From Bacteroidota bacterium (lineage in GTDB: Bacteria > Bacteroidota > Bacteroidia > Chitinophagales > Saprospiraceae), in contig JBEGMH010000344.1 in NCBI GenBank assembly GCA_041183125.1, positions 3,522 to 67,521 on the forward strand: a stretch of 64,000 bases of DNA, read 5' to 3'. The notes under the pieces are model-generated. The model saw only the letters and a list, made by a program, of their open reading frames with translations. It searched no databases and had not been told where the DNA came from. This document shows positions 1-64,000 of the stretch, one piece after another (positions within the stretch are counted from its first letter, which is position 1; the number at the start of each line of letters is the position of its first letter). Made by a program: the position numbers and the translations under genes.

Positions 1-514
1 ACAGCGGGACCCAAATCGCCATAAGGGAGCCCAGCAACACGAACAGTCCATACCAAACCAAGGCCCGTGCTTTTTCCCGGAGCAGGAGCACGTATTCCAC
101 TAAAAACGCAGAAGTATTCAACACCATGGATACCAGGAACATTCCCGTCCAGGGCAAATCCGGACGACCGATGAGGATATCCAGCAAAGAAGCCTTTCCG
201 ATGCCTAGCAGCAGGGCTGCCAGCAGGGAGAGGCCCAGCAAGCAGAGCCAGGCTCCTCTCAACGAGGCCAACTGCTTTTCTGCCGGTGCTTTGGAGGCCC
301 AGGAAAGCAGGCCTTGTACCAGGCCCGTCAGCCAAAAGAACGTCAGGGCGTACTGGATGTACAGGTATTGTTCGTACACGCCGATGCCTTCGAGGGGCAG
401 CGCGCTTTTCGTCACCAGCACTGCGCCCAACAAAGCTGCGCCCTGGCGCATCACCTGAAAAAGCTGGAACGCCCGCACGACTGGTCGCTCGCCCCATGAC
501 AGGCCCGGGCGCAT
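1..514 (-). CDS. N-terminal part of a multi-pass membrane protein running off the left edge (possibly a Wzx/MATE-like polysaccharide flippase)
   Basis: Absent from the ORF track because there is no stop in the window. My manual reverse-strand translation from the ATG at 514-512 stays open to position 1 (MRPGLSWGERPVVRAFQLFQVMRQGAALLGAVLV...LFVLLGSLMAIWVPL) and is mostly hydrophobic helices. The ATG directly follows the TAA of the upstream gene (TAAATG). The family assignment is a guess. Confidence 0.45.
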   Translation of the reverse strand, partial: MRPGLSWGERPVVRAFQLFQVMRQGAALLGAVLVTKSALPLEGIGVYEQYLYIQYALTFFWLTGLVQGLLSWASKAPAEKQLASLRGAWLCLLGLSLLAALLLGIGKASLLDILIGRPDLPWTGMFLVSMVLNTSAFLVEYVLLLREKARALVWYGLFVLLGSLMAIWVPL

Positions 515-1849
515 TTACAGCGGGAACACCTCTTCGTGGAAAACAATCCCGTACTCTTCCAATTCTTTGAGTACCGGGTCATAGACTTCTTTCATCACCG
601 GGATCTGTACCCCGCGCGCTTGTATGTTCCCTTCCATGACCATGCGCACGAAAATCCCCATGGGCAGGCCTACCGTCTGGGCCATCGCGGTATCGGAAGC
701 ATGGTTCCCCTTCAGCTGCATCGTGGATTTAAACCCGTACGATTTGCCATCTAACTCGTATTCCAACTCGTGGTACATCAGGATCATATCGCGGTCATTG
801 GGGTTCAGTACCCATTTTTCCCGGATGACGTGTTCCAGGATCAGGGCCGGGGTCGCATTGGGCAGGCGGATTTTCTTTTTCCGGAAGAGCCCCAGCCATT
901 CGAGGTTGCGCATCACTTCTGAGTCTGGGGCCTGGCCCAGCATCTGGGCGACGCGTTCTTTGAGGGAGCCGCCCTGGTATTTCCCCACATAAGCGTCTAA
1001 CAGTTCGTAGAAACTGATTTCCCCGGAATGCAGGATAGGAAACCCAGCGTCGGTGAGTCCAATTTGTATTAAAGCGTCCCAGGACTCGCAAAAGCCCTTA
1101 TGCCGTATCGTCCCGCGCAGGATATTCGGAATATCGGCTATGCCGTAGCGCTCCCGGTATAAGAGCGAGTCTCGGTTTGCGTACGCTTCATATTGCCCTG
1201 CGCCGGGTATTTCCAGTTTTCGGTGTTCTTTGAAAAGGCGATGGTAAGGGATGTAGCGCAATTTCCCGTCTTCGAGGAACTGAGCGGTGCCCTGGCCGGC
1301 CAGCACGACGTTTCTGGGGTTCCAGGTCACTTTGTAGTGCCAGGGGTTATCGTCGCTTTCCGGGGCTACCAATCCTCCTGTGTAAGAGTGGAAAGAGCGG
1401 ATGGCCCCCCCTTGGCCTTTGATCGCATCAATAGCGCGCATAGCCGACATGTGGTCAATCCCCGGATCGAGCCCCATTTCCCCCATAAAAATCAGGCCCC
1501 GTTCCCGCGCTTCATCGGCTAACGCAAACATTTCCTGGGAGACGTAAGAAGCGGTGATGAGGTGCTTTTTCAGCTTGATACAATCGTAGGCCACTTCGAG
1601 GTGGAGGTGTGCGGGCATTAGGGAAACGACTACGTCGGCCCGGGCGATCAACTCCCGTCGGTCGTTGGTCTTGAGCACGTCCAACCATACGGCGCGCCCG
1701 TTGGGGTGGCCTGCCACTTTGGCCTCTGCTTTCTGTAGGTCGCTATCGGCGACGATGACGACCCATCCTTTTTCCGCTGCCTTTCGGAGCACATAGTCTA
1801 TGAGCGCACCGGAGGATAAACCGGCACCGATAATCAGCACACTGTTCAT
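515..1849 (-). CDS. saccharopine dehydrogenase family protein
   Basis: 444-aa ORF. It has an N-terminal Rossmann motif (IIGAGLSSG) and the GLDPGIDHM motif typical of saccharopine dehydrogenase-like enzymes. Confidence 0.85.
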   Translation of the reverse strand: MNSVLIIGAGLSSGALIDYVLRKAAEKGWVVIVADSDLQKAEAKVAGHPNGRAVWLDVLKTNDRRELIARADVVVSLMPAHLHLEVAYDCIKLKKHLITASYVSQEMFALADEARERGLIFMGEMGLDPGIDHMSAMRAIDAIKGQGGAIRSFHSYTGGLVAPESDDNPWHYKVTWNPRNVVLAGQGTAQFLEDGKLRYIPYHRLFKEHRKLEIPGAGQYEAYANRDSLLYRERYGIADIPNILRGTIRHKGFCESWDALIQIGLTDAGFPILHSGEISFYELLDAYVGKYQGGSLKERVAQMLGQAPDSEVMRNLEWLGLFRKKKIRLPNATPALILEHVIREKWVLNPNDRDMILMYHELEYELDGKSYGFKSTMQLKGNHASDTAMAQTVGLPMGIFVRMVMEGNIQARGVQIPVMKEVYDPVLKELEEYGIVFHEEVFPL

Positions 1850-2023
1850 AGTTTATTTCTTTGTTGCGTTAGACGAATACAAAAACTTTTGGAAGCGTCC
1901 TACTTTGCCTTTCGTTTGGTATATTAAGGAATAAAACCACTAAAAAAACCGCGGAGCGCTTTTTCATGCACAACATACGGCCAGGCACCGTATATTTATG
2001 ACGACAAACCAACGTATACCTGC

Positions 2024-2509
2024 ATGTCAAAAAAGAACCTGGTCATAAGCTACGCGTTGTACTCCCGGCTGGAAGAATTGCCTCCCAAAGATAGGGAATT
2101 GGCCGAACGCGCCCAAGCATCCCAAGCACTATCTTATGCCCCGTATTCTCATTTTCGGGTCGGAGCGGCGATCCGTTTACAAGATGGCCGTCTAATAGGC
2201 AATGCAAATCAAGAGAATGCTGCGTACAGCATGTGCCTTTGTGCAGAACGGACGGCGATTGCCACGGCTGCGTCCATCGCTCCCGGGGCATGTATCTCGG
2301 CCATTGCCGTCACGGCCAGTGCGGAGCGAAAGCTGGTGAGCCCCTGCGGTGCCTGCCGGCAGGTATTGAACGAAACAGAAATTGCACAGGGATCGGCCAT
2401 ACAGATCATCCTACAGGGCGACGAGGGGAGCTGGCTGGTATTTGATTCGGCCAAAGACATTTTGCCTTTTCCCTTTAGCCCGGAGAATTTGAGCGGTACC
2501 ACGGGGTAG
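2024..2509 (+). CDS. cdd: cytidine deaminase
   Basis: 161-aa ORF with the zinc/catalytic motifs CAERTA and PCGACRQV of cytidine deaminases. Confidence 0.85.
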   Translation: MSKKNLVISYALYSRLEELPPKDRELAERAQASQALSYAPYSHFRVGAAIRLQDGRLIGNANQENAAYSMCLCAERTAIATAASIAPGACISAIAVTASAERKLVSPCGACRQVLNETEIAQGSAIQIILQGDEGSWLVFDSAKDILPFPFSPENLSGTTG

Positions 2510-2541
2510 ACTCCTTTGTGAGAACGGTCGGTACCAGCAGC

Positions 2542-3285
2542 CTAGCCCTTCAAAACCCGCTCCAGGTCTTCGGGCGTGTCAATGCCTTGTGTTTCCAGAT
2601 CGGTAAATTCCACCTGGATGGTATACCCGTTTTCCAGCCAGCGCAGTTGTTCCAGGGACTCCAGGCTTTCCAGGGTAGAAACTGACAGGCGGGAAATTTC
2701 CTTCAAAACAGGTTGGGTATAGCCGTACAGGCCTATGTGTTTGTAAAAAAAACCTTTTTCGATCCCCGTTTCCAGCGATTGCCCTCGCAGGAAAGGTATG
2801 GGATAGCGGCTAAAATAGAGTGCTTGGCGCCGGGTGCCGAAAACGACTTTCACCACATTGGGGTTTTCCAGTTCCTCCTTTGCTGTAATCTGCTTGGCCA
2901 GGGTGGAGATGCCCGCCTCGCCTGTGAGCAAAGGATGCGCTACCCGGTCAATCTGTTCGGGGTCCAGAAAAGGTTCATCGCCCTGGATATTCACTACGGC
3001 GCGGTATTCGGGGTACTTGGCGGCTACTTCGGCACAGCGGTCCGTACCACTGGCGTGGTTCCCGTCGGTGAGCAGTACGTTCCCTCCAAAAGAGCGCACG
3101 TGTTCGGCAATGCGGTCGTCGTCGGTAGCGACGATTACCGTTCCGAGCGCATGGGCTTGAAGGGCCTGTTCATAGACCCGCCGGACCATGGATTTGCCTG
3201 CAATATCCGCTAACGGCTTCCCTGGAAATCGGGTAGAAGCATAGCGCGCCGGAATTATTCCCAGGGCTTTGTTTGGTTGCTGCAT
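2542..3285 (-). CDS. kdsB: 3-deoxy-manno-octulosonate cytidylyltransferase (CMP-KDO synthetase)
   Basis: The ORF-track entry is 2542-3327. The conserved N-terminus GIIPARYASTRFPGKPL is the KdsB signature. I place the start at the internal Met (MQQPNK, 3285). Confidence 0.9.
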   Translation of the reverse strand: MQQPNKALGIIPARYASTRFPGKPLADIAGKSMVRRVYEQALQAHALGTVIVATDDDRIAEHVRSFGGNVLLTDGNHASGTDRCAEVAAKYPEYRAVVNIQGDEPFLDPEQIDRVAHPLLTGEAGISTLAKQITAKEELENPNVVKVVFGTRRQALYFSRYPIPFLRGQSLETGIEKGFFYKHIGLYGYTQPVLKEISRLSVSTLESLESLEQLRWLENGYTIQVEFTDLETQGIDTPEDLERVLKG

Positions 3286-3327
3286 TTTGCTTGTTTTTCT
3301 TTGCATAAAAAACAGACCTGTAAGCAC

Positions 3328-4170
3328 ATGCGGAACATCGTCGCGCTCATCCTGACCCTTTACAGCCCCTGCTTGAACGCTTATGGAACCAGCCCGGGAT
3401 TTCTATCCGCCAGTGATACCGTAGCCCTGGCGGTCGAAAACGGTGAAAAAATCTACCGACACACCGTCCGGCAGGGACAAACCTTGTATGCCATCTCGCG
3501 ATTCTACGGGATGCACTATCAGGAGCTTCAGTACTGGAACCCCGGGCTTGGGGAAAACCTGACCGTTGGACAGTCCATCCGCATCCCCATACCCAACCGG
3601 GCCATCCTGCGCTACTTGAAGGGCGGGGTCTCACGAACGCAATATGCCCCGGTCACGTATTTGGTCAAAAAGGGCGATACCGCGTTCCGCATCGGGCAAT
3701 ATTTCAAAATGCCGGTTGACACCGTCCTTTCACGCGGCAAGATACGCAATAATATTCTTACACCAGGAGCCCAAATCCATATTGGATGGATCAGTATATT
3801 AGGGATTTCCGAATCGGACCGCATCGTTCCCGCCCACCCCATGCTCAAAAAGAATTTGCCCCTGCGGCAGCGCTTTGAAAACAACATTGCCGGTAAAAAA
3901 GTGGTTAAAGACCAGGGGCCTGCCTTTTGGAACAAAGAAGCGGCAGATCAGGGAAACGCCTTTTATGCCCGATTCAACGGTGCGGCACAAAGGTCTGTAC
4001 TGGAAATTGAAAACCCCATGAACCAAGGTAAAATATATGTGGAAGTACTGGGCCCTATCCCCCCCACTGTGTACGATAAAAACGTCAAAGTGGTCCTTTC
4101 CCCGGCGGCAGCGCGTATGTTGGGTGCCAGAGATGCCCAGTTTTTTGTAAAAATTCGTTACTCCAAGTAA
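3328..4170 (+). CDS. secreted LysM-repeat peptidoglycan-binding protein
   Basis: The Met at 3328 gives a signal-like N-terminus (MRNIVALILTLYSPCLNA). There are two LysM repeats (VRQGQTLYAISRFYGMHYQELQYWNP; VKKGDTAFRIGQYFKMPVDTV). The C-terminal third resembles a degenerate RlpA-like double-psi beta-barrel (inference). Confidence 0.75.
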   Translation: MRNIVALILTLYSPCLNAYGTSPGFLSASDTVALAVENGEKIYRHTVRQGQTLYAISRFYGMHYQELQYWNPGLGENLTVGQSIRIPIPNRAILRYLKGGVSRTQYAPVTYLVKKGDTAFRIGQYFKMPVDTVLSRGKIRNNILTPGAQIHIGWISILGISESDRIVPAHPMLKKNLPLRQRFENNIAGKKVVKDQGPAFWNKEAADQGNAFYARFNGAAQRSVLEIENPMNQGKIYVEVLGPIPPTVYDKNVKVVLSPAAARMLGARDAQFFVKIRYSK

Positions 4171-4179
4171 ATACCGAGC

Positions 4180-5157
4180 ATGGAATATCATGATAATATC
4201 CTGGGTACCATTGGCAATACCCCTTTGGTGCGCCTGAACCGGGTCGCCGCTGAACTACCAGCCACCGTACTCATCAAAATGGAAACGTTCAACCCCGGGC
4301 AGTCCATTAAAGACCGGATGGCTTTAAAAATGGTAGAAGATGCCGAAGCAGCAGGCAAACTGGTGCCGGGAGGGACTATCATCGAATGTACTTCCGGCAA
4401 CACAGGGATGGGGCTCGCCCTGGCAGCAGCGGTGAAAGGCTACCGCTGTGTCTTCACCACCACCGATAAGCAGTCGAAGGAAAAAATGGACGTCCTCAAG
4501 GCGGTAGGGGCTGAAGTGATCGTTTGCCCTACCAACGTCGCTGCCGATGACCCCCGCTCCTACTACTCCGTAGCAAAGCAGTTGAGCCAGGAAATCCCCA
4601 ACAGCTACTGGTGCAACCAGTACGACAACCTGTCGAACCGGCAGGCTCATTTTGAGACTACCGGGCCCGAAATATGGCGCCAGACCGAAGGGCAAATCAC
4701 CCACCTCGTAGCTGGGGTCGGGACGGGGGGCACGATATCCGGAACCGGACGCTACTTGAAAGCACAAAACCCCAATATTCAGATCTGGGGTATCGATACC
4801 TATGGCTCTGCTTTGAAAAAATTCCACGAGACCCGCCAGTTTGATCCCTCCGAGATATATCCCTATGTCACAGAAGGCATCGGGGAAGATATTATCCCGG
4901 CCAACATTGATTTCGATATCATTGATCATTTTGAAAAAGTGGGCGATAAAGAAGGGGCGGTGATGGCCCGGCGCCTGGCCCGGGAAGAAGGTATGCTTTT
5001 GGGCTACTCTGCCGGCTCTGCAGTGGCCGGCTTGCTACAGCTTCGGGACCGGCTTAGACCAGGCGATGTGGTGGTCATTCCCATCCACGACCACGGCTCG
5101 CGCTATGTCGGGAAAATCTACAACGACGATTGGATGAGGGAAAAGGGCTTTTTGTAA
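4180..5157 (+). CDS. PLP-dependent cysteine synthase / cystathionine beta-synthase-core family enzyme
   Basis: 325-aa ORF with the PLP-lysine motif SIKDR plus TSGNTG and GVGTGGT loops of fold-type II PLP enzymes. I cannot separate CysK, CysM and CBS by eye. Confidence 0.85.
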   Translation: MEYHDNILGTIGNTPLVRLNRVAAELPATVLIKMETFNPGQSIKDRMALKMVEDAEAAGKLVPGGTIIECTSGNTGMGLALAAAVKGYRCVFTTTDKQSKEKMDVLKAVGAEVIVCPTNVAADDPRSYYSVAKQLSQEIPNSYWCNQYDNLSNRQAHFETTGPEIWRQTEGQITHLVAGVGTGGTISGTGRYLKAQNPNIQIWGIDTYGSALKKFHETRQFDPSEIYPYVTEGIGEDIIPANIDFDIIDHFEKVGDKEGAVMARRLAREEGMLLGYSAGSAVAGLLQLRDRLRPGDVVVIPIHDHGSRYVGKIYNDDWMREKGFL

Positions 5158-5227
5158 AAAGGAACCCTGCGACAAAACGAATTTTTCATGTCCTCATTTT
5201 TTATAAAAAAATTAAAACCAAATTATT

Positions 5228-6592
5228 ATGAATAGTTTTTTCAAAAAATTACTCTGGATAAGCGGGTTGTGGGGCGTCGCTGCCCCCGGGTTCGCACAGG
5301 GCCAACTGACCCTGAAGCACGAAATCCACAAGTTGCCCAATGGGTTGACCGTTCTCCTGCACGAAGACCACACGACGCCCATGATCGCGGTGGATGTTTG
5401 GTACCATGTAGGGTCAGGCTACGAAAAGCCCGGGCGTACCGGTTTCGCGCATCTGTTTGAGCACATCATGTTCGAAGGTTCCGGCAATGTCAAAGAGGGC
5501 GATTTCGACAACCTTCTGGAAAGCGTTGGCGGCAGCAACAATGGCTCTACGACGACCGACCGCACCAACTACTACGAAACGCTTCCTTCCAATGCCCTGG
5601 ACGTAGCCCTGTTCCTGGAGTCCGACCGCATGGGGTATCTGCTCAAGGCCATGTCGCAGGGCAAGTTAGACGGGCAACGCGATGTGGTAAAAAACGAACG
5701 CCGCCAAAGCTATGAAAACCGCCCCTATGGCCTGGCCTATCAAACCCTGGTAGAAAACCTGTACCCGGAAAACCATCCCTACCACTGGCCTACCATCGGC
5801 TACATGGACGATTTGAGCGCCGCTTCTGTGGAAGATGTATCCGAGTTTTTCAAAAAGTACTATGCCCCCAACAACGCCGTATTGACGATCGCGGGCGATA
5901 TAGACCCCAAACAAGCGCTGGAACGGGTAAAGTATTGGTTTTCTGAAATCCCCGCCGGCGCGCCCGTCCTGCGCCCCAATGCCCAGAACTTTGAGCTGGA
6001 AGCCTCTAAATACCTCACCCTGGAAGATAAGGTGCAACTGCCCCGCCTCTACCTGGTCTATCCTACCCCGGCCGTCTTCGCTCCCGGCGATGCCGAACTG
6101 GATGTCGTGGCCAGCGTCCTCTCAGGCGGCAAAACATCGCGGCTGTACCAAAAACTGGTCTATGAACTGGGTATCGCCCAAAACGTGAGCGCCTTCCAGA
6201 GCTCTTCAGCCCTGGGGTCTATGTTTATGGTCACCGTTACCGCCCGACCGGGCCATACCCTCGATGAGATCCAGCGGATAGTAGATGAAGAAATAGCGGC
6301 CCTACAGCAAGCCCCGCCTTCCGACCGCGAACTACAGCGCGTCATCAACCAGAAGGAGTCTTCTTTCCTGAGCGAATCGCAGTCCCTGCTCGGCAAAGCC
6401 GAAGCGCTCCAAAACTACTATTACCTCACCGGAAACCCCGACTGGGCCAACGAGGACCTGAACCGCTACAAAGCCCTCTCCCCCGGCGATGTCAGCACCG
6501 CCGCCCGCCATTTTCTCCACAAAGACAAGCGGCTTGTGCTCAGCGTAGTACCCAGCGGGCAGACCCAGTTAGCGGCTACCCGTCAGAAGTAA
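5228..6592 (+). CDS. M16 family zinc peptidase (catalytic-type subunit)
   Basis: 454-aa ORF with a signal peptide and the inverted zinc motif HLFEH (HxxEH) of the pitrilysin/insulinase family. Confidence 0.85.
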   Translation: MNSFFKKLLWISGLWGVAAPGFAQGQLTLKHEIHKLPNGLTVLLHEDHTTPMIAVDVWYHVGSGYEKPGRTGFAHLFEHIMFEGSGNVKEGDFDNLLESVGGSNNGSTTTDRTNYYETLPSNALDVALFLESDRMGYLLKAMSQGKLDGQRDVVKNERRQSYENRPYGLAYQTLVENLYPENHPYHWPTIGYMDDLSAASVEDVSEFFKKYYAPNNAVLTIAGDIDPKQALERVKYWFSEIPAGAPVLRPNAQNFELEASKYLTLEDKVQLPRLYLVYPTPAVFAPGDAELDVVASVLSGGKTSRLYQKLVYELGIAQNVSAFQSSSALGSMFMVTVTARPGHTLDEIQRIVDEEIAALQQAPPSDRELQRVINQKESSFLSESQSLLGKAEALQNYYYLTGNPDWANEDLNRYKALSPGDVSTAARHFLHKDKRLVLSVVPSGQTQLAATRQK

Positions 6593-6603
6593 AGACCTGT
6601 TAT

Positions 6604-6682
6604 CAGACGGGTGGCGAGGAGAACGGTCGGGATATGAAAAAGCCCTTTCCGTTATCCTCTCCGATCCTTCGAAAGAAATCTA
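6604..6682. repeat. palindromic intergenic repeat, copy J
   Basis: Sequence: CAGACGGGTGGCGAGGAGAACGGTCGGGATATGAAAAAGCCCTTTCCGTTATCCTCTCCGATCCTTCGAAAGAAATCTA. It aligns by eye to copies C and M: the same arm (AGACGGGTGRCGAGG), an AAAAAGNCCTTT core and an ...TCTA end. It lies 26 nt upstream of the next start codon. Confidence 0.6.
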
Positions 6683-6708
6683 TTCTTTATTTTAAATAGA
6701 TTGCAATT

Positions 6709-8160
6709 ATGAAAAATATTATATTGTTTTTTTGTTTTATAACAATATTTTCAACTGTTTCCCCTGCTCTGGCACAAACGCCCGACCGCTCGACCTATCC
6801 CAAGCCTGGGGACTTGCGGCCGCTCCAGATCCCCGGCGTCCAGACCTTCCGGCTGGCCAACGGTTTGCCTGTTTATCTAGTTGAAAAACAAGACCTGCCC
6901 ATCGTTCAGATGATTTTTTCGTTCAACGGGGGAAGCGTATACGATCCTGCCGACAAGCCCGGCGTAGCCGCTATGACGGCCGACTTGATGGACGAAGGTG
7001 CCGGCAAACGCTCTGCGCTGGAATTGGCGGATGAAATCAGTTTTTTGGGCATTCAACTTGGTGCAGGAGCGGGTAGGGAGAACCTGTCCGTCTCTTTGTT
7101 TTCGCCGGTGTCCAAGCTCCAGCAAGCCCTGCCCCTGTTGGGGGATATCCTTCTGCGCCCTACTTTTGACGAAAAAGAACTGGATCGCAAACGCACGGAA
7201 GGCATCGTGCGCATCGCGCAAGCCCACGATGAGGCGCGTATCATCGCTTCGACTGCCTTTAACCAGCTTGTCTATGGCACGGGCCACCCCTACTCTACCC
7301 CTGCCGGTGGCACGGAAGCCTCCCTCAAAGCGATGCGCACAGAGGATCTGATCCAGCACCATAAAATGCACATCCATCCCAATAACGGATACTTAGTGAT
7401 TGCCGGTGCTATCTCAAAAGCCCAGGCTGAAGCGGAGCTGGGTATGCTTTTGAAAGACTGGAAAGGCGGGGCCCTGGCCTCAAAAGCCATCCCGGAGGTA
7501 CCAAAACCCAAAGGCGTGCAAGTATATCTCATCGACAAGCCGGGTGCGGCGCAATCAGAGCTCCGGTTTGGCCACCCCGGCGTTGCCCGCAGTACACCCG
7601 ATTACTTCCCCATCGAAGTCATGAACACCATCCTGGGCGCATCCTTCACTTCCCGACTCAACACCAATATCCGCGAAGTACACGGCTATGCCTACGGGGC
7701 AGGGTCAGCATTCTCCATGCTCCGTGGAAAAGGTATCTTCCTGGCATCTTCTTCCGTACAGACCGATGCCACCGACAAGGCCATCGGCGAGTTTTTTAAA
7801 GAATTCAATGCGATAAAGGAAATTCAAGCGGAAGAACTGGACAAAGCCCGCAACTACCTCGCCCTCGGCTATCCTTCCAACTTTGAATCCATTGAGGCCA
7901 TAGCCGAGCAGGTTTCCGACGTCTATTACTACAATCTCCCCGAAAATTTTCTCAACCAATACATTGGGAATGTACTGAAAGTGAGCGAGGCGGATGTAGA
8001 ACGCGTAGCGAAGACCTATATTGATCCGCGCAATATGGTGCTCGTCGTCGTCGGGGACCTATCCAAGATCGAAGCCGGCATCAAGGCCATGAAGCCCGGG
8101 AAGATCAACTACCTGACCAAAGAGCAAGTCCTGGGGCCGGTGCCCGTTTCTCCCAAATAG
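6709..8160 (+). CDS. M16 family peptidase-like protein (non-catalytic partner type)
   Basis: 483-aa ORF with a signal peptide and overall M16 architecture. The HxxEH position reads ADLMDEG, as in inactive M16 partner subunits. Confidence 0.8.
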   Translation: MKNIILFFCFITIFSTVSPALAQTPDRSTYPKPGDLRPLQIPGVQTFRLANGLPVYLVEKQDLPIVQMIFSFNGGSVYDPADKPGVAAMTADLMDEGAGKRSALELADEISFLGIQLGAGAGRENLSVSLFSPVSKLQQALPLLGDILLRPTFDEKELDRKRTEGIVRIAQAHDEARIIASTAFNQLVYGTGHPYSTPAGGTEASLKAMRTEDLIQHHKMHIHPNNGYLVIAGAISKAQAEAELGMLLKDWKGGALASKAIPEVPKPKGVQVYLIDKPGAAQSELRFGHPGVARSTPDYFPIEVMNTILGASFTSRLNTNIREVHGYAYGAGSAFSMLRGKGIFLASSSVQTDATDKAIGEFFKEFNAIKEIQAEELDKARNYLALGYPSNFESIEAIAEQVSDVYYYNLPENFLNQYIGNVLKVSEADVERVAKTYIDPRNMVLVVVGDLSKIEAGIKAMKPGKINYLTKEQVLGPVPVSPK

Positions 8161-8161
8161 C

Positions 8162-10540
8162 CTAAGGTATCCTAACCAGAACGCCGTTGCGTTCCTGCAC
8201 GATAAACGCATCTTTGAACCCTGCCTGCTTAGCGGTAGGCAGGGTTCTTCGCGCTTCGTCCAATGAGAAGAAGCCGGTGATGAGTTTTATGGTCAATTTG
8301 CCCTTGATCCGGTCCACGATAGGGCCGATCAGGCTGGCCCTTGCTGCGTCGAAGTAGTTCACGTTCGAGTAAGCCCCCAACTGGATCATGATCTGCCCAT
8401 CCGGACTTTGGGGTTCGATGGGCTTGGAGAGGATAGGATCGGGTCTGAGCGGGGTATTGGAGGTGACCGGGGTACCGCTTTCCGCGACGACAAACGCACC
8501 GGCATAGCCATATCGCTTCACCTGGGCTACTCTTGCGGTAGCTTCTTCCCTTGTTTTGAACGGTCCTACCCGCACCTTATACGCCCCTTTATCCAGGACG
8601 GAATACACGTTGCCCACTGCTTTCAAGGCAGTATATTTGGACATTTCAGGGATCATCCCCATGGAGGCGACCTGTACCGAAAAACCCGCCATGGTCCGTG
8701 GTATATTCCCATTATCCCGGTCGGGGATAACCGTTGGGCCAGGATTGCCAGTAGTACTGCTGAGATACATGGTGCCGAGCAGGTTTCTATCTTGCCCTGT
8801 GAGGGTGTTTACTGATTTCGTATATTCCTGGTACCCACGGGGGGCGCAGCTAATCGAGTAGGTAGTATTAGGAACCAGGGCCAGGGAATATTTCCCCCCG
8901 AAGTCCGTCACCGCTTGGAGGATAATGCCCTGGGCCATGTTGCTGGCATACACCTCTACCCCTGCCAAAGGCCTGTTTGTAGCCCTGTCGAGGACCAGGC
9001 CCTGGTAGGACATTCCAGCCCCTGACCCCGTGCGGGCCAGTGCGACTTCTATATCCCGGCCGGCCGCTGTATTGCTGGCGGAGACGGGGACCCTGACTTC
9101 CTGGAATCCCGCCATCGTGACGAGCACCGAGCAGTTCAGACTAGTGCCTAAGGGCAGGGGGCATTGTCCCAGGTTATCGGAATAGAGGATTTTCCGCTGC
9201 CCGGCGCAATCGGATAGATCCACGGTTGCCCCTTGTATGGGCATCCTATCGGCAGCGTTGACGATGCGGAGCATCATCGTTGTCTCTCCGCCCTTGTGGA
9301 TGTGGTACAAGTCCTCTTTTCCGCGTCCACCTGGGCGATTAGACACGAAGAGACCGTAATTTTTGAAGCTATCGAAGATAAAGCCGTAATCGTCCCTGCT
9401 CGAGTTAATGGGCATACCGACGTTGGCAACTTTCGTCCAGCGACCGTCGCCCGATTCGGCCATGAAGATATCCATGCCCCCGAAGCCCGCGTGCCAGTCG
9501 GAGGAGAAATATAGATTTGTACCGTCGAAGTAGGGGCTTATTTCATTGCCCGGGGTATTCACTACCGGGCCCAGGTTGATGGGTTTGGACCATGCGCCCT
9601 CTTCGAGGTAGGAAATATAGAGATCATACCCCCCGAAGCCGTCTGGGCGGTCGCTTGCGAAGAACAGGGCGGAGCCATCGCTGGTAAAAGCAGGGTAGCC
9701 CGTACGGCCACCTGAATTGTGTATAAAGGAGCGTTCGTTGACCCAGTCCCCCTCATTGTTTATATCTGCCAGGAAAATGCTGAGTTGGGAGTCATTATCC
9801 GGGACTTGTCGGACGCCGTCCACAAAATTATTTTTGGTATAGGCCACCTTCCTGCCGTCGGCGGTGAAAGAAGCTGGTCCTTCGCCGTTTCCCGGAGTGG
9901 AGGTTTTCATTATAGCGGCGGGCTGTAGGTACCCATCGGCCCCGAGGCGGGAGATATAGAACTGGCTTCGGGAGACCCCGTCCCAACTGCTATTTGAGCG
10001 TTGTATATCGGTACGGGAGGAGGAGAAAACGGCTTGTTCCCTGTAAAAAGCCGGCCCAAAATCAGCGGCCAGGGAGTTCACGCGTTCCTCGACCACTGCG
10101 TAGTCGCTTGGCACAGCGCGTTGCGCCAGGGCAAAATCGCAAGACTGGGCAAAGTGGTTGCCTTTGGTGGGATCGGTGCGCGCATACTGGAGGAAATAGC
10201 TTTTTGCCTCTTCGTAGCGCCCAAGGGCTTTGAGTACGATGCCGAATTGTAGGAAAACGCGTGCGTCTACCGTCTCCTGGCGCGCCAGCTTGACCAGGTA
10301 GTCGGCGGCCTCGTCCATGTTGTTCAGGTTGGCGTAGCAAAGCGCAATTTTTTCGAGCGCTTCCATTTCATCGCCTTTGCGGGAGAGGACTTCTTTGTAG
10401 CTTTCGATGGCCTGGGTGTAGGCTTTGAGTGCAAACTGGTCGTTCGCTTTTCGGAGGGACTGGCGATAGTTTTGCCCGTAGAGATGAAGGGCGCTGAACG
10501 CCGCGATGGCAAGGGTCAGGACAATTTTCCGGAATTTCAT
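8162..10540 (-). CDS. secreted TPR / PD40 (TolB-like) beta-propeller / CarboxypepD_reg protein with two C-terminal SPOR domains
   Basis: 792-aa ORF with a signal peptide (MKFRKIVLTLAIAAFSALHLYGQ) and N-terminal TPR-like helices. It has PD40 repeats (GYPAFTSDGSALFFASDRPDGFGGYDLY; ISPYFDGTNLYFSSD). The two SPOR-like domains are FSVQVASMG...YKVRVGPFKTREEATARVAQVKRYGYAGAFVV and IMIQLGAYSNVNYF...GFKDAFIV. Confidence 0.7.
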   Translation of the reverse strand: MKFRKIVLTLAIAAFSALHLYGQNYRQSLRKANDQFALKAYTQAIESYKEVLSRKGDEMEALEKIALCYANLNNMDEAADYLVKLARQETVDARVFLQFGIVLKALGRYEEAKSYFLQYARTDPTKGNHFAQSCDFALAQRAVPSDYAVVEERVNSLAADFGPAFYREQAVFSSSRTDIQRSNSSWDGVSRSQFYISRLGADGYLQPAAIMKTSTPGNGEGPASFTADGRKVAYTKNNFVDGVRQVPDNDSQLSIFLADINNEGDWVNERSFIHNSGGRTGYPAFTSDGSALFFASDRPDGFGGYDLYISYLEEGAWSKPINLGPVVNTPGNEISPYFDGTNLYFSSDWHAGFGGMDIFMAESGDGRWTKVANVGMPINSSRDDYGFIFDSFKNYGLFVSNRPGGRGKEDLYHIHKGGETTMMLRIVNAADRMPIQGATVDLSDCAGQRKILYSDNLGQCPLPLGTSLNCSVLVTMAGFQEVRVPVSASNTAAGRDIEVALARTGSGAGMSYQGLVLDRATNRPLAGVEVYASNMAQGIILQAVTDFGGKYSLALVPNTTYSISCAPRGYQEYTKSVNTLTGQDRNLLGTMYLSSTTGNPGPTVIPDRDNGNIPRTMAGFSVQVASMGMIPEMSKYTALKAVGNVYSVLDKGAYKVRVGPFKTREEATARVAQVKRYGYAGAFVVAESGTPVTSNTPLRPDPILSKPIEPQSPDGQIMIQLGAYSNVNYFDAARASLIGPIVDRIKGKLTIKLITGFFSLDEARRTLPTAKQAGFKDAFIVQERNGVLVRIP

Positions 10541-10562
10541 AGCGGGATGGGTGTCAAATACT

Positions 10563-10641
10563 GAGACTGGTTGCGGGAAAAGTCGTCAAGAGCACAAAAG
10601 ATACCTCTTTTTCACCTTTCCGACCCCTCGGAACGAGTCTG
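10563..10641. repeat. palindromic intergenic repeat, copy H
   Basis: Sequence: GAGACTGGTTGCGGGAAAAGTCGTCAAGAGCACAAAAGATACCTCTTTTTCACCTTTCCGACCCCTCGGAACGAGTCTG. It shares AGACTGGTTGCG and CCGACCCCTCG exactly with copy D. It lies 22 nt upstream of the start at 10540. Confidence 0.7.
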
Positions 10642-10730
10642 TTAAATAATATGGTACATCATCTTACCCAAAAGTACTATTATTTTAATACACATCCCGG
10701 AGATTTTTACAATCCATCGTCTACAACGGG

Positions 10731-11801
10731 TCAGTATCTGGGGCAGCGCACCTTATAGCGCTCTTTGGCAGGCTGCAGGTACATCAGGGACACTTCAAAT
10801 GCCCCCCGGTTGTAGTTCGACCTTCGCAGGGGCGACATGGTAATATCATAGCTCAGGCCCAGGTTCCAGCGCCCGGTCTCGAAGATGGCGCCCAACGCCA
10901 GCGATTCCGGTGCCGGTGGGGCGGAGGATTCCCCCCGGTTGGAAAAGTGGGCCCACAGTCCGCTGCGCAAGGCGATTTCGTTCCAGTACCGATTGGTATA
11001 CCGAACACTTCCTCCCAGGGTAATGCTGGAAGCAGGGCCTTGTTTGGCCAATAACAACAACGGCAACAAAGACACGGGTTTGGCGAGCGGCCATTCCCCT
11101 CCGAGGTGGAGCGTGTATTTCCGGTATAGGTTTGACCCGGGTTCGCCTAAAAAAGAAAGGGTGGGTTCCAGCACATGCTGGGCGGCCACCCCAGCAAAAA
11201 CACTTTTGCCCTCGTCCATGACAGAGTACCATAACAGACCGAGATTGAGATCCGGGACTACGGCGCTTCGATTCCCACTGACGTTTTCCCCCGAAGCCTG
11301 GTTGAGGTCCACCGAGTTAGAGGCCCTATCGTATTGGTTGGAAAACCAGAGCTGGTTTACGCCGATGGTATGCTGTTCCAGGCCCCCTTGAAACCCGGCC
11401 ACCAGGTACTGGGAGGCGCGGTTGCGGCGGTCGGCCCCGAGCTGTTTGAGGAAAGATGCCCCGAAAGATGCCATTGCCCTTTTATATGGGCCGGGGCCTG
11501 CTTCGTCCTGCAAGACGTGTAGTCCCAGCGACACATAATCGCGGCGAACCACGCGGAAGCGGTTCTCGAAGCTGCCGGAGAACGTGCGGAAGGGGCTTTC
11601 TGCCAGAAAAGCGGGATACAGCACCCGATAATTGAGTGCGGCCCTGAACCTTCCTTCAAACACACCGTTCAAGGCGGGATTTACCTGCAGAGGTGCCGCA
11701 TACACCTGCGAAAAGCGGGGATCCTGCGCCAGGGCACTGCTTGCGTTGAGCAAAGCTATGGCGAAGATGAACAGCCAACCCTTTCCTTTCATGTCCAGCA
11801 T
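10731..11801 (-). CDS. PorP/SprF family type IX secretion system membrane protein
   Basis: 356-aa ORF. A signal peptide is followed by QDPRFSQVYAAPLQVNPALNG, the hallmark PorP/SprF N-terminus. It lies 6 nt downstream of the adhesin gene. Confidence 0.85.
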   Translation of the reverse strand: MLDMKGKGWLFIFAIALLNASSALAQDPRFSQVYAAPLQVNPALNGVFEGRFRAALNYRVLYPAFLAESPFRTFSGSFENRFRVVRRDYVSLGLHVLQDEAGPGPYKRAMASFGASFLKQLGADRRNRASQYLVAGFQGGLEQHTIGVNQLWFSNQYDRASNSVDLNQASGENVSGNRSAVVPDLNLGLLWYSVMDEGKSVFAGVAAQHVLEPTLSFLGEPGSNLYRKYTLHLGGEWPLAKPVSLLPLLLLAKQGPASSITLGGSVRYTNRYWNEIALRSGLWAHFSNRGESSAPPAPESLALGAIFETGRWNLGLSYDITMSPLRRSNYNRGAFEVSLMYLQPAKERYKVRCPRY

Positions 11802-11807
11802 TTTTAT

Positions 11808-14800
11808 TTATCGCAAAAGCGTCGTTTGGCCCCTGCGGGATTCTTTATAGCCATCTATATATTCGGCGTCCAGTCGCCAGACAAATAGTCCGGGGTTTAG
11901 GGGCTGCCCTCTGAAGGTGCCATCCCAACCTATGCCCGCATCGTTTGTAAAAAAGTCTTTCGCCTCATATACCAGTTGCCCCCAGCGGTCGAACACTTGA
12001 AAGACGAGGATGCGGGTCCCGTTCAGCCCATGTACGAGCAGCAGGTCGTTCGCGCCATCGCCATTGGGGGAGAACCCGGTGGGAACGAGTATATCGCGCT
12101 CTTTTCCAACATTTACCGTTACCCGGTCGGAGGCTTCGCAGCCGACGCTGTCTATGCCGTTCAGTTCATAGGAAATAGTATTTTGAGGGAACGACCGTGG
12201 GGCCGCACAGCCCGTGCAACTAAGCGTACCCGGATAGGGCTCGGACCAGGTAAAGACTACTCGGCCCTGGGCACCGGTGGCACTGGCTTTTAACGTCAAG
12301 GTATCCCCTAACTTGATCCGGTAGCTGTCCAAGCCGGCGTCTACGACGAATGCGGGAGGGCTCTTTACTTCGGCACGTTCAAAACTTTGGCATCCGTTAC
12401 CGTCCCGCACGTACACGTCGTAATTGCCGGCTACGAGTCCAATCAAGGCAGGTACGAGTTTGAAATCCTTGCCGTTGAGGCTGTACGAGTACGGGGGTTT
12501 GCCGCCTGATGCCACGACATTTATCTGTCCGTCGCTTGCCCCGAAACAGGTAGTCGGGACCGCACTTAGCCCGATGGCCAACTTACTGCTTGGGACGAGT
12601 TCGGTTTGGGCCAGAGCGGTGCAGTTCTTCGAATCGGTCAGCGTCAACTGGTATGTTCCTGCCAGGAGGTTCTTGCGTTCAAAGCCGCTTCCCCCGTCGT
12701 TCCACGCAATTTTATATGGTCCTACGCCTCCCCCTGCCTGTACCTGGATAGAACCGGTGGCATCGCCGAAGCAGCGGTTATTGCCCAGTACAAATGCCGC
12801 GCTCAGTTGTGGAGGGTGCGCAATTTCAATCTTCCCCTCTCCAAAGCAACCGAATTCATCCGTGACGACAACGCGGTAAGTGCCTTGGGATAGGCCGGAA
12901 ACGACCTGGCCGGAAACAGAAGTCAGGGGCAGTTCCCAGCGATAGGTAAACACTTTGCTTTCTGCCCGCACAGAGGCCACCCAGGCCTTACCGTCACTGC
13001 CGCCGAAGCAGGTGGCATCGGTTTTTTCAAGCGTTGGCTGTATGGGGATCGGCTGGCGGAGAAAACGGCTGGTGATGGCCTGGCAGCCCTGTGGGTCGGT
13101 CACCGTGACGGTGTATTCCTGATCTCCCCGCAAGTTGGCGATGGCAATCCCCGAAGCGCCGTTGCTCCATTTGAACGCATAGCGGCTAAAATCCACCGCT
13201 GGGCGGCCTTTCACAAAGTTGATACCTATACGGCCATTGCTCCCGCCAAAACAATTCGGTGTGTTCACGATCAGGTTAGGCTCCATTTCCGGCAGGTCTT
13301 TTAGCTGGATGGCAGCATTCGCCGTACACCCTTTTATATCGGTTACCGTCAGGGCATAGCGGGTAGAATCCAGTCCGCTCAACTCGGCTGCCGTGGCCCC
13401 ATGGGCCCATTGGAAAAAGTACTCCGGACCGGTACCGCCGTTGGCAAGGGCTTTCACCTTGTTTTTCTTCTCCCCGTAACAGCCCGATTCGGTCTGCTGG
13501 AGGTCCAGGCGGAGGGGTTCTTCCGGTTCCCTCACCAAGGCTTGTGCGAAAACGCGACACCCTTTTTTATCGGTTACGCTCAGCGCATATTGGCCCGAGG
13601 CCAGGTTGTTGATAAAGGAACTCGTTGCTGTTCGACCGCTCCAGGAGTAGGAATAGGGTGCTGTCCCTCCTGAGGGAGTAGCGCTGACCCCTCCATCCGT
13701 TCCACCATAGCAACTCACTTCTTTGGCGGCTAAGTTGACGGACAGGGCGTCGGGCTCAGGCACCACGACGGTATCTTTCAACAAGCAACCTCTGGCATCT
13801 TGTATACTCAGTACGACAGGGCCGCCCCCGAGCATGGTCGCCAGGGGACCGACCTGCCCCAGGGGATCGTTCCAGGAATAGCGATAAGGGATGGTACCGC
13901 CATTGGCGTAGGCCCAGACTTCGCCGCTCCGTCTGCCGTTGCAATCCACCGGGACGATAGAAAAGGAATCTATCCGAAGCGCTGCGGGTGCCGCCAGTTG
14001 TACACATTCTTTAGTTTGGCAGTTTGCCCCGTCGCTCACCGTTACGCAGTAGTATCCCGCGCCGAGTAGGGCCAGGGTATCCCGCCCGGCACCGGTGGAC
14101 CAGGCGTAGCGATAGTTGCCATCCCCGCCGCTCACCCGTGCAGAGATACGCCCGTCGGCTTTGTCAAAACAACTCGGTGCCGCCGTTTGAAGCACTGCAT
14201 TCAGAGGTTGGGGTTCTTGTAAGGAGATGGTATCGGTGGCGGTGCAGCCCAGGCTGTCAGAAGCAGTAAGCACGTACCTTCCCGAACCAAGCCCGCTGAT
14301 CGAGTCGCCCACTGCCCCACTATTCCATTCAAAGCGAAGGCGCCGCGAGGTATTACCCGCTGTTGCCATGAGCGCTCCGTTTTTTTCACCAAAGCAACGG
14401 ATAGGGCTTTTTACCTGTATCCTAGCCCCGATGGCCGCTGCTTCCCCAATCGCAAAGAAAACGGTATCGGCGCAGTTGTTTTGATCAATCGCAACGGCAA
14501 AATAGTCTCCGGCCACCAAATTCTCAAAAATGCCGTCTTGAGAAAGGTTCCCCGTGCCGTTCAGTTGATACGAATACGGCGGGAAGCCTCCTGCGGCTGA
14601 AAGGAGTGCCGCACCGGAATTCCCTCCAAAGCAAAGGGCATCCTGTTTTTGTTTCACCAAGGCAGCAATCGTACAGGGCTCGTAGATACACCCCACAACC
14701 CCTGTGCGCACCCCGCAGAACAGGGCATTGCTGTCGGGCACTGCTTCGACCGCCAGGCGCAGGGCATCTCCGGAGGCATAAAAATCGGGGGGTAGGAAAA

Positions 14801-16739
14801 ACGTGTCTAGGGCGGGTAGGGTCAGCGTAGTGTCCTTTCCATTGATTTGAAAAAATAATTTATACGCTGCGGCCTCCGGCACCGGCGTCCAGGAAAAGAC
14901 CGCCTGCCCGGTCCGGCTGAAGGAACATTCCGGTTCGGGGGCAGGCAGGGCCGTACGGACGTCCACCCGGAGGGTATCTGTTTTGGAGCAGCCTTTTTCA
15001 TCAAAATATTTCAGAACATAATTAGTTGTTTTCAATGGCTTTACGATTACCTCATCACAAGATGTACACGACAAACCTTCGGAGGGCGACCACTGGTAAG
15101 AGCGTTCGTTTCTACCTTTGAAGACGATGCTCCACTCTTCCAGGTATCCATACTGCAGCGAATCGAAGCCGTCGGACACCAAAAGGGCCCATTCGCCGGC
15201 AGCGCGTGCCCCTTGTAACTGATTCCAGTCCCCTTCCGGAGCAAAAACACCATTGAATGGAGCATCCCCGCGCGTCACGGAGAGCGATGCCCCCGGGGAG
15301 AAGCAAGTATGGGAATAATCGTCCAAACCGCCCCCGTTGCCACTGCTCAATTCCATCTGTTCCCCTGAAGGGGTGCGCAAAGCCAGGGTTATATCCTCGG
15401 CCCAATCGGTGCGAAGGGTCACGCATACACGCTCAATTTGCGCCACAGGGTTGTCCAATACCTGGAACGGCAGGGATTTTACAGGAAGCAAGGCGGCGTA
15501 AGGAGCTCCAGGTGGATGGTTGGCGTATCCGACCGGGTATTGTGGGTTGCTCTTATAGGCAAACAGGCTATCGCTTTGCGACAAGGCACCTACCTGGAGC
15601 GACAGGGAATCGCCCTCACAAATCGCGGTATCGGGCAGTACAGGGATTTCCGGCAGGCAATTCGGGCAGTCGGGGCTGCCTTGGGGCAGCACTTCCATCT
15701 GCAAGCGGTATTCCGACACACAGCCAAACGCATCGCTGGCCTGGAGGAGGTAGCTGCGAAGGCCTGCCGTATCGGCGAGAGCAGCCGCAGAGTCCCTCAG
15801 TTGGAACAGCATTTCCGGTTGGTAGCGCCAGCGCAGGCTCTGCACCACCGGGCGCAAGGTGTCGCCGGAAGCCCTGCGCACCCGGCCTGGGAACACCTGC
15901 AACAATTTTTGTCCTTGCGCCGTACCGATGGCCGCGTTCAGGCGCAGGGTGTCGCCGACACAAACTACGGGCGTCACCCCCGGAGCAGAGGGTACGAATA
16001 GCGGGCTGGGTACGACGAGGATCTCCGCCACGGGTTCCAAGGCCATACAACCGGCTGCGTCTATGGCCCGAACCCATAGAAAATTACTGCCGGAATCATT
16101 AAACATTTTATTGTATATCAATCCATTGCGTTCATTTTTGCCATTCAGTAGCCAGGATACGGACGTATTAGACAAAGCCTGCCCATAGCGCGACCCATTG
16201 TCTGGGAACGCCAGGGCGACCCTTGCCGAAATACTCTCCCCCTTACAAAGCGGGATTAGGGAAGGGTCGCTGGTATCGCGTTCTGCTTCTATTCCCTGCA
16301 CGTCCATAGAGATCCGCTGGCACAGCGTACCGCAGGAGAGGCTGGCATCCCAGCCCCGTCCCTGCCCTGTCGCATCTGAAACGAACAAGAAGGCAAGGCA
16401 TCCGCTCGTATTTTGCACGCTCGCCTGTACCTGAAAAGAGTCCAGTTCAATATTTTGTAGCGTCATCAGTATGGGCGACGTCGTGTCGGGTCCGTCGAAA
16501 ACGCGGAGGTAATCCCCTGCCCCCATTTGCAGGGAGTTAAAAAATAAACGCGACCCTGTACCAGCGCTATCCGGGCAAAAACGGACCAATGAGCGGGTAT
16601 TCGGAGGATAGTTGCCTGGGCCGTCTGAGAAACTGCCCCCACAAGCGCGGATACTGGTATCGCGAGGTATCGTGAACTGTGCCGATAGGGCGGTACTGCA
16701 TAACAAGAAAAAAAAGAGCAAGCAGTAAAAGCGAGCCAT
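11808..16739 (-). CDS. giant T9SS cargo adhesin (CUB-like, P-domain-like, about 10 SprB repeats, type-B gliding-motility C-terminal sorting domain)
   Basis: The ORF-track entry is 11808-16889. I moved the start to the Met at 16739 (MARFYCLLFFFLLCSTALSAQ signal peptide) because the upstream codons translate repeat copy A. Supporting motifs:
- SprB-type repeats such as CFGGNSGAALLSAAGGFPPYSYQLNG and CYGGTDGGVSATPSGGTAPYSYSWSG
- a P-domain-like EDITLALRTPSGEQMELSSGNGG...GEWALLVSD
- a C-terminal FSPNGDGANDLL...FDRWGQLVYE...GWDGTFRGQPLNPGLFVWRL. Confidence 0.85.
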   Translation of the reverse strand: MARFYCLLFFFLLCSTALSAQFTIPRDTSIRACGGSFSDGPGNYPPNTRSLVRFCPDSAGTGSRLFFNSLQMGAGDYLRVFDGPDTTSPILMTLQNIELDSFQVQASVQNTSGCLAFLFVSDATGQGRGWDASLSCGTLCQRISMDVQGIEAERDTSDPSLIPLCKGESISARVALAFPDNGSRYGQALSNTSVSWLLNGKNERNGLIYNKMFNDSGSNFLWVRAIDAAGCMALEPVAEILVVPSPLFVPSAPGVTPVVCVGDTLRLNAAIGTAQGQKLLQVFPGRVRRASGDTLRPVVQSLRWRYQPEMLFQLRDSAAALADTAGLRSYLLQASDAFGCVSEYRLQMEVLPQGSPDCPNCLPEIPVLPDTAICEGDSLSLQVGALSQSDSLFAYKSNPQYPVGYANHPPGAPYAALLPVKSLPFQVLDNPVAQIERVCVTLRTDWAEDITLALRTPSGEQMELSSGNGGGLDDYSHTCFSPGASLSVTRGDAPFNGVFAPEGDWNQLQGARAAGEWALLVSDGFDSLQYGYLEEWSIVFKGRNERSYQWSPSEGLSCTSCDEVIVKPLKTTNYVLKYFDEKGCSKTDTLRVDVRTALPAPEPECSFSRTGQAVFSWTPVPEAAAYKLFFQINGKDTTLTLPALDTFFLPPDFYASGDALRLAVEAVPDSNALFCGVRTGVVGCIYEPCTIAALVKQKQDALCFGGNSGAALLSAAGGFPPYSYQLNGTGNLSQDGIFENLVAGDYFAVAIDQNNCADTVFFAIGEAAAIGARIQVKSPIRCFGEKNGALMATAGNTSRRLRFEWNSGAVGDSISGLGSGRYVLTASDSLGCTATDTISLQEPQPLNAVLQTAAPSCFDKADGRISARVSGGDGNYRYAWSTGAGRDTLALLGAGYYCVTVSDGANCQTKECVQLAAPAALRIDSFSIVPVDCNGRRSGEVWAYANGGTIPYRYSWNDPLGQVGPLATMLGGGPVVLSIQDARGCLLKDTVVVPEPDALSVNLAAKEVSCYGGTDGGVSATPSGGTAPYSYSWSGRTATSSFINNLASGQYALSVTDKKGCRVFAQALVREPEEPLRLDLQQTESGCYGEKKNKVKALANGGTGPEYFFQWAHGATAAELSGLDSTRYALTVTDIKGCTANAAIQLKDLPEMEPNLIVNTPNCFGGSNGRIGINFVKGRPAVDFSRYAFKWSNGASGIAIANLRGDQEYTVTVTDPQGCQAITSRFLRQPIPIQPTLEKTDATCFGGSDGKAWVASVRAESKVFTYRWELPLTSVSGQVVSGLSQGTYRVVVTDEFGCFGEGKIEIAHPPQLSAAFVLGNNRCFGDATGSIQVQAGGGVGPYKIAWNDGGSGFERKNLLAGTYQLTLTDSKNCTALAQTELVPSSKLAIGLSAVPTTCFGASDGQINVVASGGKPPYSYSLNGKDFKLVPALIGLVAGNYDVYVRDGNGCQSFERAEVKSPPAFVVDAGLDSYRIKLGDTLTLKASATGAQGRVVFTWSEPYPGTLSCTGCAAPRSFPQNTISYELNGIDSVGCEASDRVTVNVGKERDILVPTGFSPNGDGANDLLLVHGLNGTRILVFQVFDRWGQLVYEAKDFFTNDAGIGWDGTFRGQPLNPGLFVWRLDAEYIDGYKESRRGQTTLLR

Positions 16740-16764
16740 ACCAGACTGCAAGGAGCTAAAAAAG

Positions 16765-16872
16765 AGCGGTTGTTCGTCTATGTGAGTACCTTTTGAACGG
16801 AGGGAAAAAGGTGCAGTATGGGCGAAAAAAGGCCTTTTCGATCTCTCGATGATTCCCCGCGCAACAAGTCTG
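16765..16872. repeat. palindromic intergenic repeat, copy A (left half degenerate)
   Basis: The right half, GGGCGAAAAAAGGCCTTTTCGATCTCTCGATGATTCCCCGCGCAACAAGTCTG, matches copies B and C closely. The left border is uncertain. It lies about 25 nt upstream of the adhesin start. Confidence 0.55.
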
Positions 16873-17055
16873 ATAAGTCTGGTATTCATCGGATATTTCA
16901 GGATTCGTGATATGAACCGGGTAAATCCAGCAGGATAACGCCATATTTAGGTTATTCCATGCAAATGAAAGGATATTTACCATAAAATGCGCAGTTGTTG
17001 ATGTGCAATGTCGCTACTTTGGCGATAAAAACAGCGGTTCCGTCCACTAAAATAC

Positions 17056-17063
17056 TACCTTTG
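17056..17063 (+). promoter_or_regulatory. candidate Bacteroidota -7 promoter box (TAnnTTTG)
   Basis: TACCTTTG is an exact match to TAnnTTTG and sits 21 nt upstream of the folD ATG. I did not find a convincing -33 element. Confidence 0.3.
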
Positions 17064-17084
17064 AGACTGTAAAAAAGCCTTTCC

Positions 17085-17969
17085 ATGAATCTGTTAGACG
17101 GAAAAAAATTAGCGGCGGACATCAAATCCGAGCTCAGGGTACAGGTGGAACACATCCTGGCCCGGGGGGATCGCCCCCCTCACCTTGCGGCTGTACTCGT
17201 GGGCGATGACCCTGCAAGTCAGGCATACGTCGGGAACAAAGTGCGCTCTTGCGCAGAAGTCGGCTTTGCATCTACCCTGATCCGGCGGCCTTCGGAGACT
17301 ACCGAAGGGGAGCTCCTGGGGATTGTGGCACAGCTCAACCAGGACCCTGACATTGACGGGTTCATCGTCCAGTTGCCCCTGCCGGCGCACATAGACGAGC
17401 AAAGGGTCAACCTAGCCATTGACCCCAAAAAAGATGTAGACGGTTTTACGCCCGAAAACTTCGGCCGCATGGCGCAGGGCCTTCCCTGCTACCTACCGGC
17501 CACGCCGTTCGGGATACTGGAAATGCTCCGGCGCTATCAAATTCCTACCGAGGGGTGCGAAGTGACGGTGGTAGGGCGTAGCCACATTGTTGGCACCCCG
17601 ATCAGCATCCTGCTTTCCCGGAAAGGATATCCGGGGGATGCCACGGTCACCCTGTGCCATAGCCGTTCGAGGGACCTTGCCGCGCATTGTCGCAAAGCGG
17701 ACATTCTCATCGCCGCGATCGGAAAAGCGGATTTTATCACTGCGGACATGGTAAAGCCGGGGGCCGTCGTCATTGACGTAGGCATAAACCGGGTAGACGA
17801 TCCCTCTTCTCCCAAAAAATACCGGCTGACCGGCGATGTATCGTTTGCCGAGGTAGCCCCTCTCGCTTCCTGGATTACCCCTGTGCCCGGCGGTGTGGGC
17901 CAGCTCACGGTGGCCGCCCTGCTCATGAATACCCTAAAAGCGCGACAAAAAGCAGTATATCCTGCTTAG
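17085..17969 (+). CDS. folD: bifunctional methylenetetrahydrofolate dehydrogenase / methenyltetrahydrofolate cyclohydrolase
   Basis: 294-aa ORF that looks like FolD over its full length. It includes GRSHIVG and the C-terminal PVPGGVGQLT motif. Confidence 0.95.
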   Translation: MNLLDGKKLAADIKSELRVQVEHILARGDRPPHLAAVLVGDDPASQAYVGNKVRSCAEVGFASTLIRRPSETTEGELLGIVAQLNQDPDIDGFIVQLPLPAHIDEQRVNLAIDPKKDVDGFTPENFGRMAQGLPCYLPATPFGILEMLRRYQIPTEGCEVTVVGRSHIVGTPISILLSRKGYPGDATVTLCHSRSRDLAAHCRKADILIAAIGKADFITADMVKPGAVVIDVGINRVDDPSSPKKYRLTGDVSFAEVAPLASWITPVPGGVGQLTVAALLMNTLKARQKAVYPA

Positions 17970-17989
17970 GTGCGACAAATTTCGACTAT

Positions 17990-18811
17990 ATGCTTTACTA
18001 CCGCTATATTTTCCATACTGACCCGGCCCTTTCCGAAACCTTGTTAGCCTGGCTTTCCGAGCTCCCTTTCGAAGGCTTTGAGGAAGCCCCCGATGCTGTA
18101 TCCGGCTTTTTGCCCGGGAATACCGACCGCAGCGCCTTGGAGGCAGATCTTTTGGAAATAGCCTCCCGTCTGCCCTTTTCCTATTCCGTAGAGGTCATCC
18201 AACCGGAAAACTGGAATGCGGTATGGGAGCAAAATTTCCAGCCTGTCCAGGTAGGCAACTTCTGTGGCATCCGGGCAGAATTCCATCCGGCCTTCGACGA
18301 GGTGGGTCACGAACTCGTCATACAGCCCAAAATGGCCTTTGGCACAGGGCACCACGAGACCACCTTTATGATGGTCGAATACATGGAAAGCCTCGATTTT
18401 CGTGGAAAAAGAGTATTCGATTACGGTTGCGGAACCGGTATATTGGCCATTTTGGCTGCAAAACTGGGGGCGAATCGCATAGATGCCGTGGATATCGAAG
18501 CAGCAGCCTGTGAAAACGCCCATGAAAATGCGGTGCGCAACGGCGTGTCGTTTTCTGTTTACCGCGGTACGATCGCCGATGTACCGGCAGCCGTATACGA
18601 TGTCGTTCTCGCCAATATCAACCGCAACGTAATACTCGATTCCCTGTCGGCGTTACATCAAAAAATCGCTTCCGGGGGCGACCTGCTCATTTCCGGAATC
18701 CTCGGTTCTGACCAGGAAATAGTGTACCAAGCTGCTTTGGCGCAGGGGTTTCAATGGATATCCCAAAAGGCCAGGGGGAACTGGATTGCGGCGAACCTGA
18801 GGCGGCGATAA
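17990..18811 (+). CDS. prmA: ribosomal protein L11 methyltransferase
   Basis: 273-aa ORF with PrmA architecture and SAM motif I DYGCGTGILAI. It starts 20 nt after folD. Confidence 0.9.
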   Translation: MLYYRYIFHTDPALSETLLAWLSELPFEGFEEAPDAVSGFLPGNTDRSALEADLLEIASRLPFSYSVEVIQPENWNAVWEQNFQPVQVGNFCGIRAEFHPAFDEVGHELVIQPKMAFGTGHHETTFMMVEYMESLDFRGKRVFDYGCGTGILAILAAKLGANRIDAVDIEAAACENAHENAVRNGVSFSVYRGTIADVPAAVYDVVLANINRNVILDSLSALHQKIASGGDLLISGILGSDQEIVYQAALAQGFQWISQKARGNWIAANLRRR

Positions 18812-18818
18812 AACATTT

Positions 18819-18897
18819 GGCTTGTCGCGATAGGGAACCACCGAGGGTTAAAAAGCCCTTTTCGCATTTTTGCCAAGCCTTTTGCGCAACAAGTCTA
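18819..18897. repeat. palindromic intergenic repeat, copy B
   Basis: Sequence: GGCTTGTCGCGATAGGGAACCACCGAGGGTTAAAAAGCCCTTTTCGCATTTTTGCCAAGCCTTTTGCGCAACAAGTCTA. Its right end, GCAACAAGTCTATT, is identical to copy C. It ends 17 nt before the ATG at 18915. Confidence 0.65.
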
Positions 18898-18914
18898 TTG
18901 ATAAACCATTTTTT

Positions 18915-21900
18915 ATGCAGCGCTGGTTTTGTATTTTGAGCGTATTGCTGAGCCTCTGCCCTGCGTGGGTAAAGGCCCAAGTCTCCGATACTTTCCCCCG
19001 GGCACCGGAAGCCTTCTTCCAGTCTCTGGGAAGTTTCCTGTTGGAAACTCGTGACGCCGGGGCGGCCAAGTCTTTCCAGGACTTCGAACAATCGCACCGC
19101 AACAAGCCGCTTCCGCCCGAGGAACTTGCCCTTGTTCAGCAGACCTGCGGGCAGATGCGCAAAAAAGGGTTAGCGGCACACCCGTACTTCAGCACCTACC
19201 TGGATGCCGTTGCTGCTTTGCGCACGCTCCCGCAACCAGGTCTTTTCGCCTCCTGGCACGAGATCAGCACCTGGATGCTGTCGGCAGAAAATCCCGGGCC
19301 AGCCACGTCCGTTTTTGAGTTTTTTCGTTTTTCCACCCACTTTTTTCTATCCAGCCACTTGAAGACCGGCGATGCCAACACGGTTGGATGGCGCTTGAAA
19401 TCGCCCACCTGGAGCATGCAAATACAGCAAAGCGAACCTGCGCTACTCGTTTCCAAGGCCGGCCTGTTGGGTGAAAATAGCCGGGATTCCATCCTGATAG
19501 CGAACACCGCCGGCACTTATTTCCCGTTGAAAAACCAATGGCGGGGAAAGGGCGGCACGGTCAACTGGGAGCGCGCCGGCCTGGGGCCTGAGGTGAATGC
19601 CTTGTTAGGCAGCTATAGCGTAGATACGCGAAAAAACACGTACAGTGCCGACAGTGCTTCCCTGAGCTACCCAAAAGTATTGGGCAGCCAGCGGATGTTG
19701 GGGAAGCTGAGCGACCAATTGGTGTCCCTTGAAGCGGAGGCAGGTCTGAACTATCCCCGGTTCGAATCGTACCAATCCCGCGAAATCAAGGGGATTGCGG
19801 AAGGCGTCCGGTTTGCAGGGGGGTTCAAGCTACAGGGAAAAACGATTTACGGGATCGGTGCGGAAGGCCGCAGGCCCATGCTACAGATATTCAACCAGCG
19901 CGGGGGCTTAGCGTTCAAAGCCAGCGCGGATGAACTCGTCGTTCGGCAAGGGGAATCCGTTTTTGCTCAGGAGGCCAGCATTGCTTTCTATTTAGAAAAG
20001 GATTCCATTTTCCACTCTTCCGCCAACTTCAAGTTCAACCTTGCCAACAAGGAGCTGCTCATTACCAGAGGAAAGTACGCCAACGACCGCAGTGCTTTTT
20101 TCAGTTCGGCCCATCAGGTATTCATGGATACCGACCAAATCCTCACCTCTATAGATGGAGAAAAAGCCATCATAGGGGAAAAAGCACTCGCCATCGTGCG
20201 AAAGCCGCCCGTATCGTTCGAGTCTGCCGATTTTTTCAGCCACAAAAGCTACGATGAGCAACAGGGCATTTCTTCTTCTAATCCGCTGGCCCTGATCAAG
20301 CGGTTTTCAGACCAGCAAAAACAAAGCACCCTGGACGCCGACCAATTGGCCAAGGTGTTTAACCCCGACTTCAACGCGGCCAGTATTGAGCGCTTGTTGT
20401 TCGACCTCTCCGCCCAGGGGTTTGTACGCTACGACACGGAAAGCAAGCGCATCGAAGTCCAGCCCAAACTCTTCCACTACGAAGATGCAAAACAGCAGCG
20501 CAGCGACTTTGACATGCTCCGCCTCAGCTCAAAAAGCGACCAGCCCAACGCCACCCTCAACTTAAGAAGCGCTAGAATGGACGTCTCCAATATTGATTTT
20601 ATCTCCTTCAGTCCAAGACAGCGGGTATCCATCGCACCTGATTCCAACCGGGTCTTCCTGGGCAAAAACCGGGATATGGAGTTTGGCGGGACTTTGCAAG
20701 CGGGATTTTCCGAACTGAAAAGCACCCGGTGGAAGTTTCGGTATCAACCCTTTCAAATCGAAAGCGACTCCATCGAGTACCTCCGGCTCTTTGCCCCGGA
20801 GAAACGCCCCGACGATGGGTCGGAAATGCCTGCCCCCTTTGCCCTGACTTCCGACATCGAGGGTTTCAAGGGGACGTTGATCATTGATGCCGAACGGAAC
20901 AAAAGCGGTTCGGCCGATATCCCCCTATTTCCCTCGCTCAACACCAAAGGCAAATCGTTCGTCTATTACGATGGCCCTTTCGCAAAGGATACCGTGTATA
21001 AGCGCGATTCCTTTTATTTTGAATTGGACCCCTTCCACCTCAACCAACTGGACAACTACGTGAAAGATGAGTTGTCGTTCAAAGGTTGGCTCGTGCCGGC
21101 ACATATCTTCCCGCCGTTCCGGGAAACCCTGCGGGTACAGCCTGATTATTCCCTTGGTTTTCAACATAATATACCTAAAGAGGGATATGCTGCATACGCT
21201 AAAAGAGGGAACTTTTCCGGTGTGCTCCAACTCAGCAACAAGGGGTTGGGCGGCGAGGGTATCCTCTCTTTCCAGGGGGCTAAAATCAATGCCCGGGACT
21301 ACCTGTTCCGACCCGACCAGCTCACAGGCAGTGCGCGTGCCTTCGACATCCCAGAGGTACGTGGCGAGAAAGAGTCCCCTAAAATCGCTGGTTCCGATGT
21401 AAACATCAACTGGATACCTTATGCCGACAGCATGTACGTGAGCTCCGCCTCCCAGGGCTTCAAGATCTTCGATGAGGGCATACACGATCTGGCCGGACAG
21501 TTGATCCTCACCAGCAAAGGCATCAACGCCAGCGGCACCCTCGACTGGCCGGATGCTCAAATCAAAGCCCCCATCCTCACGTTCGGCGCCCGTTCTGTCA
21601 AGGCGGATACCCTCTTCCTGGGCATCAAGGCCGAGGGACAGGAACAGTTTGCCCTACAAGCCGAAAAAACGGGGGGACGTATTGATTTTGACCAGAAAAA
21701 AGGCAGCTTCAAAGCTCCTGTCCAGCCTTCTTCCACCGCTTTTCCCCTCAACCAGTACGAAACCAGCCTGAATGCCTTCGACTGGGATATAGAAGGCCGG
21801 ACCATCACTTTTGTACAAGCCTCCGACAGCACCGCCTCGTTCAGCTCTATCCACCCCGAGCAAGACCGGCTCTCTTTTCGTGGAAAAACCGCTGTATATG

Positions 21901-23447
21901 ACCTGGACTCCACCCAATTGAGGATTGGTGGCGTGCCCTACATCGTGAGTTCGGATGCCTTCATTTATCCCGACAGCAACCGCGTTTATGTACAGCCCGG
22001 AGCGGTCATCGCCCGGCTTGAGGATGCCGTCATCGTCTGTGACACCTTGAACCGAAAGCACACCATCAGCCGCGCCAGCGTGAACATCCTGGGGAAAAAA
22101 GAATACCGTGCCAGCGGGTATTACCAGTACCCCGTCGGGGACCGGGAGCAAGAAATCGCGTTTAACAATATCCAGGGCACACGGGTAGGAAAAGGGCCGG
22201 TCAACCAACGCCCCTCTGCGACCGTAGCCCAGGGGGAAGTGAGCGAAGCCGATAACTTCCTCATGGACGACAAGTTGTCTTTCTATGGGCAAATCAGTCT
22301 GGGGTCAGATTCGGAGAACCTGAAATTCAGTGGTTTTGCGCGCATCAACAGCGAGCAGCTCCCCGAGCAGCAATGGTTCAGCATCTCCGTGCAGGCGGAT
22401 AGGAAGAACGTTGTTATCCCCTTCAAAACCCTGCGCAACCCGGAGGCAGTAGCCCTGGAAAATGGCTTGTTCCTGAGCAAGGAACAGGGCTTCATCTATC
22501 CCCTGCTGATGATGCCGCCCTACTTCCGAAGGGATAGGCCTTTGTTCCCGGCAAAAGGGGTATTGCGCTACGACAAGCAAAAGGACCGCTTCATCGTCGG
22601 CGATTCGTCTAAAGTGTTGGCCGACCAGCTCAGGGGCAACCTCCTGACCTATTTTTCAAAAACCGGGCGCGTGGAGGCAGAGGGGAAGTTCAGCCTCGGG
22701 TCTGGGCTCAAAAACTATAAAATACAGGCTGCCGGTACCGCAACAACCCAGTTCCAAGAAGGTCCTCCCCCTTCGGAAGCCGACTCAAATGCGATTGCAG
22801 CCCCCCCGCCCCCCACGGATTTTGACCTCATTGCAGGGCTCGATTTCACCCTGCCGGATCGCCTGTTGCGCATTATGGAGAACGAAATTGCCTCTTCCAG
22901 TTTCGCCGCCTCCCCTATTCCCTATTTAAGCGATATCAACTATTATCAAAAGGGGTTCTCCGAAATTTTCCCAGCGAACCCCGATGTAGAGAACGCCATC
23001 CGCGGGCTCACAAACGGCATTTTCTCCATCCCGGAAAAAGACAACCCGTATACCTTGCTGCTCAGCGGCTTGAAAATGCGCTGGGACACGGACTACCAGT
23101 CGCTCGTGTCGAAAAAACCCGAAGCAGGGCTCGTGAGCATCAAAGGCAGGCCCATCAGCCAGGTGCTCGATTGCTATGTGGAGTTCAAAATGCCTTCCAA
23201 CGAAGACGACCGGGTATATGTCCATCTCCAGTTGCGCAACCAGATCTACTACTACTTTGGCTATCGCAACGGCATCCTGGAAATCAACTCCAACGACAAC
23301 CGCTTCATGGATGAAGCCGCAAAAATGAAATCCAATGAACTGGTACTCAAAATGCCGGATGGAAAGTCTTATGAGATCCAGATCGTGGAATCCAACCGGG
23401 CGCAAATGTTTTTAAGAAGGGCCAAAGCTGCTGCCGAGGCCAAATAA
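18915..23447 (+). CDS. large secreted hypothetical protein (1510 aa, no domain recognised)
   Basis: The ORF-track entry is 18870-23447. The Met at 18915 gives a clean signal peptide (MQRWFCILSVLLSLCPAWVKAQ), and the upstream codons translate repeat copy B. It looks beta-rich and has one Pro-rich linker (PPPSEADSNAIAAPPPP). I see no T9SS CTD. Confidence 0.6.
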   Translation: MQRWFCILSVLLSLCPAWVKAQVSDTFPRAPEAFFQSLGSFLLETRDAGAAKSFQDFEQSHRNKPLPPEELALVQQTCGQMRKKGLAAHPYFSTYLDAVAALRTLPQPGLFASWHEISTWMLSAENPGPATSVFEFFRFSTHFFLSSHLKTGDANTVGWRLKSPTWSMQIQQSEPALLVSKAGLLGENSRDSILIANTAGTYFPLKNQWRGKGGTVNWERAGLGPEVNALLGSYSVDTRKNTYSADSASLSYPKVLGSQRMLGKLSDQLVSLEAEAGLNYPRFESYQSREIKGIAEGVRFAGGFKLQGKTIYGIGAEGRRPMLQIFNQRGGLAFKASADELVVRQGESVFAQEASIAFYLEKDSIFHSSANFKFNLANKELLITRGKYANDRSAFFSSAHQVFMDTDQILTSIDGEKAIIGEKALAIVRKPPVSFESADFFSHKSYDEQQGISSSNPLALIKRFSDQQKQSTLDADQLAKVFNPDFNAASIERLLFDLSAQGFVRYDTESKRIEVQPKLFHYEDAKQQRSDFDMLRLSSKSDQPNATLNLRSARMDVSNIDFISFSPRQRVSIAPDSNRVFLGKNRDMEFGGTLQAGFSELKSTRWKFRYQPFQIESDSIEYLRLFAPEKRPDDGSEMPAPFALTSDIEGFKGTLIIDAERNKSGSADIPLFPSLNTKGKSFVYYDGPFAKDTVYKRDSFYFELDPFHLNQLDNYVKDELSFKGWLVPAHIFPPFRETLRVQPDYSLGFQHNIPKEGYAAYAKRGNFSGVLQLSNKGLGGEGILSFQGAKINARDYLFRPDQLTGSARAFDIPEVRGEKESPKIAGSDVNINWIPYADSMYVSSASQGFKIFDEGIHDLAGQLILTSKGINASGTLDWPDAQIKAPILTFGARSVKADTLFLGIKAEGQEQFALQAEKTGGRIDFDQKKGSFKAPVQPSSTAFPLNQYETSLNAFDWDIEGRTITFVQASDSTASFSSIHPEQDRLSFRGKTAVYDLDSTQLRIGGVPYIVSSDAFIYPDSNRVYVQPGAVIARLEDAVIVCDTLNRKHTISRASVNILGKKEYRASGYYQYPVGDREQEIAFNNIQGTRVGKGPVNQRPSATVAQGEVSEADNFLMDDKLSFYGQISLGSDSENLKFSGFARINSEQLPEQQWFSISVQADRKNVVIPFKTLRNPEAVALENGLFLSKEQGFIYPLLMMPPYFRRDRPLFPAKGVLRYDKQKDRFIVGDSSKVLADQLRGNLLTYFSKTGRVEAEGKFSLGSGLKNYKIQAAGTATTQFQEGPPPSEADSNAIAAPPPPTDFDLIAGLDFTLPDRLLRIMENEIASSSFAASPIPYLSDINYYQKGFSEIFPANPDVENAIRGLTNGIFSIPEKDNPYTLLLSGLKMRWDTDYQSLVSKKPEAGLVSIKGRPISQVLDCYVEFKMPSNEDDRVYVHLQLRNQIYYYFGYRNGILEINSNDNRFMDEAAKMKSNELVLKMPDGKSYEIQIVESNRAQMFLRRAKAAAEAK

Positions 23448-23459
23448 ACCTATACTGCC

Positions 23460-24287
23460 ATGAAAGTATCCTCCATCCACATTTACCCGGTCAAGTCCCT
23501 CGGTGGGTTCCGTGCAAATGAATGGAAACTCGAAGCCAGAGGGCTCGAACACGACCGCCGCTGGATGCTCGTAGATGAGAGCGGGTTTTTCCTCACGCAA
23601 AGGACCCTTCCCGAGCTCTGTCTGCTGGAAGCCGTCATCCAGGGTAAGTCCCTGGTCATCCGGGACCGCAAAAAACGGCAGGAGGATCTCATACTGCCCG
23701 TCGCTGTCCCTAGCGGGGAAAAACTTCGGGAGGTGCAGGTCTGGAACGATATAGTTCCTGCCCTCTTCGTAGGGCCGGAGCAGGTTTCCGCATGGTTTTC
23801 CACCCTTTTTGGCCGCAGCATATACTTGGCCTATATGCCCGAGCAAAGCGAGCGCCCGGTGGATCCGCAATATGCCCAAGCGGGCGATATGGTGAGTTTT
23901 GCCGATGGGTACCCTGTGCTCATTGCGCTGGAAGCTTCCCTCGAAGATTTGAATGCGCGCCTTGCCGAACCGGTCGGTATGGAGCGTTTCCGCCCCAACC
24001 TCGTCGTGGAAGGCGGAACGCCCTGGGAGGAAGATTCCTGGCGGGCAGTAGCCGTAGGAGAGGCGCAGTTCCGGACGCCTAAGCCGTGCGCGCGCTGCAA
24101 GGTGATTACGATAGACCCCGCAAGTGCCGAGGTAGGAGTAGAGCCCATGCGAACCTTATCCACCTTTCACAAGCAGGGCAACAAGACCCTGTTTGGGATG
24201 AACGCCTGTTGGGAAAAGCAGTCTGGCCATATTGTCCGGGTCGGCGATTCCGTCGCCGTGTTAAAACAGGATATCGAGGACCATTAG
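23460..24287 (+). CDS. MOSC domain-containing protein
   Basis: 275-aa ORF. It has a MOSC N-terminal beta-barrel start (MKVSSIHIYPVKSLGG) and the conserved Cys context PKPCARCKVITIDP. It starts 12 nt after the preceding gene. Confidence 0.8.
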   Translation: MKVSSIHIYPVKSLGGFRANEWKLEARGLEHDRRWMLVDESGFFLTQRTLPELCLLEAVIQGKSLVIRDRKKRQEDLILPVAVPSGEKLREVQVWNDIVPALFVGPEQVSAWFSTLFGRSIYLAYMPEQSERPVDPQYAQAGDMVSFADGYPVLIALEASLEDLNARLAEPVGMERFRPNLVVEGGTPWEEDSWRAVAVGEAQFRTPKPCARCKVITIDPASAEVGVEPMRTLSTFHKQGNKTLFGMNACWEKQSGHIVRVGDSVAVLKQDIEDH

Positions 24288-25127
24288 TCCGCAGAATACG
24301 ACGCTGGCCAACCCATTCATAGTAAAAAAGGCCAGGTTGACCCGGCTCAGATCGTTTGGTTTGACCAATACGTGCTGGTATCCCAACAAGGCGATGTACG
24401 ATGCCGAAGCGGCTACTTGCAGCCAGCCCATGCGGTCGGGGTAGGCGGCCTGAACCAGGTAGCCGGCTGTGAGCATGGTGCATATACTCAATACGTGAAG
24501 TAAACGGGAGAACCACAGCGCCTTCGTCCTTCCCATCCGTACCGGGATGGAGCGCAGGGACATGGAGCGATCGAACACATCGTCCTGAAGGGCATAGATG
24601 ATATCGAAACCCGCGGTCCAGAGCAACACCGTCACCGAATACAACATCGGGATGGCATCAAACCCTCCGCCACCTGCCAGATAAGCTCCCAGAGGGGCCA
24701 GGGCCAAGCCCAGGCCCAACACAAAATGGCACAAGGCCGTAAAGCGTTTGGTGAAGCTATAGCCGAGAATGACCAGAAGGGCAACCGGCGACAAGTAAAA
24801 GCAGAGCGGATTGATAAACCAGGTGGCCGCTATAAAAAAAAGGGCATTCAGCCCGGTGAACAGCAGTGCGGCACGGGGATGGACAACTCCCGCCGGTATT
24901 TCCCGCTGCTGGGTCCGCGGGTTTTGCCGGTCGTAGTCCCGGTCGAGGTAGCGGTTGAACGCCATGGCCGCGCTTCGGGCAAAGACCATGCACAATACGA
25001 CCAGGCCCAATAACGACCAGCTAAACGCGACGCCGGTGTGCATCCACGCCAGGAAGAAGCCCAACAAGGCAAAAGGAAGGGCGAAGACGGTATGGCTGAA
25101 CTTGATCAGGGAGAAGTAGGCTTTCAT
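24261..25127 (-). CDS. UbiA family aromatic prenyltransferase (4-hydroxybenzoate polyprenyltransferase-like)
   Basis: The ORF-track entry is 24261-25208. I place the start at the Met at 25127 (MKAYFSLIKFSHTVFALPFAL). It has the Asp-rich motifs NRYLDRDYD and YALQDDVFD and is multi-TM. The 3' end overlaps the convergent MOSC gene by 27 nt. Confidence 0.8.
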   Translation of the reverse strand: MKAYFSLIKFSHTVFALPFALLGFFLAWMHTGVAFSWSLLGLVVLCMVFARSAAMAFNRYLDRDYDRQNPRTQQREIPAGVVHPRAALLFTGLNALFFIAATWFINPLCFYLSPVALLVILGYSFTKRFTALCHFVLGLGLALAPLGAYLAGGGGFDAIPMLYSVTVLLWTAGFDIIYALQDDVFDRSMSLRSIPVRMGRTKALWFSRLLHVLSICTMLTAGYLVQAAYPDRMGWLQVAASASYIALLGYQHVLVKPNDLSRVNLAFFTMNGLASVVFCGLMVLDILF

Positions 25128-25206
25128 GCCGGTCGGTTTGATACAGGCAGGGCTGTCGTAAAAGTATTCCGCCGCTTCCGCCTGAAAAATAAAACCAAGA
25201 AAGAGC

Positions 25207-25249
25207 ATCTGTTTTTTTGATTTTGCAAAGCAAAATCAAAAAAACAGAT
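25207..25249. repeat. perfect 43-nt AT-rich palindrome (20-bp arms, 3-nt loop)
   Basis: Sequence: ATCTGTTTTTTTGATTTTGC AAA GCAAAATCAAAAAAACAGAT. I checked all 20 arm positions base by base and they are complementary. It lies 79 nt upstream of the UbiA-like start and 15 nt from repeat copy C. Confidence 0.9.
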
Positions 25250-25264
25250 TCTCTTTCGAAATAT

Positions 25265-25344
25265 TAGACTTGTTGTGAGGGGGTCAGCGAGGTGGGAAAA
25301 AAGGACCTTTTTGACCCCTTGGTGATCCCCTTGCAACAAGTCTA
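25265..25344. repeat. palindromic intergenic repeat, copy C (best-preserved palindrome)
   Basis: Sequence: TAGACTTGTTGTGAGGGGGTCAGCGAGGTGGGAAAAAAGGACCTTTTTGACCCCTTGGTGATCCCCTTGCAACAAGTCTA. The terminal 11 nt are perfectly inverted (TAGACTTGTTG / CAACAAGTCTA). Its reverse complement aligns almost base for base with copy D. Confidence 0.85.
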
Positions 25345-25465
25345 TTCTTTAGTGGCCTTAGCGAAGTGCTTTTGAGGCAGCCACAAACATTTTTTGGTGG
25401 GCGAGGGCGAAAAATCTCTTGTAAGACAGTGCCCGTGACCATTCATGATGAGAAGCAGGGAGGGT

Positions 25466-25972
25466 TTAGTTCCCGGCTTTTGCTTCTACTTCCCCTTCGA
25501 GGTAGATGAAGGTTTCCGGGGGCGTGGTATTCGCTACGATGGTGACGCGCTTGCTTTGGCCGCCGACCTTACCCGTAGCGTCGAATACAACGGTAATCTC
25601 ACCCGTTTTGCCCGGGGCGATGGGTTCGCGCGGCCAAGTGGGAACCGTACAGCCGCAGGTGCTGCGCGCGTCGCTCAGGATCAGGGGTTCGTTGCCCGCG
25701 TTGCGGAACTTGAACGTATGCGTTACCTTTTCCCCATCTTTTACCTTTCCGAAGTTATGGCGGTCTTCGCCAAAGGAAATGGTCGTCGTCGGGCCTGCCG
25801 GTACTTCGGGTTGTTGGGCCTGGGTGCCTTGTGGGTCGGCGATAGCGGCAGGCGCCTCAGTAGTGGCTACATCTTGGCGGGCAGCATCGCGGGCGTCGGA
25901 GCCGGTGCTTTTGCACGAGCTGAGCGCTGCGAAGGCCAGAGAGAACAAAACAGCAGATTTTAGATACTTCAT
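25466..25972 (-). CDS. DUF1573 domain-containing lipoprotein
   Basis: The ORF-track entry is 25466-26038. The Met at 25972 gives a lipoprotein signal (MKYLKSAVLFSLAFAALSSCKS). The DUF1573 core is FGKVKDGEKVTHTFKFRNAGNEPLILSDARSTCGCTVP. Confidence 0.75.
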   Translation of the reverse strand: MKYLKSAVLFSLAFAALSSCKSTGSDARDAARQDVATTEAPAAIADPQGTQAQQPEVPAGPTTTISFGEDRHNFGKVKDGEKVTHTFKFRNAGNEPLILSDARSTCGCTVPTWPREPIAPGKTGEITVVFDATGKVGGQSKRVTIVANTTPPETFIYLEGEVEAKAGN

Positions 25973-26066
25973 GGCACTTTTGGTTATGAACAGTTGGAAA
26001 ATCCATTTGGGAACGCAAATGTACACAAAGAGGTTCACAGTAGGGATAAAAAACGCGCCCTTGTTG

Positions 26067-27737
26067 TTAACGAGCTGTTAATCGCGCGCTTCTGTTTTCT
26101 ACCCAAGCGGTAAACTGGGCCAGGTCTTTCGCGTTAAGGCAGTGGTCTGCACCGAGCCCTCCTTTCCGGGCGGCCAGCACGCCGAAGCGGATGTCGCGGA
26201 TTCCCGATTTGCTGTGCGCATCCGGGTTGATGGCGATGGGTACGCCCTTTTCGAGCGCGTACGGGATCCAGGTATAGTCCAAATCCAGGCGGTGGGGGTT
26301 GGCGTTCAACTCGATAGCCACCCCGTTGGCCGAGCAGGCATCGATCACCTCCCTATGCCGGATCGGATAGCCCGGCCGGGACAGCAACAAGCGCCCTGTC
26401 GGGTGGCCGAGGATGCGCGTTTGGGGCTGTTCGATGGCTTTGATCAAGCGGCGGGTCGCTTTTTCCTCCTCCATTTTCAGGTTGCTGTGGATGGATGCGA
26501 TCACGACCTCGAACCTATCCAGAATTTCCGTTGGATAATCCAGGCTGCCATCCGCAAGGATATCGCTCTCTATGCCCTTGAAAACCCGAAAGGGCGACAG
26601 TTCGCGGTTGAGCCGGTCAATCTCCTCCATTTGGGCCAGCACGCGTTCCGGGGAGAGCCCGTTGGCATAGAAAGCCGATTTTGAATGGTCGGAGATGACA
26701 AGATATTCGTACCCCAATGCCTTTGCTTCCTGCGCCATTTCCGCGAGAGGGTGCAATCCGTCGCTGTAGGTGCTATGGGCATGGATAACCCCCCGGATAT
26801 CGCGCTCTTGCACCAGAGGGGAAAGCCCCGGGGCCGCGGCGGGGTGAAGGACGGTACCCTCTTCCCGCCTTTCCGGTTCGATCCATGCAAGGCCGGTATT
26901 TTTAAAAAAGCCCGCTTCGTCTGATGCCGGGGCGGCAGCGCCCTCCAGGCGATCGAAAGACTCCAGAAACGCCTCTGAGCCCGTGATGCGGAATTGTTGT
27001 TTGTAAAAATCGGAGGGATCGCAACAATATATTCTTACCGGGTAACCCTCTTTCGTTTTTCCGGAAATCGCCTGTTCATGAAGGACCCCCTCAGACAGCA
27101 AGGAGTTGATTTCAGTCAGAGGGGGAGGTACCTGGCCGATCAACAAGGAAATTTCGTTCAGCACCGGAGAGCGGCGGCGCAGGGGGCCTGTCCATTCGAC
27201 TTGCGCATGGGGAAGGGCTGCCGAGACGGCGTTCAGCAATTCCAGCGCGGGAGCTTCGAGGGCGGCGTAGAGAAAGCTGCTGTTGTTGCGCTGGTAGAAC
27301 GCGAGTTGGCGGCGCAGTTCTTCCTGGGTTTTTTCCCCGAAGCCTTTCAATTCGAGGAGACGGTTCTCGTTGAGTGCGTACTCTAACTCACCGATACTTT
27401 CGACGCCCAGTTCTTTCCAGATCACCCGAAGCTTTTTAGGGCCGAGGCCCTGCACGAGCAGGAGCTCCCCGACGCCGGGCGGGGTGATGGCTTTGTACTT
27501 TTCGAGGGCCTCCATTTTCCCATACAGGACCAGTTCCCTGATTTTGCCTACTATAGCTTTGCCGATACCGGGCAGGGCTTCCAGTTCCGCTTCAGAAAAG
27601 TCGGACAAGGGGCGGTCCAACTTGCGCAGGGTGAGGTAGGCGTTCTGGTACGAGCGGATTTTGAATGGGTTTTCCCCATGCAGTTCCATGAGCTCGCCCA
27701 GGAACTGGAACGCCCTGGCCATTTCCTTGTTGGTCAT
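26067..27737 (-). CDS. PolX-like protein (HhH plus Pol-beta-like region plus PHP phosphoesterase domain)
   Basis: 556-aa ORF. The N-terminus (FQFLGELMELHGENPFKIRSYQNAY) and the HhH motifs (LPGIGKAIVGKI; VQGLGPKK) look like PolX. The PHP motifs are present (GVIHAHSTYSDG, ISDHS, ASIHS, ILGHPTGR, INPDAHS). The polymerase aspartates appear substituted (see findings). Confidence 0.8.
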   Translation of the reverse strand: MTNKEMARAFQFLGELMELHGENPFKIRSYQNAYLTLRKLDRPLSDFSEAELEALPGIGKAIVGKIRELVLYGKMEALEKYKAITPPGVGELLLVQGLGPKKLRVIWKELGVESIGELEYALNENRLLELKGFGEKTQEELRRQLAFYQRNNSSFLYAALEAPALELLNAVSAALPHAQVEWTGPLRRRSPVLNEISLLIGQVPPPLTEINSLLSEGVLHEQAISGKTKEGYPVRIYCCDPSDFYKQQFRITGSEAFLESFDRLEGAAAPASDEAGFFKNTGLAWIEPERREEGTVLHPAAAPGLSPLVQERDIRGVIHAHSTYSDGLHPLAEMAQEAKALGYEYLVISDHSKSAFYANGLSPERVLAQMEEIDRLNRELSPFRVFKGIESDILADGSLDYPTEILDRFEVVIASIHSNLKMEEEKATRRLIKAIEQPQTRILGHPTGRLLLSRPGYPIRHREVIDACSANGVAIELNANPHRLDLDYTWIPYALEKGVPIAINPDAHSKSGIRDIRFGVLAARKGGLGADHCLNAKDLAQFTAWVENRSARLTAR

Positions 27738-28375
27738 GGTGTTTTTGCAAAAAAGTCGAGTAACGCGCGTACCTGGGCCTCGGCAAAACGCTCTATGAAA
27801 TCTTCCCGGAACAGCAGCACAGCATCCTCGTATTGGTCAAAAAACAAGTGCTCGATCAAGATAGCGGGCATTTGGGTATCGCGGATAATCTGGTAGTCCG
27901 CTTCTTTGTCCCGGTCGCCATCCGATAGATCGGAGCGCATAGTGATCTCTTTTCCGAGCAGGTTTTCCACATGGCCCCAATAGATCTCGGCCAGGTCGTC
28001 GCTCCGGGTCTTTCCCCGGGTGGTGTACACTTCAAACCCGCGCGCTGTATGGGAGAAAGAAGCGTTGGCGTGACTGGACACCAGGGCACAGTTGGGGTAG
28101 TGTTTGTAGTACCAATTTGCTTTTTCCACCCGGTACGTGAGGCTCAGGTCTAGCCAGGGGTGGCTCAGCAGTACGAAAGGGTGGTTCAGGTCGCGCAACT
28201 TGGAGGCTACGGCATGGACCATGGCCCGGTTCCAGACGCCCTCATAGAACCAGCCCTCTTTGTGGAACTGACCCTTGGCGTGTTGGTATTCCTTAGAGGG
28301 AGAGGTCGTGTAGCGACCTGCCGGGTCGAGCCCCCCGTGGCCGGCGTCGAGCAATATCAGGCATTCTGAGGACAT
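27734..28375 (-). CDS. N-acetylmuramoyl-L-alanine amidase (Amidase_3 family)
   Basis: 213-aa ORF with ILLDAGHGG, SSHANAS and LIEHLFFD motifs. Its stop overlaps the PolX-like start (ATGA, 27734-27737). Confidence 0.8.
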   Translation of the reverse strand: MSSECLILLDAGHGGLDPAGRYTTSPSKEYQHAKGQFHKEGWFYEGVWNRAMVHAVASKLRDLNHPFVLLSHPWLDLSLTYRVEKANWYYKHYPNCALVSSHANASFSHTARGFEVYTTRGKTRSDDLAEIYWGHVENLLGKEITMRSDLSDGDRDKEADYQIIRDTQMPAILIEHLFFDQYEDAVLLFREDFIERFAEAQVRALLDFFAKTP

Positions 28376-28467
28376 AAGATAGAGGTTTTTGAAAATCTGC
28401 CCTCAATGCCCCAAAAAAGGCTGTTTTTGGGGCTTGTTGGGAGATTCCCTGCAATATAGCCCTTTTG

Positions 28468-28794
28468 TCAGGCTTGTCCAACGATAGGCATGTTAAAACT
28501 CATGGGCGGTATGGGAGGTTCTTCTTTGGACTCAATAGAGCCGAACTGGGCCTCGTAGCGCCGGACATTGTCGGCGAGGGCCTGGATCAGTCGTTTAGCG
28601 TGTTCGGGGGTTACGATGACCCGGGCTTTGACTTTTGCCTTGGGCACATTGGGCACCAACCGCACGAAGTCCAGTACGAATTCCGAATGAGAGTGGCTGA
28701 TGATTGCCAGATTGGCATAGGTGCCTTCTGCGATATCCTCCGGCAGCTCGATGTTGAGCTGATTGGGGTTGTTTTCCGTGTTCCTATCGTCCAT
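28468..28794 (-). CDS. DUF3467 domain-containing protein
   Basis: The ORF-track entry is 28468-28911, but its Lys/Arg-rich N-terminus is an alternate-frame read of the topA tail. I place the start at the Met at 28794 (MDDRNTENNPNQLNIELPEDIAEGTYANLAIISHSHSEFVLDF), 4 nt after the topA stop. Confidence 0.7.
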   Translation of the reverse strand: MDDRNTENNPNQLNIELPEDIAEGTYANLAIISHSHSEFVLDFVRLVPNVPKAKVKARVIVTPEHAKRLIQALADNVRRYEAQFGSIESKEEPPIPPMSFNMPIVGQA

Positions 28795-28798
28795 AGTG

Positions 28799-31408
28799 CT
28801 ATTTTTTAGTCGTTTTTGACGTTTTTGAGGTACCCGCCTTTTCTTTTTTGGGGGCAGCTTTCCCGGTCGTTGCTGTTTTCTTTTCTGCGGCTTTTTTCGT
28901 TTTGAAAGCATCCGGTATAGCTGCTTCCACGATTGCTTTGACCTCTTCCAGGCTGAGGAGGGCAGCTTGTTCGGCGGTCATTTTTTCGTTATTGACCCGG
29001 GGCAGGTTTACGTTTTCCTTTTTAAACCGGATAAAAGGCCCCCAGCGGCCATTTTCGATGATGATATGCTCCTCGGGCCATTGCTGGATATAGCGGTTGG
29101 CCTCTTTTTCGAGCTTGGCTGCGATCAACTCCTGCACTTGCTGCGGGGTGATGCGGTCGAAATCCACTTTAGCGGGTACGTTGACATAGAGATCGCCCCA
29201 TTTCAGGAAAGGACCGAAGCGGCCCTTGCCTTTGGTGACGGGCTGCCCTTGGTACGTAGCGACGGGGGCGTCTGCTTCTTCTTTTTGGCGGATGAGTTCC
29301 AGTGCCCGTTCCAGGTTGACCGTTAGGGGATCTTCCCCACGGCTCAGGGAGACAAATTTTTCTCCATACCGGACGTAGGGCCCGTAGCGACCCACGCCGA
29401 CCGCTACTTCTTCGCCCTTGTGTTCCCCCAGGACTTTGGGCAATTCAAAGAGGTTGAGCGCCTCTTCAAACGTAATGGTTTCAATAGATTGGCCGCTCCT
29501 CAGGTTTGCGTAGCGCGGCTTATCGCCCTCCCCTATTTCCTCCGGGAGGCCGATTTGCACGACGGGCCCCAGGCGGGTCATGCGCGTGAGCATCGTCAGG
29601 CCCGACTTAGGTTCCTTGCCCAGGATACGCTCCCGGGTGGGTCGGTCTGCTGATTCCATGGTAGCCTCGACCGTTTCGTGGAAAGGCCAGTAGAAGTCGT
29701 TGAGCATGTGGGTCCATTCCAGCCCACCGGCGGCGATGTCGTCGAACAACTTTTCGATTTCAGCGGTGAACTTATAGTCCATGATTTTCTCGAAATGGGC
29801 ATCGAGAAAATCGCTGACCGTGATACCTATATCCGTGGGAAAGAGCCTGTTTTGTACGGCACCCGTCTGTTCGCTCAACGTAGCGGCTTCGATCTTGCCC
29901 TGGTGCAACCTGAGTTGGCGGTAAGGGCGTGCAGTACCTTCCCTGCTTTCTTTGACCACATAGCCCCGGCCTTCCTCCATGATTTTACTGATGGTGGGGG
30001 CGTACGTCGAAGGCCGTCCGATGCCGAGTTCTTCGAGTTTTTTCACCAAGCCTGCCTCTGTATAGCGGGCGGGGGGACGGGTGAAACGCTCCGTGGCGTT
30101 CATTTCATCGAGGGGCAGCACCTGCTGGAGGGACAGCGGGGGCAGTATGCCTTTTGTACCCTCCTCTTCCTCATCGTCGTTTGATTCCAGATAGACCCTG
30201 AGGAAGCCGTCGAATTTGAGCACCTCCCCCTCGGCCTGCAGGAAGGTGCCCGGCAGGGAGGAGACATCGATCTGCACCACTGTCTTTTCTAATTCTGCGT
30301 CGGCCATTTGGGAGGCGATGGTACGCTTCCAGATCAGTTCGTAGAGGCGTTGTTCGTCGCGTTGCGAGCCGGCGTTCTGCACCTGTATGTAAGTAGGGCG
30401 GATCGCTTCGTGCGCTTCCTGGGCGTTGGCCGATTTGCTTTTGAAGCGGCGGACTTGCACATAGTGGGTGCCATAGTTCTTTTCCACGGCTTCTGAAATA
30501 GACGCCAGGGCTAATTCGCTGAGGTTCGTAGAGTCCGTACGCATGTACGTGATATGGCCTTCCTCATAAAGCCGTTGGGCCACGTTCATGGTCCGTTGCA
30601 CGGAGAAGCCCAGTTTCCTGCTGGCTTCCTGCTGGAGGGTGGACGTAGTGAAGGGGGCGGCCGGTTTCCGTTTGAGCGGGCGCAGTTCGATTTTTCCGAT
30701 TTGGAACGTTGCGCCGATACATTTTTGGAGGAAAGTCTCGGCGTCGCGTTCTGCGGGGAAGCGCTCGGGGAGTTCTGCCCGGAGGGGTACTATTTTGCCC
30801 TGCTCATTTTTTACCAGGAAGACCGCGTCTATTTTGAAATAAGGTTCTGTATTGAAATGTTGGATTTCCCGTTCCCGTTCGACGATCAGTTTGACGGCGA
30901 CGGACTGCACCCGTCCGGCGGAGAGTTTGCCGCGCACTTTTTTCCATAGGATTTCGGAGAGTTCATAGCCGACGAGCCGGTCCAGCACCCGTCTTGCTTG
31001 CTGGGCATTGACCAGGTTGAGGTCCACTGAGCGGGGACGTTGGATGGCCTTTTCGATGGCGGGTTTCGTGATTTCGCGAAACACGATGCGCTTGGTCGTG
31101 TGTGGGTCCAGGCCTAACACTTCACAGAGGTGCCAGGAAATAGCTTCCCCTTCGCGGTCTTCGTCTGTAGCGAGCCAAACCTCATCTACTTTTTTCACCC
31201 ATTCTTTGAGCTCTTTGACCACCTTATACTTCTCCGGCGACACGACGTAGTTAGACCGGAAGCGGTCGTTCACATCTATGGCCGCATTTCCTTTTTCCAG
31301 GTCGCGGACGTGCCCGTAGCTGGATTTCACCGTGAAGTCCTTGCCGAGATACTTCTCTATGGTCTTTGCTTTGGCAGGTGATTCGACAATGAGCAGACTC
31401 CTGGGCAT
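28799..31408 (-). CDS. topA: DNA topoisomerase I
   Basis: 869-aa ORF. It has a Toprim N-terminus (LLIVESPAKAKTIEKYLG) and type IA core motifs throughout. There is a Lys-rich C-terminal tail (KTKKAAEKKTATTGKAAPKKEKAGTSKTSKTTKK). Confidence 0.95.
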   Translation of the reverse strand: MPRSLLIVESPAKAKTIEKYLGKDFTVKSSYGHVRDLEKGNAAIDVNDRFRSNYVVSPEKYKVVKELKEWVKKVDEVWLATDEDREGEAISWHLCEVLGLDPHTTKRIVFREITKPAIEKAIQRPRSVDLNLVNAQQARRVLDRLVGYELSEILWKKVRGKLSAGRVQSVAVKLIVEREREIQHFNTEPYFKIDAVFLVKNEQGKIVPLRAELPERFPAERDAETFLQKCIGATFQIGKIELRPLKRKPAAPFTTSTLQQEASRKLGFSVQRTMNVAQRLYEEGHITYMRTDSTNLSELALASISEAVEKNYGTHYVQVRRFKSKSANAQEAHEAIRPTYIQVQNAGSQRDEQRLYELIWKRTIASQMADAELEKTVVQIDVSSLPGTFLQAEGEVLKFDGFLRVYLESNDDEEEEGTKGILPPLSLQQVLPLDEMNATERFTRPPARYTEAGLVKKLEELGIGRPSTYAPTISKIMEEGRGYVVKESREGTARPYRQLRLHQGKIEAATLSEQTGAVQNRLFPTDIGITVSDFLDAHFEKIMDYKFTAEIEKLFDDIAAGGLEWTHMLNDFYWPFHETVEATMESADRPTRERILGKEPKSGLTMLTRMTRLGPVVQIGLPEEIGEGDKPRYANLRSGQSIETITFEEALNLFELPKVLGEHKGEEVAVGVGRYGPYVRYGEKFVSLSRGEDPLTVNLERALELIRQKEEADAPVATYQGQPVTKGKGRFGPFLKWGDLYVNVPAKVDFDRITPQQVQELIAAKLEKEANRYIQQWPEEHIIIENGRWGPFIRFKKENVNLPRVNNEKMTAEQAALLSLEEVKAIVEAAIPDAFKTKKAAEKKTATTGKAAPKKEKAGTSKTSKTTKK

Positions 31409-31631
31409 TATTTGTTTCGTTTAAAAGTAAGGAAAGGAAGCTCGGCAACCCCGGCACCATGTTTACGAGGGCAAAAGTAAAAATTTTCAACATAGTTCGC
31501 CATGCTTGAAAAAATTAGGCGCTTTTGTCGTATTATGGCGTTTGTGGGAAAGGGCTGTATAAAAAGCGGTGCCCCCAGAAGCAAGGGTAGAAAAAGAGCG
31601 TGGTTTGAAATATCGAAAACCATTTGAAAGT

Positions 31632-31718
31632 CAGATGGTTTATGAGGAATCAGAAAAGTGTGAAAAAGAGCCTTTTTGACCGCTGGACACGGTATTTCAA
31701 GTACGCCCTACAAACAAA
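31632..31718. repeat. palindromic intergenic repeat, copy G (degenerate)
   Basis: The segment CAGATGGTTTATGAGGAATCAGAAAAGTGTGAAAAAGAGCCTTTTTGACCGCTGG... retains the GAAAAAGNGCCTTTTTGACC core and a TGAGG arm. The right end is weak. It lies just upstream of the ATG at 31726. Confidence 0.4.
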
Positions 31719-31725
31719 ACATGCC

Positions 31726-32841
31726 ATGAAGCACATCTATGTAGCCGCAACGAGCCAACACGTGGGCAAAACGACTACCACGCTAGGACTGGTCGCAAAC
31801 CTGAAAGGCCGGGGGTTCAATACGGGCTACTGCAAGCCTGTGGGGCAGAAATCCATCGCGTGGGACGGGCTTGTCGCGGACAAAGACGCCGTGCTTTTTT
31901 CCGAGGTCATAGGCTTCAAGATAGACCCGGACATTCATAGCCCTGTGGTCTTGGGGCGAGGCGTGACCAAAGAATTTATCGAAGACAGCAGTCGCTACCA
32001 CTTTGAGGAGAAGTTGCTCCGTGCGCGCGACGTGCTGGAAAGCACGTATGACGTCGTCGTGTATGAAGGTACCGGGCACCCCGGTGTCGGCAGCGTAGTC
32101 AACCTATCCAACGCAAGAGTGGCCAAGATGCTGAGCGCGGGCACTATCATGGTAGTCGAAGGCGGCATAGGCAGCACAATTGATATGCTGAACATGTGCA
32201 CCTCCCTGTTTCGGGAGGAACAAGTCCCTGTGCTGGGCGTGATTGTCAATAAAGTCAAGCCGGAGAAAATGGAGGAAGTGGAATACTACCTGTCCAGGAA
32301 GCTCCGGGACCTGGACCTGCCCCTGCTGGGCATCCTGCCCTACGACAACACGCTTTCCCTCCCCATTCTGGAAACGGTGCGCCAGGCCATTGACGGGAAG
32401 GTAGTGTTCAATGAAGAATACATGAACAACCGAGTAGAAGACATCATAGCAGGTTCCCTGGTAGAGGTAGATGAGTTCCGGATTTTTGAAAATATTTTGT
32501 TGGTCACCAGTATGAACCGCTTGAAAGAAGCGGTTACAAAGGTCGAAAGCGTGGCCAAGATTAAACGGGGCGGGCACTGCCCTTTATCGGGGGTCATCGT
32601 GACGAGCGACGGGAAACACGAGCGCTGGTTCGATCCGGCCGACCTATACAACCCCTACCTCATGCAGCATAAAGTGCCCGTTATCACCACCACGTTGGAT
32701 ACGTTCGGCTCGGTAGTGAAAATAAGCCGGATAGAAGTAAAAATCAACAATCGAACCCCCTGGAAATCCATGCGGGCGATTGACTTAATCGGTCAATATG
32801 TTAACTTTGACGCGATTATGGACCGTTTCCACCTCAGATAG
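31726..32841 (+). CDS. BioD-like / phosphotransacetylase N-terminal-type P-loop protein with DRTGG domain
   Basis: The ORF-track entry is 31624-32841. I place the start at the Met at 31726 (MKHIYVAATSQHVGKTTTTLGL, P-loop); the upstream codons translate repeat copy G. The C-terminal half resembles a DRTGG domain. Confidence 0.7.
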   Translation: MKHIYVAATSQHVGKTTTTLGLVANLKGRGFNTGYCKPVGQKSIAWDGLVADKDAVLFSEVIGFKIDPDIHSPVVLGRGVTKEFIEDSSRYHFEEKLLRARDVLESTYDVVVYEGTGHPGVGSVVNLSNARVAKMLSAGTIMVVEGGIGSTIDMLNMCTSLFREEQVPVLGVIVNKVKPEKMEEVEYYLSRKLRDLDLPLLGILPYDNTLSLPILETVRQAIDGKVVFNEEYMNNRVEDIIAGSLVEVDEFRIFENILLVTSMNRLKEAVTKVESVAKIKRGGHCPLSGVIVTSDGKHERWFDPADLYNPYLMQHKVPVITTTLDTFGSVVKISRIEVKINNRTPWKSMRAIDLIGQYVNFDAIMDRFHLR

Positions 32842-32847
32842 GAAGAA

Positions 32848-32904
32848 CAGACGGATTGTGAGGGGAAGATTGCCCCCGCTCAACCCGCCCCAAACCACAA
32901 AACT
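32848..32904. repeat. short core-less variant of the palindromic repeat, copy K
   Basis: Sequence: CAGACGGATTGTGAGGGGAAGATTGCCCCCGCTCAACCCGCCCCAAACCACAAAACTG. The left arm matches copy C (AGAC..TTGTGAGGGG). The central A5GGCCT5 core is absent. It abuts the purB GTG start. Confidence 0.4.
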
Positions 32905-34239
32905 GTGCTCACTTCAATTTCCCCATTAGATGGGCGCTACGAGCGCCAAACCTCGGAACTCAGCGATTTTTTTTCCGAATTTGCCTTGATCAGGTACCGG
33001 GTATTTGTTGAAATCCAGTATTTCATTGCCCTTTGCAGGATACCACTGCCCCAGTTGGCCGACGTCCCGAAGCAGGCCCTGGACGAACTGGTGCGGTTCA
33101 CCAACCGCTTTTCTGTTGCCGACGCGGAGGCGGTCAAAGAAATAGAGCGCACGACGAACCACGACGTGAAGGCCGTCGAGTATTATTTAAAGGCTCACTT
33201 CCGTGAGGCTGGCCTCGGGAAGTATGCCGAGTTCATCCACTTTGGGCTCACCTCACAGGATATCAACAATACCGCCATCCCCCTGGGGCTGCGCAACGCA
33301 TTGGACTACGTATTATACCCTGCCCTGGGACAATTGTCCGGGCATCTATCCAACCTTGCAGAAGCGTGGCACGAGGTTCCCATGCTGGCCCGTACGCACG
33401 GGCAACCCGCCTCCCCTACCCGTCTGGGCAAGGAAATCCGCGTATTCGCAGAGCGCCTCGAAGGACAGGTGGCCCTGCTACAGGCCATCCCGCACCGGGC
33501 CAAATTTGGAGGTGCCACCGGAAATTTCAACGCCCATGCCGCCGCTTATCCGCACCTCGACTGGAAAGCCTTTGCCGACGCCTTTGCCGAGCAGTACCTC
33601 GGGCTGGTGCGAACGGCGACTACCACCCAGATCGAGCCCTACGACCATCTGGCCGCCCAGTGCCATGCCCTGTCCCGCATCAATACCATCTTGGTTGATT
33701 TTTGCCGCGACATCTGGGCATATATATCTATGGAGTACTTCAAACAGCGGATCGTTGCCGGAGAGGTGGGGTCTTCCGCTATGCCGCACAAAGTCAACCC
33801 GATAGATTTTGAAAACGCGGAAGGGAATTTGGGGCTTGCCAACGCCCTCTTTGCCCACTTAGCCGAAAAGCTGCCCGTTTCCCGTCTGCAGCGCGACCTG
33901 ACCGACAGCACCGTTCTGCGCAACCTGGGCGTTCCGGTCGGCCATACCCTATTAGCCATCAAATCCATACAGAAGGGTTTGGGCAAGTTGCTCCTAAACG
34001 AGGCAAAGATACAGGAAGACCTCTCCTCCAACTGGGCTGTCGTGGCAGAAGCTATCCAGACGATCCTGCGGAGGGAGGGCTACCCGGAACCCTATGAAGC
34101 CCTCAAAGCCCTGACCCGCGGAAAGGACACTATTACACGGGAAGTGATACGGGATTTTGTGGACGAATTGGCCCTTCCGGAGAGCGTAAAGGCTGAAATA
34201 AAGGCAATTAGCCCTTTCAATTACACAGGTTTAGCGTAA
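32905..34239 (+). CDS. purB: adenylosuccinate lyase
   Basis: 444-aa ORF with a GTG start. It has the N-terminal SPLDGRY motif and the fumarate-lyase signature GSSAMPHKVNP. Confidence 0.95.
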   Translation: MLTSISPLDGRYERQTSELSDFFSEFALIRYRVFVEIQYFIALCRIPLPQLADVPKQALDELVRFTNRFSVADAEAVKEIERTTNHDVKAVEYYLKAHFREAGLGKYAEFIHFGLTSQDINNTAIPLGLRNALDYVLYPALGQLSGHLSNLAEAWHEVPMLARTHGQPASPTRLGKEIRVFAERLEGQVALLQAIPHRAKFGGATGNFNAHAAAYPHLDWKAFADAFAEQYLGLVRTATTTQIEPYDHLAAQCHALSRINTILVDFCRDIWAYISMEYFKQRIVAGEVGSSAMPHKVNPIDFENAEGNLGLANALFAHLAEKLPVSRLQRDLTDSTVLRNLGVPVGHTLLAIKSIQKGLGKLLLNEAKIQEDLSSNWAVVAEAIQTILRREGYPEPYEALKALTRGKDTITREVIRDFVDELALPESVKAEIKAISPFNYTGLA

Positions 34240-34304
34240 GGCTGCGCGAGGGCGGATACGGGGCGCATATTGGTCGGCTGCTACAATTGTGCTATCATTG
34301 CAGT

Positions 34305-37300
34305 ATGACAAACGAAGTGATTGCCTCCGCGCTCTATCAGGAGCTACGAAAAATCCGGGATACCCCGGAAGAAGGTCCGTTGGAACAGGTCAAAGCGTAC
34401 TACGGGTTGCTTCAGTCGCTGTTCATAGAGGTCACGCAGCAAGAGCGGATGCGGTTCAGCACGCTTTTCTCCCGTATAGCGTACGCTGCGCAAAAGCACC
34501 GCTTTCACCGACATCTTCTTTTCTACCTGCACGCCTTTCGAAAACAGTCGAAAGATATGCTTCGTTCCGGACGGCTCTACGACGACAAGGCCTATCTACC
34601 GGAACTGGGCTATCGGGTGTTGTTGGAGTGCCTCCGGCAGCTCTTCCCCTTGGCCCTTGCCCCGGAGGAGGAATCCCTGTTGGCCTCTCCCTGGCCTTTC
34701 CCGCTAAAACCGGCCGAGATCACCGCGTTCAAGCCCTTTGCAAGGGTAGTTGCCCTGGCAGACCACCCTTCCCAGAAGCAGTTCCTTATCGTAGACGAAC
34801 GCGAGCCCGATGAAGAACGGCGCATGCAGTACGACCTGGCGGAGAGCAACGAGACCTTCAACCCCACGGTTTCCCTCATCAAACAGGTCTGCGGTTTCCC
34901 CGTCGTATTGCAGCTCCTCGACGTAGAAATAGACCAAAATGGCGTTTACCGCCCCAGGGCCCTCGTCTTAAACCCCGACTACCTGGTAGATGTTACCGCC
35001 ATCGCCGAGTGCTTCCGGGACAACACTACCCTGCCCGAGTCCTATCTGCTGCGCAAGTTCCTCGAAAAATCGAACCATCTTTCCCTGCTCCAGGGGCAAA
35101 TTGCCAACTTGTTTTTAGATGAGCTCATCCACCACCCGGAAAGCGAATTTTCCTCCGTGTTCGCAAAAACGTTCCAGATAAACCCCCTTCAATTTGCCGG
35201 AATTGAAGACGAGCAACTAAAACAACTGGTAGCCCAGTCGCGCACCCATTTTGACAACCTGAAGAAAGCCGTTCGGGAAGATCTGCCGGCAGAGGGGATC
35301 CAGCGGGCTTCCTGCTGCCTGGAACCCTCTTTCTACGCCCAGGAGTACGGTATCCAGGGACGTCTCGACCTGTTGTACCAGGAGGGTAAAAAGTCGGCTA
35401 TCGTAGAGTTGAAGAGCGGCAAAATCTACAAGCCGAACCGATACGGCCTCAATGCCAATAATTACGTCCAGACCCTTTTGTACGATTTGCTCATCCGTTC
35501 CACCTTCGGCAAGCAGGCCGACCCACGAAATTACATCCTATATTCCTCCGAGTCTACCCGGGCCTTGCGCTATGCCCCGGTAGCCAAATCGCAACAGTAC
35601 GAAGCGATGGCGGTGCGGAACCAGCTCCTGGGATACGAGTACCTACTGGCTGCTACCGGATCCAATTCCGTTTTGGGTAGGGGCGACTTGCTCGAGCAAG
35701 GTGAGCGTTTGCTCCGGATCGTGCGCTCACGGCAGAGCGAGGACCGCTTTTTCCGGGAGGATTCCCAGCGCTTCCTGTCCGCCGTAGAAGGGGCCGATGC
35801 AACGGAAAAGCGCTACTTTTTTGCCTTCTGCGGGTTCATTGCCCGCGAGCAACAATTGGCAAAAACGGGGATAGAAGGCGTAGAGAACGCAAATGGACAG
35901 GCAGCGCTGTGGCGAAACAGCACAGAAGAAAAAGAAGCCGACTTCGACATCCTGGCCCATTTGCGCATCCGGGAAAACCAAGCGGCGTCCGTACGGCCCC
36001 AGTTGTTGTTTGAGCGGACGGAGCGCACCAGTGCGATGGCCAATTTCCGGGAAGGCGACATTGCCATCCTGTACCCGCACAGCGATGCTTCCCCTTTGTC
36101 CAACCAGCTTTTGAAGTGTACCCTCATCGAACTATCGCCCGAAACCGTGCGCGTAGAGCTACGCGCCCGCCAAACCAACCCCGCTTTGTTTGAAAACAAT
36201 GCGTCGTGGTGCCTCGAGCACGATCTCATGGACAACTCGTATGCCAACATGTACCGCTCGCTGTTCGAGTTCCTGACCGCAGACCCCATACAAAAGCAAT
36301 GGCTGTTGGGCCGCAGTGCCCCCGGCCAGGACGAAGACCGGGGCATCCTGGAAAGCCCGCCCCAGGAGATGACCGTGGAACAACGGGCGGTTTTTCAAAA
36401 AATGCTCTGCTCCAGGGATTATTTTCTCCTCTGGGGCCCGCCTGGTACGGGCAAGACCAGCGTCATGTTAAAACACCTGGCAGGCCACTGGCTCGCCAAT
36501 GAGAGCGGCAACCTCCTGATCCTGGCGTTCACCAACCGCGCGGTGGACGAAATCTGCGCGGCGATAGAGTCCAACGGGCCGGAGGCCCGCGAGCAGTACC
36601 TGAGGATAGGTAGCCGCTACTCTACCGCACCTGCCTTTCAAGATCGGCTGCTGAGCGTGCAATCCGAACAAAGCCCACAGACCCGCAAGTCCGTGCTCGA
36701 CCTGGTGCAAAAACACCGCATCATCGTGGGCACGGTGGCGTCTATCTCCGGGAAGCCCGAACTGTTCAAGCTAAAGGTATTCGAACGGGCGGTCATAGAC
36801 GAAGCCTCCCAAATTCCAGAGCCTATGCTGATCGGTTTGCTGACCCGGTTTGCACACGTCACGCTGATCGGCGACCACAAGCAGTTGCCGGCAGTGGTCG
36901 CCCAGCCCGAGGCATGGAGTGCGGTAGAAGATGCTGCTTTAAACGAGCTGGGCGTACACAACCTACGGAACTCGCTTTTTGAGCGCCTGTACCGACGGTG
37001 CCAGGCCAAAGGGTGGGAGCATGCCTATGCTTGTCTGTCGCACCAAGGCCGCATGCACCAAGCCATCATGGCCTTTCCCAACCGCTTTTTTTACGAAGGG
37101 CGCTTACAGACCCTTCCGGAAGGAAATGCGGGCTTTTTTGCACAAGTTGCTCGTGAACTCTTCCCTCAATCGGTCTGTACGAATGCGTTTGAAGCCGCCC
37201 TGGCACAAAACCGGATGATCTTTGTGCCCGTGCCCTCGGAGCCAGGCCCGGGTACCAAAAAGACCAATGTCGCAGAGGCGGAAGCCGCCGCACGGATCTG

Positions 37301-37688
37301 CATCCGCCTGAAGGCCTTGTACGGGCGCTGTGGCAGAACGTGGCAAGCAGGGAGCCTAGGCGTTATTACGCCCTATCGCGCACAGATTGCACAAATTCGC
37401 CATGCGCTCCAATCCTTTGGTTTTGAAGGTGATTACCCCACTATTGACACGGTAGAGCGCTACCAGGGCGGTGCCCGGGATGCCATTGTGCTCTCCTTGT
37501 GCGCCCATTCCGAACGCCAGTTGCGCAGCATTGGTTCCTTTTCCGAGGAAGGGGTTGACCGGAAGCTCAACGTGGCCCTCACCCGCGCCCGGGAACTCCT
37601 GATCGTGCTGGGAGACCCAGAGGTTCTTTCGAAGGTTGAATTATATCGAAACCTCATTTCCAATTGCTTATTGATCAATAATTTATAA
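34305..37688 (+). CDS. PD-(D/E)XK nuclease plus Upf1/Dna2-like SF1B helicase fusion protein
   Basis: The ORF-track entry is 34287-37688; my preferred start is the Met at 34305. The nuclease-like motifs are GRLDLLY...AIVELKSGK...YVQTLLY (D, ExK, QxxxY). The helicase motifs are GPPGTGKT (I), VIDEASQ (II), LIGDHKQLP (III), QGRMHQ (IV), TVERYQGGARDAIVLSL (V) and NVALTRARELLIVLG (VI). Confidence 0.8.
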   Translation: MTNEVIASALYQELRKIRDTPEEGPLEQVKAYYGLLQSLFIEVTQQERMRFSTLFSRIAYAAQKHRFHRHLLFYLHAFRKQSKDMLRSGRLYDDKAYLPELGYRVLLECLRQLFPLALAPEEESLLASPWPFPLKPAEITAFKPFARVVALADHPSQKQFLIVDEREPDEERRMQYDLAESNETFNPTVSLIKQVCGFPVVLQLLDVEIDQNGVYRPRALVLNPDYLVDVTAIAECFRDNTTLPESYLLRKFLEKSNHLSLLQGQIANLFLDELIHHPESEFSSVFAKTFQINPLQFAGIEDEQLKQLVAQSRTHFDNLKKAVREDLPAEGIQRASCCLEPSFYAQEYGIQGRLDLLYQEGKKSAIVELKSGKIYKPNRYGLNANNYVQTLLYDLLIRSTFGKQADPRNYILYSSESTRALRYAPVAKSQQYEAMAVRNQLLGYEYLLAATGSNSVLGRGDLLEQGERLLRIVRSRQSEDRFFREDSQRFLSAVEGADATEKRYFFAFCGFIAREQQLAKTGIEGVENANGQAALWRNSTEEKEADFDILAHLRIRENQAASVRPQLLFERTERTSAMANFREGDIAILYPHSDASPLSNQLLKCTLIELSPETVRVELRARQTNPALFENNASWCLEHDLMDNSYANMYRSLFEFLTADPIQKQWLLGRSAPGQDEDRGILESPPQEMTVEQRAVFQKMLCSRDYFLLWGPPGTGKTSVMLKHLAGHWLANESGNLLILAFTNRAVDEICAAIESNGPEAREQYLRIGSRYSTAPAFQDRLLSVQSEQSPQTRKSVLDLVQKHRIIVGTVASISGKPELFKLKVFERAVIDEASQIPEPMLIGLLTRFAHVTLIGDHKQLPAVVAQPEAWSAVEDAALNELGVHNLRNSLFERLYRRCQAKGWEHAYACLSHQGRMHQAIMAFPNRFFYEGRLQTLPEGNAGFFAQVARELFPQSVCTNAFEAALAQNRMIFVPVPSEPGPGTKKTNVAEAEAAARICIRLKALYGRCGRTWQAGSLGVITPYRAQIAQIRHALQSFGFEGDYPTIDTVERYQGGARDAIVLSLCAHSERQLRSIGSFSEEGVDRKLNVALTRARELLIVLGDPEVLSKVELYRNLISNCLLINNL

Positions 37689-37771
37689 ACGCAATTTTCC
37701 GTTTCGCAACTTTTTTCCAACATTCGACCAAAAACATTTTTTTCTATCGAAAAAGGTGTATTTTAGCAGAA

Positions 37772-37779
37772 TAAATTTG
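37772..37779 (+). promoter_or_regulatory. candidate Bacteroidota -7 promoter box (TAnnTTTG)
   Basis: TAAATTTG is an exact consensus match in the AT-rich gap upstream of the SusC-like gene. It would imply a leader of about 260-315 nt. Confidence 0.25.
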
Positions 37780-38039
37780 TTTTTACACACTCACTATGAC
37801 GGTATATCTTTGGGCTACAAACCTTGTAAGTCCTTTGTTTGCGGGATGTTCACCCGAATATCCTGCCCGCCTGCCAGACCAACTCTCCAGGGGGTTGGCG
37901 GTATTCCTCTCAAAGTACCCCATGGGCAAACTATCTCCACGGCATCCAGTCTGTAGTTCTCTACCCGTTGAATCGGGAAAGGATATTGATTTTACACAAT
38001 GCTTAATTTTATAACTTCAAATCACTAAATTGTTTACGT

Positions 38040-41000
38040 ATGATTAAAATACCTAAACTAAGCAGGGGGCAAAACCTTCTCAATGCCTTGGGCATGAAGG
38101 GTTTAGCCTTGATTTTTGCTTTGTGCTCCTTCGCGGGCAGCCTTAGCGCCCAGACCGTTTCGGGCAAAGTCACGTCTGCTTCCGACGGCAGCCCTATCAT
38201 CGGGGCTTCGATCTTGGAGAAAGGGACGACCAACGGTACGATTACCGACCTGGACGGCAATTTCAGCCTCCAACTCACAGCAGTGCCGGCCACACTGGAA
38301 GTCAGCTATATCGGCTACACTTCCCAGTCTGTAGCGGTGTCTTCCGCCCAGCAGAACCTGCAGATTTCCCTGGCGGAAGGTGCAGTGCTGGAAGAAGTAG
38401 TCGTGACTGCTTTGGGTATGAGCCGGGAAAAGAAAGCCCTGGCGTATTCCATCCAGCAGATCAAGGGCGAGATGGTCCAGGAAGTGCGCACCGCCAACGT
38501 AGGCAACGCGCTCACGGGTAAGATCGCCGGGGTGAACGTGTCTCCGCCCGCATCGGGCGCTGCTGGTTCCACGCGGGTCATCATCCGGGGCGGTTCTTCC
38601 TTGGGCGGCAACGACCAGCCGCTGTACGTCGTGAACGGCGTGCCCATCGAAACCAGCAACTACGGCCAGGCCGGCTTGTGGGGCGGTAACGACGGTGGCG
38701 ACGGCCTCGCCGCCATCAACCCGGACGATATTGAAAACATCTCCGTGCTCAAGGGCAACACGGCCGCGGCACTGTACGGCGCCCGTGCAGCCAACGGCGT
38801 CATCATCATCACGACCAAATCGGGTACGGCTCGCAAAGGCATTGGCGTTCAGTTCAACTCCAACCTGACGATGGACCGTGCCATTGACATGACCGACTTC
38901 CAGACGCAGTATGGCCAGGGCGTGCAGGGCAAGAAGTTCGCTTCCCAGGACGAGGCCCTCTCCAACTCCAGCCTTGCCTGGGGCGCCAAGTACGACGGGC
39001 TCAACACCATCCAGTTCGATGGCCAGAGCCGCCCGTACTCCTATTTAGGCGAAACGATCAACGATTTCTACCGCGATGGCTCCACGCTGAACAACTCCCT
39101 GTCCTTCTCCGGCGGGAACGAATCGGGCAACTACCGCCTGGCCGTATCCGACCTGCGCAACCAGGACGTTATGCCCAACGCCAGCTTCAACCGCCAGACG
39201 GTGGCGCTGAACGTGAACAGCAAACTCAAAAAATTGACGCTGGGCGTCTCGGTCAACTACGCTTACCAGGATGCCAAGAACCGCCCGCGCTTGTCCGACT
39301 CCCCGGGCAACGCCAACTTCGCCGTGGCTCTGAAGCCTCGGGAGATCCCGCTCAGCGCCATTATCGGCCCGGGTGAAAAGAAAGGCGCCGCTGCCGACCT
39401 GACGGAACTCCGCTTCCAGGGCAACACCTTCTCCACCAACCCGTACTGGGCAGCGTACCAGTTCTACCGCCGGGACATCTCCAACCGCTTGTTCGGAAAT
39501 GTCTCTGCGCGCTACGACCTGACCAAGTGGCTCTACGTCATGGGCCGCGTAGGTACGGACTTCACCAACCGCGACGCCGCCAGCTCGGAAGCGTACGGTA
39601 CCGCGTACAAGCCGCTCGGCGACTACAACGAGACCTTCGTCAACAGGAGGGAGAACAACTTCGAGGTCATGCTTGGCGGCCAGAAGCAGTTCAACGACAT
39701 CTCCTTCGACTACCTGATCGGGGGCAACCGCATGCGCAACTTCAACGAGACCAAAGGTACGGGCGGCAACGACCTCGTCGTGCCTTTCTTCCACAGCGTC
39801 AACAACGTCAAGGCGCCAGGCCGCATCTACGGGTTCTCCCAGTTCGGCATCAACTCGGTGTATGCGTCTGCGAACGTAGGGTATAAGAACTGGTTGTACC
39901 TGAACCTCACCGGCCGTCAGGATCAGTTCTCCACGCTTTCTGCCGACAACAACTCCCTGACCTACCCGTCTGCCGGTGTGAGCGCCGTCCTCTCCGACGC
40001 CTTCAAACTGCCCGCGGCGATCAACTTCGCCAAAGTACGCGCCTCCTGGGCACAGGTGGGCGGCGGCGGCCCTGATCCGTACGCGCTCAACGTACAGTAT
40101 GGCCTCCTGAGCGCACCGCACGGCTCGGCGAACGCCGGCCAGATCACCAACGGCTCGATCCCCAACCCGACGTTGAGCCCTTACACCTCCACGGAATTTG
40201 AAGTGGGTGCTGACCTGCGCCTGTTCAAGAACCGCGTCGGCCTCGACGTAGCCTACTACAACCGCACGACGACCAACGACATCCTCAACGCGGGCATCTC
40301 CGCCACCTCCGGCTTCGGAAGCACCCAGATCAACGTGGGCGAGCTTGTCAACCGCGGGGTTGAGTTGATGCTGAACGTGGCTGCGGTCAGCAGCAGCAAG
40401 TTCAACTGGGACGTCACGCTCAACTTTGCCAACAACGTCAGCGAAGCGGTCAACCTGGGCAACAATGCCAAAGGGGAACCCATCCAGTTCCTGAACTACA
40501 ACGAGTCCCGCGTACGCCAGGGCGAGCGCGTGCGCCACATCGTGGGCGAACAGCTCGGTGCCATCGTAGGCTGGAAACATGCCACCGATGCCAACGGGAA
40601 CAAAATCTACACGGAAGACGGTATGCCCGTGCGCTCCGCCACGGCCAACAACATCCTCGGCTATGGCCGCCACCCGATCACGGCGGGCTTGATCAACTCC
40701 TTCTCCTACAAGAACCTTACCCTTTCTTTCCTGATCGATATCCGCCAGGGCGGCTCTATCTTCTCGGGCACCAACTGGCTGGCATACCGTTGGGGCTTGC
40801 ACCAGGAAACGCTCGAAGGGCGTGAAACGGGCATCAAAGTCAGCGGCGTGACCGCAGCCGGCGCACCGGTCAACGTAACGGTACCGGTTACCCGTCTGTC
40901 GGACTACTGGTCCCGCTACAGCGACATCACCGAAAACATCGTGTACGACGCTTCTTTTGCAAAATTAAGGGAACTGGCCATTGGCTTCAAACTGCCGAAG

Positions 41001-41195
41001 AGCGCCTTGAAAAAGCTGCCGATCGAAAGTATGGCCATCCAGGTGGTTGGCAGGAACCTCGCCCTGCTGTGGTCCAGCGTTCCGAACATCGACCCGGAAT
41101 CCGCATACTCCAACTCGGGTGCCGACCAGGGCCTGGAGTTCTTTGCGATGCCGCTGTCCAGGAACGTGGGGATCAACCTCTCTGTAGGCTTCTAA
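38040..41195 (+). CDS. SusC/RagA family TonB-linked outer membrane protein
   Basis: 1051-aa ORF; an alternative start at 38094 gives MKGLALIFALCSFAGSLSAQ. It has a CarboxypepD_reg N-terminus (VSGKVTSASDGSPIIGASILEKGTTNGTITDLDGNFSL) and plug motifs (RVIIRGGSSLGGNDQPLYVVNGVPIE; NISVLKGNTAAALYGARAANGVIIITTK). It ends in a C-terminal aromatic residue (F). Confidence 0.9.
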   Translation: MIKIPKLSRGQNLLNALGMKGLALIFALCSFAGSLSAQTVSGKVTSASDGSPIIGASILEKGTTNGTITDLDGNFSLQLTAVPATLEVSYIGYTSQSVAVSSAQQNLQISLAEGAVLEEVVVTALGMSREKKALAYSIQQIKGEMVQEVRTANVGNALTGKIAGVNVSPPASGAAGSTRVIIRGGSSLGGNDQPLYVVNGVPIETSNYGQAGLWGGNDGGDGLAAINPDDIENISVLKGNTAAALYGARAANGVIIITTKSGTARKGIGVQFNSNLTMDRAIDMTDFQTQYGQGVQGKKFASQDEALSNSSLAWGAKYDGLNTIQFDGQSRPYSYLGETINDFYRDGSTLNNSLSFSGGNESGNYRLAVSDLRNQDVMPNASFNRQTVALNVNSKLKKLTLGVSVNYAYQDAKNRPRLSDSPGNANFAVALKPREIPLSAIIGPGEKKGAAADLTELRFQGNTFSTNPYWAAYQFYRRDISNRLFGNVSARYDLTKWLYVMGRVGTDFTNRDAASSEAYGTAYKPLGDYNETFVNRRENNFEVMLGGQKQFNDISFDYLIGGNRMRNFNETKGTGGNDLVVPFFHSVNNVKAPGRIYGFSQFGINSVYASANVGYKNWLYLNLTGRQDQFSTLSADNNSLTYPSAGVSAVLSDAFKLPAAINFAKVRASWAQVGGGGPDPYALNVQYGLLSAPHGSANAGQITNGSIPNPTLSPYTSTEFEVGADLRLFKNRVGLDVAYYNRTTTNDILNAGISATSGFGSTQINVGELVNRGVELMLNVAAVSSSKFNWDVTLNFANNVSEAVNLGNNAKGEPIQFLNYNESRVRQGERVRHIVGEQLGAIVGWKHATDANGNKIYTEDGMPVRSATANNILGYGRHPITAGLINSFSYKNLTLSFLIDIRQGGSIFSGTNWLAYRWGLHQETLEGRETGIKVSGVTAAGAPVNVTVPVTRLSDYWSRYSDITENIVYDASFAKLRELAIGFKLPKSALKKLPIESMAIQVVGRNLALLWSSVPNIDPESAYSNSGADQGLEFFAMPLSRNVGINLSVGF

Positions 41196-41220
41196 TTTGT
41201 TAAACTCTAATCTTTTGCAA

Positions 41221-42795
41221 ATGAAAAATAAATTCGTTAGAATCGGGTTGGTCCTTTCAGGCCTCCTCGTGCTCAATGCTTGTAACGAGGATAATCTCAC
41301 CCAACTGAACGTCAACGAGAACGCGGTGACCTCGATGGATCCCGCCTTCTTGCTCACCACGGCGACTTTGCGCATCGGTGGCGAATATGAGAATACCCGC
41401 GCCAATATGCTGTACGCGGCCACCATGATCCAGCACACCGCTTCCACGGCTGGCTACTTCAGCGGCGACAAGTACTACTACAACGCGCAGTACAGCGGTG
41501 CCTACATGGAAACGCACTTCACCGGCGTCATCCGCTTGTATTCGAACATCATCGAACAAACCAAAGGGGATGCTACCCGCGCCAACCTGAACGCGGTCGC
41601 TACCATCCTCCGCGCATTCGACCTGCACCGCCTCACCGACCTGCACGGGGACATCCCCTACACGCAGGCAGGCTATGGCTTGCAGAGCCCGGACAACTGG
41701 TTCCCTACGTATGAGGCCCAGAAAGACGTTTATGCGGCTATCGTACGCGATGTCAAGGCAGCCCGCGACAAGCTCAATCCCAGCGGCGATAAGCTCGGCG
41801 CCCAGGATGTCATCTACGGCGGCGATATTGCCAAGTGGAAGAAGTTCGCCAATGCGCTGCTCATGCGCGTCGGCATGCGTATGCAGAAAGTGGATGCCAA
41901 TACTGGCAAAGCGATCTTCGCAGAGGCATACTCCTCCGGTACGTTCTCTTCCAACGCCGACAACGGTACCATCAAGTACCTGAACGGCCCGCAAGGCCAC
42001 AACCGGAACGGCCTCAACGACGGCTACTGGAACACGTATAAGTACTCCCGCGATTGCAAGGTCAGCGAAACGTTCGTCAACTGGATGAAAGCCACCAACG
42101 ACCCGCGCCTGATGATCGTCACCGGCGGTACGGGCAACCCGGAAGTCAGCTCGACCTGGAACACGGACCCGGCCGCACAACGCGGCCTGCCCAACGGCTA
42201 TACGAGTACTACCCTGCTCAACGTGCTCTCTGCCGCTGACAAGACGACGTTCCAGACGCCCGGCGTCGGCACCCGCATGTTCTCCATGCTGAACATCAAG
42301 TATATGGACTGGGAAGATCCGTACTACCTCATCTCCTACGCAGAAACGGAACTGCTCGCCGCTGAAGCGGCTGTCCGCGGCTGGATCACAGCCAATGCAG
42401 AAACGCACTTCAACAATGGGGTACGCGGTGCCATCCAGGCCTGGACGGCATTCGATGCTTCCTTCGCCCGTCCCGCAGCTGACATCGATGCCTACATCGC
42501 CGGCCGCAAGTTTGCCGCCGCCGCTACGGAAGACAAAATCCGCCTCATCGGCGAAGAGTTCTGGGCAGCTACCTTCCTCAACGACATGGAATCCTACGCC
42601 AACTGGAGAAGGGTCGGCTATCCGGTGCTCACGCCGACGAAAGATGCCAACGCGTTCGAGGGCAACGTCATCCCGCGCCGTTTGATCTACTGGGAAAACG
42701 AAGCAGGTTCCAACCCTGCCAACTACACCGCCGCCGTAAACCGCATGGGAGGCGACAAGTTCTCCACCCGCGTGTGGTGGGACGGTGGGAAATAA
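41221..42795 (+). CDS. SusD/RagB family nutrient-binding outer membrane lipoprotein
   Basis: The ORF-track entry is 41197-42795. The Met at 41221 gives a lipoprotein signal (MKNKFVRIGLVLSGLLVLNACNED). It lies immediately downstream of the SusC-like gene and has a SusD-like_2-type sequence. Confidence 0.85.
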   Translation: MKNKFVRIGLVLSGLLVLNACNEDNLTQLNVNENAVTSMDPAFLLTTATLRIGGEYENTRANMLYAATMIQHTASTAGYFSGDKYYYNAQYSGAYMETHFTGVIRLYSNIIEQTKGDATRANLNAVATILRAFDLHRLTDLHGDIPYTQAGYGLQSPDNWFPTYEAQKDVYAAIVRDVKAARDKLNPSGDKLGAQDVIYGGDIAKWKKFANALLMRVGMRMQKVDANTGKAIFAEAYSSGTFSSNADNGTIKYLNGPQGHNRNGLNDGYWNTYKYSRDCKVSETFVNWMKATNDPRLMIVTGGTGNPEVSSTWNTDPAAQRGLPNGYTSTTLLNVLSAADKTTFQTPGVGTRMFSMLNIKYMDWEDPYYLISYAETELLAAEAAVRGWITANAETHFNNGVRGAIQAWTAFDASFARPAADIDAYIAGRKFAAAATEDKIRLIGEEFWAATFLNDMESYANWRRVGYPVLTPTKDANAFEGNVIPRRLIYWENEAGSNPANYTAAVNRMGGDKFSTRVWWDGGK

Positions 42796-42836
42796 TCGTT
42801 CCAGGGCATAAGGGGACTCACTCCCTATGAACCCCG

Positions 42837-42876
42837 ACGCGCCCTTTTTCCTCCGGGAAAAAGGGCGCGTTTTTTC
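42837..42876 (+). terminator. rho-independent terminator after the SusD-like gene
   Basis: A 15-bp GC-rich stem (ACGCGCCCTTTTTCC / GGAAAAAGGGCGCGT) with a 4-nt loop is followed by TTTTTT. It lies 41 nt after the stop codon. Confidence 0.75.
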
Positions 42877-42936
42877 ATAAAAAATACTACCTTTCGTCCC
42901 GGATAAACCCCATAAAACCAATCCAACCTTCTGTGT

Positions 42937-45900
42937 ATGGGACATCTTCCAAAATACTTCTTCCCCCTCAGTGTCTTGTATATTGCACTCTGCGCCGGTG
43001 CCAAAATCCAGGCACAGCCTTTGTTCCAGTCCATGCCCGCCGCCTCTACGGGCATTACTTTCGAAAACACCCTGCCGGAAACCCCCGAACTCAACATCAT
43101 CACCTACGAGTACTTCTACAACGGAGGAGGCGTAGGCGCCGGGGATTTCAACAAGGACGGATGGATAGACCTGTACTTCACCTCCAACCTCGGGCCCAAC
43201 AAGCTGTTTGTCAACCGGGGAGGTTTCCGTTTTGAGGACATCACTAAAAAAGCAGGCGTCGAAGGCAGCCGGGGCTGGAATACCGGGGTCTCCGTGGCCG
43301 ATGTGAACGGCGACGGGTGGCTCGATATCTATGTTTGCCGATCCGGTGAAGTAGCTCCTGAAAAAAGAAAAAACCTGCTCTTTATCAACAACGGGGACCT
43401 GACCTTTACGGAAAAAGCCGCCGAAATGGGCCTCGACGACTCCGGACACAGCACCATGGCCGCTTTTTTCGACATGGACCGCGACGGGGACCTCGATGCC
43501 TACGTGCTCAACCACAACATCAAACAGTTCCGGAACTTCGATGCTGCGTTCGTGAAAAACCAAATCGATCCCGACGCGGGCGACCACTTGTATGAAAACC
43601 GCAACGGCGTTTTTCATCCCATCACCCAGCAGGCAGGTATCAAGTCAAACCCCTTGGGCTATGGCCTCGGGTTGAACATCTCGGATATCAACGGCGACGG
43701 ATGGCCGGATATCTACGTGTCCAACGACTATGTGGAAGAAGATTACCTCTATCTCAACAACCAGAACGGCACCTTCCGGGAGGTGCTCAAGGAACAATTG
43801 CCCCATATCTCCAACTTTTCTATGGGCCTGGATATCGCAGATGTCAACAACGACGGTTGGCCCGATATTTTCACCCTCGACATGCTTCCGCGCGACAACG
43901 AACGCCAAAAGCTCTTGTACGCCCCCGACAACTTCGAGCTGTACAACAACATGGTGGAAAACGGGTTCCACCACCAGTTGATGCGCAACATGCTCCACCT
44001 GAACAACGGCAACGGCACCTTCAGCGAAATCGGCCAATTTGCCGGCATTTCCAACACCGACTGGAGCTGGTCTGCCCTGTTTGCCGATTACAACAACGAT
44101 GGCCGCAAAGACCTATTCGTGACGAATGGCTATGGTAGGGACATGATCAACCGGGACTTCATGAAGTTCTACGCCAACGAACGCCTCAAACACCTGCAAG
44201 GCAGTACGGATGATAAAATGTTTGGCATGCTTCAGTCCATCCGCTCAACCCCTTTGCAAAATTATATTTTCGAAAACCTCGAAGGGAACCGATTTGCAGA
44301 CCGCACCGACGCCTGGGGCTTGGCAGGAGCCGATTTCGCACATGGAGCCGTTTATGCCGACCTCGATAACGATGGCGACCTGGATCTCGTGTTCAACCGC
44401 ATGAACGCCCCGGCAGGGGTATTCAAAAATACAGCTACAGAGACGAAACGCTCCAAGGGATTCATTCGGGTAGAACTGCTTTCCAATACGAAAAATACGA
44501 ACGCATTAGGCGCAAAAGTGCGCGTATTTACGCCGGACGGGATTTACTCCTTTGAAAACAACGCCGTCCACGGGTTTCAGTCTTCTATGTCCGGGCCACT
44601 GCACATCGGCTTGCCTGGAGGAACGATTGACTCCATGATCATCACCTGGCCGAGCGGCCAGGTCCAGTGCGTGAAGCAGAACTTGAGCAGCGGAAAAACC
44701 TGGTCCTTCCGGGACAGCGACCCCTGTGTGCCTGCCTCAAATGTGGTATCCAAAACGACCCCTATCTTCCATAACCCTCCGGATACGCTGAAATACAGGC
44801 ACCAGGAGTGGCTGGTCAACGATTTTAAAGTGCAACCGCTCATACCGAACATGGTCTCTTATCACGGCCCGGAGACCGCAGTGGGCGATATCAATGCCGA
44901 TGGGCTGGAAGACTTCTACATCTGTGGCCCCGAGGGGCAGCCGGGTATGATTTTTCTCCAAGTGAAAAATGGGGCGTTCATTCCTTCCAACCAGCCTGCC
45001 CTTTTAGCAGATGCCCGATACGAAGATACCTATGCGGCGTTTTTTGATGCGGATGGCGATAAAGACCAGGACTTGTACGTAGTTTCCGGTGGATACGGTG
45101 CTACAGATTCTGGCTTGCCCCTCCACGACCGCCTGTACCTCAACAAAGGGGGAATGTTTTTCGCGGCTGCTGACAGTATGCTGCCTGCGCTCGATTTTGC
45201 AGGCTCTGTCGTGGTGCCCTGGGACTACGACCAGGACGGCGATATGGACCTTTTCATCGGGGCACGTGTGGAACAGGCCCATTACCCCAATGCCCCGGAA
45301 AGCGTCTTTTTAGAGAACAATGGCCAAGGCGTTTTCACCATAGCCTGGAAAGCCCGATTGGGCATGGTCACCCATGCCCTGGCCACAGATTTGGACAGGG
45401 ATGGCCGCCTGGAATTGGCCGTCTGCGGGGAATGGTCCGCCCTTCAGTTCTTTGGGTTCCGCGAGGGCCAGTTTCTAGAACTTTCGAAAAATATCATGCC
45501 GAACCCCCGGAAAGGCTGGTGGAACGTGCTCCACGCCGCCGACCTCGATGCCGACGGAGACCCGGACCTCATCGCCGGCAACTGGGGTTTAAACGCGCAG
45601 TTCAAAGCTTCTGACAAAGAACCGGTTGAGCTCTACTACGATGATTTTGACGGAAACGGGTACCTAGACCCCATTATGTGCTACTACATTGACGGCGTAT
45701 CCTGCCCCTTCCCAACCCGCGACGAAATAACAGACCAAATCGTAGGCTTGAGAAAGAAATTCGTGACCTACGATTCGTATGCCAACGCGACCCTCCCCAA
45801 CATTTTCAGTACCGAACAAGTTGCCAAAAGCCCCCGGCTCGAAGTCAATACCTTAGAGACGATGTGGTGGGAAAACAAAAATGGGGTGCTCCATCCCCGA

Positions 45901-46218
45901 AGTTTCCCATCGGAAGCCAACTTTTCGCCCGTCCATGCCATTTTAGTACAAGACTTCGACCGGGACGGAAGCGTAGATATCCTTCTGGCCGGCAACGTTG
46001 AATATACCCGGATACGGATTGGCCGAACAGATGCCAATTATGGCTGCCTGCTGAAAGGGAACGGAAACGGGACTTTTTCCTATGTCCCGCAGTTGGCCTC
46101 CGGCCTGAGCATACGTGGGGCAGTCAGAAGCATAAGGCCCATCCGAGGACGCGAAGGCCATACGTCTATCCTGGTGGGAATCAACAACCAGTCCCCCTTG
46201 ATTTTAAAAACCAGATGA
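42937..46218 (+). CDS. VCBS/FG-GAP repeat protein with UnbV/ASPIC domain (CRTAC1-like)
   Basis: 1093-aa ORF with a signal peptide. It has many FG-GAP/VCBS repeats (DVNGDGWLDIYV, DINGDGWPDIYVSND, DVNNDGWPDIFTLD, DYNNDGRKDLFVTNG, DLDNDGDLDLVF). The UnbV_ASPIC-like segment is NALGAKVRVFTPDGIYSFENNAVHGFQSSMSGPLHIGL. Confidence 0.85.
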   Translation: MGHLPKYFFPLSVLYIALCAGAKIQAQPLFQSMPAASTGITFENTLPETPELNIITYEYFYNGGGVGAGDFNKDGWIDLYFTSNLGPNKLFVNRGGFRFEDITKKAGVEGSRGWNTGVSVADVNGDGWLDIYVCRSGEVAPEKRKNLLFINNGDLTFTEKAAEMGLDDSGHSTMAAFFDMDRDGDLDAYVLNHNIKQFRNFDAAFVKNQIDPDAGDHLYENRNGVFHPITQQAGIKSNPLGYGLGLNISDINGDGWPDIYVSNDYVEEDYLYLNNQNGTFREVLKEQLPHISNFSMGLDIADVNNDGWPDIFTLDMLPRDNERQKLLYAPDNFELYNNMVENGFHHQLMRNMLHLNNGNGTFSEIGQFAGISNTDWSWSALFADYNNDGRKDLFVTNGYGRDMINRDFMKFYANERLKHLQGSTDDKMFGMLQSIRSTPLQNYIFENLEGNRFADRTDAWGLAGADFAHGAVYADLDNDGDLDLVFNRMNAPAGVFKNTATETKRSKGFIRVELLSNTKNTNALGAKVRVFTPDGIYSFENNAVHGFQSSMSGPLHIGLPGGTIDSMIITWPSGQVQCVKQNLSSGKTWSFRDSDPCVPASNVVSKTTPIFHNPPDTLKYRHQEWLVNDFKVQPLIPNMVSYHGPETAVGDINADGLEDFYICGPEGQPGMIFLQVKNGAFIPSNQPALLADARYEDTYAAFFDADGDKDQDLYVVSGGYGATDSGLPLHDRLYLNKGGMFFAAADSMLPALDFAGSVVVPWDYDQDGDMDLFIGARVEQAHYPNAPESVFLENNGQGVFTIAWKARLGMVTHALATDLDRDGRLELAVCGEWSALQFFGFREGQFLELSKNIMPNPRKGWWNVLHAADLDADGDPDLIAGNWGLNAQFKASDKEPVELYYDDFDGNGYLDPIMCYYIDGVSCPFPTRDEITDQIVGLRKKFVTYDSYANATLPNIFSTEQVAKSPRLEVNTLETMWWENKNGVLHPRSFPSEANFSPVHAILVQDFDRDGSVDILLAGNVEYTRIRIGRTDANYGCLLKGNGNGTFSYVPQLASGLSIRGAVRSIRPIRGREGHTSILVGINNQSPLILKTR

Positions 46219-46255
46219 GATTAGTCCTCAACCCAACCACGGTAAATCTGCAAAT

Positions 46256-47548
46256 ATGAAATGGCGCCTCTTCCTCCTGCTTTTGGTTGCGACGAGCAGG
46301 CTCTGCGCAGCAAAAACCGATCCTGCCGCAGAATATGTGTCTGCCCTGAAACGGGTCACCGACATTATGGTCAACGACGTCACTTCGCCCGTGGCCTCTG
46401 CCCGCTATTATGCCTATACGACTTTGGCAGCGTACGAAACCCTGGCAGCCTTCCAGCCGGGGCAATATCCGTCCCTCATCGGCTCGCTCACCCATCCCCT
46501 TCCACTCGAACTGCCCCCGGCGCAGGAAAAGGATTTGCTGACCTGTTCCAAACTGGCCTTGTGGAAAGCTGCTGCCGCCCTGTTGCCCTCTGGAAGCCAG
46601 CTCAAGCCGGACATTGACTCCCTGTCTTCCCATCTATCCAGGCCTGGGCGGATGCTCATAGACAGCGTCGTAGGCCAAATCGTCGCCTGGGCGCTCCGGG
46701 ACGGGTTCCTTCAGTTGAACAACCTCCAGCGCTACACCCCCAAGCGGGGACCTGCTTTTTGGCAGCCTACCGGCCCTGCCTTCATGGCCCCGGTAGAACC
46801 CCACTGGAATACCATCCGCACGCTCGTGCTGGATTCTGCCGACCAGTTTGTACCGCTGCCGCCCACGCCGTTTGATTTAGACAAAAACTCCCCGTTTTAT
46901 ACGCTTCTGCAAGAAGTATATGAGAGCGTCCGCTCCAAAAACCCCGAAAAAGAAGCTATTGCGAATTTTTGGGACTGCAACCCCTATCACATCTCACAAA
47001 TTGGGCACGTAGAATTCGGGACCAAGAAAATTTCACCCGGCGGGCACTGGATGGGGATTGCCGGAATCGCCTGTAAAAAAGAAAAACTCCCGCTGGGGCA
47101 TACGGTAATGGCCCACACCTTGTTGGCGGTAGCCCTGCACGATGCCTTCATCGCGTGTTGGGACGAAAAGTACCGCAGCCACAGGGTGCGGCCCGAGACA
47201 ACCATAAAGGCACACGTGGACAAAACCTGGAAGACCATCCTCCAAACGCCCCCCTTCCCGGAATATATTTCCGGGCACAGCGTCGCGTCCACGGCAGCAT
47301 CCGTGGTGCTGACCCGTATTTTTGGGGCCGACTTTCCGTTCAGCGACGATACCGAGGTCGAATTTGGGTTGCCGGTGCGCAAATTCCGTTCTTTTGCTTC
47401 GGCCGCCGAAGAAGCATCCCTTTCGAGGCTGTACGGCGGCATACATTTTCGGGATGCCATAGAGCAGGGAGTCTGGCAGGGCAAAGCGGTAGGGCATCTT
47501 GTGACTGACCGGCTCGGGAAGCATTTTGAGTACCTGTCAAAACGATAA
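46256..47548 (+). CDS. PAP2 superfamily / vanadium-haloperoxidase-like secreted protein
   Basis: 430-aa ORF with a signal peptide. It carries the PAP2 motifs KYRSHRVRP (KxxxxxxRP), ISGHS and SRLYGGIHFRD. Confidence 0.75.
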   Translation: MKWRLFLLLLVATSRLCAAKTDPAAEYVSALKRVTDIMVNDVTSPVASARYYAYTTLAAYETLAAFQPGQYPSLIGSLTHPLPLELPPAQEKDLLTCSKLALWKAAAALLPSGSQLKPDIDSLSSHLSRPGRMLIDSVVGQIVAWALRDGFLQLNNLQRYTPKRGPAFWQPTGPAFMAPVEPHWNTIRTLVLDSADQFVPLPPTPFDLDKNSPFYTLLQEVYESVRSKNPEKEAIANFWDCNPYHISQIGHVEFGTKKISPGGHWMGIAGIACKKEKLPLGHTVMAHTLLAVALHDAFIACWDEKYRSHRVRPETTIKAHVDKTWKTILQTPPFPEYISGHSVASTAASVVLTRIFGADFPFSDDTEVEFGLPVRKFRSFASAAEEASLSRLYGGIHFRDAIEQGVWQGKAVGHLVTDRLGKHFEYLSKR

Positions 47549-47552
47549 AGGC

Positions 47553-48953
47553 TCAGCGCGCATCCCCTGCTTCTAACAAGAGGTATCCCCACGGTGGGAG
47601 CTCCAATGGGTACCGCTCTTTGACGCTGCGCTTCTTTCCGGTAAAAGCATCTGTGTAAGCCCCTCTTTGTCTGGGTCCGGGATACAGCACTGTTTTTACA
47701 GGGGACGGGCTCAAATTGACCGCACACAGCACTTTATCGCCCGATTTTCCGCGAAAAAAGGATACAAAGAGTGCTTTTCCGTCATTTCGGACCTCCTGGA
47801 TCGCCCCCCCATCGGCTCCGTTCCAAAGGGCTTCGTTGCGCTTTTTGAGCTGGATCAGGGTTTTCAATCCGGGTGCCAGAACGGGATGAGGGTTCCAGAC
47901 GATAGTGTCTTTTTCGGTTTCCTGTAAAGGGTGGTTTAGTCCAGCCTCCTGGCCGCCATGTACCTCGAGCATACCCGGAAGCGCACTTGCCAGTACCAGG
48001 GCAGCCATAGCGGCATCCTCTTCTACCAATAGTCCCGGGGACAGCAAGCGATAGGCATCGGTGGGAAACGCATTGGTTTCATGCGCGAGATACCGTTTTA
48101 GCCCCAGGGTATCGGGGTAGCCCATGGCGATTTGCTGCACGGCCTGTTGGAAGTTGCCGGCATGGGTTGCATCGAAAGCACGACGATGCAAGTCCCTCGA
48201 TGCACCGTCAGCCAACATAAAGACCGGTTTGATCTTGTCGAGCTCCGAGCGGGCCATTTCCCAAAAATCGAGGGGCACCCATTCTGCGCGGGCGCAGCGA
48301 TACCCATCAATTTCCGTTTCGGCTACCCAAAACTTGAGGGCTTCCAGCATATATTTGCGAAGCCCGGGCTTACTGAAGTCGAGCGCTACGATATCGCCGT
48401 CGTCTGTCCAGGGGGCTGGTTGGAAGGCATCCTCCGGCGATTTGAGGTACCAGTCCGGGTGTTCGCTGCGCAGGCTATTGTCCCAGGCGGTAGCGCTCGC
48501 CGGCCAATCGATCACTAAATACATGTCCAGGGCGTGGATTTTGTCCACCAGTGATTTGAAATCTTCGAGGGTGCCAAATTCCGGGTTAATGCCGTAGTAA
48601 TCTTTCACGGCGTACAAATTGCCGAGGGCTCCCTTGCGGTTTTGTTCGCCGATGGGGTGTACGGGCATGAGGCCTATGACCTCAACCCCCATTTGTTTCA
48701 GGCGTGGCAGATGGGCTTCAAATGCCTTGAACGTGCCCTCGGGCGTAAAATGCCGGATATTGACCCGGTAGAATACCGCACTTCTAGACCAGTCTGGATG
48801 ATCGAGCTCGACGTATCGGGCTATCCGGAAGCGCGCATCAAAAACGCTGCTGTCGCGGAAGTTCCAAAGCCCGGCATCGCCCCCGTCCTCAGAACAGCGG
48901 GCCAGGGCGAACAAGGCAAGGGCCAAAGCCAGACATTTTTGAATTCGATACAT
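47553..48953 (-). CDS. GH13 (alpha-amylase family)-like lipoprotein, probably catalytically inactive
   Basis: The ORF-track entry is 47553-49025. The Met at 48953 gives a lipoprotein signal (MYRIQKCLALALALFALARCSE). The GH13 scaffold motifs are clear (VFYRVNIRHFTPEGTF; GLMPVHPIGEQNRKGALGNLYAVKDYYGINPEFGTLEDF). The catalytic positions are substituted (see findings). Confidence 0.75.
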   Translation of the reverse strand: MYRIQKCLALALALFALARCSEDGGDAGLWNFRDSSVFDARFRIARYVELDHPDWSRSAVFYRVNIRHFTPEGTFKAFEAHLPRLKQMGVEVIGLMPVHPIGEQNRKGALGNLYAVKDYYGINPEFGTLEDFKSLVDKIHALDMYLVIDWPASATAWDNSLRSEHPDWYLKSPEDAFQPAPWTDDGDIVALDFSKPGLRKYMLEALKFWVAETEIDGYRCARAEWVPLDFWEMARSELDKIKPVFMLADGASRDLHRRAFDATHAGNFQQAVQQIAMGYPDTLGLKRYLAHETNAFPTDAYRLLSPGLLVEEDAAMAALVLASALPGMLEVHGGQEAGLNHPLQETEKDTIVWNPHPVLAPGLKTLIQLKKRNEALWNGADGGAIQEVRNDGKALFVSFFRGKSGDKVLCAVNLSPSPVKTVLYPGPRQRGAYTDAFTGKKRSVKERYPLELPPWGYLLLEAGDAR

Positions 48954-48987
48954 GAAAATATGGAATTTTTCCATTTCAAAATCAATG

Positions 48988-49033
48988 GGTTTGTGGCGAG
49001 GAGTCAGAGGGAGTCTCCCCGCCACAAACCTCT
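48988..49033. repeat. short core-less variant of the palindromic repeat, copy N
   Basis: Sequence: GGTTTGTGGCGAGGAGTCAGAGGGAGTCTCCCCGCCACAAACCTCT. The arms are inverted (GTTTGTGGCG / CGCCACAAAC). GTGGCGAGGAG is identical to copy J, and the right end resembles copy D. It lies 34 nt upstream of the GH13-like start. Confidence 0.45.
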
Positions 49034-49111
49034 TTTTATGCTAAAGGCACAAGTTGTTGAATTTTGCTTAAAATTATTATTTTTACCCGAAACCTAAAGC
49101 CATTGTATCTT

Positions 49112-49366
49112 ATGACTGAACAGCGACTTAAAAAGTACTGGAAAAAACACCTGAACTATCTGTATTCCCTTCTTGGGATATGGTTTTTTGCGTCCTTCGG
49201 GTTCGGGATTATTTTTCGCAAGCAACTGGACGCCCTATCCTTCAGCGGGTTCAAACTTGGGTTCTGGTTTGCGCAAAACGGCGCCATCTTCGCTTTCATC
49301 GCGCTCATATTCGTCTATGTGCGCCTGATGAACAGCCTGGACAAGGAGTATGACGTGGATGAATAG
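49112..49366 (+). CDS. DUF4212 small membrane protein (solute:sodium symporter small subunit)
   Basis: The ORF-track entry is 49064-49366. I place the start at the Met at 49112 (MTEQRLKKYWKKHLNYLYSLLGIWFFASFGFGIIF), which is typical DUF4212. It lies upstream of an SSS transporter. Confidence 0.8.
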   Translation: MTEQRLKKYWKKHLNYLYSLLGIWFFASFGFGIIFRKQLDALSFSGFKLGFWFAQNGAIFAFIALIFVYVRLMNSLDKEYDVDE

Positions 49367-49444
49367 TAGACTGGTTGCGTGGGGATCATCAAGGGGTCAA
49401 AAAGGCCTTTTTTCCCCACTTCCCCGACCCCTCGCCAACCTCTA
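49367..49444. repeat. palindromic intergenic repeat, copy D
   Basis: Sequence: TAGACTGGTTGCGTGGGGATCATCAAGGGGTCAAAAAGGCCTTTTTTCCCCACTTCCCCGACCCCTCGCCAACCTCTA. It starts immediately after the DUF4212 TAG stop and ends 38 nt before the symporter ATG. Confidence 0.85.
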
Positions 49445-49482
49445 AAAGAGTCGTTTTTTGTCTACCTTTTAATTTGGTTCCT

Positions 49483-51186
49483 ATGACAGTTCAAACCTGG
49501 ACCTTTATCATCGTAGGGTTATCTTTTGCCCTGTACATTGCCATTGCCCTCTGGACGAGGGCCAGTTCCACCAAAGAATTTTATGTGGCTGGAGGGGGCG
49601 TACACCCCATAATAAACGGCATGGCGACTGCTGCCGACTGGATGTCGGCAGCTTCCTTTATTTCTATGGCGGGATTGATTTCCTTTCTGGGCTATGACGG
49701 CTCCGTATATTTGATGGGCTGGACGGGGGGCTATGTCCTGCTCGCCCTTCTGTTGGCCCCTTACCTGCGCAAGTTTGGCAAATTTACGGTACCGGATTTC
49801 ATTGGCGAGCGCTATTACTCGCAAACGGCGCGCATAGTGGCCGTAGTTTGTGCCCTCTTCGTCTCCTTCACGTATATCGCGGGGCAGATGCGCGGGGTGG
49901 GGATTGTGTTCTCCCGTTTTCTGGAAGTACCGATCAACATGGGTGTGCTGCTCGGCATGGGCATTGTCTTTTTCTACGCGGTCCTGGGCGGTATGAAAGG
50001 CATTACCTATACGCAGGTAGCCCAATATTGCGTGCTCATCTTCGCGTACATGGTGCCTGCTATTTTCATCTCCTTTCAAATGACGGGGAACCCTGTTCCG
50101 CAAGCTGCCTTCGGCGGGATGCTCGACAAGCTGGACGGGCTCAACGCCGAGCTCGGTTTTGCCGCTTATACCGCAGGCTCGAAGCCGCTGATGGATATTT
50201 TTTGCATCACCGCGGCCCTGATGGTAGGCACGGCAGGGCTACCGCACGTCATTGTGCGCTTTTTTACGGTGCCCAAAGTGCGGGACGCGCGCCTGTCGGC
50301 AGGATGGGCATTGATTTTCATAGCCATTTTATACACTACGGCACCGGCTATCGGCGTCTTCGTGCGCACCAACCTCCTGGAGACCGTTTCCGGGAAGCGC
50401 TACGAACAAGCGCCGCAATGGATGAAAAACTGGGAGAAAGCGAACCTGATCAAGTTTGAAGACAAAAACGGGGACGGGCTCATTCAGTACTACAACGATA
50501 AAAGCCAGGACGCTGCTTTTGTTTCTGCTGCCGCTGAAAAGGGCTGGAAAGGGAACGAACTGACCATAGACCAGGACATCATGGTGCTCGCCAACCCGGA
50601 AATTGCCCGGCTCCCCGCCTGGGTCATCGCGCTGGTAGCTGCCGGAGGCCTTGCTGCCGCCCTTTCCACCGCAGCCGGACTGTTGCTGGTCATCTCCTCT
50701 GCCGTTTCCCACGATTTGTTGAAAAGCGCTATCAAGCCCAATATTTCAGAAAAAGGGGAGCTTCTCGCTGCCCGAATCGCTTCCGCTGCAGCCGTCGCCC
50801 TGGCGGGTTTGATCGGCATCTATCCACCTGATTTCGTGGCAGCTATCGTCGCATTTGCCTTTGGGCTGGCAGCCTCCTCCTTCTTTCCGGCCATCTTGCT
50901 CGGTATCTTTGTCAAACGCATCAACAAAGAAGGTGCTGTGGCCGGGATGTTGAGCGGCCTGCTCTTCACTTCCTCGTATATTGTAGGGTTTAAGTTCCTG
51001 GGCTGGTCTCCGGACAACTACCTGTTTGGCATCTCCCCTGAGGGCATAGGGAGCATCGGGATGCTGATCAACATGGCCGTTACCTTTTTGGTCTCCAGCT
51101 TTACGCCTCCGCCGCCCGCCCACATACAAGACATGATTGACGATATCCGCACGCCCAGAGGGGCGGGCCAGGCCCGTTCGCATTGA
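49483..51186 (+). CDS. sodium:solute symporter family transporter (VC_2705/ActP-like large subunit)
   Basis: The ORF-track entry is 49375-51186. I place the start at the Met at 49483 (MTVQTWTFIIVGLSFALYIAIALW), because the first 36 track codons translate repeat copy D. It is a multi-TM protein with an SSS-type sequence throughout. Confidence 0.9.
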   Translation: MTVQTWTFIIVGLSFALYIAIALWTRASSTKEFYVAGGGVHPIINGMATAADWMSAASFISMAGLISFLGYDGSVYLMGWTGGYVLLALLLAPYLRKFGKFTVPDFIGERYYSQTARIVAVVCALFVSFTYIAGQMRGVGIVFSRFLEVPINMGVLLGMGIVFFYAVLGGMKGITYTQVAQYCVLIFAYMVPAIFISFQMTGNPVPQAAFGGMLDKLDGLNAELGFAAYTAGSKPLMDIFCITAALMVGTAGLPHVIVRFFTVPKVRDARLSAGWALIFIAILYTTAPAIGVFVRTNLLETVSGKRYEQAPQWMKNWEKANLIKFEDKNGDGLIQYYNDKSQDAAFVSAAAEKGWKGNELTIDQDIMVLANPEIARLPAWVIALVAAGGLAAALSTAAGLLLVISSAVSHDLLKSAIKPNISEKGELLAARIASAAAVALAGLIGIYPPDFVAAIVAFAFGLAASSFFPAILLGIFVKRINKEGAVAGMLSGLLFTSSYIVGFKFLGWSPDNYLFGISPEGIGSIGMLINMAVTFLVSSFTPPPPAHIQDMIDDIRTPRGAGQARSH

Positions 51187-51224
51187 ACCAACCCTCTGTG
51201 CCATGCGTTTCAGAGTTGCTTTGA

Positions 51225-51292
51225 TGGTCTTGTTGAAAGGGGGTACGCCCCAAAGGGTTAAAAACCCTTTGCCGACCCTCACAACCAGTCTG
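51225..51292. repeat. palindromic intergenic repeat, copy E
   Basis: Sequence: TGGTCTTGTTGAAAGGGGGTACGCCCCAAAGGGTTAAAAACCCTTTGCCGACCCTCACAACCAGTCTG. It has the same order of blocks as copy D. It ends 35 nt before the SOD ATG. Confidence 0.65.
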
Positions 51293-51327
51293 TTATCTTT
51301 ATTTTTACAAAAAAATCTATTTCTGTC

Positions 51328-52335
51328 ATGAGAGTTACCGTCCCTTTCCTTTTCCTGTGCTGCTTGCTTGCCGTGGAGAGCTTGTCCGCACAATTCACGC
51401 AAAAGCCCCTGCCTTACGCGTACAATGCACTGGAGCCCTACATTGATGCCCAAACCATGGAAATCCACTTTTCCAAACACCACACAGCATACATCAACAA
51501 CCTAAACAAAGCCCTGAGCGGCACGGAGGCGGCCAGCATGGACCTTGAGAAAATATTGGCCGGCATTTCCAAATTCCCGGAAGCGGTGCGCAACAATGGC
51601 GGCGGGCACTATAACCACGAGTTGTTCTGGAGCGTGCTCACGCCGGAGAAAAACACCCAGCCTTCCACAGAATTAGCCAAAGCCATCACCAATACGTTCA
51701 CTTCCGTGGACAGCTTGAAAACATTGATGAACCAGGCTGCAGCCACGCGCTTTGGCTCGGGCTGGGCATGGTTGGTCGTAACGCCTTACGGCAAATTAGA
51801 GGTTTGCTCCACCCCCAACCAGGACAACCCACTCATGGACATCGCCCCCGTAAAAGGATATCCCATACTGGGCATCGACGTCTGGGAACACGCGTATTAC
51901 CTCAAATATCAGAACAAACGCGGCGACTACTTAGCCAGTATCTGGAACGTCGTCAACTGGACCGAGGTCAGTAAGCGATTCGCAGAGGGGATGAAGCGCC
52001 GCAAAGGCCTCTTTGACGAATGGGCAGAAATGAAAGCTTTTCACAAGGTGATGTCGGAAACGTTCCACCCCAGCGAGGAAGGAAAATTGGAGCCCATCCG
52101 TACCCGCAGCGGGGAAATGGTGGAAAAAGCCCTCGCCCTACCCGATTCCAAAAAGCCCGCCGAATTCAATACCCCCAACATCAATACCTCTGTCAAGGCA
52201 TTGATCGCACAGGCTAAAACGGTACATAAACTCGTGAAGCAAAAAGCAGACGACAAAACCGTCACCGAAGCGCTCAACAAAGCACACGACGTATTCCACA
52301 CCATCGTAGGCCTCTGCCGCGATGAAGTGCATTAA
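51328..52335 (+). CDS. secreted Fe/Mn superoxide dismutase with a C-terminal extension of about 110 aa
   Basis: 335-aa ORF with a signal peptide ([22 protein letters not shown]). The SOD motifs are [27 protein letters not shown] and DVWEHAYYL. The SOD domain ends near residue 222. Confidence 0.9.
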
Positions 52336-52357
52336 CCACCTGCTCTAACCCATTGTT

Positions 52358-53146
52358 ATGCAACTACTACAGACGGCCGAACGGGTCTCGCAACACGACT
52401 TGTCTGACAACTACGTCTTTCAACGCTCTGTATTGGCGTATATCGAAGCCGCAAAACTCGTATCCGGCCAAGTGCTGGAAATAGGTACCGGCAGCGGTTA
52501 TGGCATCGGGGTCATCGCTGACCAGACCGAGCGCTTTGTCACCCTGGACAAGTTCGAGCCCGCTATCCTCGCCAGCCAGGAAATCCAGCGCAGGGACAAC
52601 GTCGAATTCATCCGCATGACCATCCCGCCCTTGTCGGGCATCCCGGACGATGCGTTTGATTTCGTCATCTCTTTCCAGGTCATCGAGCATATTGAAAACG
52701 ACAACCTGTTCGTACAGGAAATACACCGGGTACTCAAACCCGGCGGAAAGTTTATCGTAACCACCCCCAACCGGAAAATGTCCCTCACCCGCAACCCATG
52801 GCACGTCAGGGAATACACCGTATCCGAACTGAAAGCCCTCCTGTTGAAACGCTTCGATTCGGTGGAGGCCTCCGGCGTTTTCGGAAACGAAAAAATCATG
52901 GCCTACTACGATAAGAACAAGGCTTCCGTAGAGGCGATTACCCGCTTTGATGTGCTCAAGCTCCAGTATCGGTTGCCGCGGCAGTTGCTACAAATTCCCT
53001 ACGACGTCCTCAACCGGATGAACCGTAGGAAACTGCTCAAAAACAACAACTCCTTGGTGAGCGAAATCACCAAGGAGGACTATTGCTTAGGGGAAGCCGA
53101 CGATAGCTGCTTCGACCTGTTCTATGTAGCCAGGAAAAAGGGGTAA
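52358..53146 (+). CDS. class I SAM-dependent methyltransferase
   Basis: 262-aa ORF with SAM motif I VLEIGTGSGYG and the post-I/II pattern of the Methyltransf_11 type. Confidence 0.8.
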   Translation: MQLLQTAERVSQHDLSDNYVFQRSVLAYIEAAKLVSGQVLEIGTGSGYGIGVIADQTERFVTLDKFEPAILASQEIQRRDNVEFIRMTIPPLSGIPDDAFDFVISFQVIEHIENDNLFVQEIHRVLKPGGKFIVTTPNRKMSLTRNPWHVREYTVSELKALLLKRFDSVEASGVFGNEKIMAYYDKNKASVEAITRFDVLKLQYRLPRQLLQIPYDVLNRMNRRKLLKNNNSLVSEITKEDYCLGEADDSCFDLFYVARKKG

Positions 53147-53160
53147 GCCCCCTTTTTCCT
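53132..53160. terminator. putative bidirectional terminator hairpin overlapping both convergent stop codons
   Basis: The stem is AGGAAAAAGGGG / CCCCTTTTTCCT (12 bp) with loop TAAGC. The loop contains the methyltransferase TAA, and the right arm overlaps the DoxX stop (CTA at 53159-53161). There is no separate trailing T-run; the T-run is inside the stem. Confidence 0.5.
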
Positions 53161-53518
53161 AGAAAAGCCGGTAGAGGGCAACTTCCAGCGCCAGGATAAA
53201 CAACACGGCATTGATGATAATGGCTTGTTTTTCCCCTTTTCGGTAGTGGTAGAGGCCAGCCATGACCATGATGGCAGCCAAGCCAAGACCTGCGAGACCC
53301 GTCAGCCAGGGCAGGATTCCCGTTGCGTAGGGAAGGATCAAGCCCACTGCCCCCAACAACTCCGCTATACCGACGTACCGGACCGTTTGAACGGGGTAAT
53401 CGTTTACCCAAGGCATGTTGGGGGCTAACTTGTCTATCGGTTGTGTGGCCTTGACGACACCGGCCAGGCCGAACAATACGGCTAAAACGACCTGAATGAT
53501 CCAATAAAGCGTGTTCAT
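53159..53518 (-). CDS. DoxX family small membrane protein
   Basis: 119-aa ORF with four hydrophobic helices and a DoxX-like N-terminus (MNTLYWIIQVVLAVLFGLAGVVKATQP). I prefer it to the overlapping 170-aa Arg/Pro-rich ORF in another frame. Confidence 0.7.
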   Translation of the reverse strand: MNTLYWIIQVVLAVLFGLAGVVKATQPIDKLAPNMPWVNDYPVQTVRYVGIAELLGAVGLILPYATGILPWLTGLAGLGLAAIMVMAGLYHYRKGEKQAIIINAVLFILALEVALYRLF

Positions 53519-53604
53519 AGCGTATAATCGTGTGTGAAAAAATCATTTGGGAACGCAAACATAAGGAAAAATACGCCAAAAAGATACCCTCGGATCAACC
53601 CTGT

Positions 53605-54444
53605 TTAAAATTTCCCGGCCCACTCGATGGCGCTGATCAGGTGTTCTAGGGCCAACGGCTCTCCGAAGATCGCCCCTGCGTGGCCCATACCGGTGTAAAA
53701 CACCCTTCCCTTGCCCGCTTTGTTCACCCAGCTGATGGGATGGTCTTTGCCCATACCTCCTGTTTCTCCTACGTCGTACGTGCTTTCGTCGAGCGAAGCG
53801 AGCACGTGGATGTCTCCCCTACCGCGTACGTTGCGGTTGAAGTTGTACCATTCATCTGCCCTTTTCCAGGTGGGTGGAAGGTGTCGGGTCGTCGGGTGCT
53901 TGCCGTCTTCGGTGACAATGGTCGCCTCCGGCATGTGCGGGCGCATGCTGTGGTTTTTGAAGTACGCTCCCACCAGGTTGCCGTACCACTCCCAGGAATA
54001 CTCGGTGTCCGATGCGGAGTGAATGCCCACGAAGCCGCCGCCGCCTTCTACAAACCCTTTGAGCGCTGCTTCCTGGTCAGGGGTCAACACGTCTCCGGTA
54101 GTGCAGTGAAACACTACCACCTTGAAACGCGAGAGGTAATCGTCGTTGAAAAACGCCCCGTTCTCCGTGGCCACTACGTCCCAGCCCTTTGCTTTGCCGA
54201 TCTCCTGGAACGTTTCCGTGCCCACTTTGATGGACTCTGTATGCCGGAACCCATTGGTTTTTGTGAACACCAAAACCCCTTTAGAACCAATTTTTCCAGG
54301 GTCAGGAGGGCGCACTGTGTCAAAAACCGGGTGCTGCCAGGGCAGTTTGCGCGTGAGGTAGAGCGCATATACTTTGAGGGACGAAAAGGCTAAAAACAAT
54401 ACGCCCAGCGTCACTGTCAGAATTTTAATTGATTTTTTTAACAT
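53605..54444 (-). CDS. ThuA domain-containing protein
   Basis: 279-aa ORF with an N-terminal TM/signal. It has a ThuA-like core (VLVFTKTNGFRHTESI...FVGIHSASDT...HPISW). Confidence 0.8.
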   Translation of the reverse strand: MLKKSIKILTVTLGVLFLAFSSLKVYALYLTRKLPWQHPVFDTVRPPDPGKIGSKGVLVFTKTNGFRHTESIKVGTETFQEIGKAKGWDVVATENGAFFNDDYLSRFKVVVFHCTTGDVLTPDQEAALKGFVEGGGGFVGIHSASDTEYSWEWYGNLVGAYFKNHSMRPHMPEATIVTEDGKHPTTRHLPPTWKRADEWYNFNRNVRGRGDIHVLASLDESTYDVGETGGMGKDHPISWVNKAGKGRVFYTGMGHAGAIFGEPLALEHLISAIEWAGKF

Positions 54445-54589
54445 AATTAAAATTTTATTTTGTTATCCATAAAAAACTGTTTTCGTTACCAAAGCGCCAA
54501 GACGGTCGGTATTTATTTTGGAAATGTACAAAAAAACCTCCAAAGCCTTGCAGTGCGGAAGAAAAACAGGTACTTCCTGATTTTTTTCT

Positions 54590-54597
54590 TACTTTTG
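54590..54597 (+). promoter_or_regulatory. candidate Bacteroidota -7 promoter box (TAnnTTTG)
   Basis: TACTTTTG is an exact consensus match, 31 nt upstream of the ATG at 54629. Confidence 0.3.
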
Positions 54598-54628
54598 AAC
54601 ATTGATCAACCTGAATAATACCAGCACC

Positions 54629-55108
54629 ATGAAGCAATTCATCCTCCTGGCGTCTCTTGGCCTTTCTTTTATAGCCCTCTCCTGCAACAACGACAAAGGG
54701 ATACGCGAAGAAGCAGAGCGCTCTCTCGGTCAGCCCGGCGTCCAGGCACCGTCGCCCGCTACGCCCGCTACGCCAAATCCAGCTACGGCTACAGCTGCTG
54801 CCCCCGGCGGTGTCGCCCACTACATCTGCCCCAACAACTGTGCCGGAAGCGGCGGGGATGCGACGGGTACTTGCCCGACCTGTGGAACGACCTACATCCA
54901 CAACCAGGCATACCACGACCAGGCCAGCCCTCAAATCAGCACCCAAGTACCTCCCACCCCGGCACCACAAACCACCGATCCGCCCCAGAATGCGGCCGGG
55001 GTTTGGCACTACACGTGCAGCAAAGGCTGTGCAGGCGGTGCAGGGACGGCCGTAGCTTGTGCTTCCTGCGGCCAGATGCTGGCGCACAACGCTGCCTACC
55101 ATAATTAG
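54629..55108 (+). CDS. hypothetical lipoprotein with two tandem Cys4/His3 motifs
   Basis: The ORF-track entry is 54602-55108. The Met at 54629 gives a lipoprotein signal (MKQFILLASLGLSFIALSCNND). There are two repeats, HYICPNNCAGSGGDATGTCPTCGTTYIHNQAYH and HYTCSKGCAGGAGTAVACASCGQMLAHNAAYH, separated by Pro/Ala/Thr linkers. Confidence 0.6.
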   Translation: MKQFILLASLGLSFIALSCNNDKGIREEAERSLGQPGVQAPSPATPATPNPATATAAAPGGVAHYICPNNCAGSGGDATGTCPTCGTTYIHNQAYHDQASPQISTQVPPTPAPQTTDPPQNAAGVWHYTCSKGCAGGAGTAVACASCGQMLAHNAAYHN

Positions 55109-55208
55109 ACTAGCCGGGAGGGGCTCCTCGGGGACTCAGCGGGGTGAGACGGGCTCAAAAGACCTTTTTCGCCTCACTCCGCTGGCCTCCCGCCCGCGTC
55201 CACTAGCT
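55106..55208. repeat. palindromic intergenic repeat, copy F (longer variant)
   Basis: Sequence: TAGACTAGCCGGGAGGGGCTCCTCGGGGACTCAGCGGGGTGAGACGGGCTCAAAAGACCTTTTTCGCCTCACTCCGCTGGCCTCCCGCCCGCGTCCACTAGC. It shares TCAGCGRGGTG and AAAAGRCCTTTTT with copy C. Its first three bases are the TAG stop of the lipoprotein gene. Confidence 0.6.
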
Positions 55209-55231
55209 TCCTTTTTTTGGTTATAGATACT

Positions 55232-57424
55232 ATGAAACACTCTTTTTTTATCCTTTTGTCGTTGCTCTTTTGCAATAGCCTGCTGTTCTCCCAAAAGAAA
55301 AACGCGTCTTTCGAATACCCTATCCACCGCGCTGCCCACCCGATACACATTGACGGGTCGGGCGCTGATTCCGCCTGGTCAAAGGCAGCCATAGCCAGCG
55401 ATTTTTACATGGTCCTGCCGATGGATACCAGCAAAGCCCAGGTGCGCACCGAGGTGCGTATGCTCTACGACGACCTGAACCTGTACCTGTTGGCTGTGTG
55501 CTATGAAAAAGTCCCCGGCCCCTACATGGTCGAATCCCTGCGAAGGGATTTCAACTTCGGGAAAAACGACAACTTCCTGCTGTTTCTGGACCCCTTCGAC
55601 GACCAGACCAACGGTTTTACCTTCGGCTCCAACGCGGAAGGGGCACAATGGGACGGACTCCTCTTCGACGGGGGCAGCGCCAACCTGGGTTGGGACAATA
55701 AGTGGGTCTCCGAAGTGCATGCCGAAGACGATAAGTGGACCTTTGAAATGGCTGTGCCCTTCAAAACGCTGCGCTACAAAAGCGGAATAACGCGCTGGGG
55801 CGTCAATTTCAGCCGCCTGGATTTGAAAACCACGGAAAAATCGAGCTGGACACCGGTGCCCCGGCAATTCCCCACGGCATCCTTAGCCTATACCGGCGTA
55901 TTGGTCTGGGATGAACCGCCCCCGCCTCCCGGGCTGAACTTCGCAGTCATCCCCTATCTTTTGGGAAATACCTCCAAAGATTATGTCTCCGGCAAAGAGG
56001 GAAAAACTGGGTTCGACGCCGGCCTGGATGCAAAAATCAGCATCACCTCCGCGCTCAACCTCGACCTCGCCGTGAACCCCGATTTCTCCCAGGTAGAAGT
56101 AGACCGGCAGCAGATCAACCTGGACCGTTTTGAGCTGTTCTTCCCTGAGCGCCGACAGTTTTTTCTGGAAAACGGGGATCTGTTCAACAACTTTGGCTAC
56201 GCATCTATCCGGCCTTTTTTCTCCCGACGCATCGGCCTCAATACCAATATCCAGTATGGCGCACGCCTCAGCGGCAAACTCGACAAAAACTGGCGTATCG
56301 GGCTCATGGACATGCAGACGAGCGCCAACGACCAGGGCATACCCGCACAAAACTTTGCCGTGTTCGCCCTGCAACGGCAACTGTTTGCCCGTTCTAATAT
56401 CACGGCCCTGGCCATCAACAAAGAGACCTTCGATTTTGAAAGCATCAGCGACCCTTCCCGGGTCAGCCGCTATAACCGAAATGTAGGTTTTGAGTACAAC
56501 CTGCTGTCTTCCAATAATTTTTGGAGAGGTAAACTGCTCTACCTAAAGTCGTTTTCCCCGAATTTAAGCGGAAAAGACCAAATCTTAGCCGGAAACATCC
56601 AGTTCAACAACCGGAAATGGACCTATGGCCTCCAGTACGAACAGGTGGGCAAAAACTACCGTGCCGATGTGGGCTATGTGCCCCGGACGGGCTACCAGTA
56701 CCTCAACGCCCAGGTGGGCCGCTTGTTTTTCACCCAATCCGGTCCCCTGCTGAGCCATGGCCCGCTCCTAATGTCCAACAGCTATTTGGATCCCGCAGGG
56801 CGGCAAACGGAATATACCCACGTCTTCATCTATCGCCTCAGTTATAAGAACCGCAGCGAACTGATGCTCTGGACCGCCCGTGATTACGTGCGTTTGTTGA
56901 GTGCTTTTGACCCTACCAACTTTTCCGGGCACCAATTAGCCTCCGGTACAACCCACCACTGGGGCTCGTTTGGTGGGGACTTCACTTCCAAGCCCCAGAG
57001 CCTGTTCACCTGGTCGGCGAGCTGGCGCTACGGCGGGTACTATGCCCGGGGCAAACGGCTGCGCCTGGGGGGCGACCTGGGCTATCGCTTGCAACCCCAC
57101 GCCGCCATCACTATGAGCGTAAACTATAACTATTTATCCTTTGATGAAGAGCCTGTATTGCCCCTGGCGTTGAAAAACAGCAAGTGGAATTTTTGGCTGT
57201 TGGGCCCCCGTATTGACCTCACCCTGACCAACAAGCTGTTTTTCACCAACTTCGTCCAGTTCAACAACCAGAATAAGAATGTGAACCTGAACCTCCGCGT
57301 ACAATGGCGCTATAGTCCGGCTTCGGATTTCTTTATCGTCTATACAGATAATTACGCCTCTGAAAACCTGCAAATCCGAAACCGGGCATTGGTGGCCAAA
57401 TGGACGTTTTGGTGGAATGGGTAG
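55232..57424 (+). CDS. CBM9-like / DUF5916 domain-containing secreted protein
   Basis: The ORF-track entry is 55217-57424. I place the start at the Met at 55232 (MKHSFFILLSLLFCNSLLFSQ). It has an N-terminal CBM9-like segment (HIDGSGADSAWSKAAIASDF). The long beta-rich remainder is typical of DUF5916 proteins. Confidence 0.7.
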   Translation: MKHSFFILLSLLFCNSLLFSQKKNASFEYPIHRAAHPIHIDGSGADSAWSKAAIASDFYMVLPMDTSKAQVRTEVRMLYDDLNLYLLAVCYEKVPGPYMVESLRRDFNFGKNDNFLLFLDPFDDQTNGFTFGSNAEGAQWDGLLFDGGSANLGWDNKWVSEVHAEDDKWTFEMAVPFKTLRYKSGITRWGVNFSRLDLKTTEKSSWTPVPRQFPTASLAYTGVLVWDEPPPPPGLNFAVIPYLLGNTSKDYVSGKEGKTGFDAGLDAKISITSALNLDLAVNPDFSQVEVDRQQINLDRFELFFPERRQFFLENGDLFNNFGYASIRPFFSRRIGLNTNIQYGARLSGKLDKNWRIGLMDMQTSANDQGIPAQNFAVFALQRQLFARSNITALAINKETFDFESISDPSRVSRYNRNVGFEYNLLSSNNFWRGKLLYLKSFSPNLSGKDQILAGNIQFNNRKWTYGLQYEQVGKNYRADVGYVPRTGYQYLNAQVGRLFFTQSGPLLSHGPLLMSNSYLDPAGRQTEYTHVFIYRLSYKNRSELMLWTARDYVRLLSAFDPTNFSGHQLASGTTHHWGSFGGDFTSKPQSLFTWSASWRYGGYYARGKRLRLGGDLGYRLQPHAAITMSVNYNYLSFDEEPVLPLALKNSKWNFWLLGPRIDLTLTNKLFFTNFVQFNNQNKNVNLNLRVQWRYSPASDFFIVYTDNYASENLQIRNRALVAKWTFWWNG

Positions 57425-57429
57425 CAGCC

Positions 57430-58536
57430 CTACCGCTGGTGTTTGGCCAAAAAACGCAGCGGGGCAGCTACGCTTTGGGTTCGCAACCACCTGTAATACA
57501 AGGCTTCCTCAGAACCTTCCGGAAAATGGGCTGCCAGGAGGTTAAAAATCCAGCGGGCAGGTTTGGAATTGGCTTCGAGCATAATAGGCCCCTGGTCACG
57601 GGTGAGCAGGATATCAAGGCCCAGTTCCGCGAAAGGGCCAAAATCAGCTGCCAGAGCCCGCGCACAATCCAGCGATAGGGCTTCGATGCGGTGTGCCCAG
57701 GCCTCGTGCCCAGAACCCGCCGCGGCGAATACAGAATCCAGTGCTTGCAAAGGCAGCGCCTCCCCCCCGGCATGCAGATTGGACACCGGGCTTCCGGGAG
57801 CGCCAACCCGAACCCCCATCCCGCTTACCTGATGTGGGCCTTCTCCTGTTTGCTGTACCAGTACGCGCACATCATAGGCGCGGTTCTCAAAGGGGATCAA
57901 CGCTGCCCCCGGCTGCAGAAGGTACTGGACAGGTGGGAAATGGCTTTGCAAAAAAGAAAAGAGCTCCCGGGGGGCAAGGATACGCACTTTACCCTCTGCT
58001 TTCACGACCACGCCATTTTCCTGCCATTCTGCGATGGCAATACCTTTTCCCCTGGATCCCGTAACGGGTTTCACATAGAGACAGCCCGACGCCTCGAGAA
58101 GCGCTATGCACTGCTGTTCGTCCATCTCCGAGTATAAAAAGGCCGGGAGGGAAGGGATGGAGTGCCGGGCCAGGAAAGCGTGGAACGCCCACTTGTCGTT
58201 GGTCAGCTCCATCAACGGGACGGGATTGGCGAAACAGGTGCCACACTCCGCCAAATACGTCCTGAATTGCTCGTAAAACGAGCGCTCAGAGGGGATTTCC
58301 GTAAAATAGCGGTCATAGACCCGTGTGGGCAAAGGGTTTTCTTTGGGCACCCAATTGCCCTTTTGGCATTCCCATCCGGATAAAACCGGGCGGATGCCTG
58401 GCTGGGGGCCAAAAAAGAACAGCTCGACGCCCATGCGGTTTGCCTCTTCCCACAACTCCATGAAGAAAAGCAGTTGCTTACCGGAAGGCGGGGAGCTAAG
58501 TCCGGTTTGGGTCAACACCCCTATTGTGTTCGTCAT
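57430..58536 (-). CDS. YheC/YheD-family ATP-grasp protein
   Basis: 368-aa ORF with ATP-grasp elements: NDKWAFHAFL, LYVKPVTGSRGKGI, YDVRVLVQ, VRVGAPGSPVSNLHAGGEA and MLEANSKP. Its ATG overlaps the upstream stop (ATGA at 58533-58536). Confidence 0.75.
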   Translation of the reverse strand: MTNTIGVLTQTGLSSPPSGKQLLFFMELWEEANRMGVELFFFGPQPGIRPVLSGWECQKGNWVPKENPLPTRVYDRYFTEIPSERSFYEQFRTYLAECGTCFANPVPLMELTNDKWAFHAFLARHSIPSLPAFLYSEMDEQQCIALLEASGCLYVKPVTGSRGKGIAIAEWQENGVVVKAEGKVRILAPRELFSFLQSHFPPVQYLLQPGAALIPFENRAYDVRVLVQQTGEGPHQVSGMGVRVGAPGSPVSNLHAGGEALPLQALDSVFAAAGSGHEAWAHRIEALSLDCARALAADFGPFAELGLDILLTRDQGPIMLEANSKPARWIFNLLAAHFPEGSEEALYYRWLRTQSVAAPLRFLAKHQR

Positions 58537-60527
58537 AACGCCCCGTTTGCCTGCATGGATTTCCGGTAGTCCACAAAAAAGTACAAGCTGTCGGGGTTGC
58601 GCATGGAGTCTATGTTGGCGGCACTCTCAGGTGCTTTGCCCATCAGTATTTTCTTTACCGGCATTTCCATTTTTTTCCCGCTGATGGTGTAGGGCAGTTC
58701 CGGCACGGCAACGATGGCATCCGGTACGTGTCGGGGGGAGTGCTCCGTGCGCAGGGCGCGCACTATCGTTTGCCGGAGCCGCTCGTCGAGCGATACTCCT
58801 GGGCAGAGTACAATGAAAAGCGGCATAAAAAAGCGCCCCTGTGGCAACTCGAGGTTGACCACGAGGCTATCTGAGATGTCGGGAATCCGGTCCAGGGTGC
58901 GGTAGATTTCCGCGGTTCCTATTCTGACCCCCTGGCGGTTCAGGGTAGCGTCCGAACGTCCGTAGATGACCAAGGTGCCACGAGGCGTAATGCGCACCCA
59001 GTCCCCGTGCCGCCAAACGCCCGGGTACATATCAAAGTAGCTTTCGCGATAACGGCTGCCATCGGAGTCATTCCAAAAGCCGGTTGGCATGGAGGGCATG
59101 GGCTGCAACACCACCATTTCCCCCACTTCATCCTCTAAAGGGTTTCCATGCTCATCAAAAGCATCGAGGGCGCAGCCGAGGGCACGGCACTGGATTTCGC
59201 CCCGGTACACCGGCAACAGGGGGCAACCGCCCACAAACGCGGTACAAACATCTGTTCCTCCGCTCATCGAGCACAACCAGACCTCTCTCCCGATGGCTTT
59301 CTGTACGTAATCGAATGCTTCTGGAGGAAGCGGGGAACCGGTGGAACCAACCGAGCGGATTGAACTGAGATCAAAGCGTTTGCAGGGCTCCAGGCCCATC
59401 TTCATGCCCGCGACCAGAAAGGAAGCGCTCGTGCCGAAATGGTGTATGCCCGCGCTGTCGGCCAATTCCCACAATACGCTGAGGTCCGGCCAGGAAGGGC
59501 TTCCGTCGTACAACACCAGCGTCGCTCCAAGTAACAGGGAAGACTGGGCAAAGTTCCACATCATCCAGCTGGTCGTGGAGTACCAGAAAAAGCGTTCGCC
59601 TGCCCGCACATTGTTGTGGAAGGCCAGGTATTTCAAATGTTCCAGCAAGATCCCGCCCTGGCCATGTACCATCGCCTTCGGTGGCCCGGTCGTGCCGGAA
59701 GAATACAGCACCAGCAACGGATGGTCGAACGGCAAACGCTGGAAGTTCAGTACCGCAAGCGGGTCGGAACTGGCTTTTTCCCAAAGGACCTGCGGAATCC
59801 CTGTAACGACGGCTGCCCGTTTGTCGAGGTTGGGCACCAGGACGAGGTGTTCCAGAGAGCTCAGCGATGCGCAAAGCTCCTGTACTACGTCGAGGCGATG
59901 GAAGGGTTTTCCACCATAGGTATAGCCGTCCACGGCGATCAAAATGCGCGGGGCAATCTGTTGAAAACGGTCCATTACGCTGTTGGCCCCAAAATCCGGC
60001 GAACAGCACGACCATACCGCACCGATCGAACTACACGCCAAAAACGCGATCGTCGCCTCCGGTATGGCGGGAAGGTAGCCCCCTACCCGATCGCCCGGTC
60101 CAACCCCCTGCTGCTTGAGCCATGCCGCAAAAGCAGCTGTTTTTTGCCGCAGCTCCTCCCAGGAAAACACCCTGATCTCCCCGGACCGCTCGGAGCGGAA
60201 CAAAAGCGCCGGGCGCTGCGGGGAAGCAGCGCGAAAGACGTGTTCGGCGTAGTTCAGCGAAGTGCCCGGAAACCATTTTGCACCGGGCATCGTCCGGGAG
60301 GCAAGTACCGCCTCGTACTGCCCATCAGCTAAAATGCCAAAATACTCCCACAGGCTTCCCCAGAAGGCTTCGATATCGCGGACCGACCAGCGCCAGAGCG
60401 CTTCGTAATCCTCGAATTCCAAGTCCCGGTGTTGCTTGAGCCAAGTGAGGTAATCGTTGATGGGAGCACCTGTGAGGAAGGCCTCGGAGGGCGTCCAGTA
60501 GGGAACGGGCTGCAAATCATGCTTCAT
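58533..60527 (-). CDS. acetoacetate-CoA ligase (acetoacetyl-CoA synthetase family)
   Basis: The ORF-track entry is 58533-60671. I place the start at the Met at 60527 (MKHDLQPVPYWTPSE). It has the AMP-binding motif LYSSGTTGPPKAMVH and an AACS-like N-terminal region (WRWSVRDIEAFWGSLWEYF). Confidence 0.9.
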   Translation of the reverse strand: MKHDLQPVPYWTPSEAFLTGAPINDYLTWLKQHRDLEFEDYEALWRWSVRDIEAFWGSLWEYFGILADGQYEAVLASRTMPGAKWFPGTSLNYAEHVFRAASPQRPALLFRSERSGEIRVFSWEELRQKTAAFAAWLKQQGVGPGDRVGGYLPAIPEATIAFLACSSIGAVWSCCSPDFGANSVMDRFQQIAPRILIAVDGYTYGGKPFHRLDVVQELCASLSSLEHLVLVPNLDKRAAVVTGIPQVLWEKASSDPLAVLNFQRLPFDHPLLVLYSSGTTGPPKAMVHGQGGILLEHLKYLAFHNNVRAGERFFWYSTTSWMMWNFAQSSLLLGATLVLYDGSPSWPDLSVLWELADSAGIHHFGTSASFLVAGMKMGLEPCKRFDLSSIRSVGSTGSPLPPEAFDYVQKAIGREVWLCSMSGGTDVCTAFVGGCPLLPVYRGEIQCRALGCALDAFDEHGNPLEDEVGEMVVLQPMPSMPTGFWNDSDGSRYRESYFDMYPGVWRHGDWVRITPRGTLVIYGRSDATLNRQGVRIGTAEIYRTLDRIPDISDSLVVNLELPQGRFFMPLFIVLCPGVSLDERLRQTIVRALRTEHSPRHVPDAIVAVPELPYTISGKKMEMPVKKILMGKAPESAANIDSMRNPDSLYFFVDYRKSMQANGAL

Positions 60528-60544
60528 AGTGCCAAATATTGGGT

Positions 60545-60612
60545 TAGACGGGTGACGAGGGGTTAGCCAAATGAGAAAAAATAAGCGTATAAAATTACCT
60601 TTTTTTGTAACA
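60545..60612. repeat. palindromic intergenic repeat, copy M (right half degenerate)
   Basis: In TAGACGGGTGACGAGGGGTTAGCCAAATGAGAAAAAATAAGCGTATAAAATTACCTTTTTTTG, the left 19 nt nearly match copy J (AGACGGGTGRCGAGG). It lies in the 106-bp divergent control region. Confidence 0.45.
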
Positions 60613-60633
60613 TTGCAAGAAAGCAAAGCAAAT

Positions 60634-62904
60634 ATGCCCGTACCTGTTCGGCTAATCGGGGCCTTCGCCACGGTCGCAATCTGCGCCTTTCTCCTTTTCC
60701 TGCGCTTTGGGGATTACCTCCGCTTTGAAAAGGGGATGGTTATAGAACCGTACGGGGACGGCCTGAAAGCGTACATGTCGCCTGCCTATCACGCTCTATA
60801 CGACAGTACCTGGACGCTTTTTCAGGGCATGCACTATCCCTACGGCGACCACCTGGTGATGTCGGACCCCATGCCTATCGTGGCCAATGGGTTAAAGCTG
60901 TTCCACAGCCCTGGCAGCGATTTGATAGACGAGACCATCCGCTGGACGCACTTGTCCATGTTGTTGTCTATTCTGGTCTCGGCCCTGTTTCTATACCTCA
61001 TCCTGGAGCGGCTACAGCTTCCGGTTTGGCTGGCCTGTACTGCTGCGCTGGCCTTGAGCTTTATGGCCCCTATGGTCGCCCGGATGGGCTTCCATTTCGG
61101 GCTTGCCCAACCCGCAGCCCTGCCCATGGCCTTCTATTTCCTGATGCGCTTTCAGGAGAGCCCAAGGTGGGGGTACAGCGCCCTGTTAGCTTTCACTATT
61201 TTATTCTTTTCTTTGTTTCATTTTCATTATTTTGGATTGTTTGTATTGGGTATTTCATTATATTATTTTATAGATTTTATGCTTATCCGGCGGGGTCGGC
61301 ATTGGGCGCGCATGTTGCCGCACTATGCGCTGCAGGTGTTGGTCCCCTTTGTACTGCTCAACACCTGGCTGGGCAGCGGGCCTGAGGTTTCCGACCGCGC
61401 CTCACAGCCTTGGGGTTTCTCGTTTTACCGGGCGCGGTTAGAGGGGCTGTTCACCTCTGCCGAGCAGCGGCAGTGGCAATGGGTGGACCGCTGGGTCTCC
61501 CCACTTCCCGACCTGGACATTGAAGCGCAGAATTACATCGGTCTCTTTGCCGGGTTTGGCCTCTTTTTATTGCTGGCCATACAGCTCCGCGCCGGGTTCC
61601 GCAGGCCGCTCTTGCCAGATGCTGTGCCCCAACGGGCCTTTCTGGTCCGACTGTTGCCGGCATCGCTGCTCCTTTTGTTGTTTGCCTTGGGGCTGCCGTT
61701 CGCCCTGCCGGGTGTTGAGCCTTTACTCCGTTTTACGGGCCCTCTTCAGCAATTCCGGGCCCTGGGGCGCTTTTCGTGGATGTTTTATTTCGCTGCGAAT
61801 ATCTTCGTGTTAGCCTGGGCCAGCCACCTGCTCCGGAGGGCAAAGTGGGCCCTGGGAGCGATCGCCGCCCTGCTCTGCGTCGAGTCGTACCAGTACATCA
61901 TGGCCCGCAACCTGGCATTAGACCCCGTACCCAGTCTGCAGGCTAACGCGTCGCTCGCCCAGCAGGCACTGATTGCCCCAGGCGATTACCAGGCCATCAC
62001 CACAGTGCCCTTTTTCCATCTCGGTTCGGAAAGTTTCTGGTGGGAACCCACCCATTTGCAGCAAGAGGCGATGGTATTGGCGCTGCGGACAGGCCTGCCG
62101 CTGTGCAACGCCATGTTGTCGCGTACTTCCAGAAGCCAGACGATCAAGCAACTACAGCTCATGAGCGAGCCATACCGCCCGCCTGTGCTTTTGAAGGACC
62201 TCCCCGACCAGCGTCCTTTGCTGTTGTTGTACGACAAACGCGGAGCGGCTGCCCAATCGCCCAAATGGGACCATTTTCGCAGTGCCCTGGACACGATGAG
62301 CATAGAACTGCTCTTTACCACCAACGATTTCAACCTCTACAAACTCCCCCTCAGCTTTTTTGAAAAAAACCTGGGCAAACGGGAGCAGGAGATGGCCACG
62401 CTGACCGATACCCTGGCTGAACCCGACCCGCTGCGCTTCGTACGGCGCAGCTTTGACAGGTTAAAAAGTGGGAAAACATACCAGGGGGGCGGTGCCTTAC
62501 AATCCTCCGCACATAAAGCGGAGACGCTTTACGATGGGCCCCTGCCTCTGGCGGGGCCGGAGGGGCGCTATGCGATGTCGTTCTGGGCTTTTGTGGATGA
62601 GGACCTGCGTTCCCGCAGCGAGGTGCACGTGCGCGTTTACCATCCCCAAACAGGGGAAACCGCCTTTGAAATACGAGAAGGCGTGCATCGCTGGTCCACC
62701 GTTTTTGACCCGAAAGGGTGGGCTTTGGTCGAATATGAGCTACAAGCCGCCGCGGGGATGTACCTGCACGTCAGCGTACAGAACAAAATGTTGGGCAGAG
62801 CCCCCTTGTATTTCGACGAATGGCTGTTGCGCCCGGCTAATTATGCGGTAAAATCATCCGGAGGGCATTTCTTTTCCTATAATAATCGCTTTTATAAAAG
62901 ATAG
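60634..62904 (+). CDS. large polytopic membrane protein with C-terminal soluble domain (GT-C-like?, hypothetical)
   Basis: The ORF-track entry is 60571-62904. I place the start at the Met at 60634 (MPVPVRLIGAFATVAICAFLLFL). By eye there are about 10 hydrophobic segments in the first 450 aa or so, followed by a hydrophilic C-terminal domain of about 300 aa. I recognise no signature motif. Confidence 0.6.
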   Translation: MPVPVRLIGAFATVAICAFLLFLRFGDYLRFEKGMVIEPYGDGLKAYMSPAYHALYDSTWTLFQGMHYPYGDHLVMSDPMPIVANGLKLFHSPGSDLIDETIRWTHLSMLLSILVSALFLYLILERLQLPVWLACTAALALSFMAPMVARMGFHFGLAQPAALPMAFYFLMRFQESPRWGYSALLAFTILFFSLFHFHYFGLFVLGISLYYFIDFMLIRRGRHWARMLPHYALQVLVPFVLLNTWLGSGPEVSDRASQPWGFSFYRARLEGLFTSAEQRQWQWVDRWVSPLPDLDIEAQNYIGLFAGFGLFLLLAIQLRAGFRRPLLPDAVPQRAFLVRLLPASLLLLLFALGLPFALPGVEPLLRFTGPLQQFRALGRFSWMFYFAANIFVLAWASHLLRRAKWALGAIAALLCVESYQYIMARNLALDPVPSLQANASLAQQALIAPGDYQAITTVPFFHLGSESFWWEPTHLQQEAMVLALRTGLPLCNAMLSRTSRSQTIKQLQLMSEPYRPPVLLKDLPDQRPLLLLYDKRGAAAQSPKWDHFRSALDTMSIELLFTTNDFNLYKLPLSFFEKNLGKREQEMATLTDTLAEPDPLRFVRRSFDRLKSGKTYQGGGALQSSAHKAETLYDGPLPLAGPEGRYAMSFWAFVDEDLRSRSEVHVRVYHPQTGETAFEIREGVHRWSTVFDPKGWALVEYELQAAAGMYLHVSVQNKMLGRAPLYFDEWLLRPANYAVKSSGGHFFSYNNRFYKR

Positions 62905-62907
62905 ACG

Positions 62908-64000
62908 ATGGATTTCAGCAACCTGAAAAAAAGTACGACTGCCGTCTGGGGCGGAGAAGACCATATCCAAACCGACGGTTCGATAGCGACGCCGATCAGC
63001 CACAGCGTGGCCTTTGCGTATGAAGACCCCGACCACTGGCACCAGGTATCGTTGGGGAACGCCGAGGGCTATATCTACAGCCGAAATACCAACCCCACCG
63101 TGGCGGTGCTGGAAGAAAAAATACGCCTTCTCGAAGGCGCGGAAGCGGCCACTTCCTTTGCCACGGGCATGGCTGCGATCAGCAACACCTTGTTTACCTT
63201 CCTGACCACGGGGAAACGGGTCGTTTCGCTCAAAGACACGTATGGAGGCACCAGCAAGATTTTTTTGGATTTTTTGCCCAAATACGGTGTACAGGTTACC
63301 CTTTGCGACACGACCGACCATGCGCAAATCGAAGCCGAAGTAGCCAAAGGCTGTGACCTCCTCTACCTCGAAACACCCACCAACCCGACGCTCAAAATCA
63401 TAGACATCCGTCGGCTGGCGCAGGCGGCCCACCGCACCGGGGCCATTGTCGTCGTGGACAACACGTTTGCCTCCCCGATCAACCAAAACCCGCTGGACTT
63501 AGGGGCCGACCTGGTCCTCCACAGCGCCACTAAGTTCTTGTCTGGCCATTCGGATGCCCTGGGCGGGTTGTTGGCGGGAAAAAAAGACCTTGTACGCCAG
63601 GTCTTCCATTTCCGGGAAATCAACGGGGCCAGCTTGCAGGCAGACCCTGCCTACCGGATAGCCCGCGGCATGAAAACCCTGGAGCTGCGCATTGCCCGCC
63701 AGAACGAATCGGCGCTGCGCATTGCCCATTTTTTGCAACAACACCCCAAAGTGGAGCAGGTATTTTACCCGGGCTTGGAAAGCCATCCGGGGCATTCCAT
63801 AGCCCGCGAACAGATGAGCGGGTTTGGAGGAATCCTAAGTTTTTCATTAGGAGGTGGTTATGCATCGGTTGCCGCGCTGCTCACGCGGCTAAAGCTGGTA
63901 CACTTAGCCGCCAGCCTAGGTTCTGTGAGCACCCTCGCGGGCCCTCCCCGCACGACGAGCCATGTAGAGCTGAGCGCTGAACAACGCAAGCAGCTCGGCA
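62908..64000 (+). CDS. Cys/Met-metabolism PLP-dependent enzyme (cystathionine gamma-synthase / beta-lyase / gamma-lyase family), 3' end outside the window
   Basis: Absent from the ORF track because there is no stop in the window. My manual translation from the ATG at 62908 is MDFSNLKKSTTAVWGGEDHIQ...YSRNTNPTVAVLEEKI...LVLHSATKFLSGHSDALGG, which contains the PLP-lysine motif. It starts 3 nt after the preceding stop. Confidence 0.85.
   Translation, partial: MDFSNLKKSTTAVWGGEDHIQTDGSIATPISHSVAFAYEDPDHWHQVSLGNAEGYIYSRNTNPTVAVLEEKIRLLEGAEAATSFATGMAAISNTLFTFLTTGKRVVSLKDTYGGTSKIFLDFLPKYGVQVTLCDTTDHAQIEAEVAKGCDLLYLETPTNPTLKIIDIRRLAQAAHRTGAIVVVDNTFASPINQNPLDLGADLVLHSATKFLSGHSDALGGLLAGKKDLVRQVFHFREINGASLQADPAYRIARGMKTLELRIARQNESALRIAHFLQQHPKVEQVFYPGLESHPGHSIAREQMSGFGGILSFSLGGGYASVAALLTRLKLVHLAASLGSVSTLAGPPRTTSHVELSAEQRKQLG

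Follow-up and report, generated by a model that had tools for sequence, protein, structure and literature searches.

The window analysed here, a stretch of 64,000 nucleotides from a member of the Saprospiraceae, carries in the gaps between its genes a family of related imperfect palindromes (Table 1). The preliminary description of this DNA had reported such a recurring palindrome, confined to intergenic positions, and on both counts it was right. A profile HMM run with nhmmer finds nine non-overlapping solid loci at 19-70 bits (6598-6690, 10555-10649, 16793-16878, 18809-18904, 25258-25351, 31624-31715, 49360-49451, 51218-51299 and 55100-55179), whereas the top score in 20 dinucleotide shuffles was 11 bits, with none at E<0.01; the last of these loci lay outside the HMM training set and still reached 19.5 bits (E=3e-5). 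The three copies first set out in full (D, C and H) were recovered at their positions, and C and D align over 70 nt at 83%. The bare 11-mer of the terminal inverted repeat (TIR) is not enriched in the window (16 matches vs 10.7 expected), and thus the family signal is carried by the whole element. Beyond the nine solid loci there are one half copy and two plausible minimal hairpins. The half copy M does contain an arm of the family, recognised by eye against the right-arm consensus, but is less than the weak full copy originally proposed.

Table 1. Copies and candidate copies of the palindromic element in the window.
Copy	Position	Strand	Form	Context	HMM score
Site 6	6605..6681	+	decayed short form, 77 nt	spacer of two M16 peptidase genes in the same orientation	59.8 bits
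H	10564..10640	+	short form, 77 nt	23 nt upstream of TPR/PD40/SPOR gene start, downstream of PorP/SprF	56.8-74 bits
Site 16	16743..16871	-	decayed long form, 129 nt	divergent folD / SprB-like gap; SprB-like ATG (16739-16737) 4 nt past decayed right end	64.2 bits, full-length model positions 2-146
Site 18	18818..18896	+	short form, 79 nt; ATT/ATT flanks	between prmA and 1,500-aa gene	49.7 bits
C	25266..25343	-	best-preserved short form, 78 nt	between DUF1573 and UbiA	70-85 bits
Site 31	31637..31710	-	decayed short form	divergent topA / bioD-like gap	42.4 bits
K	32849..32889	+	candidate minimal form, TIR-only hairpin (tentative)	between bioD-like gene and purB	not significant
N	48987..49032	+	candidate minimal form, hairpin GGTTTGTGGCGAGGAG...CTCCCCGCCACAAACC (tentative)	upstream of DUF4212	3 bits (chance level)
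D	49368..49443	+	short form, 76 nt	starts 2 nt past DUF4212 stop codon, 39 nt before SSF symporter start	67-81 bits
Site 51	51226..51291	+	short form, 66 nt	between SSF symporter and superoxide dismutase gene	38.6 bits
Site 55	55107..55205	+	~95-100-nt variant, longer G/C-rich arms; left flank ATT	divergent gap	19.5 bits, E=3e-5
M	60546..60612	-	half copy, weak; arm TAGACGGGTGACGAGGGGTTAGCC... well preserved, other arm degenerate		10.2 bits, 3-seed model only

The repeat extends well beyond the window. An intact form is found in a related Haliscomenobacter MAG as a non-coding element of ~163 nt (AGAC...GTCT) with 17-nt TIRs (AGACTTGTTGCGAGGGG / CCCCTCGCAACAAGTCT), which is an imperfect palindrome over nearly its full length (fold -76.8 kcal/mol, z=-9.3). 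Its ends are sharp, since similarity among 16 aligned copies stops exactly at TAGAC.../...GTCTA. The genome scan returned at least ~60 loci from this one MAG among the matches listed, and the MAG holds well over 60 copies, many of them causing assembly breaks at contig ends; the MAG loci listed contain at least 120 HMM hits, 38 of 120 being full length and ~27 of 120 being truncated by a contig end close to model position 50. The ~163-nt element has proliferated in an uncultured Haliscomenobacter-like group of bacteria. Three size classes are present, of about 160 nt (32 copies), 70-89 nt (14 copies) and 37-44 nt.

Comparison of orthologous sites relates these classes to each other. Site 18 holds a long form in species B (L071:2810-2965, 98 bits), a short form in the window and a decayed short form in species C, whereas site 51 is short in the window, a ~40-nt minimal form in L114 and without any element in L117. 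Deletion has therefore proceeded in situ, and the deletion junctions differ among short forms. The ~80-nt copies of the window are central-deletion derivatives of the ~163-nt element. The palindrome with TIRs initially described as the architecture is accordingly real but incomplete, and its supposed central core, AAAAAGGNCCTTTTT, is an internal-deletion scar and not the centre of the element. Site 16, formerly taken for a short copy, is a decayed long form, as indicated by its score against the full-length model. Hairpins K and N, earlier called short variants lacking the core, can be read as the next step of the same deletion series: these 45-50-nt hairpins have TIR-like arms (AGACGGATTGTGAGGGG / CCCCCGCTCAACCCGCC in K) that match 12-13/17 positions by eye, and they are comparable with the bona fide 37-44-nt minimal forms of relatives, although neither is individually significant by HMM and the TIR resemblance of N was likewise judged by eye.

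The search for empty sites in sister species, which had been suggested earlier, was successful for copies 6, H, C and D. Four contigs of a sister species are empty at site 6 (...CACCTG-CG-TATTCTTTAC), copy H is missing from the orthologous spacer of L071/L072 and L075, the gap without copy C is found in species C and L081, and copy D is not present in L117 and L115. Conversely, the MAG has a recent insertion downstream of the SprB-like stop codon, at a place that reads GATAAATAAAAATG in the window; this fresh copy is split over two contigs and adjoins a 13-nt remnant on its right side. Sites 16, 18 and 31 are shared across species and decayed: the first is also occupied in species B (L071:4924-5054, 75 bits), species C retaining only its right half, and site 31 is common to the window and species C (L076:3554-3650, 37 bits). 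The repeat is a dispersed, palindromic, non-autonomous mobile element (MITE), as first proposed. No named family was found for it, there being no Rfam match and no description found in the literature.

The TA dinucleotides flanking several copies had raised the possibility of a MITE of the IS630/Tc1-mariner kind, with ends GAC...GTC, that inserts at TA, duplicates TA and is moved by an IS630-family transposase. IS630-derived MITEs are the commonest bacterial type (PMC4853749), and TA indeed stands beside GAC/GTC in most copies (A at -1 in 43/50, T at +1 in 45/50). However, flank matching in the TA frame is no better than when flanks are permuted among copies (26 vs 22.7, with 26 reached in 38/1000 permutations), whereas in the 3-bp frame (AGAC...GTCT) the repeat is perfect in 22/48 copies, while permutations average 8.3 and never exceed 16. 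Immediately beyond each TA, both sides carry the same base in 36/48 copies (19.7 expected; 0/1000), as predicted by a 3-bp but not by a TA duplication. Off-consensus duplications (AGT, ATA, GTCG-AAT) are compatible with the 3-bp frame only, and the triplets match even where TA is missing on one side (AAT/AAT in L058, AGT/AGT in L032, ATA/ATA in L062). Moreover, the TIRs resemble IS5-family ends and are unlike any IS630 end compared. RUP of Streptococcus pneumoniae and Nezha of cyanobacteria, which derive from IS630, are similarly small, TIR-bounded, high-copy, intergenic and non-autonomous, but the TA duplication that defines them was tested for here and does not describe the flanks, and we consider an IS630 origin very unlikely.

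The copies are flanked by a duplication not of TA but of 3 bp (AAT/ATT, target T|AWT|A), as seen both in the statistics over many copies and in partial junctions, and the target logo reads T-A-W-T-A. A perfect 3-bp repeat occurs in 17/25 young copies (≥88% identity to consensus) vs 1/12 old ones, and most of the 8/25 young copies without it are one substitution off. Within the window, both copy C (ATT at 25263-25265 and at 25344-25346) and site 18 are flanked by ATT/ATT. The constant flanking TA is half element, namely the TIR-terminal A and T, and half target duplication. Adjoining copies read GTCT-AAT-AGAC. The right end of copy D is a fusion with an adjoining remnant copy, whereas in the sister lineage L114 copy D has an intact right TIR, followed by AAC and then a second remnant.

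In agreement with the preliminary description, the window contains no transposase (Pfam). An autonomous partner between TIR pairs was not found in ~0.7 Mb of retrieved loci, nor was a long repeat common to these loci; a metagenome scan for a TIR followed by non-MITE sequence and searches of viral contigs and plasmids likewise gave no autonomous partner. The TIRs nevertheless provide a clue. Those of the IS5-family element ISPg4 of Porphyromonas gingivalis (GAGACTGTTGCA / CGCAACAGTCTC), the similarity extending over 12 nt and coming out of a table of 12 TIRs (PMC4596501, Table 2), align with those of our element with shuffle p=0.002 and 0.0004. IS5 relatives have target-site duplications (TSDs) of 0, 2 or 3 bp (PMC12730594). 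Judged by this 12-nt similarity and by TSD length, an IS5-type partner is more likely than an IS630-type one.

Could the palindromes instead be host-encoded hairpins (terminators, attenuators, mRNA stabilisers or protein-binding sites) that are conserved for their function and not mobile? Copies do lie near start and stop codons and within operons, intact ones have very stable folds, three sites are kept in three species, and MITEs such as Correia elements are known to affect transcripts. The proximity to start codons is real, but it arises because the elements fill short spacers; the M16-M16 gap measures 116 nt with the element vs ~37 nt without it. Neither this proximity nor the copies in divergent gaps, both correctly observed at the outset, indicates a promoter function, since AT-rich target preference and purifying selection explain both. 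With crude ORFs as gene calls, 32/37 full copies fall outside ORFs, the coding fraction of the loci being 87%, the gaps holding copies are 15 divergent, 9 co-directional and 2 convergent, and orientation relative to transcription is unbiased (6 vs 3). Although copy C still folds at -54.2 kcal/mol (z=-11), the hairpin of copy H is weak (z about -2.5), site 31 folds no better than shuffles (z=-0.4), and old copies lose their fold (z of -0.4 to -3.5). Within the hairpin the T-run is part of the stem and does not follow it, which is not the design of an intrinsic terminator. Together with the four empty orthologous sites, the missing Rfam family and such transposition hallmarks as sharp ends, TSDs and the near-identical, assembly-breaking copies left by a recent burst, these observations make a purely functional origin highly improbable. 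The copies look selfish, because they avoid genes, lack orientation bias and decay with age; any hairpin effects on transcripts look incidental. Some of sites 16, 18 and 31, retained across three species, may nonetheless have gained a function.

The label "REP-like" must also be abandoned, given the long TIRs and the TSD. Spread of a REP/BIME-type repeat by a RAYT, an IS200/IS605-like Y1 transposase, would account for a palindrome scattered between genes without a transposase in the vicinity, and the ~40-nt minimal forms are near REP size; REP/BIME and ERIC sequences of Proteobacteria are, moreover, imperfect palindromes scattered over intergenic DNA that give rise to hairpins in transcripts. 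REPs, however, are 20-40 nt long, RAYT-dependent, and without bounding TIRs or target duplication, and ERIC has no demonstrated TSD or transposase, in contrast to the 17-nt TIRs, 3-bp TSD and presence/absence polymorphism seen here. Since the minimal forms arose by deletion from longer copies in the same positions and no Y1 transposase was seen in the window, this origin is hardly credible.

We conclude that the palindromes are very probably worn copies of a ~163-nt non-autonomous MITE that generates a 3-bp TSD and decays by central deletion. A DDE-type transposase acting in trans, most likely that of an IS5-family element with ISPg4-like ends, would mobilise it into AT-rich target sites, the central 3 bp being duplicated. 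Every insertion would re-form the target at both its borders, hence copies adjoining with exactly 3 bp between them. After insertion the centre is deleted between the two A-run/T-run motifs of the hairpin, in steps from about 163 to about 80 to about 40 nt, accompanied by point mutation, and only insertions between genes survive; the window holds old copies only, short forms and one decayed long form. A co-transcribed copy, such as D in the DUF4212-SSF operon or copy 6 between the M16 genes, would add an mRNA stem-loop that could change mRNA stability or termination, but nothing indicates that copies are maintained for such a role.

The element represents a new family within a familiar class of selfish DNA and not a new kind of system. 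Tourist-like MITEs (PIF/Harbinger) have TWA as their canonical TSD, compared with AWT here. They share with our element a 3-bp AT-rich duplication, made in their case by a transposase clade related to IS5 (PMC12730594), and the nature of short palindromic non-autonomous derivatives, but are eukaryotic and show no sequence relationship to it. From the same phylum as our element come the MITEPgRS/MITE464 and BrickBuilt MITEs of P. gingivalis, with their IS5-family partners ISPg4 and ISPg1 (PMC4596501, PMC2575886). These too are non-coding elements bounded by TIRs, lie between genes and show filled and empty sites when strains or species are compared, and the ISPg4/MITEPgRS TIRs match the (T)AGACTTGTTGCG ... 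CGCAACAAGTCT(A) of our element except for one 1-nt indel and the end bases. They differ in being 239-720 bp long, with internal tandem repeats, 10-20 copies, irregular 2-5 bp TSDs and a partner IS, whereas the Saprospiraceae element is ~163 nt, wholly palindromic and regular in its 3-bp TSD, and gives at least 100 hits in a partial MAG; no partner was found for it, and there is no internal sequence similarity.

The Correia elements (CREE/NEMIS) of Neisseria are palindromic MITEs of ~100-155 bp with long TIRs, in two size classes set apart by an internal deletion, and hundreds of intergenic copies lie near genes and are co-transcribed as hairpins. Our element resembles them in its palindromic structure, long TIRs, deletion-related size classes and gene-near intergenic copies. 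Differently from it, Correia elements, which are also mentioned in PMC4853749, duplicate TA, have 26-bp TIRs of unrelated sequence, reside in Proteobacteria and possess defined promoter elements, an IHF site and RNase III sites of their own. By analogy, they offer the best model for possible effects of the copies on mRNAs.

All three copies quoted in the preliminary description (C, D and H) lie where it had placed them, and repeat detection within the window pairs C with D (83% over 70 nt) and ties in further loci near 6600, 16830 and 51270. Built from three seeds, an nhmmer profile run for one iteration returned nine non-overlapping loci at 19.5-70 bits, including one at 55100 that was outside the training set; across 20 dinucleotide-preserving shuffles of the window the best score was 11 bits, and no match reached E<0.01. 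The bare 11-mer of the terminal inverted repeat (TIR) is unenriched in the window (16 found vs 10.7 expected), so that the signal resides in the whole element. The number of copies in the 64 kb comes to 9-12, where at least twelve had been proposed: K and N score at chance against the profile and by inspection are 45-50-nt hairpins with TIR-like arms, while M, at 10 bits and with one model only, is on inspection a half copy.

The intact form of the element is found outside the window. A pattern of TIR plus core, scanned over 185,579 reference genomes, matched at least 68 loci, of which about 60 among those listed come from one MAG, 'uncultured Haliscomenobacter sp.' CAZSMU01 (hereafter the MAG); many of the matches listed stand at extreme contig ends. 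In the MAG loci a strong match is regularly followed by a weaker one 45 nt on, and the alignment of 16 such places yields a single unit of ~163 nt (~165 nt with the flanking T and A), with inverted TIRs of 17-18 nt (AGACTTGTTGCG...CGCAACAAGTCT) that are perfect (0 mismatches) in many copies and at whose tips the similarity between the 16 copies stops exactly. The units delimited by TIR pairs are mostly of two sizes, ~160 nt (n=32) and 70-89 nt (n=14), with additional forms of 37-44 nt. Applied to the loci listed, a full-length model gave at least 120 matches, at least 38 of them complete, and at least ~27 matches among these loci stop at a contig end near model position 50, a hallmark of repeats on which k-mer assembly breaks. 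The consensus folds as one long hairpin (-76.8 kcal/mol, z=-9.3), and the full form and its ~80-nt and ~40-nt derivatives are non-coding and too short for a transposase. The ~80-nt copies of the window match both arms of the intact unit, left and right, the centre being absent. In size, TIRs, target-site duplication (TSD), copy number and insertion polymorphism, that is, in every structural respect except a demonstrated partner, the element is a MITE. Literature searches with the TIR string retrieved unrelated PCR primers only and no published description of the element; a paper on MITEs of Thiomargarita proved unrelated. Rfam 15 gave no match at gathering score over the window, and a permissive search gave only generic miRNA-hairpin noise (15-23 bits vs cut-offs of 45-100).

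The preliminary description had interpreted the TA dinucleotides at the borders as a possible TA duplication of the IS630/Tc1-mariner kind. When the element is read as GAC...GTC, its flanks are T-A-W-T-A on both sides, and all symmetric frames and lengths were tested against the permutation of right flanks among copies (48 copies, 1000 permutations). With the element taken as AGAC...GTCT, a 3-bp repeat is perfect in 22 of the 48 copies (permutation mean 8.3, maximum 16, 0/1000 reaching the observed value), and the central base is the same on both sides in 36 (mean 19.7, 0/1000), as against 26 copies with a repeated TA, which equals the permutation expectation (mean 22.7), TA being near-constant and hence uninformative. 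Asymmetric 3-bp frames, counted without permutation, give 18 and 12 vs 22 for the symmetric one. Copies with odd flanks fit the symmetric 3-bp frame only (GATG-AAT-[..GTCG]-AAT in locus L058, AGT/AGT in L032, ATA/ATA in L062), and window copies C and 18 have ATT/ATT flanks. The triplet is perfect in 17/25 long copies at least 88% identical to the consensus, most of the others being one substitution off, and in 1/12 older copies; the duplication thus fades with copy age, as a real one should. The target is T|AWT|A, with a 3-bp duplication spanning one base of each apparent TA, so that on each side the TA first noted combines a base of the element with a duplicated one. A 5-bp TSD (TAWTA) was rejected, since its outer bases mismatch in a pattern impossible for a real 5-bp duplication, and a 1-bp TSD (TAGAC...GTCTA) is subsumed by the 3-bp frame, the sole frame to explain L058, L032 and L062. 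Derivation from IS630/Tc1-mariner is likewise disfavoured, since the flanks do not show the defining TA duplication, and an IS630 partner is unlikely. Having A as its first base and T as its last, the element would rebuild T-AWT-A at both borders whenever it inserts, i.e., two new consensus targets; several copies abut another one with exactly three bases between them, which is consistent with a target rebuilt at each border.

Syntenic contigs of sister lineages, fetched via PorP/SprF, UbiA and SSF orthologues, include those of species B (~84% DNA identity to the window) and species C (the MAG lineage, ~82-85%). Empty sites, for which the preliminary description had advised a search in sister strains, do occur in these lineages. 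Site 6 is an empty site in four contigs of species B (...CACCTG-CG-TATTCTTTAC...), site H lacks the element in species B and in contig L075, and site C lacks it in species C and likewise in a remoter relative, the flanks in species C being too diverged for an empty-site comparison at the nucleotide level. Site D is filled in the close sister contig L114 and the element is absent there from L117 and L115. After the SprB-like stop, where the window has GATAAATAAAAATG, the MAG carries a pristine copy; what is presumably the other side of this copy (L075) reads ...GTCT-AAT-AGACTTGTCAAGA-AAT-ATGG, a junction that shows the same AAT triplet and then a 13-nt remnant palindrome and is consistent with a 3-bp TSD, not clean. 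An apparent polymorphism within the lineage in the DUF3467-amidase spacer was no more than an artefact of N-masking in the MAG record.

Sites 16, 18 and 31 are filled across species and have decayed differently. At site 18 species B has the long form and the window the short one; at site 51 the window has the short form and L114 a minimal form of ~40 nt. The junctions of short forms also differ, some retaining GGCCC (the left A-run/T-run motif) and others GACTC (the right one). Together, these differences in form and junction show that the centre is lost recurrently and in place, and the "core" of the preliminary description is the scar of such deletions. The orthologous-site series from ~163 to ~80 to ~40 nt provides a clean natural system for the erosion of long palindromes.

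The closeness of the copies to start codons, as first noted, is real; it arises because the spacers that the element fills would otherwise be very short (37 nt from one M16 gene to the next, 42-57 nt from DUF4212 to SSF). By crude ORF calls on the loci listed, which are ~87% coding, 32/37 complete MAG copies lie outside ORFs; by the same calls, complete copies occupy 15 divergent vs 2 convergent gaps, and in co-directional gaps their orientation (6 vs 3) indicates no preference. Within the window, C alone still has a fold far more stable than those of shuffles (z=-11), the other copies having z=-0.4 to -3.5. This placement, together with the decay of the fold, is typical of selfish DNA that is tolerated in intergenic positions only, and the AT-rich target naturally steers the element into promoter-proximal and stop-codon-proximal spacers. 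Any copy that is co-transcribed must place a stem-loop in the mRNA, which may or may not matter. A role as intrinsic terminator was rejected, the A and T runs pairing inside the stem and the 6 vs 3 orientations showing no bias. Bacteroidota promoters differ from the sigma-70 type, and by-eye inspection of the consensus found no TAnnTTTG motif. At site D, the make-up of the DUF4212 stop codon in L114 and the tandem TAG-TAG of the window imply that the insertion supplied or replaced this stop codon. Copies also lead to annotation errors, in that ORFs are called through them. Features of the window and of other contigs are collected in the table.

Location and reading of individual features in the window and in contigs fetched for comparison
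Feature	Location	Observation	Reading
Decayed long form	window 16743-16871	64 bits vs full-length model
Over-called SprB-like ORF	window 16739-16889	ORF from ATG 16889 spans whole copy; signal-peptide-like start at 16739, an ATG that reads ATA in the MAG	over-called ORF
Partial TIR-start duplicate	window 16872-16880	9 nt, AGACTTATC, directly outside left end of long-form copy: ACC-AGACTTATC-AGACTTGTTGCG	may be stub of abutting older copy
Non-coding block upstream of SprB-like gene	window 16893-17010	95% identical in species B, 85% in species C; conserved at least as well as flanking genes; zero Rfam matches even at E<=1	could be promoter, leader or unannotated small RNA
Solo TIR, folD-SprB spacer of species B	L071 about 4766-4790	22 nt, TAGACTTGTTGCGAGGGGGCAG; missing at window about 17020	remnant of further insertion or of excision
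Gene call in copy 18	L001 2260-6825	1,521-aa gene call begins inside the copy
Near-perfect palindrome	window 25199-25257	59 nt; 28-nt arms 96% complementary, GAAAGAGCATCTGTTTTTTTGATTTTGC / GCAAAATCAAAAAAACAGATTCTCTTTC; few bases from copy C; single-copy in all sequence fetched; missing from orthologous species C spacer	could be DUF1573 terminator or different small insertion
DUF3467-amidase spacer	window 28391-28480	weak match, 5 bits, with GCCCCAAAAACAGCCTTTTTTGGGGC hairpin	possibly decayed relic
DUF3467-amidase spacer, species C	L077:4472-4538	clear short-form copy, 37 bits
Direct-repeat families	window 43300-45570	several, GDxNGDGxxD-type, within 1,093-aa ORF 42937-46218	protein-level FG-GAP/VCBS-like repeats, unconnected to the MITE
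DUF4212 stop	window 49361-49371	tandem TAG-TAG
DUF4212 stop, close sister	L114 about 60-75	TAG made of last target-triplet base and first two element bases (GAA-T|AG-AC)
TIR match in marine/aquatic metagenome contigs	L096, L099, L100	exact 17-nt match in terminator-like hairpin TAGACTTGTTGCGAGGGGCTTGTTGCCCCTCGC followed by T7; surroundings near-identical across samples	either coincidence or minimal derivative in unrelated lineage

The genes of the window encode SprB-repeat, PorP/SprF and CHU_C type IX secretion proteins, SusC/D-like proteins and housekeeping functions. Their products were matched only on metagenome contigs, and the UbiA orthologue of Haliscomenobacter hydrossis is only 66% identical, which on this sequence evidence points to an uncultured Saprospiraceae lineage, kin to the MAGs labelled Haliscomenobacter. 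No copy was found in the syntenic 20 kb of H. hydrossis DSM 1100 and of a second Haliscomenobacter MAG. Activated sludge and fresh water commonly harbour Haliscomenobacter-like Saprospiraceae, and the high-copy repeat fragments their MAGs (at least ~27 contig ends in a single MAG, among the loci listed), so that a model of the element is useful for scaffolding and for the detection of mis-binned contigs. A contig of a 'Runella sp.' MAG (L055, NZ_JAIXST010000228.1) and one of a Saprospiraceae MAG (L060, JBIKUE010000209.1) are 93.5% identical over 1.5 kb, with a MITE copy at one and the same position in both; judging by this identity and the common copy, the 'Runella' contig probably belongs to the Saprospiraceae and was mis-binned.

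The window contains no transposase, as the preliminary description had noted, and the search for a partner was extended to the related loci and to metagenomes. In the MAG loci, the genes between TIR pairs spaced 0.2-4 kb are ordinary ones (NAD(P)HX-type, ABC ATPase, gatC-like); between loose pairs (AGAC-N1-3-GTTGC) lie genes for a 2-oxoacid dehydrogenase E1, a thymidine kinase and a peroxidase and none for a transposase. HMM matches to a single arm (left or right) are all short forms or contig-end truncations, and no repeat of at least 300 nt is common to the loci. A metagenome scan in which non-arm sequence had to follow the TIR (IUPAC not-G/not-A codes) gave no autonomous partner; its yield was minimal forms, solo TIRs near glgB, pheS/hisS or a helicase, and chance matches in unrelated GC-rich contigs. 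Viral contigs gave six TIR matches with nothing supporting beyond the TIR, and the plasmid collection gave none. A DDE_Tnp_1-type gene bounded by the TIRs of the element was found neither in the window, nor in the ~0.7 Mb of loci, nor among the metagenome matches.

Several IS5 subgroups in ISfinder have TSDs of 2-4 bp, and the 3-bp TSD of the element is within the range of that family. IS5 relatives have been described with TSDs of 0, 2 or 3 bp (PMC12730594), and Bacteroidota commonly carry small members of the IS5 family (PMC3196728). In Porphyromonas gingivalis, ISPg4 of the IS5 family and its MITE, MITEPgRS, have the TIRs GAGACTGTTGCA ... CGCAACAGTCTC (PMC4596501, Table 2), to which those of our element align apart from a single 1-nt indel and the terminal bases. 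This is a 12-nt resemblance found with 12 TIRs compared (shuffle p=0.002 for the left and 0.0004 for the right TIR), and a score as good is reached by 0.1% of random 12-mers from the window. The ISPg4-like TIRs, the TSD range and the frequency of IS5 elements in Bacteroidota together favor an IS5-type partner, which we tentatively regard as the most likely candidate; if it were confirmed, IS5-derived MITEs in Bacteroidota would be known beyond Porphyromonas. An improbable alternative would combine a non-conventional transposase and a self-regenerating target with ancient copies co-opted as 5'-leader or regulatory hairpins. The enzyme would then have been lost from the genomes, or be unrecognised, or be supplied horizontally; regeneration of T|AWT|A would lead copies to pile up locally and to form tandem arrays, and could render the element unusually efficient in colonising DNA near promoters; and co-option would concern sites 16, 18 and 31, held in three species, e.g., the copy ending 4 nt before the SprB-like start.

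Among known systems, the element is a new family of a well-known class: a biologically ordinary bacterial MITE of modest, mainly practical significance, and an example of a target site regenerated by insertion itself. REP and BIME elements are palindromic units of 20-40 nt, without TIR-bounded structure or TSD, and associated with RAYT; the earlier label REP-like does not suit a ~163-nt unit that has TIRs and a 3-bp TSD, and the window has no Y1 transposase. In its workings, the element is nearest to the Correia elements of Neisseria, palindromic MITEs with long and short forms that lie near genes. Correia elements have 26-bp TIRs and a TA duplication, and membership was rejected, since TIR sequence and length differ, the TSD is 3 bp and the host belongs to the Bacteroidota. 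By its ends, the element is nearest to the IS5-derived MITEs of P. gingivalis.
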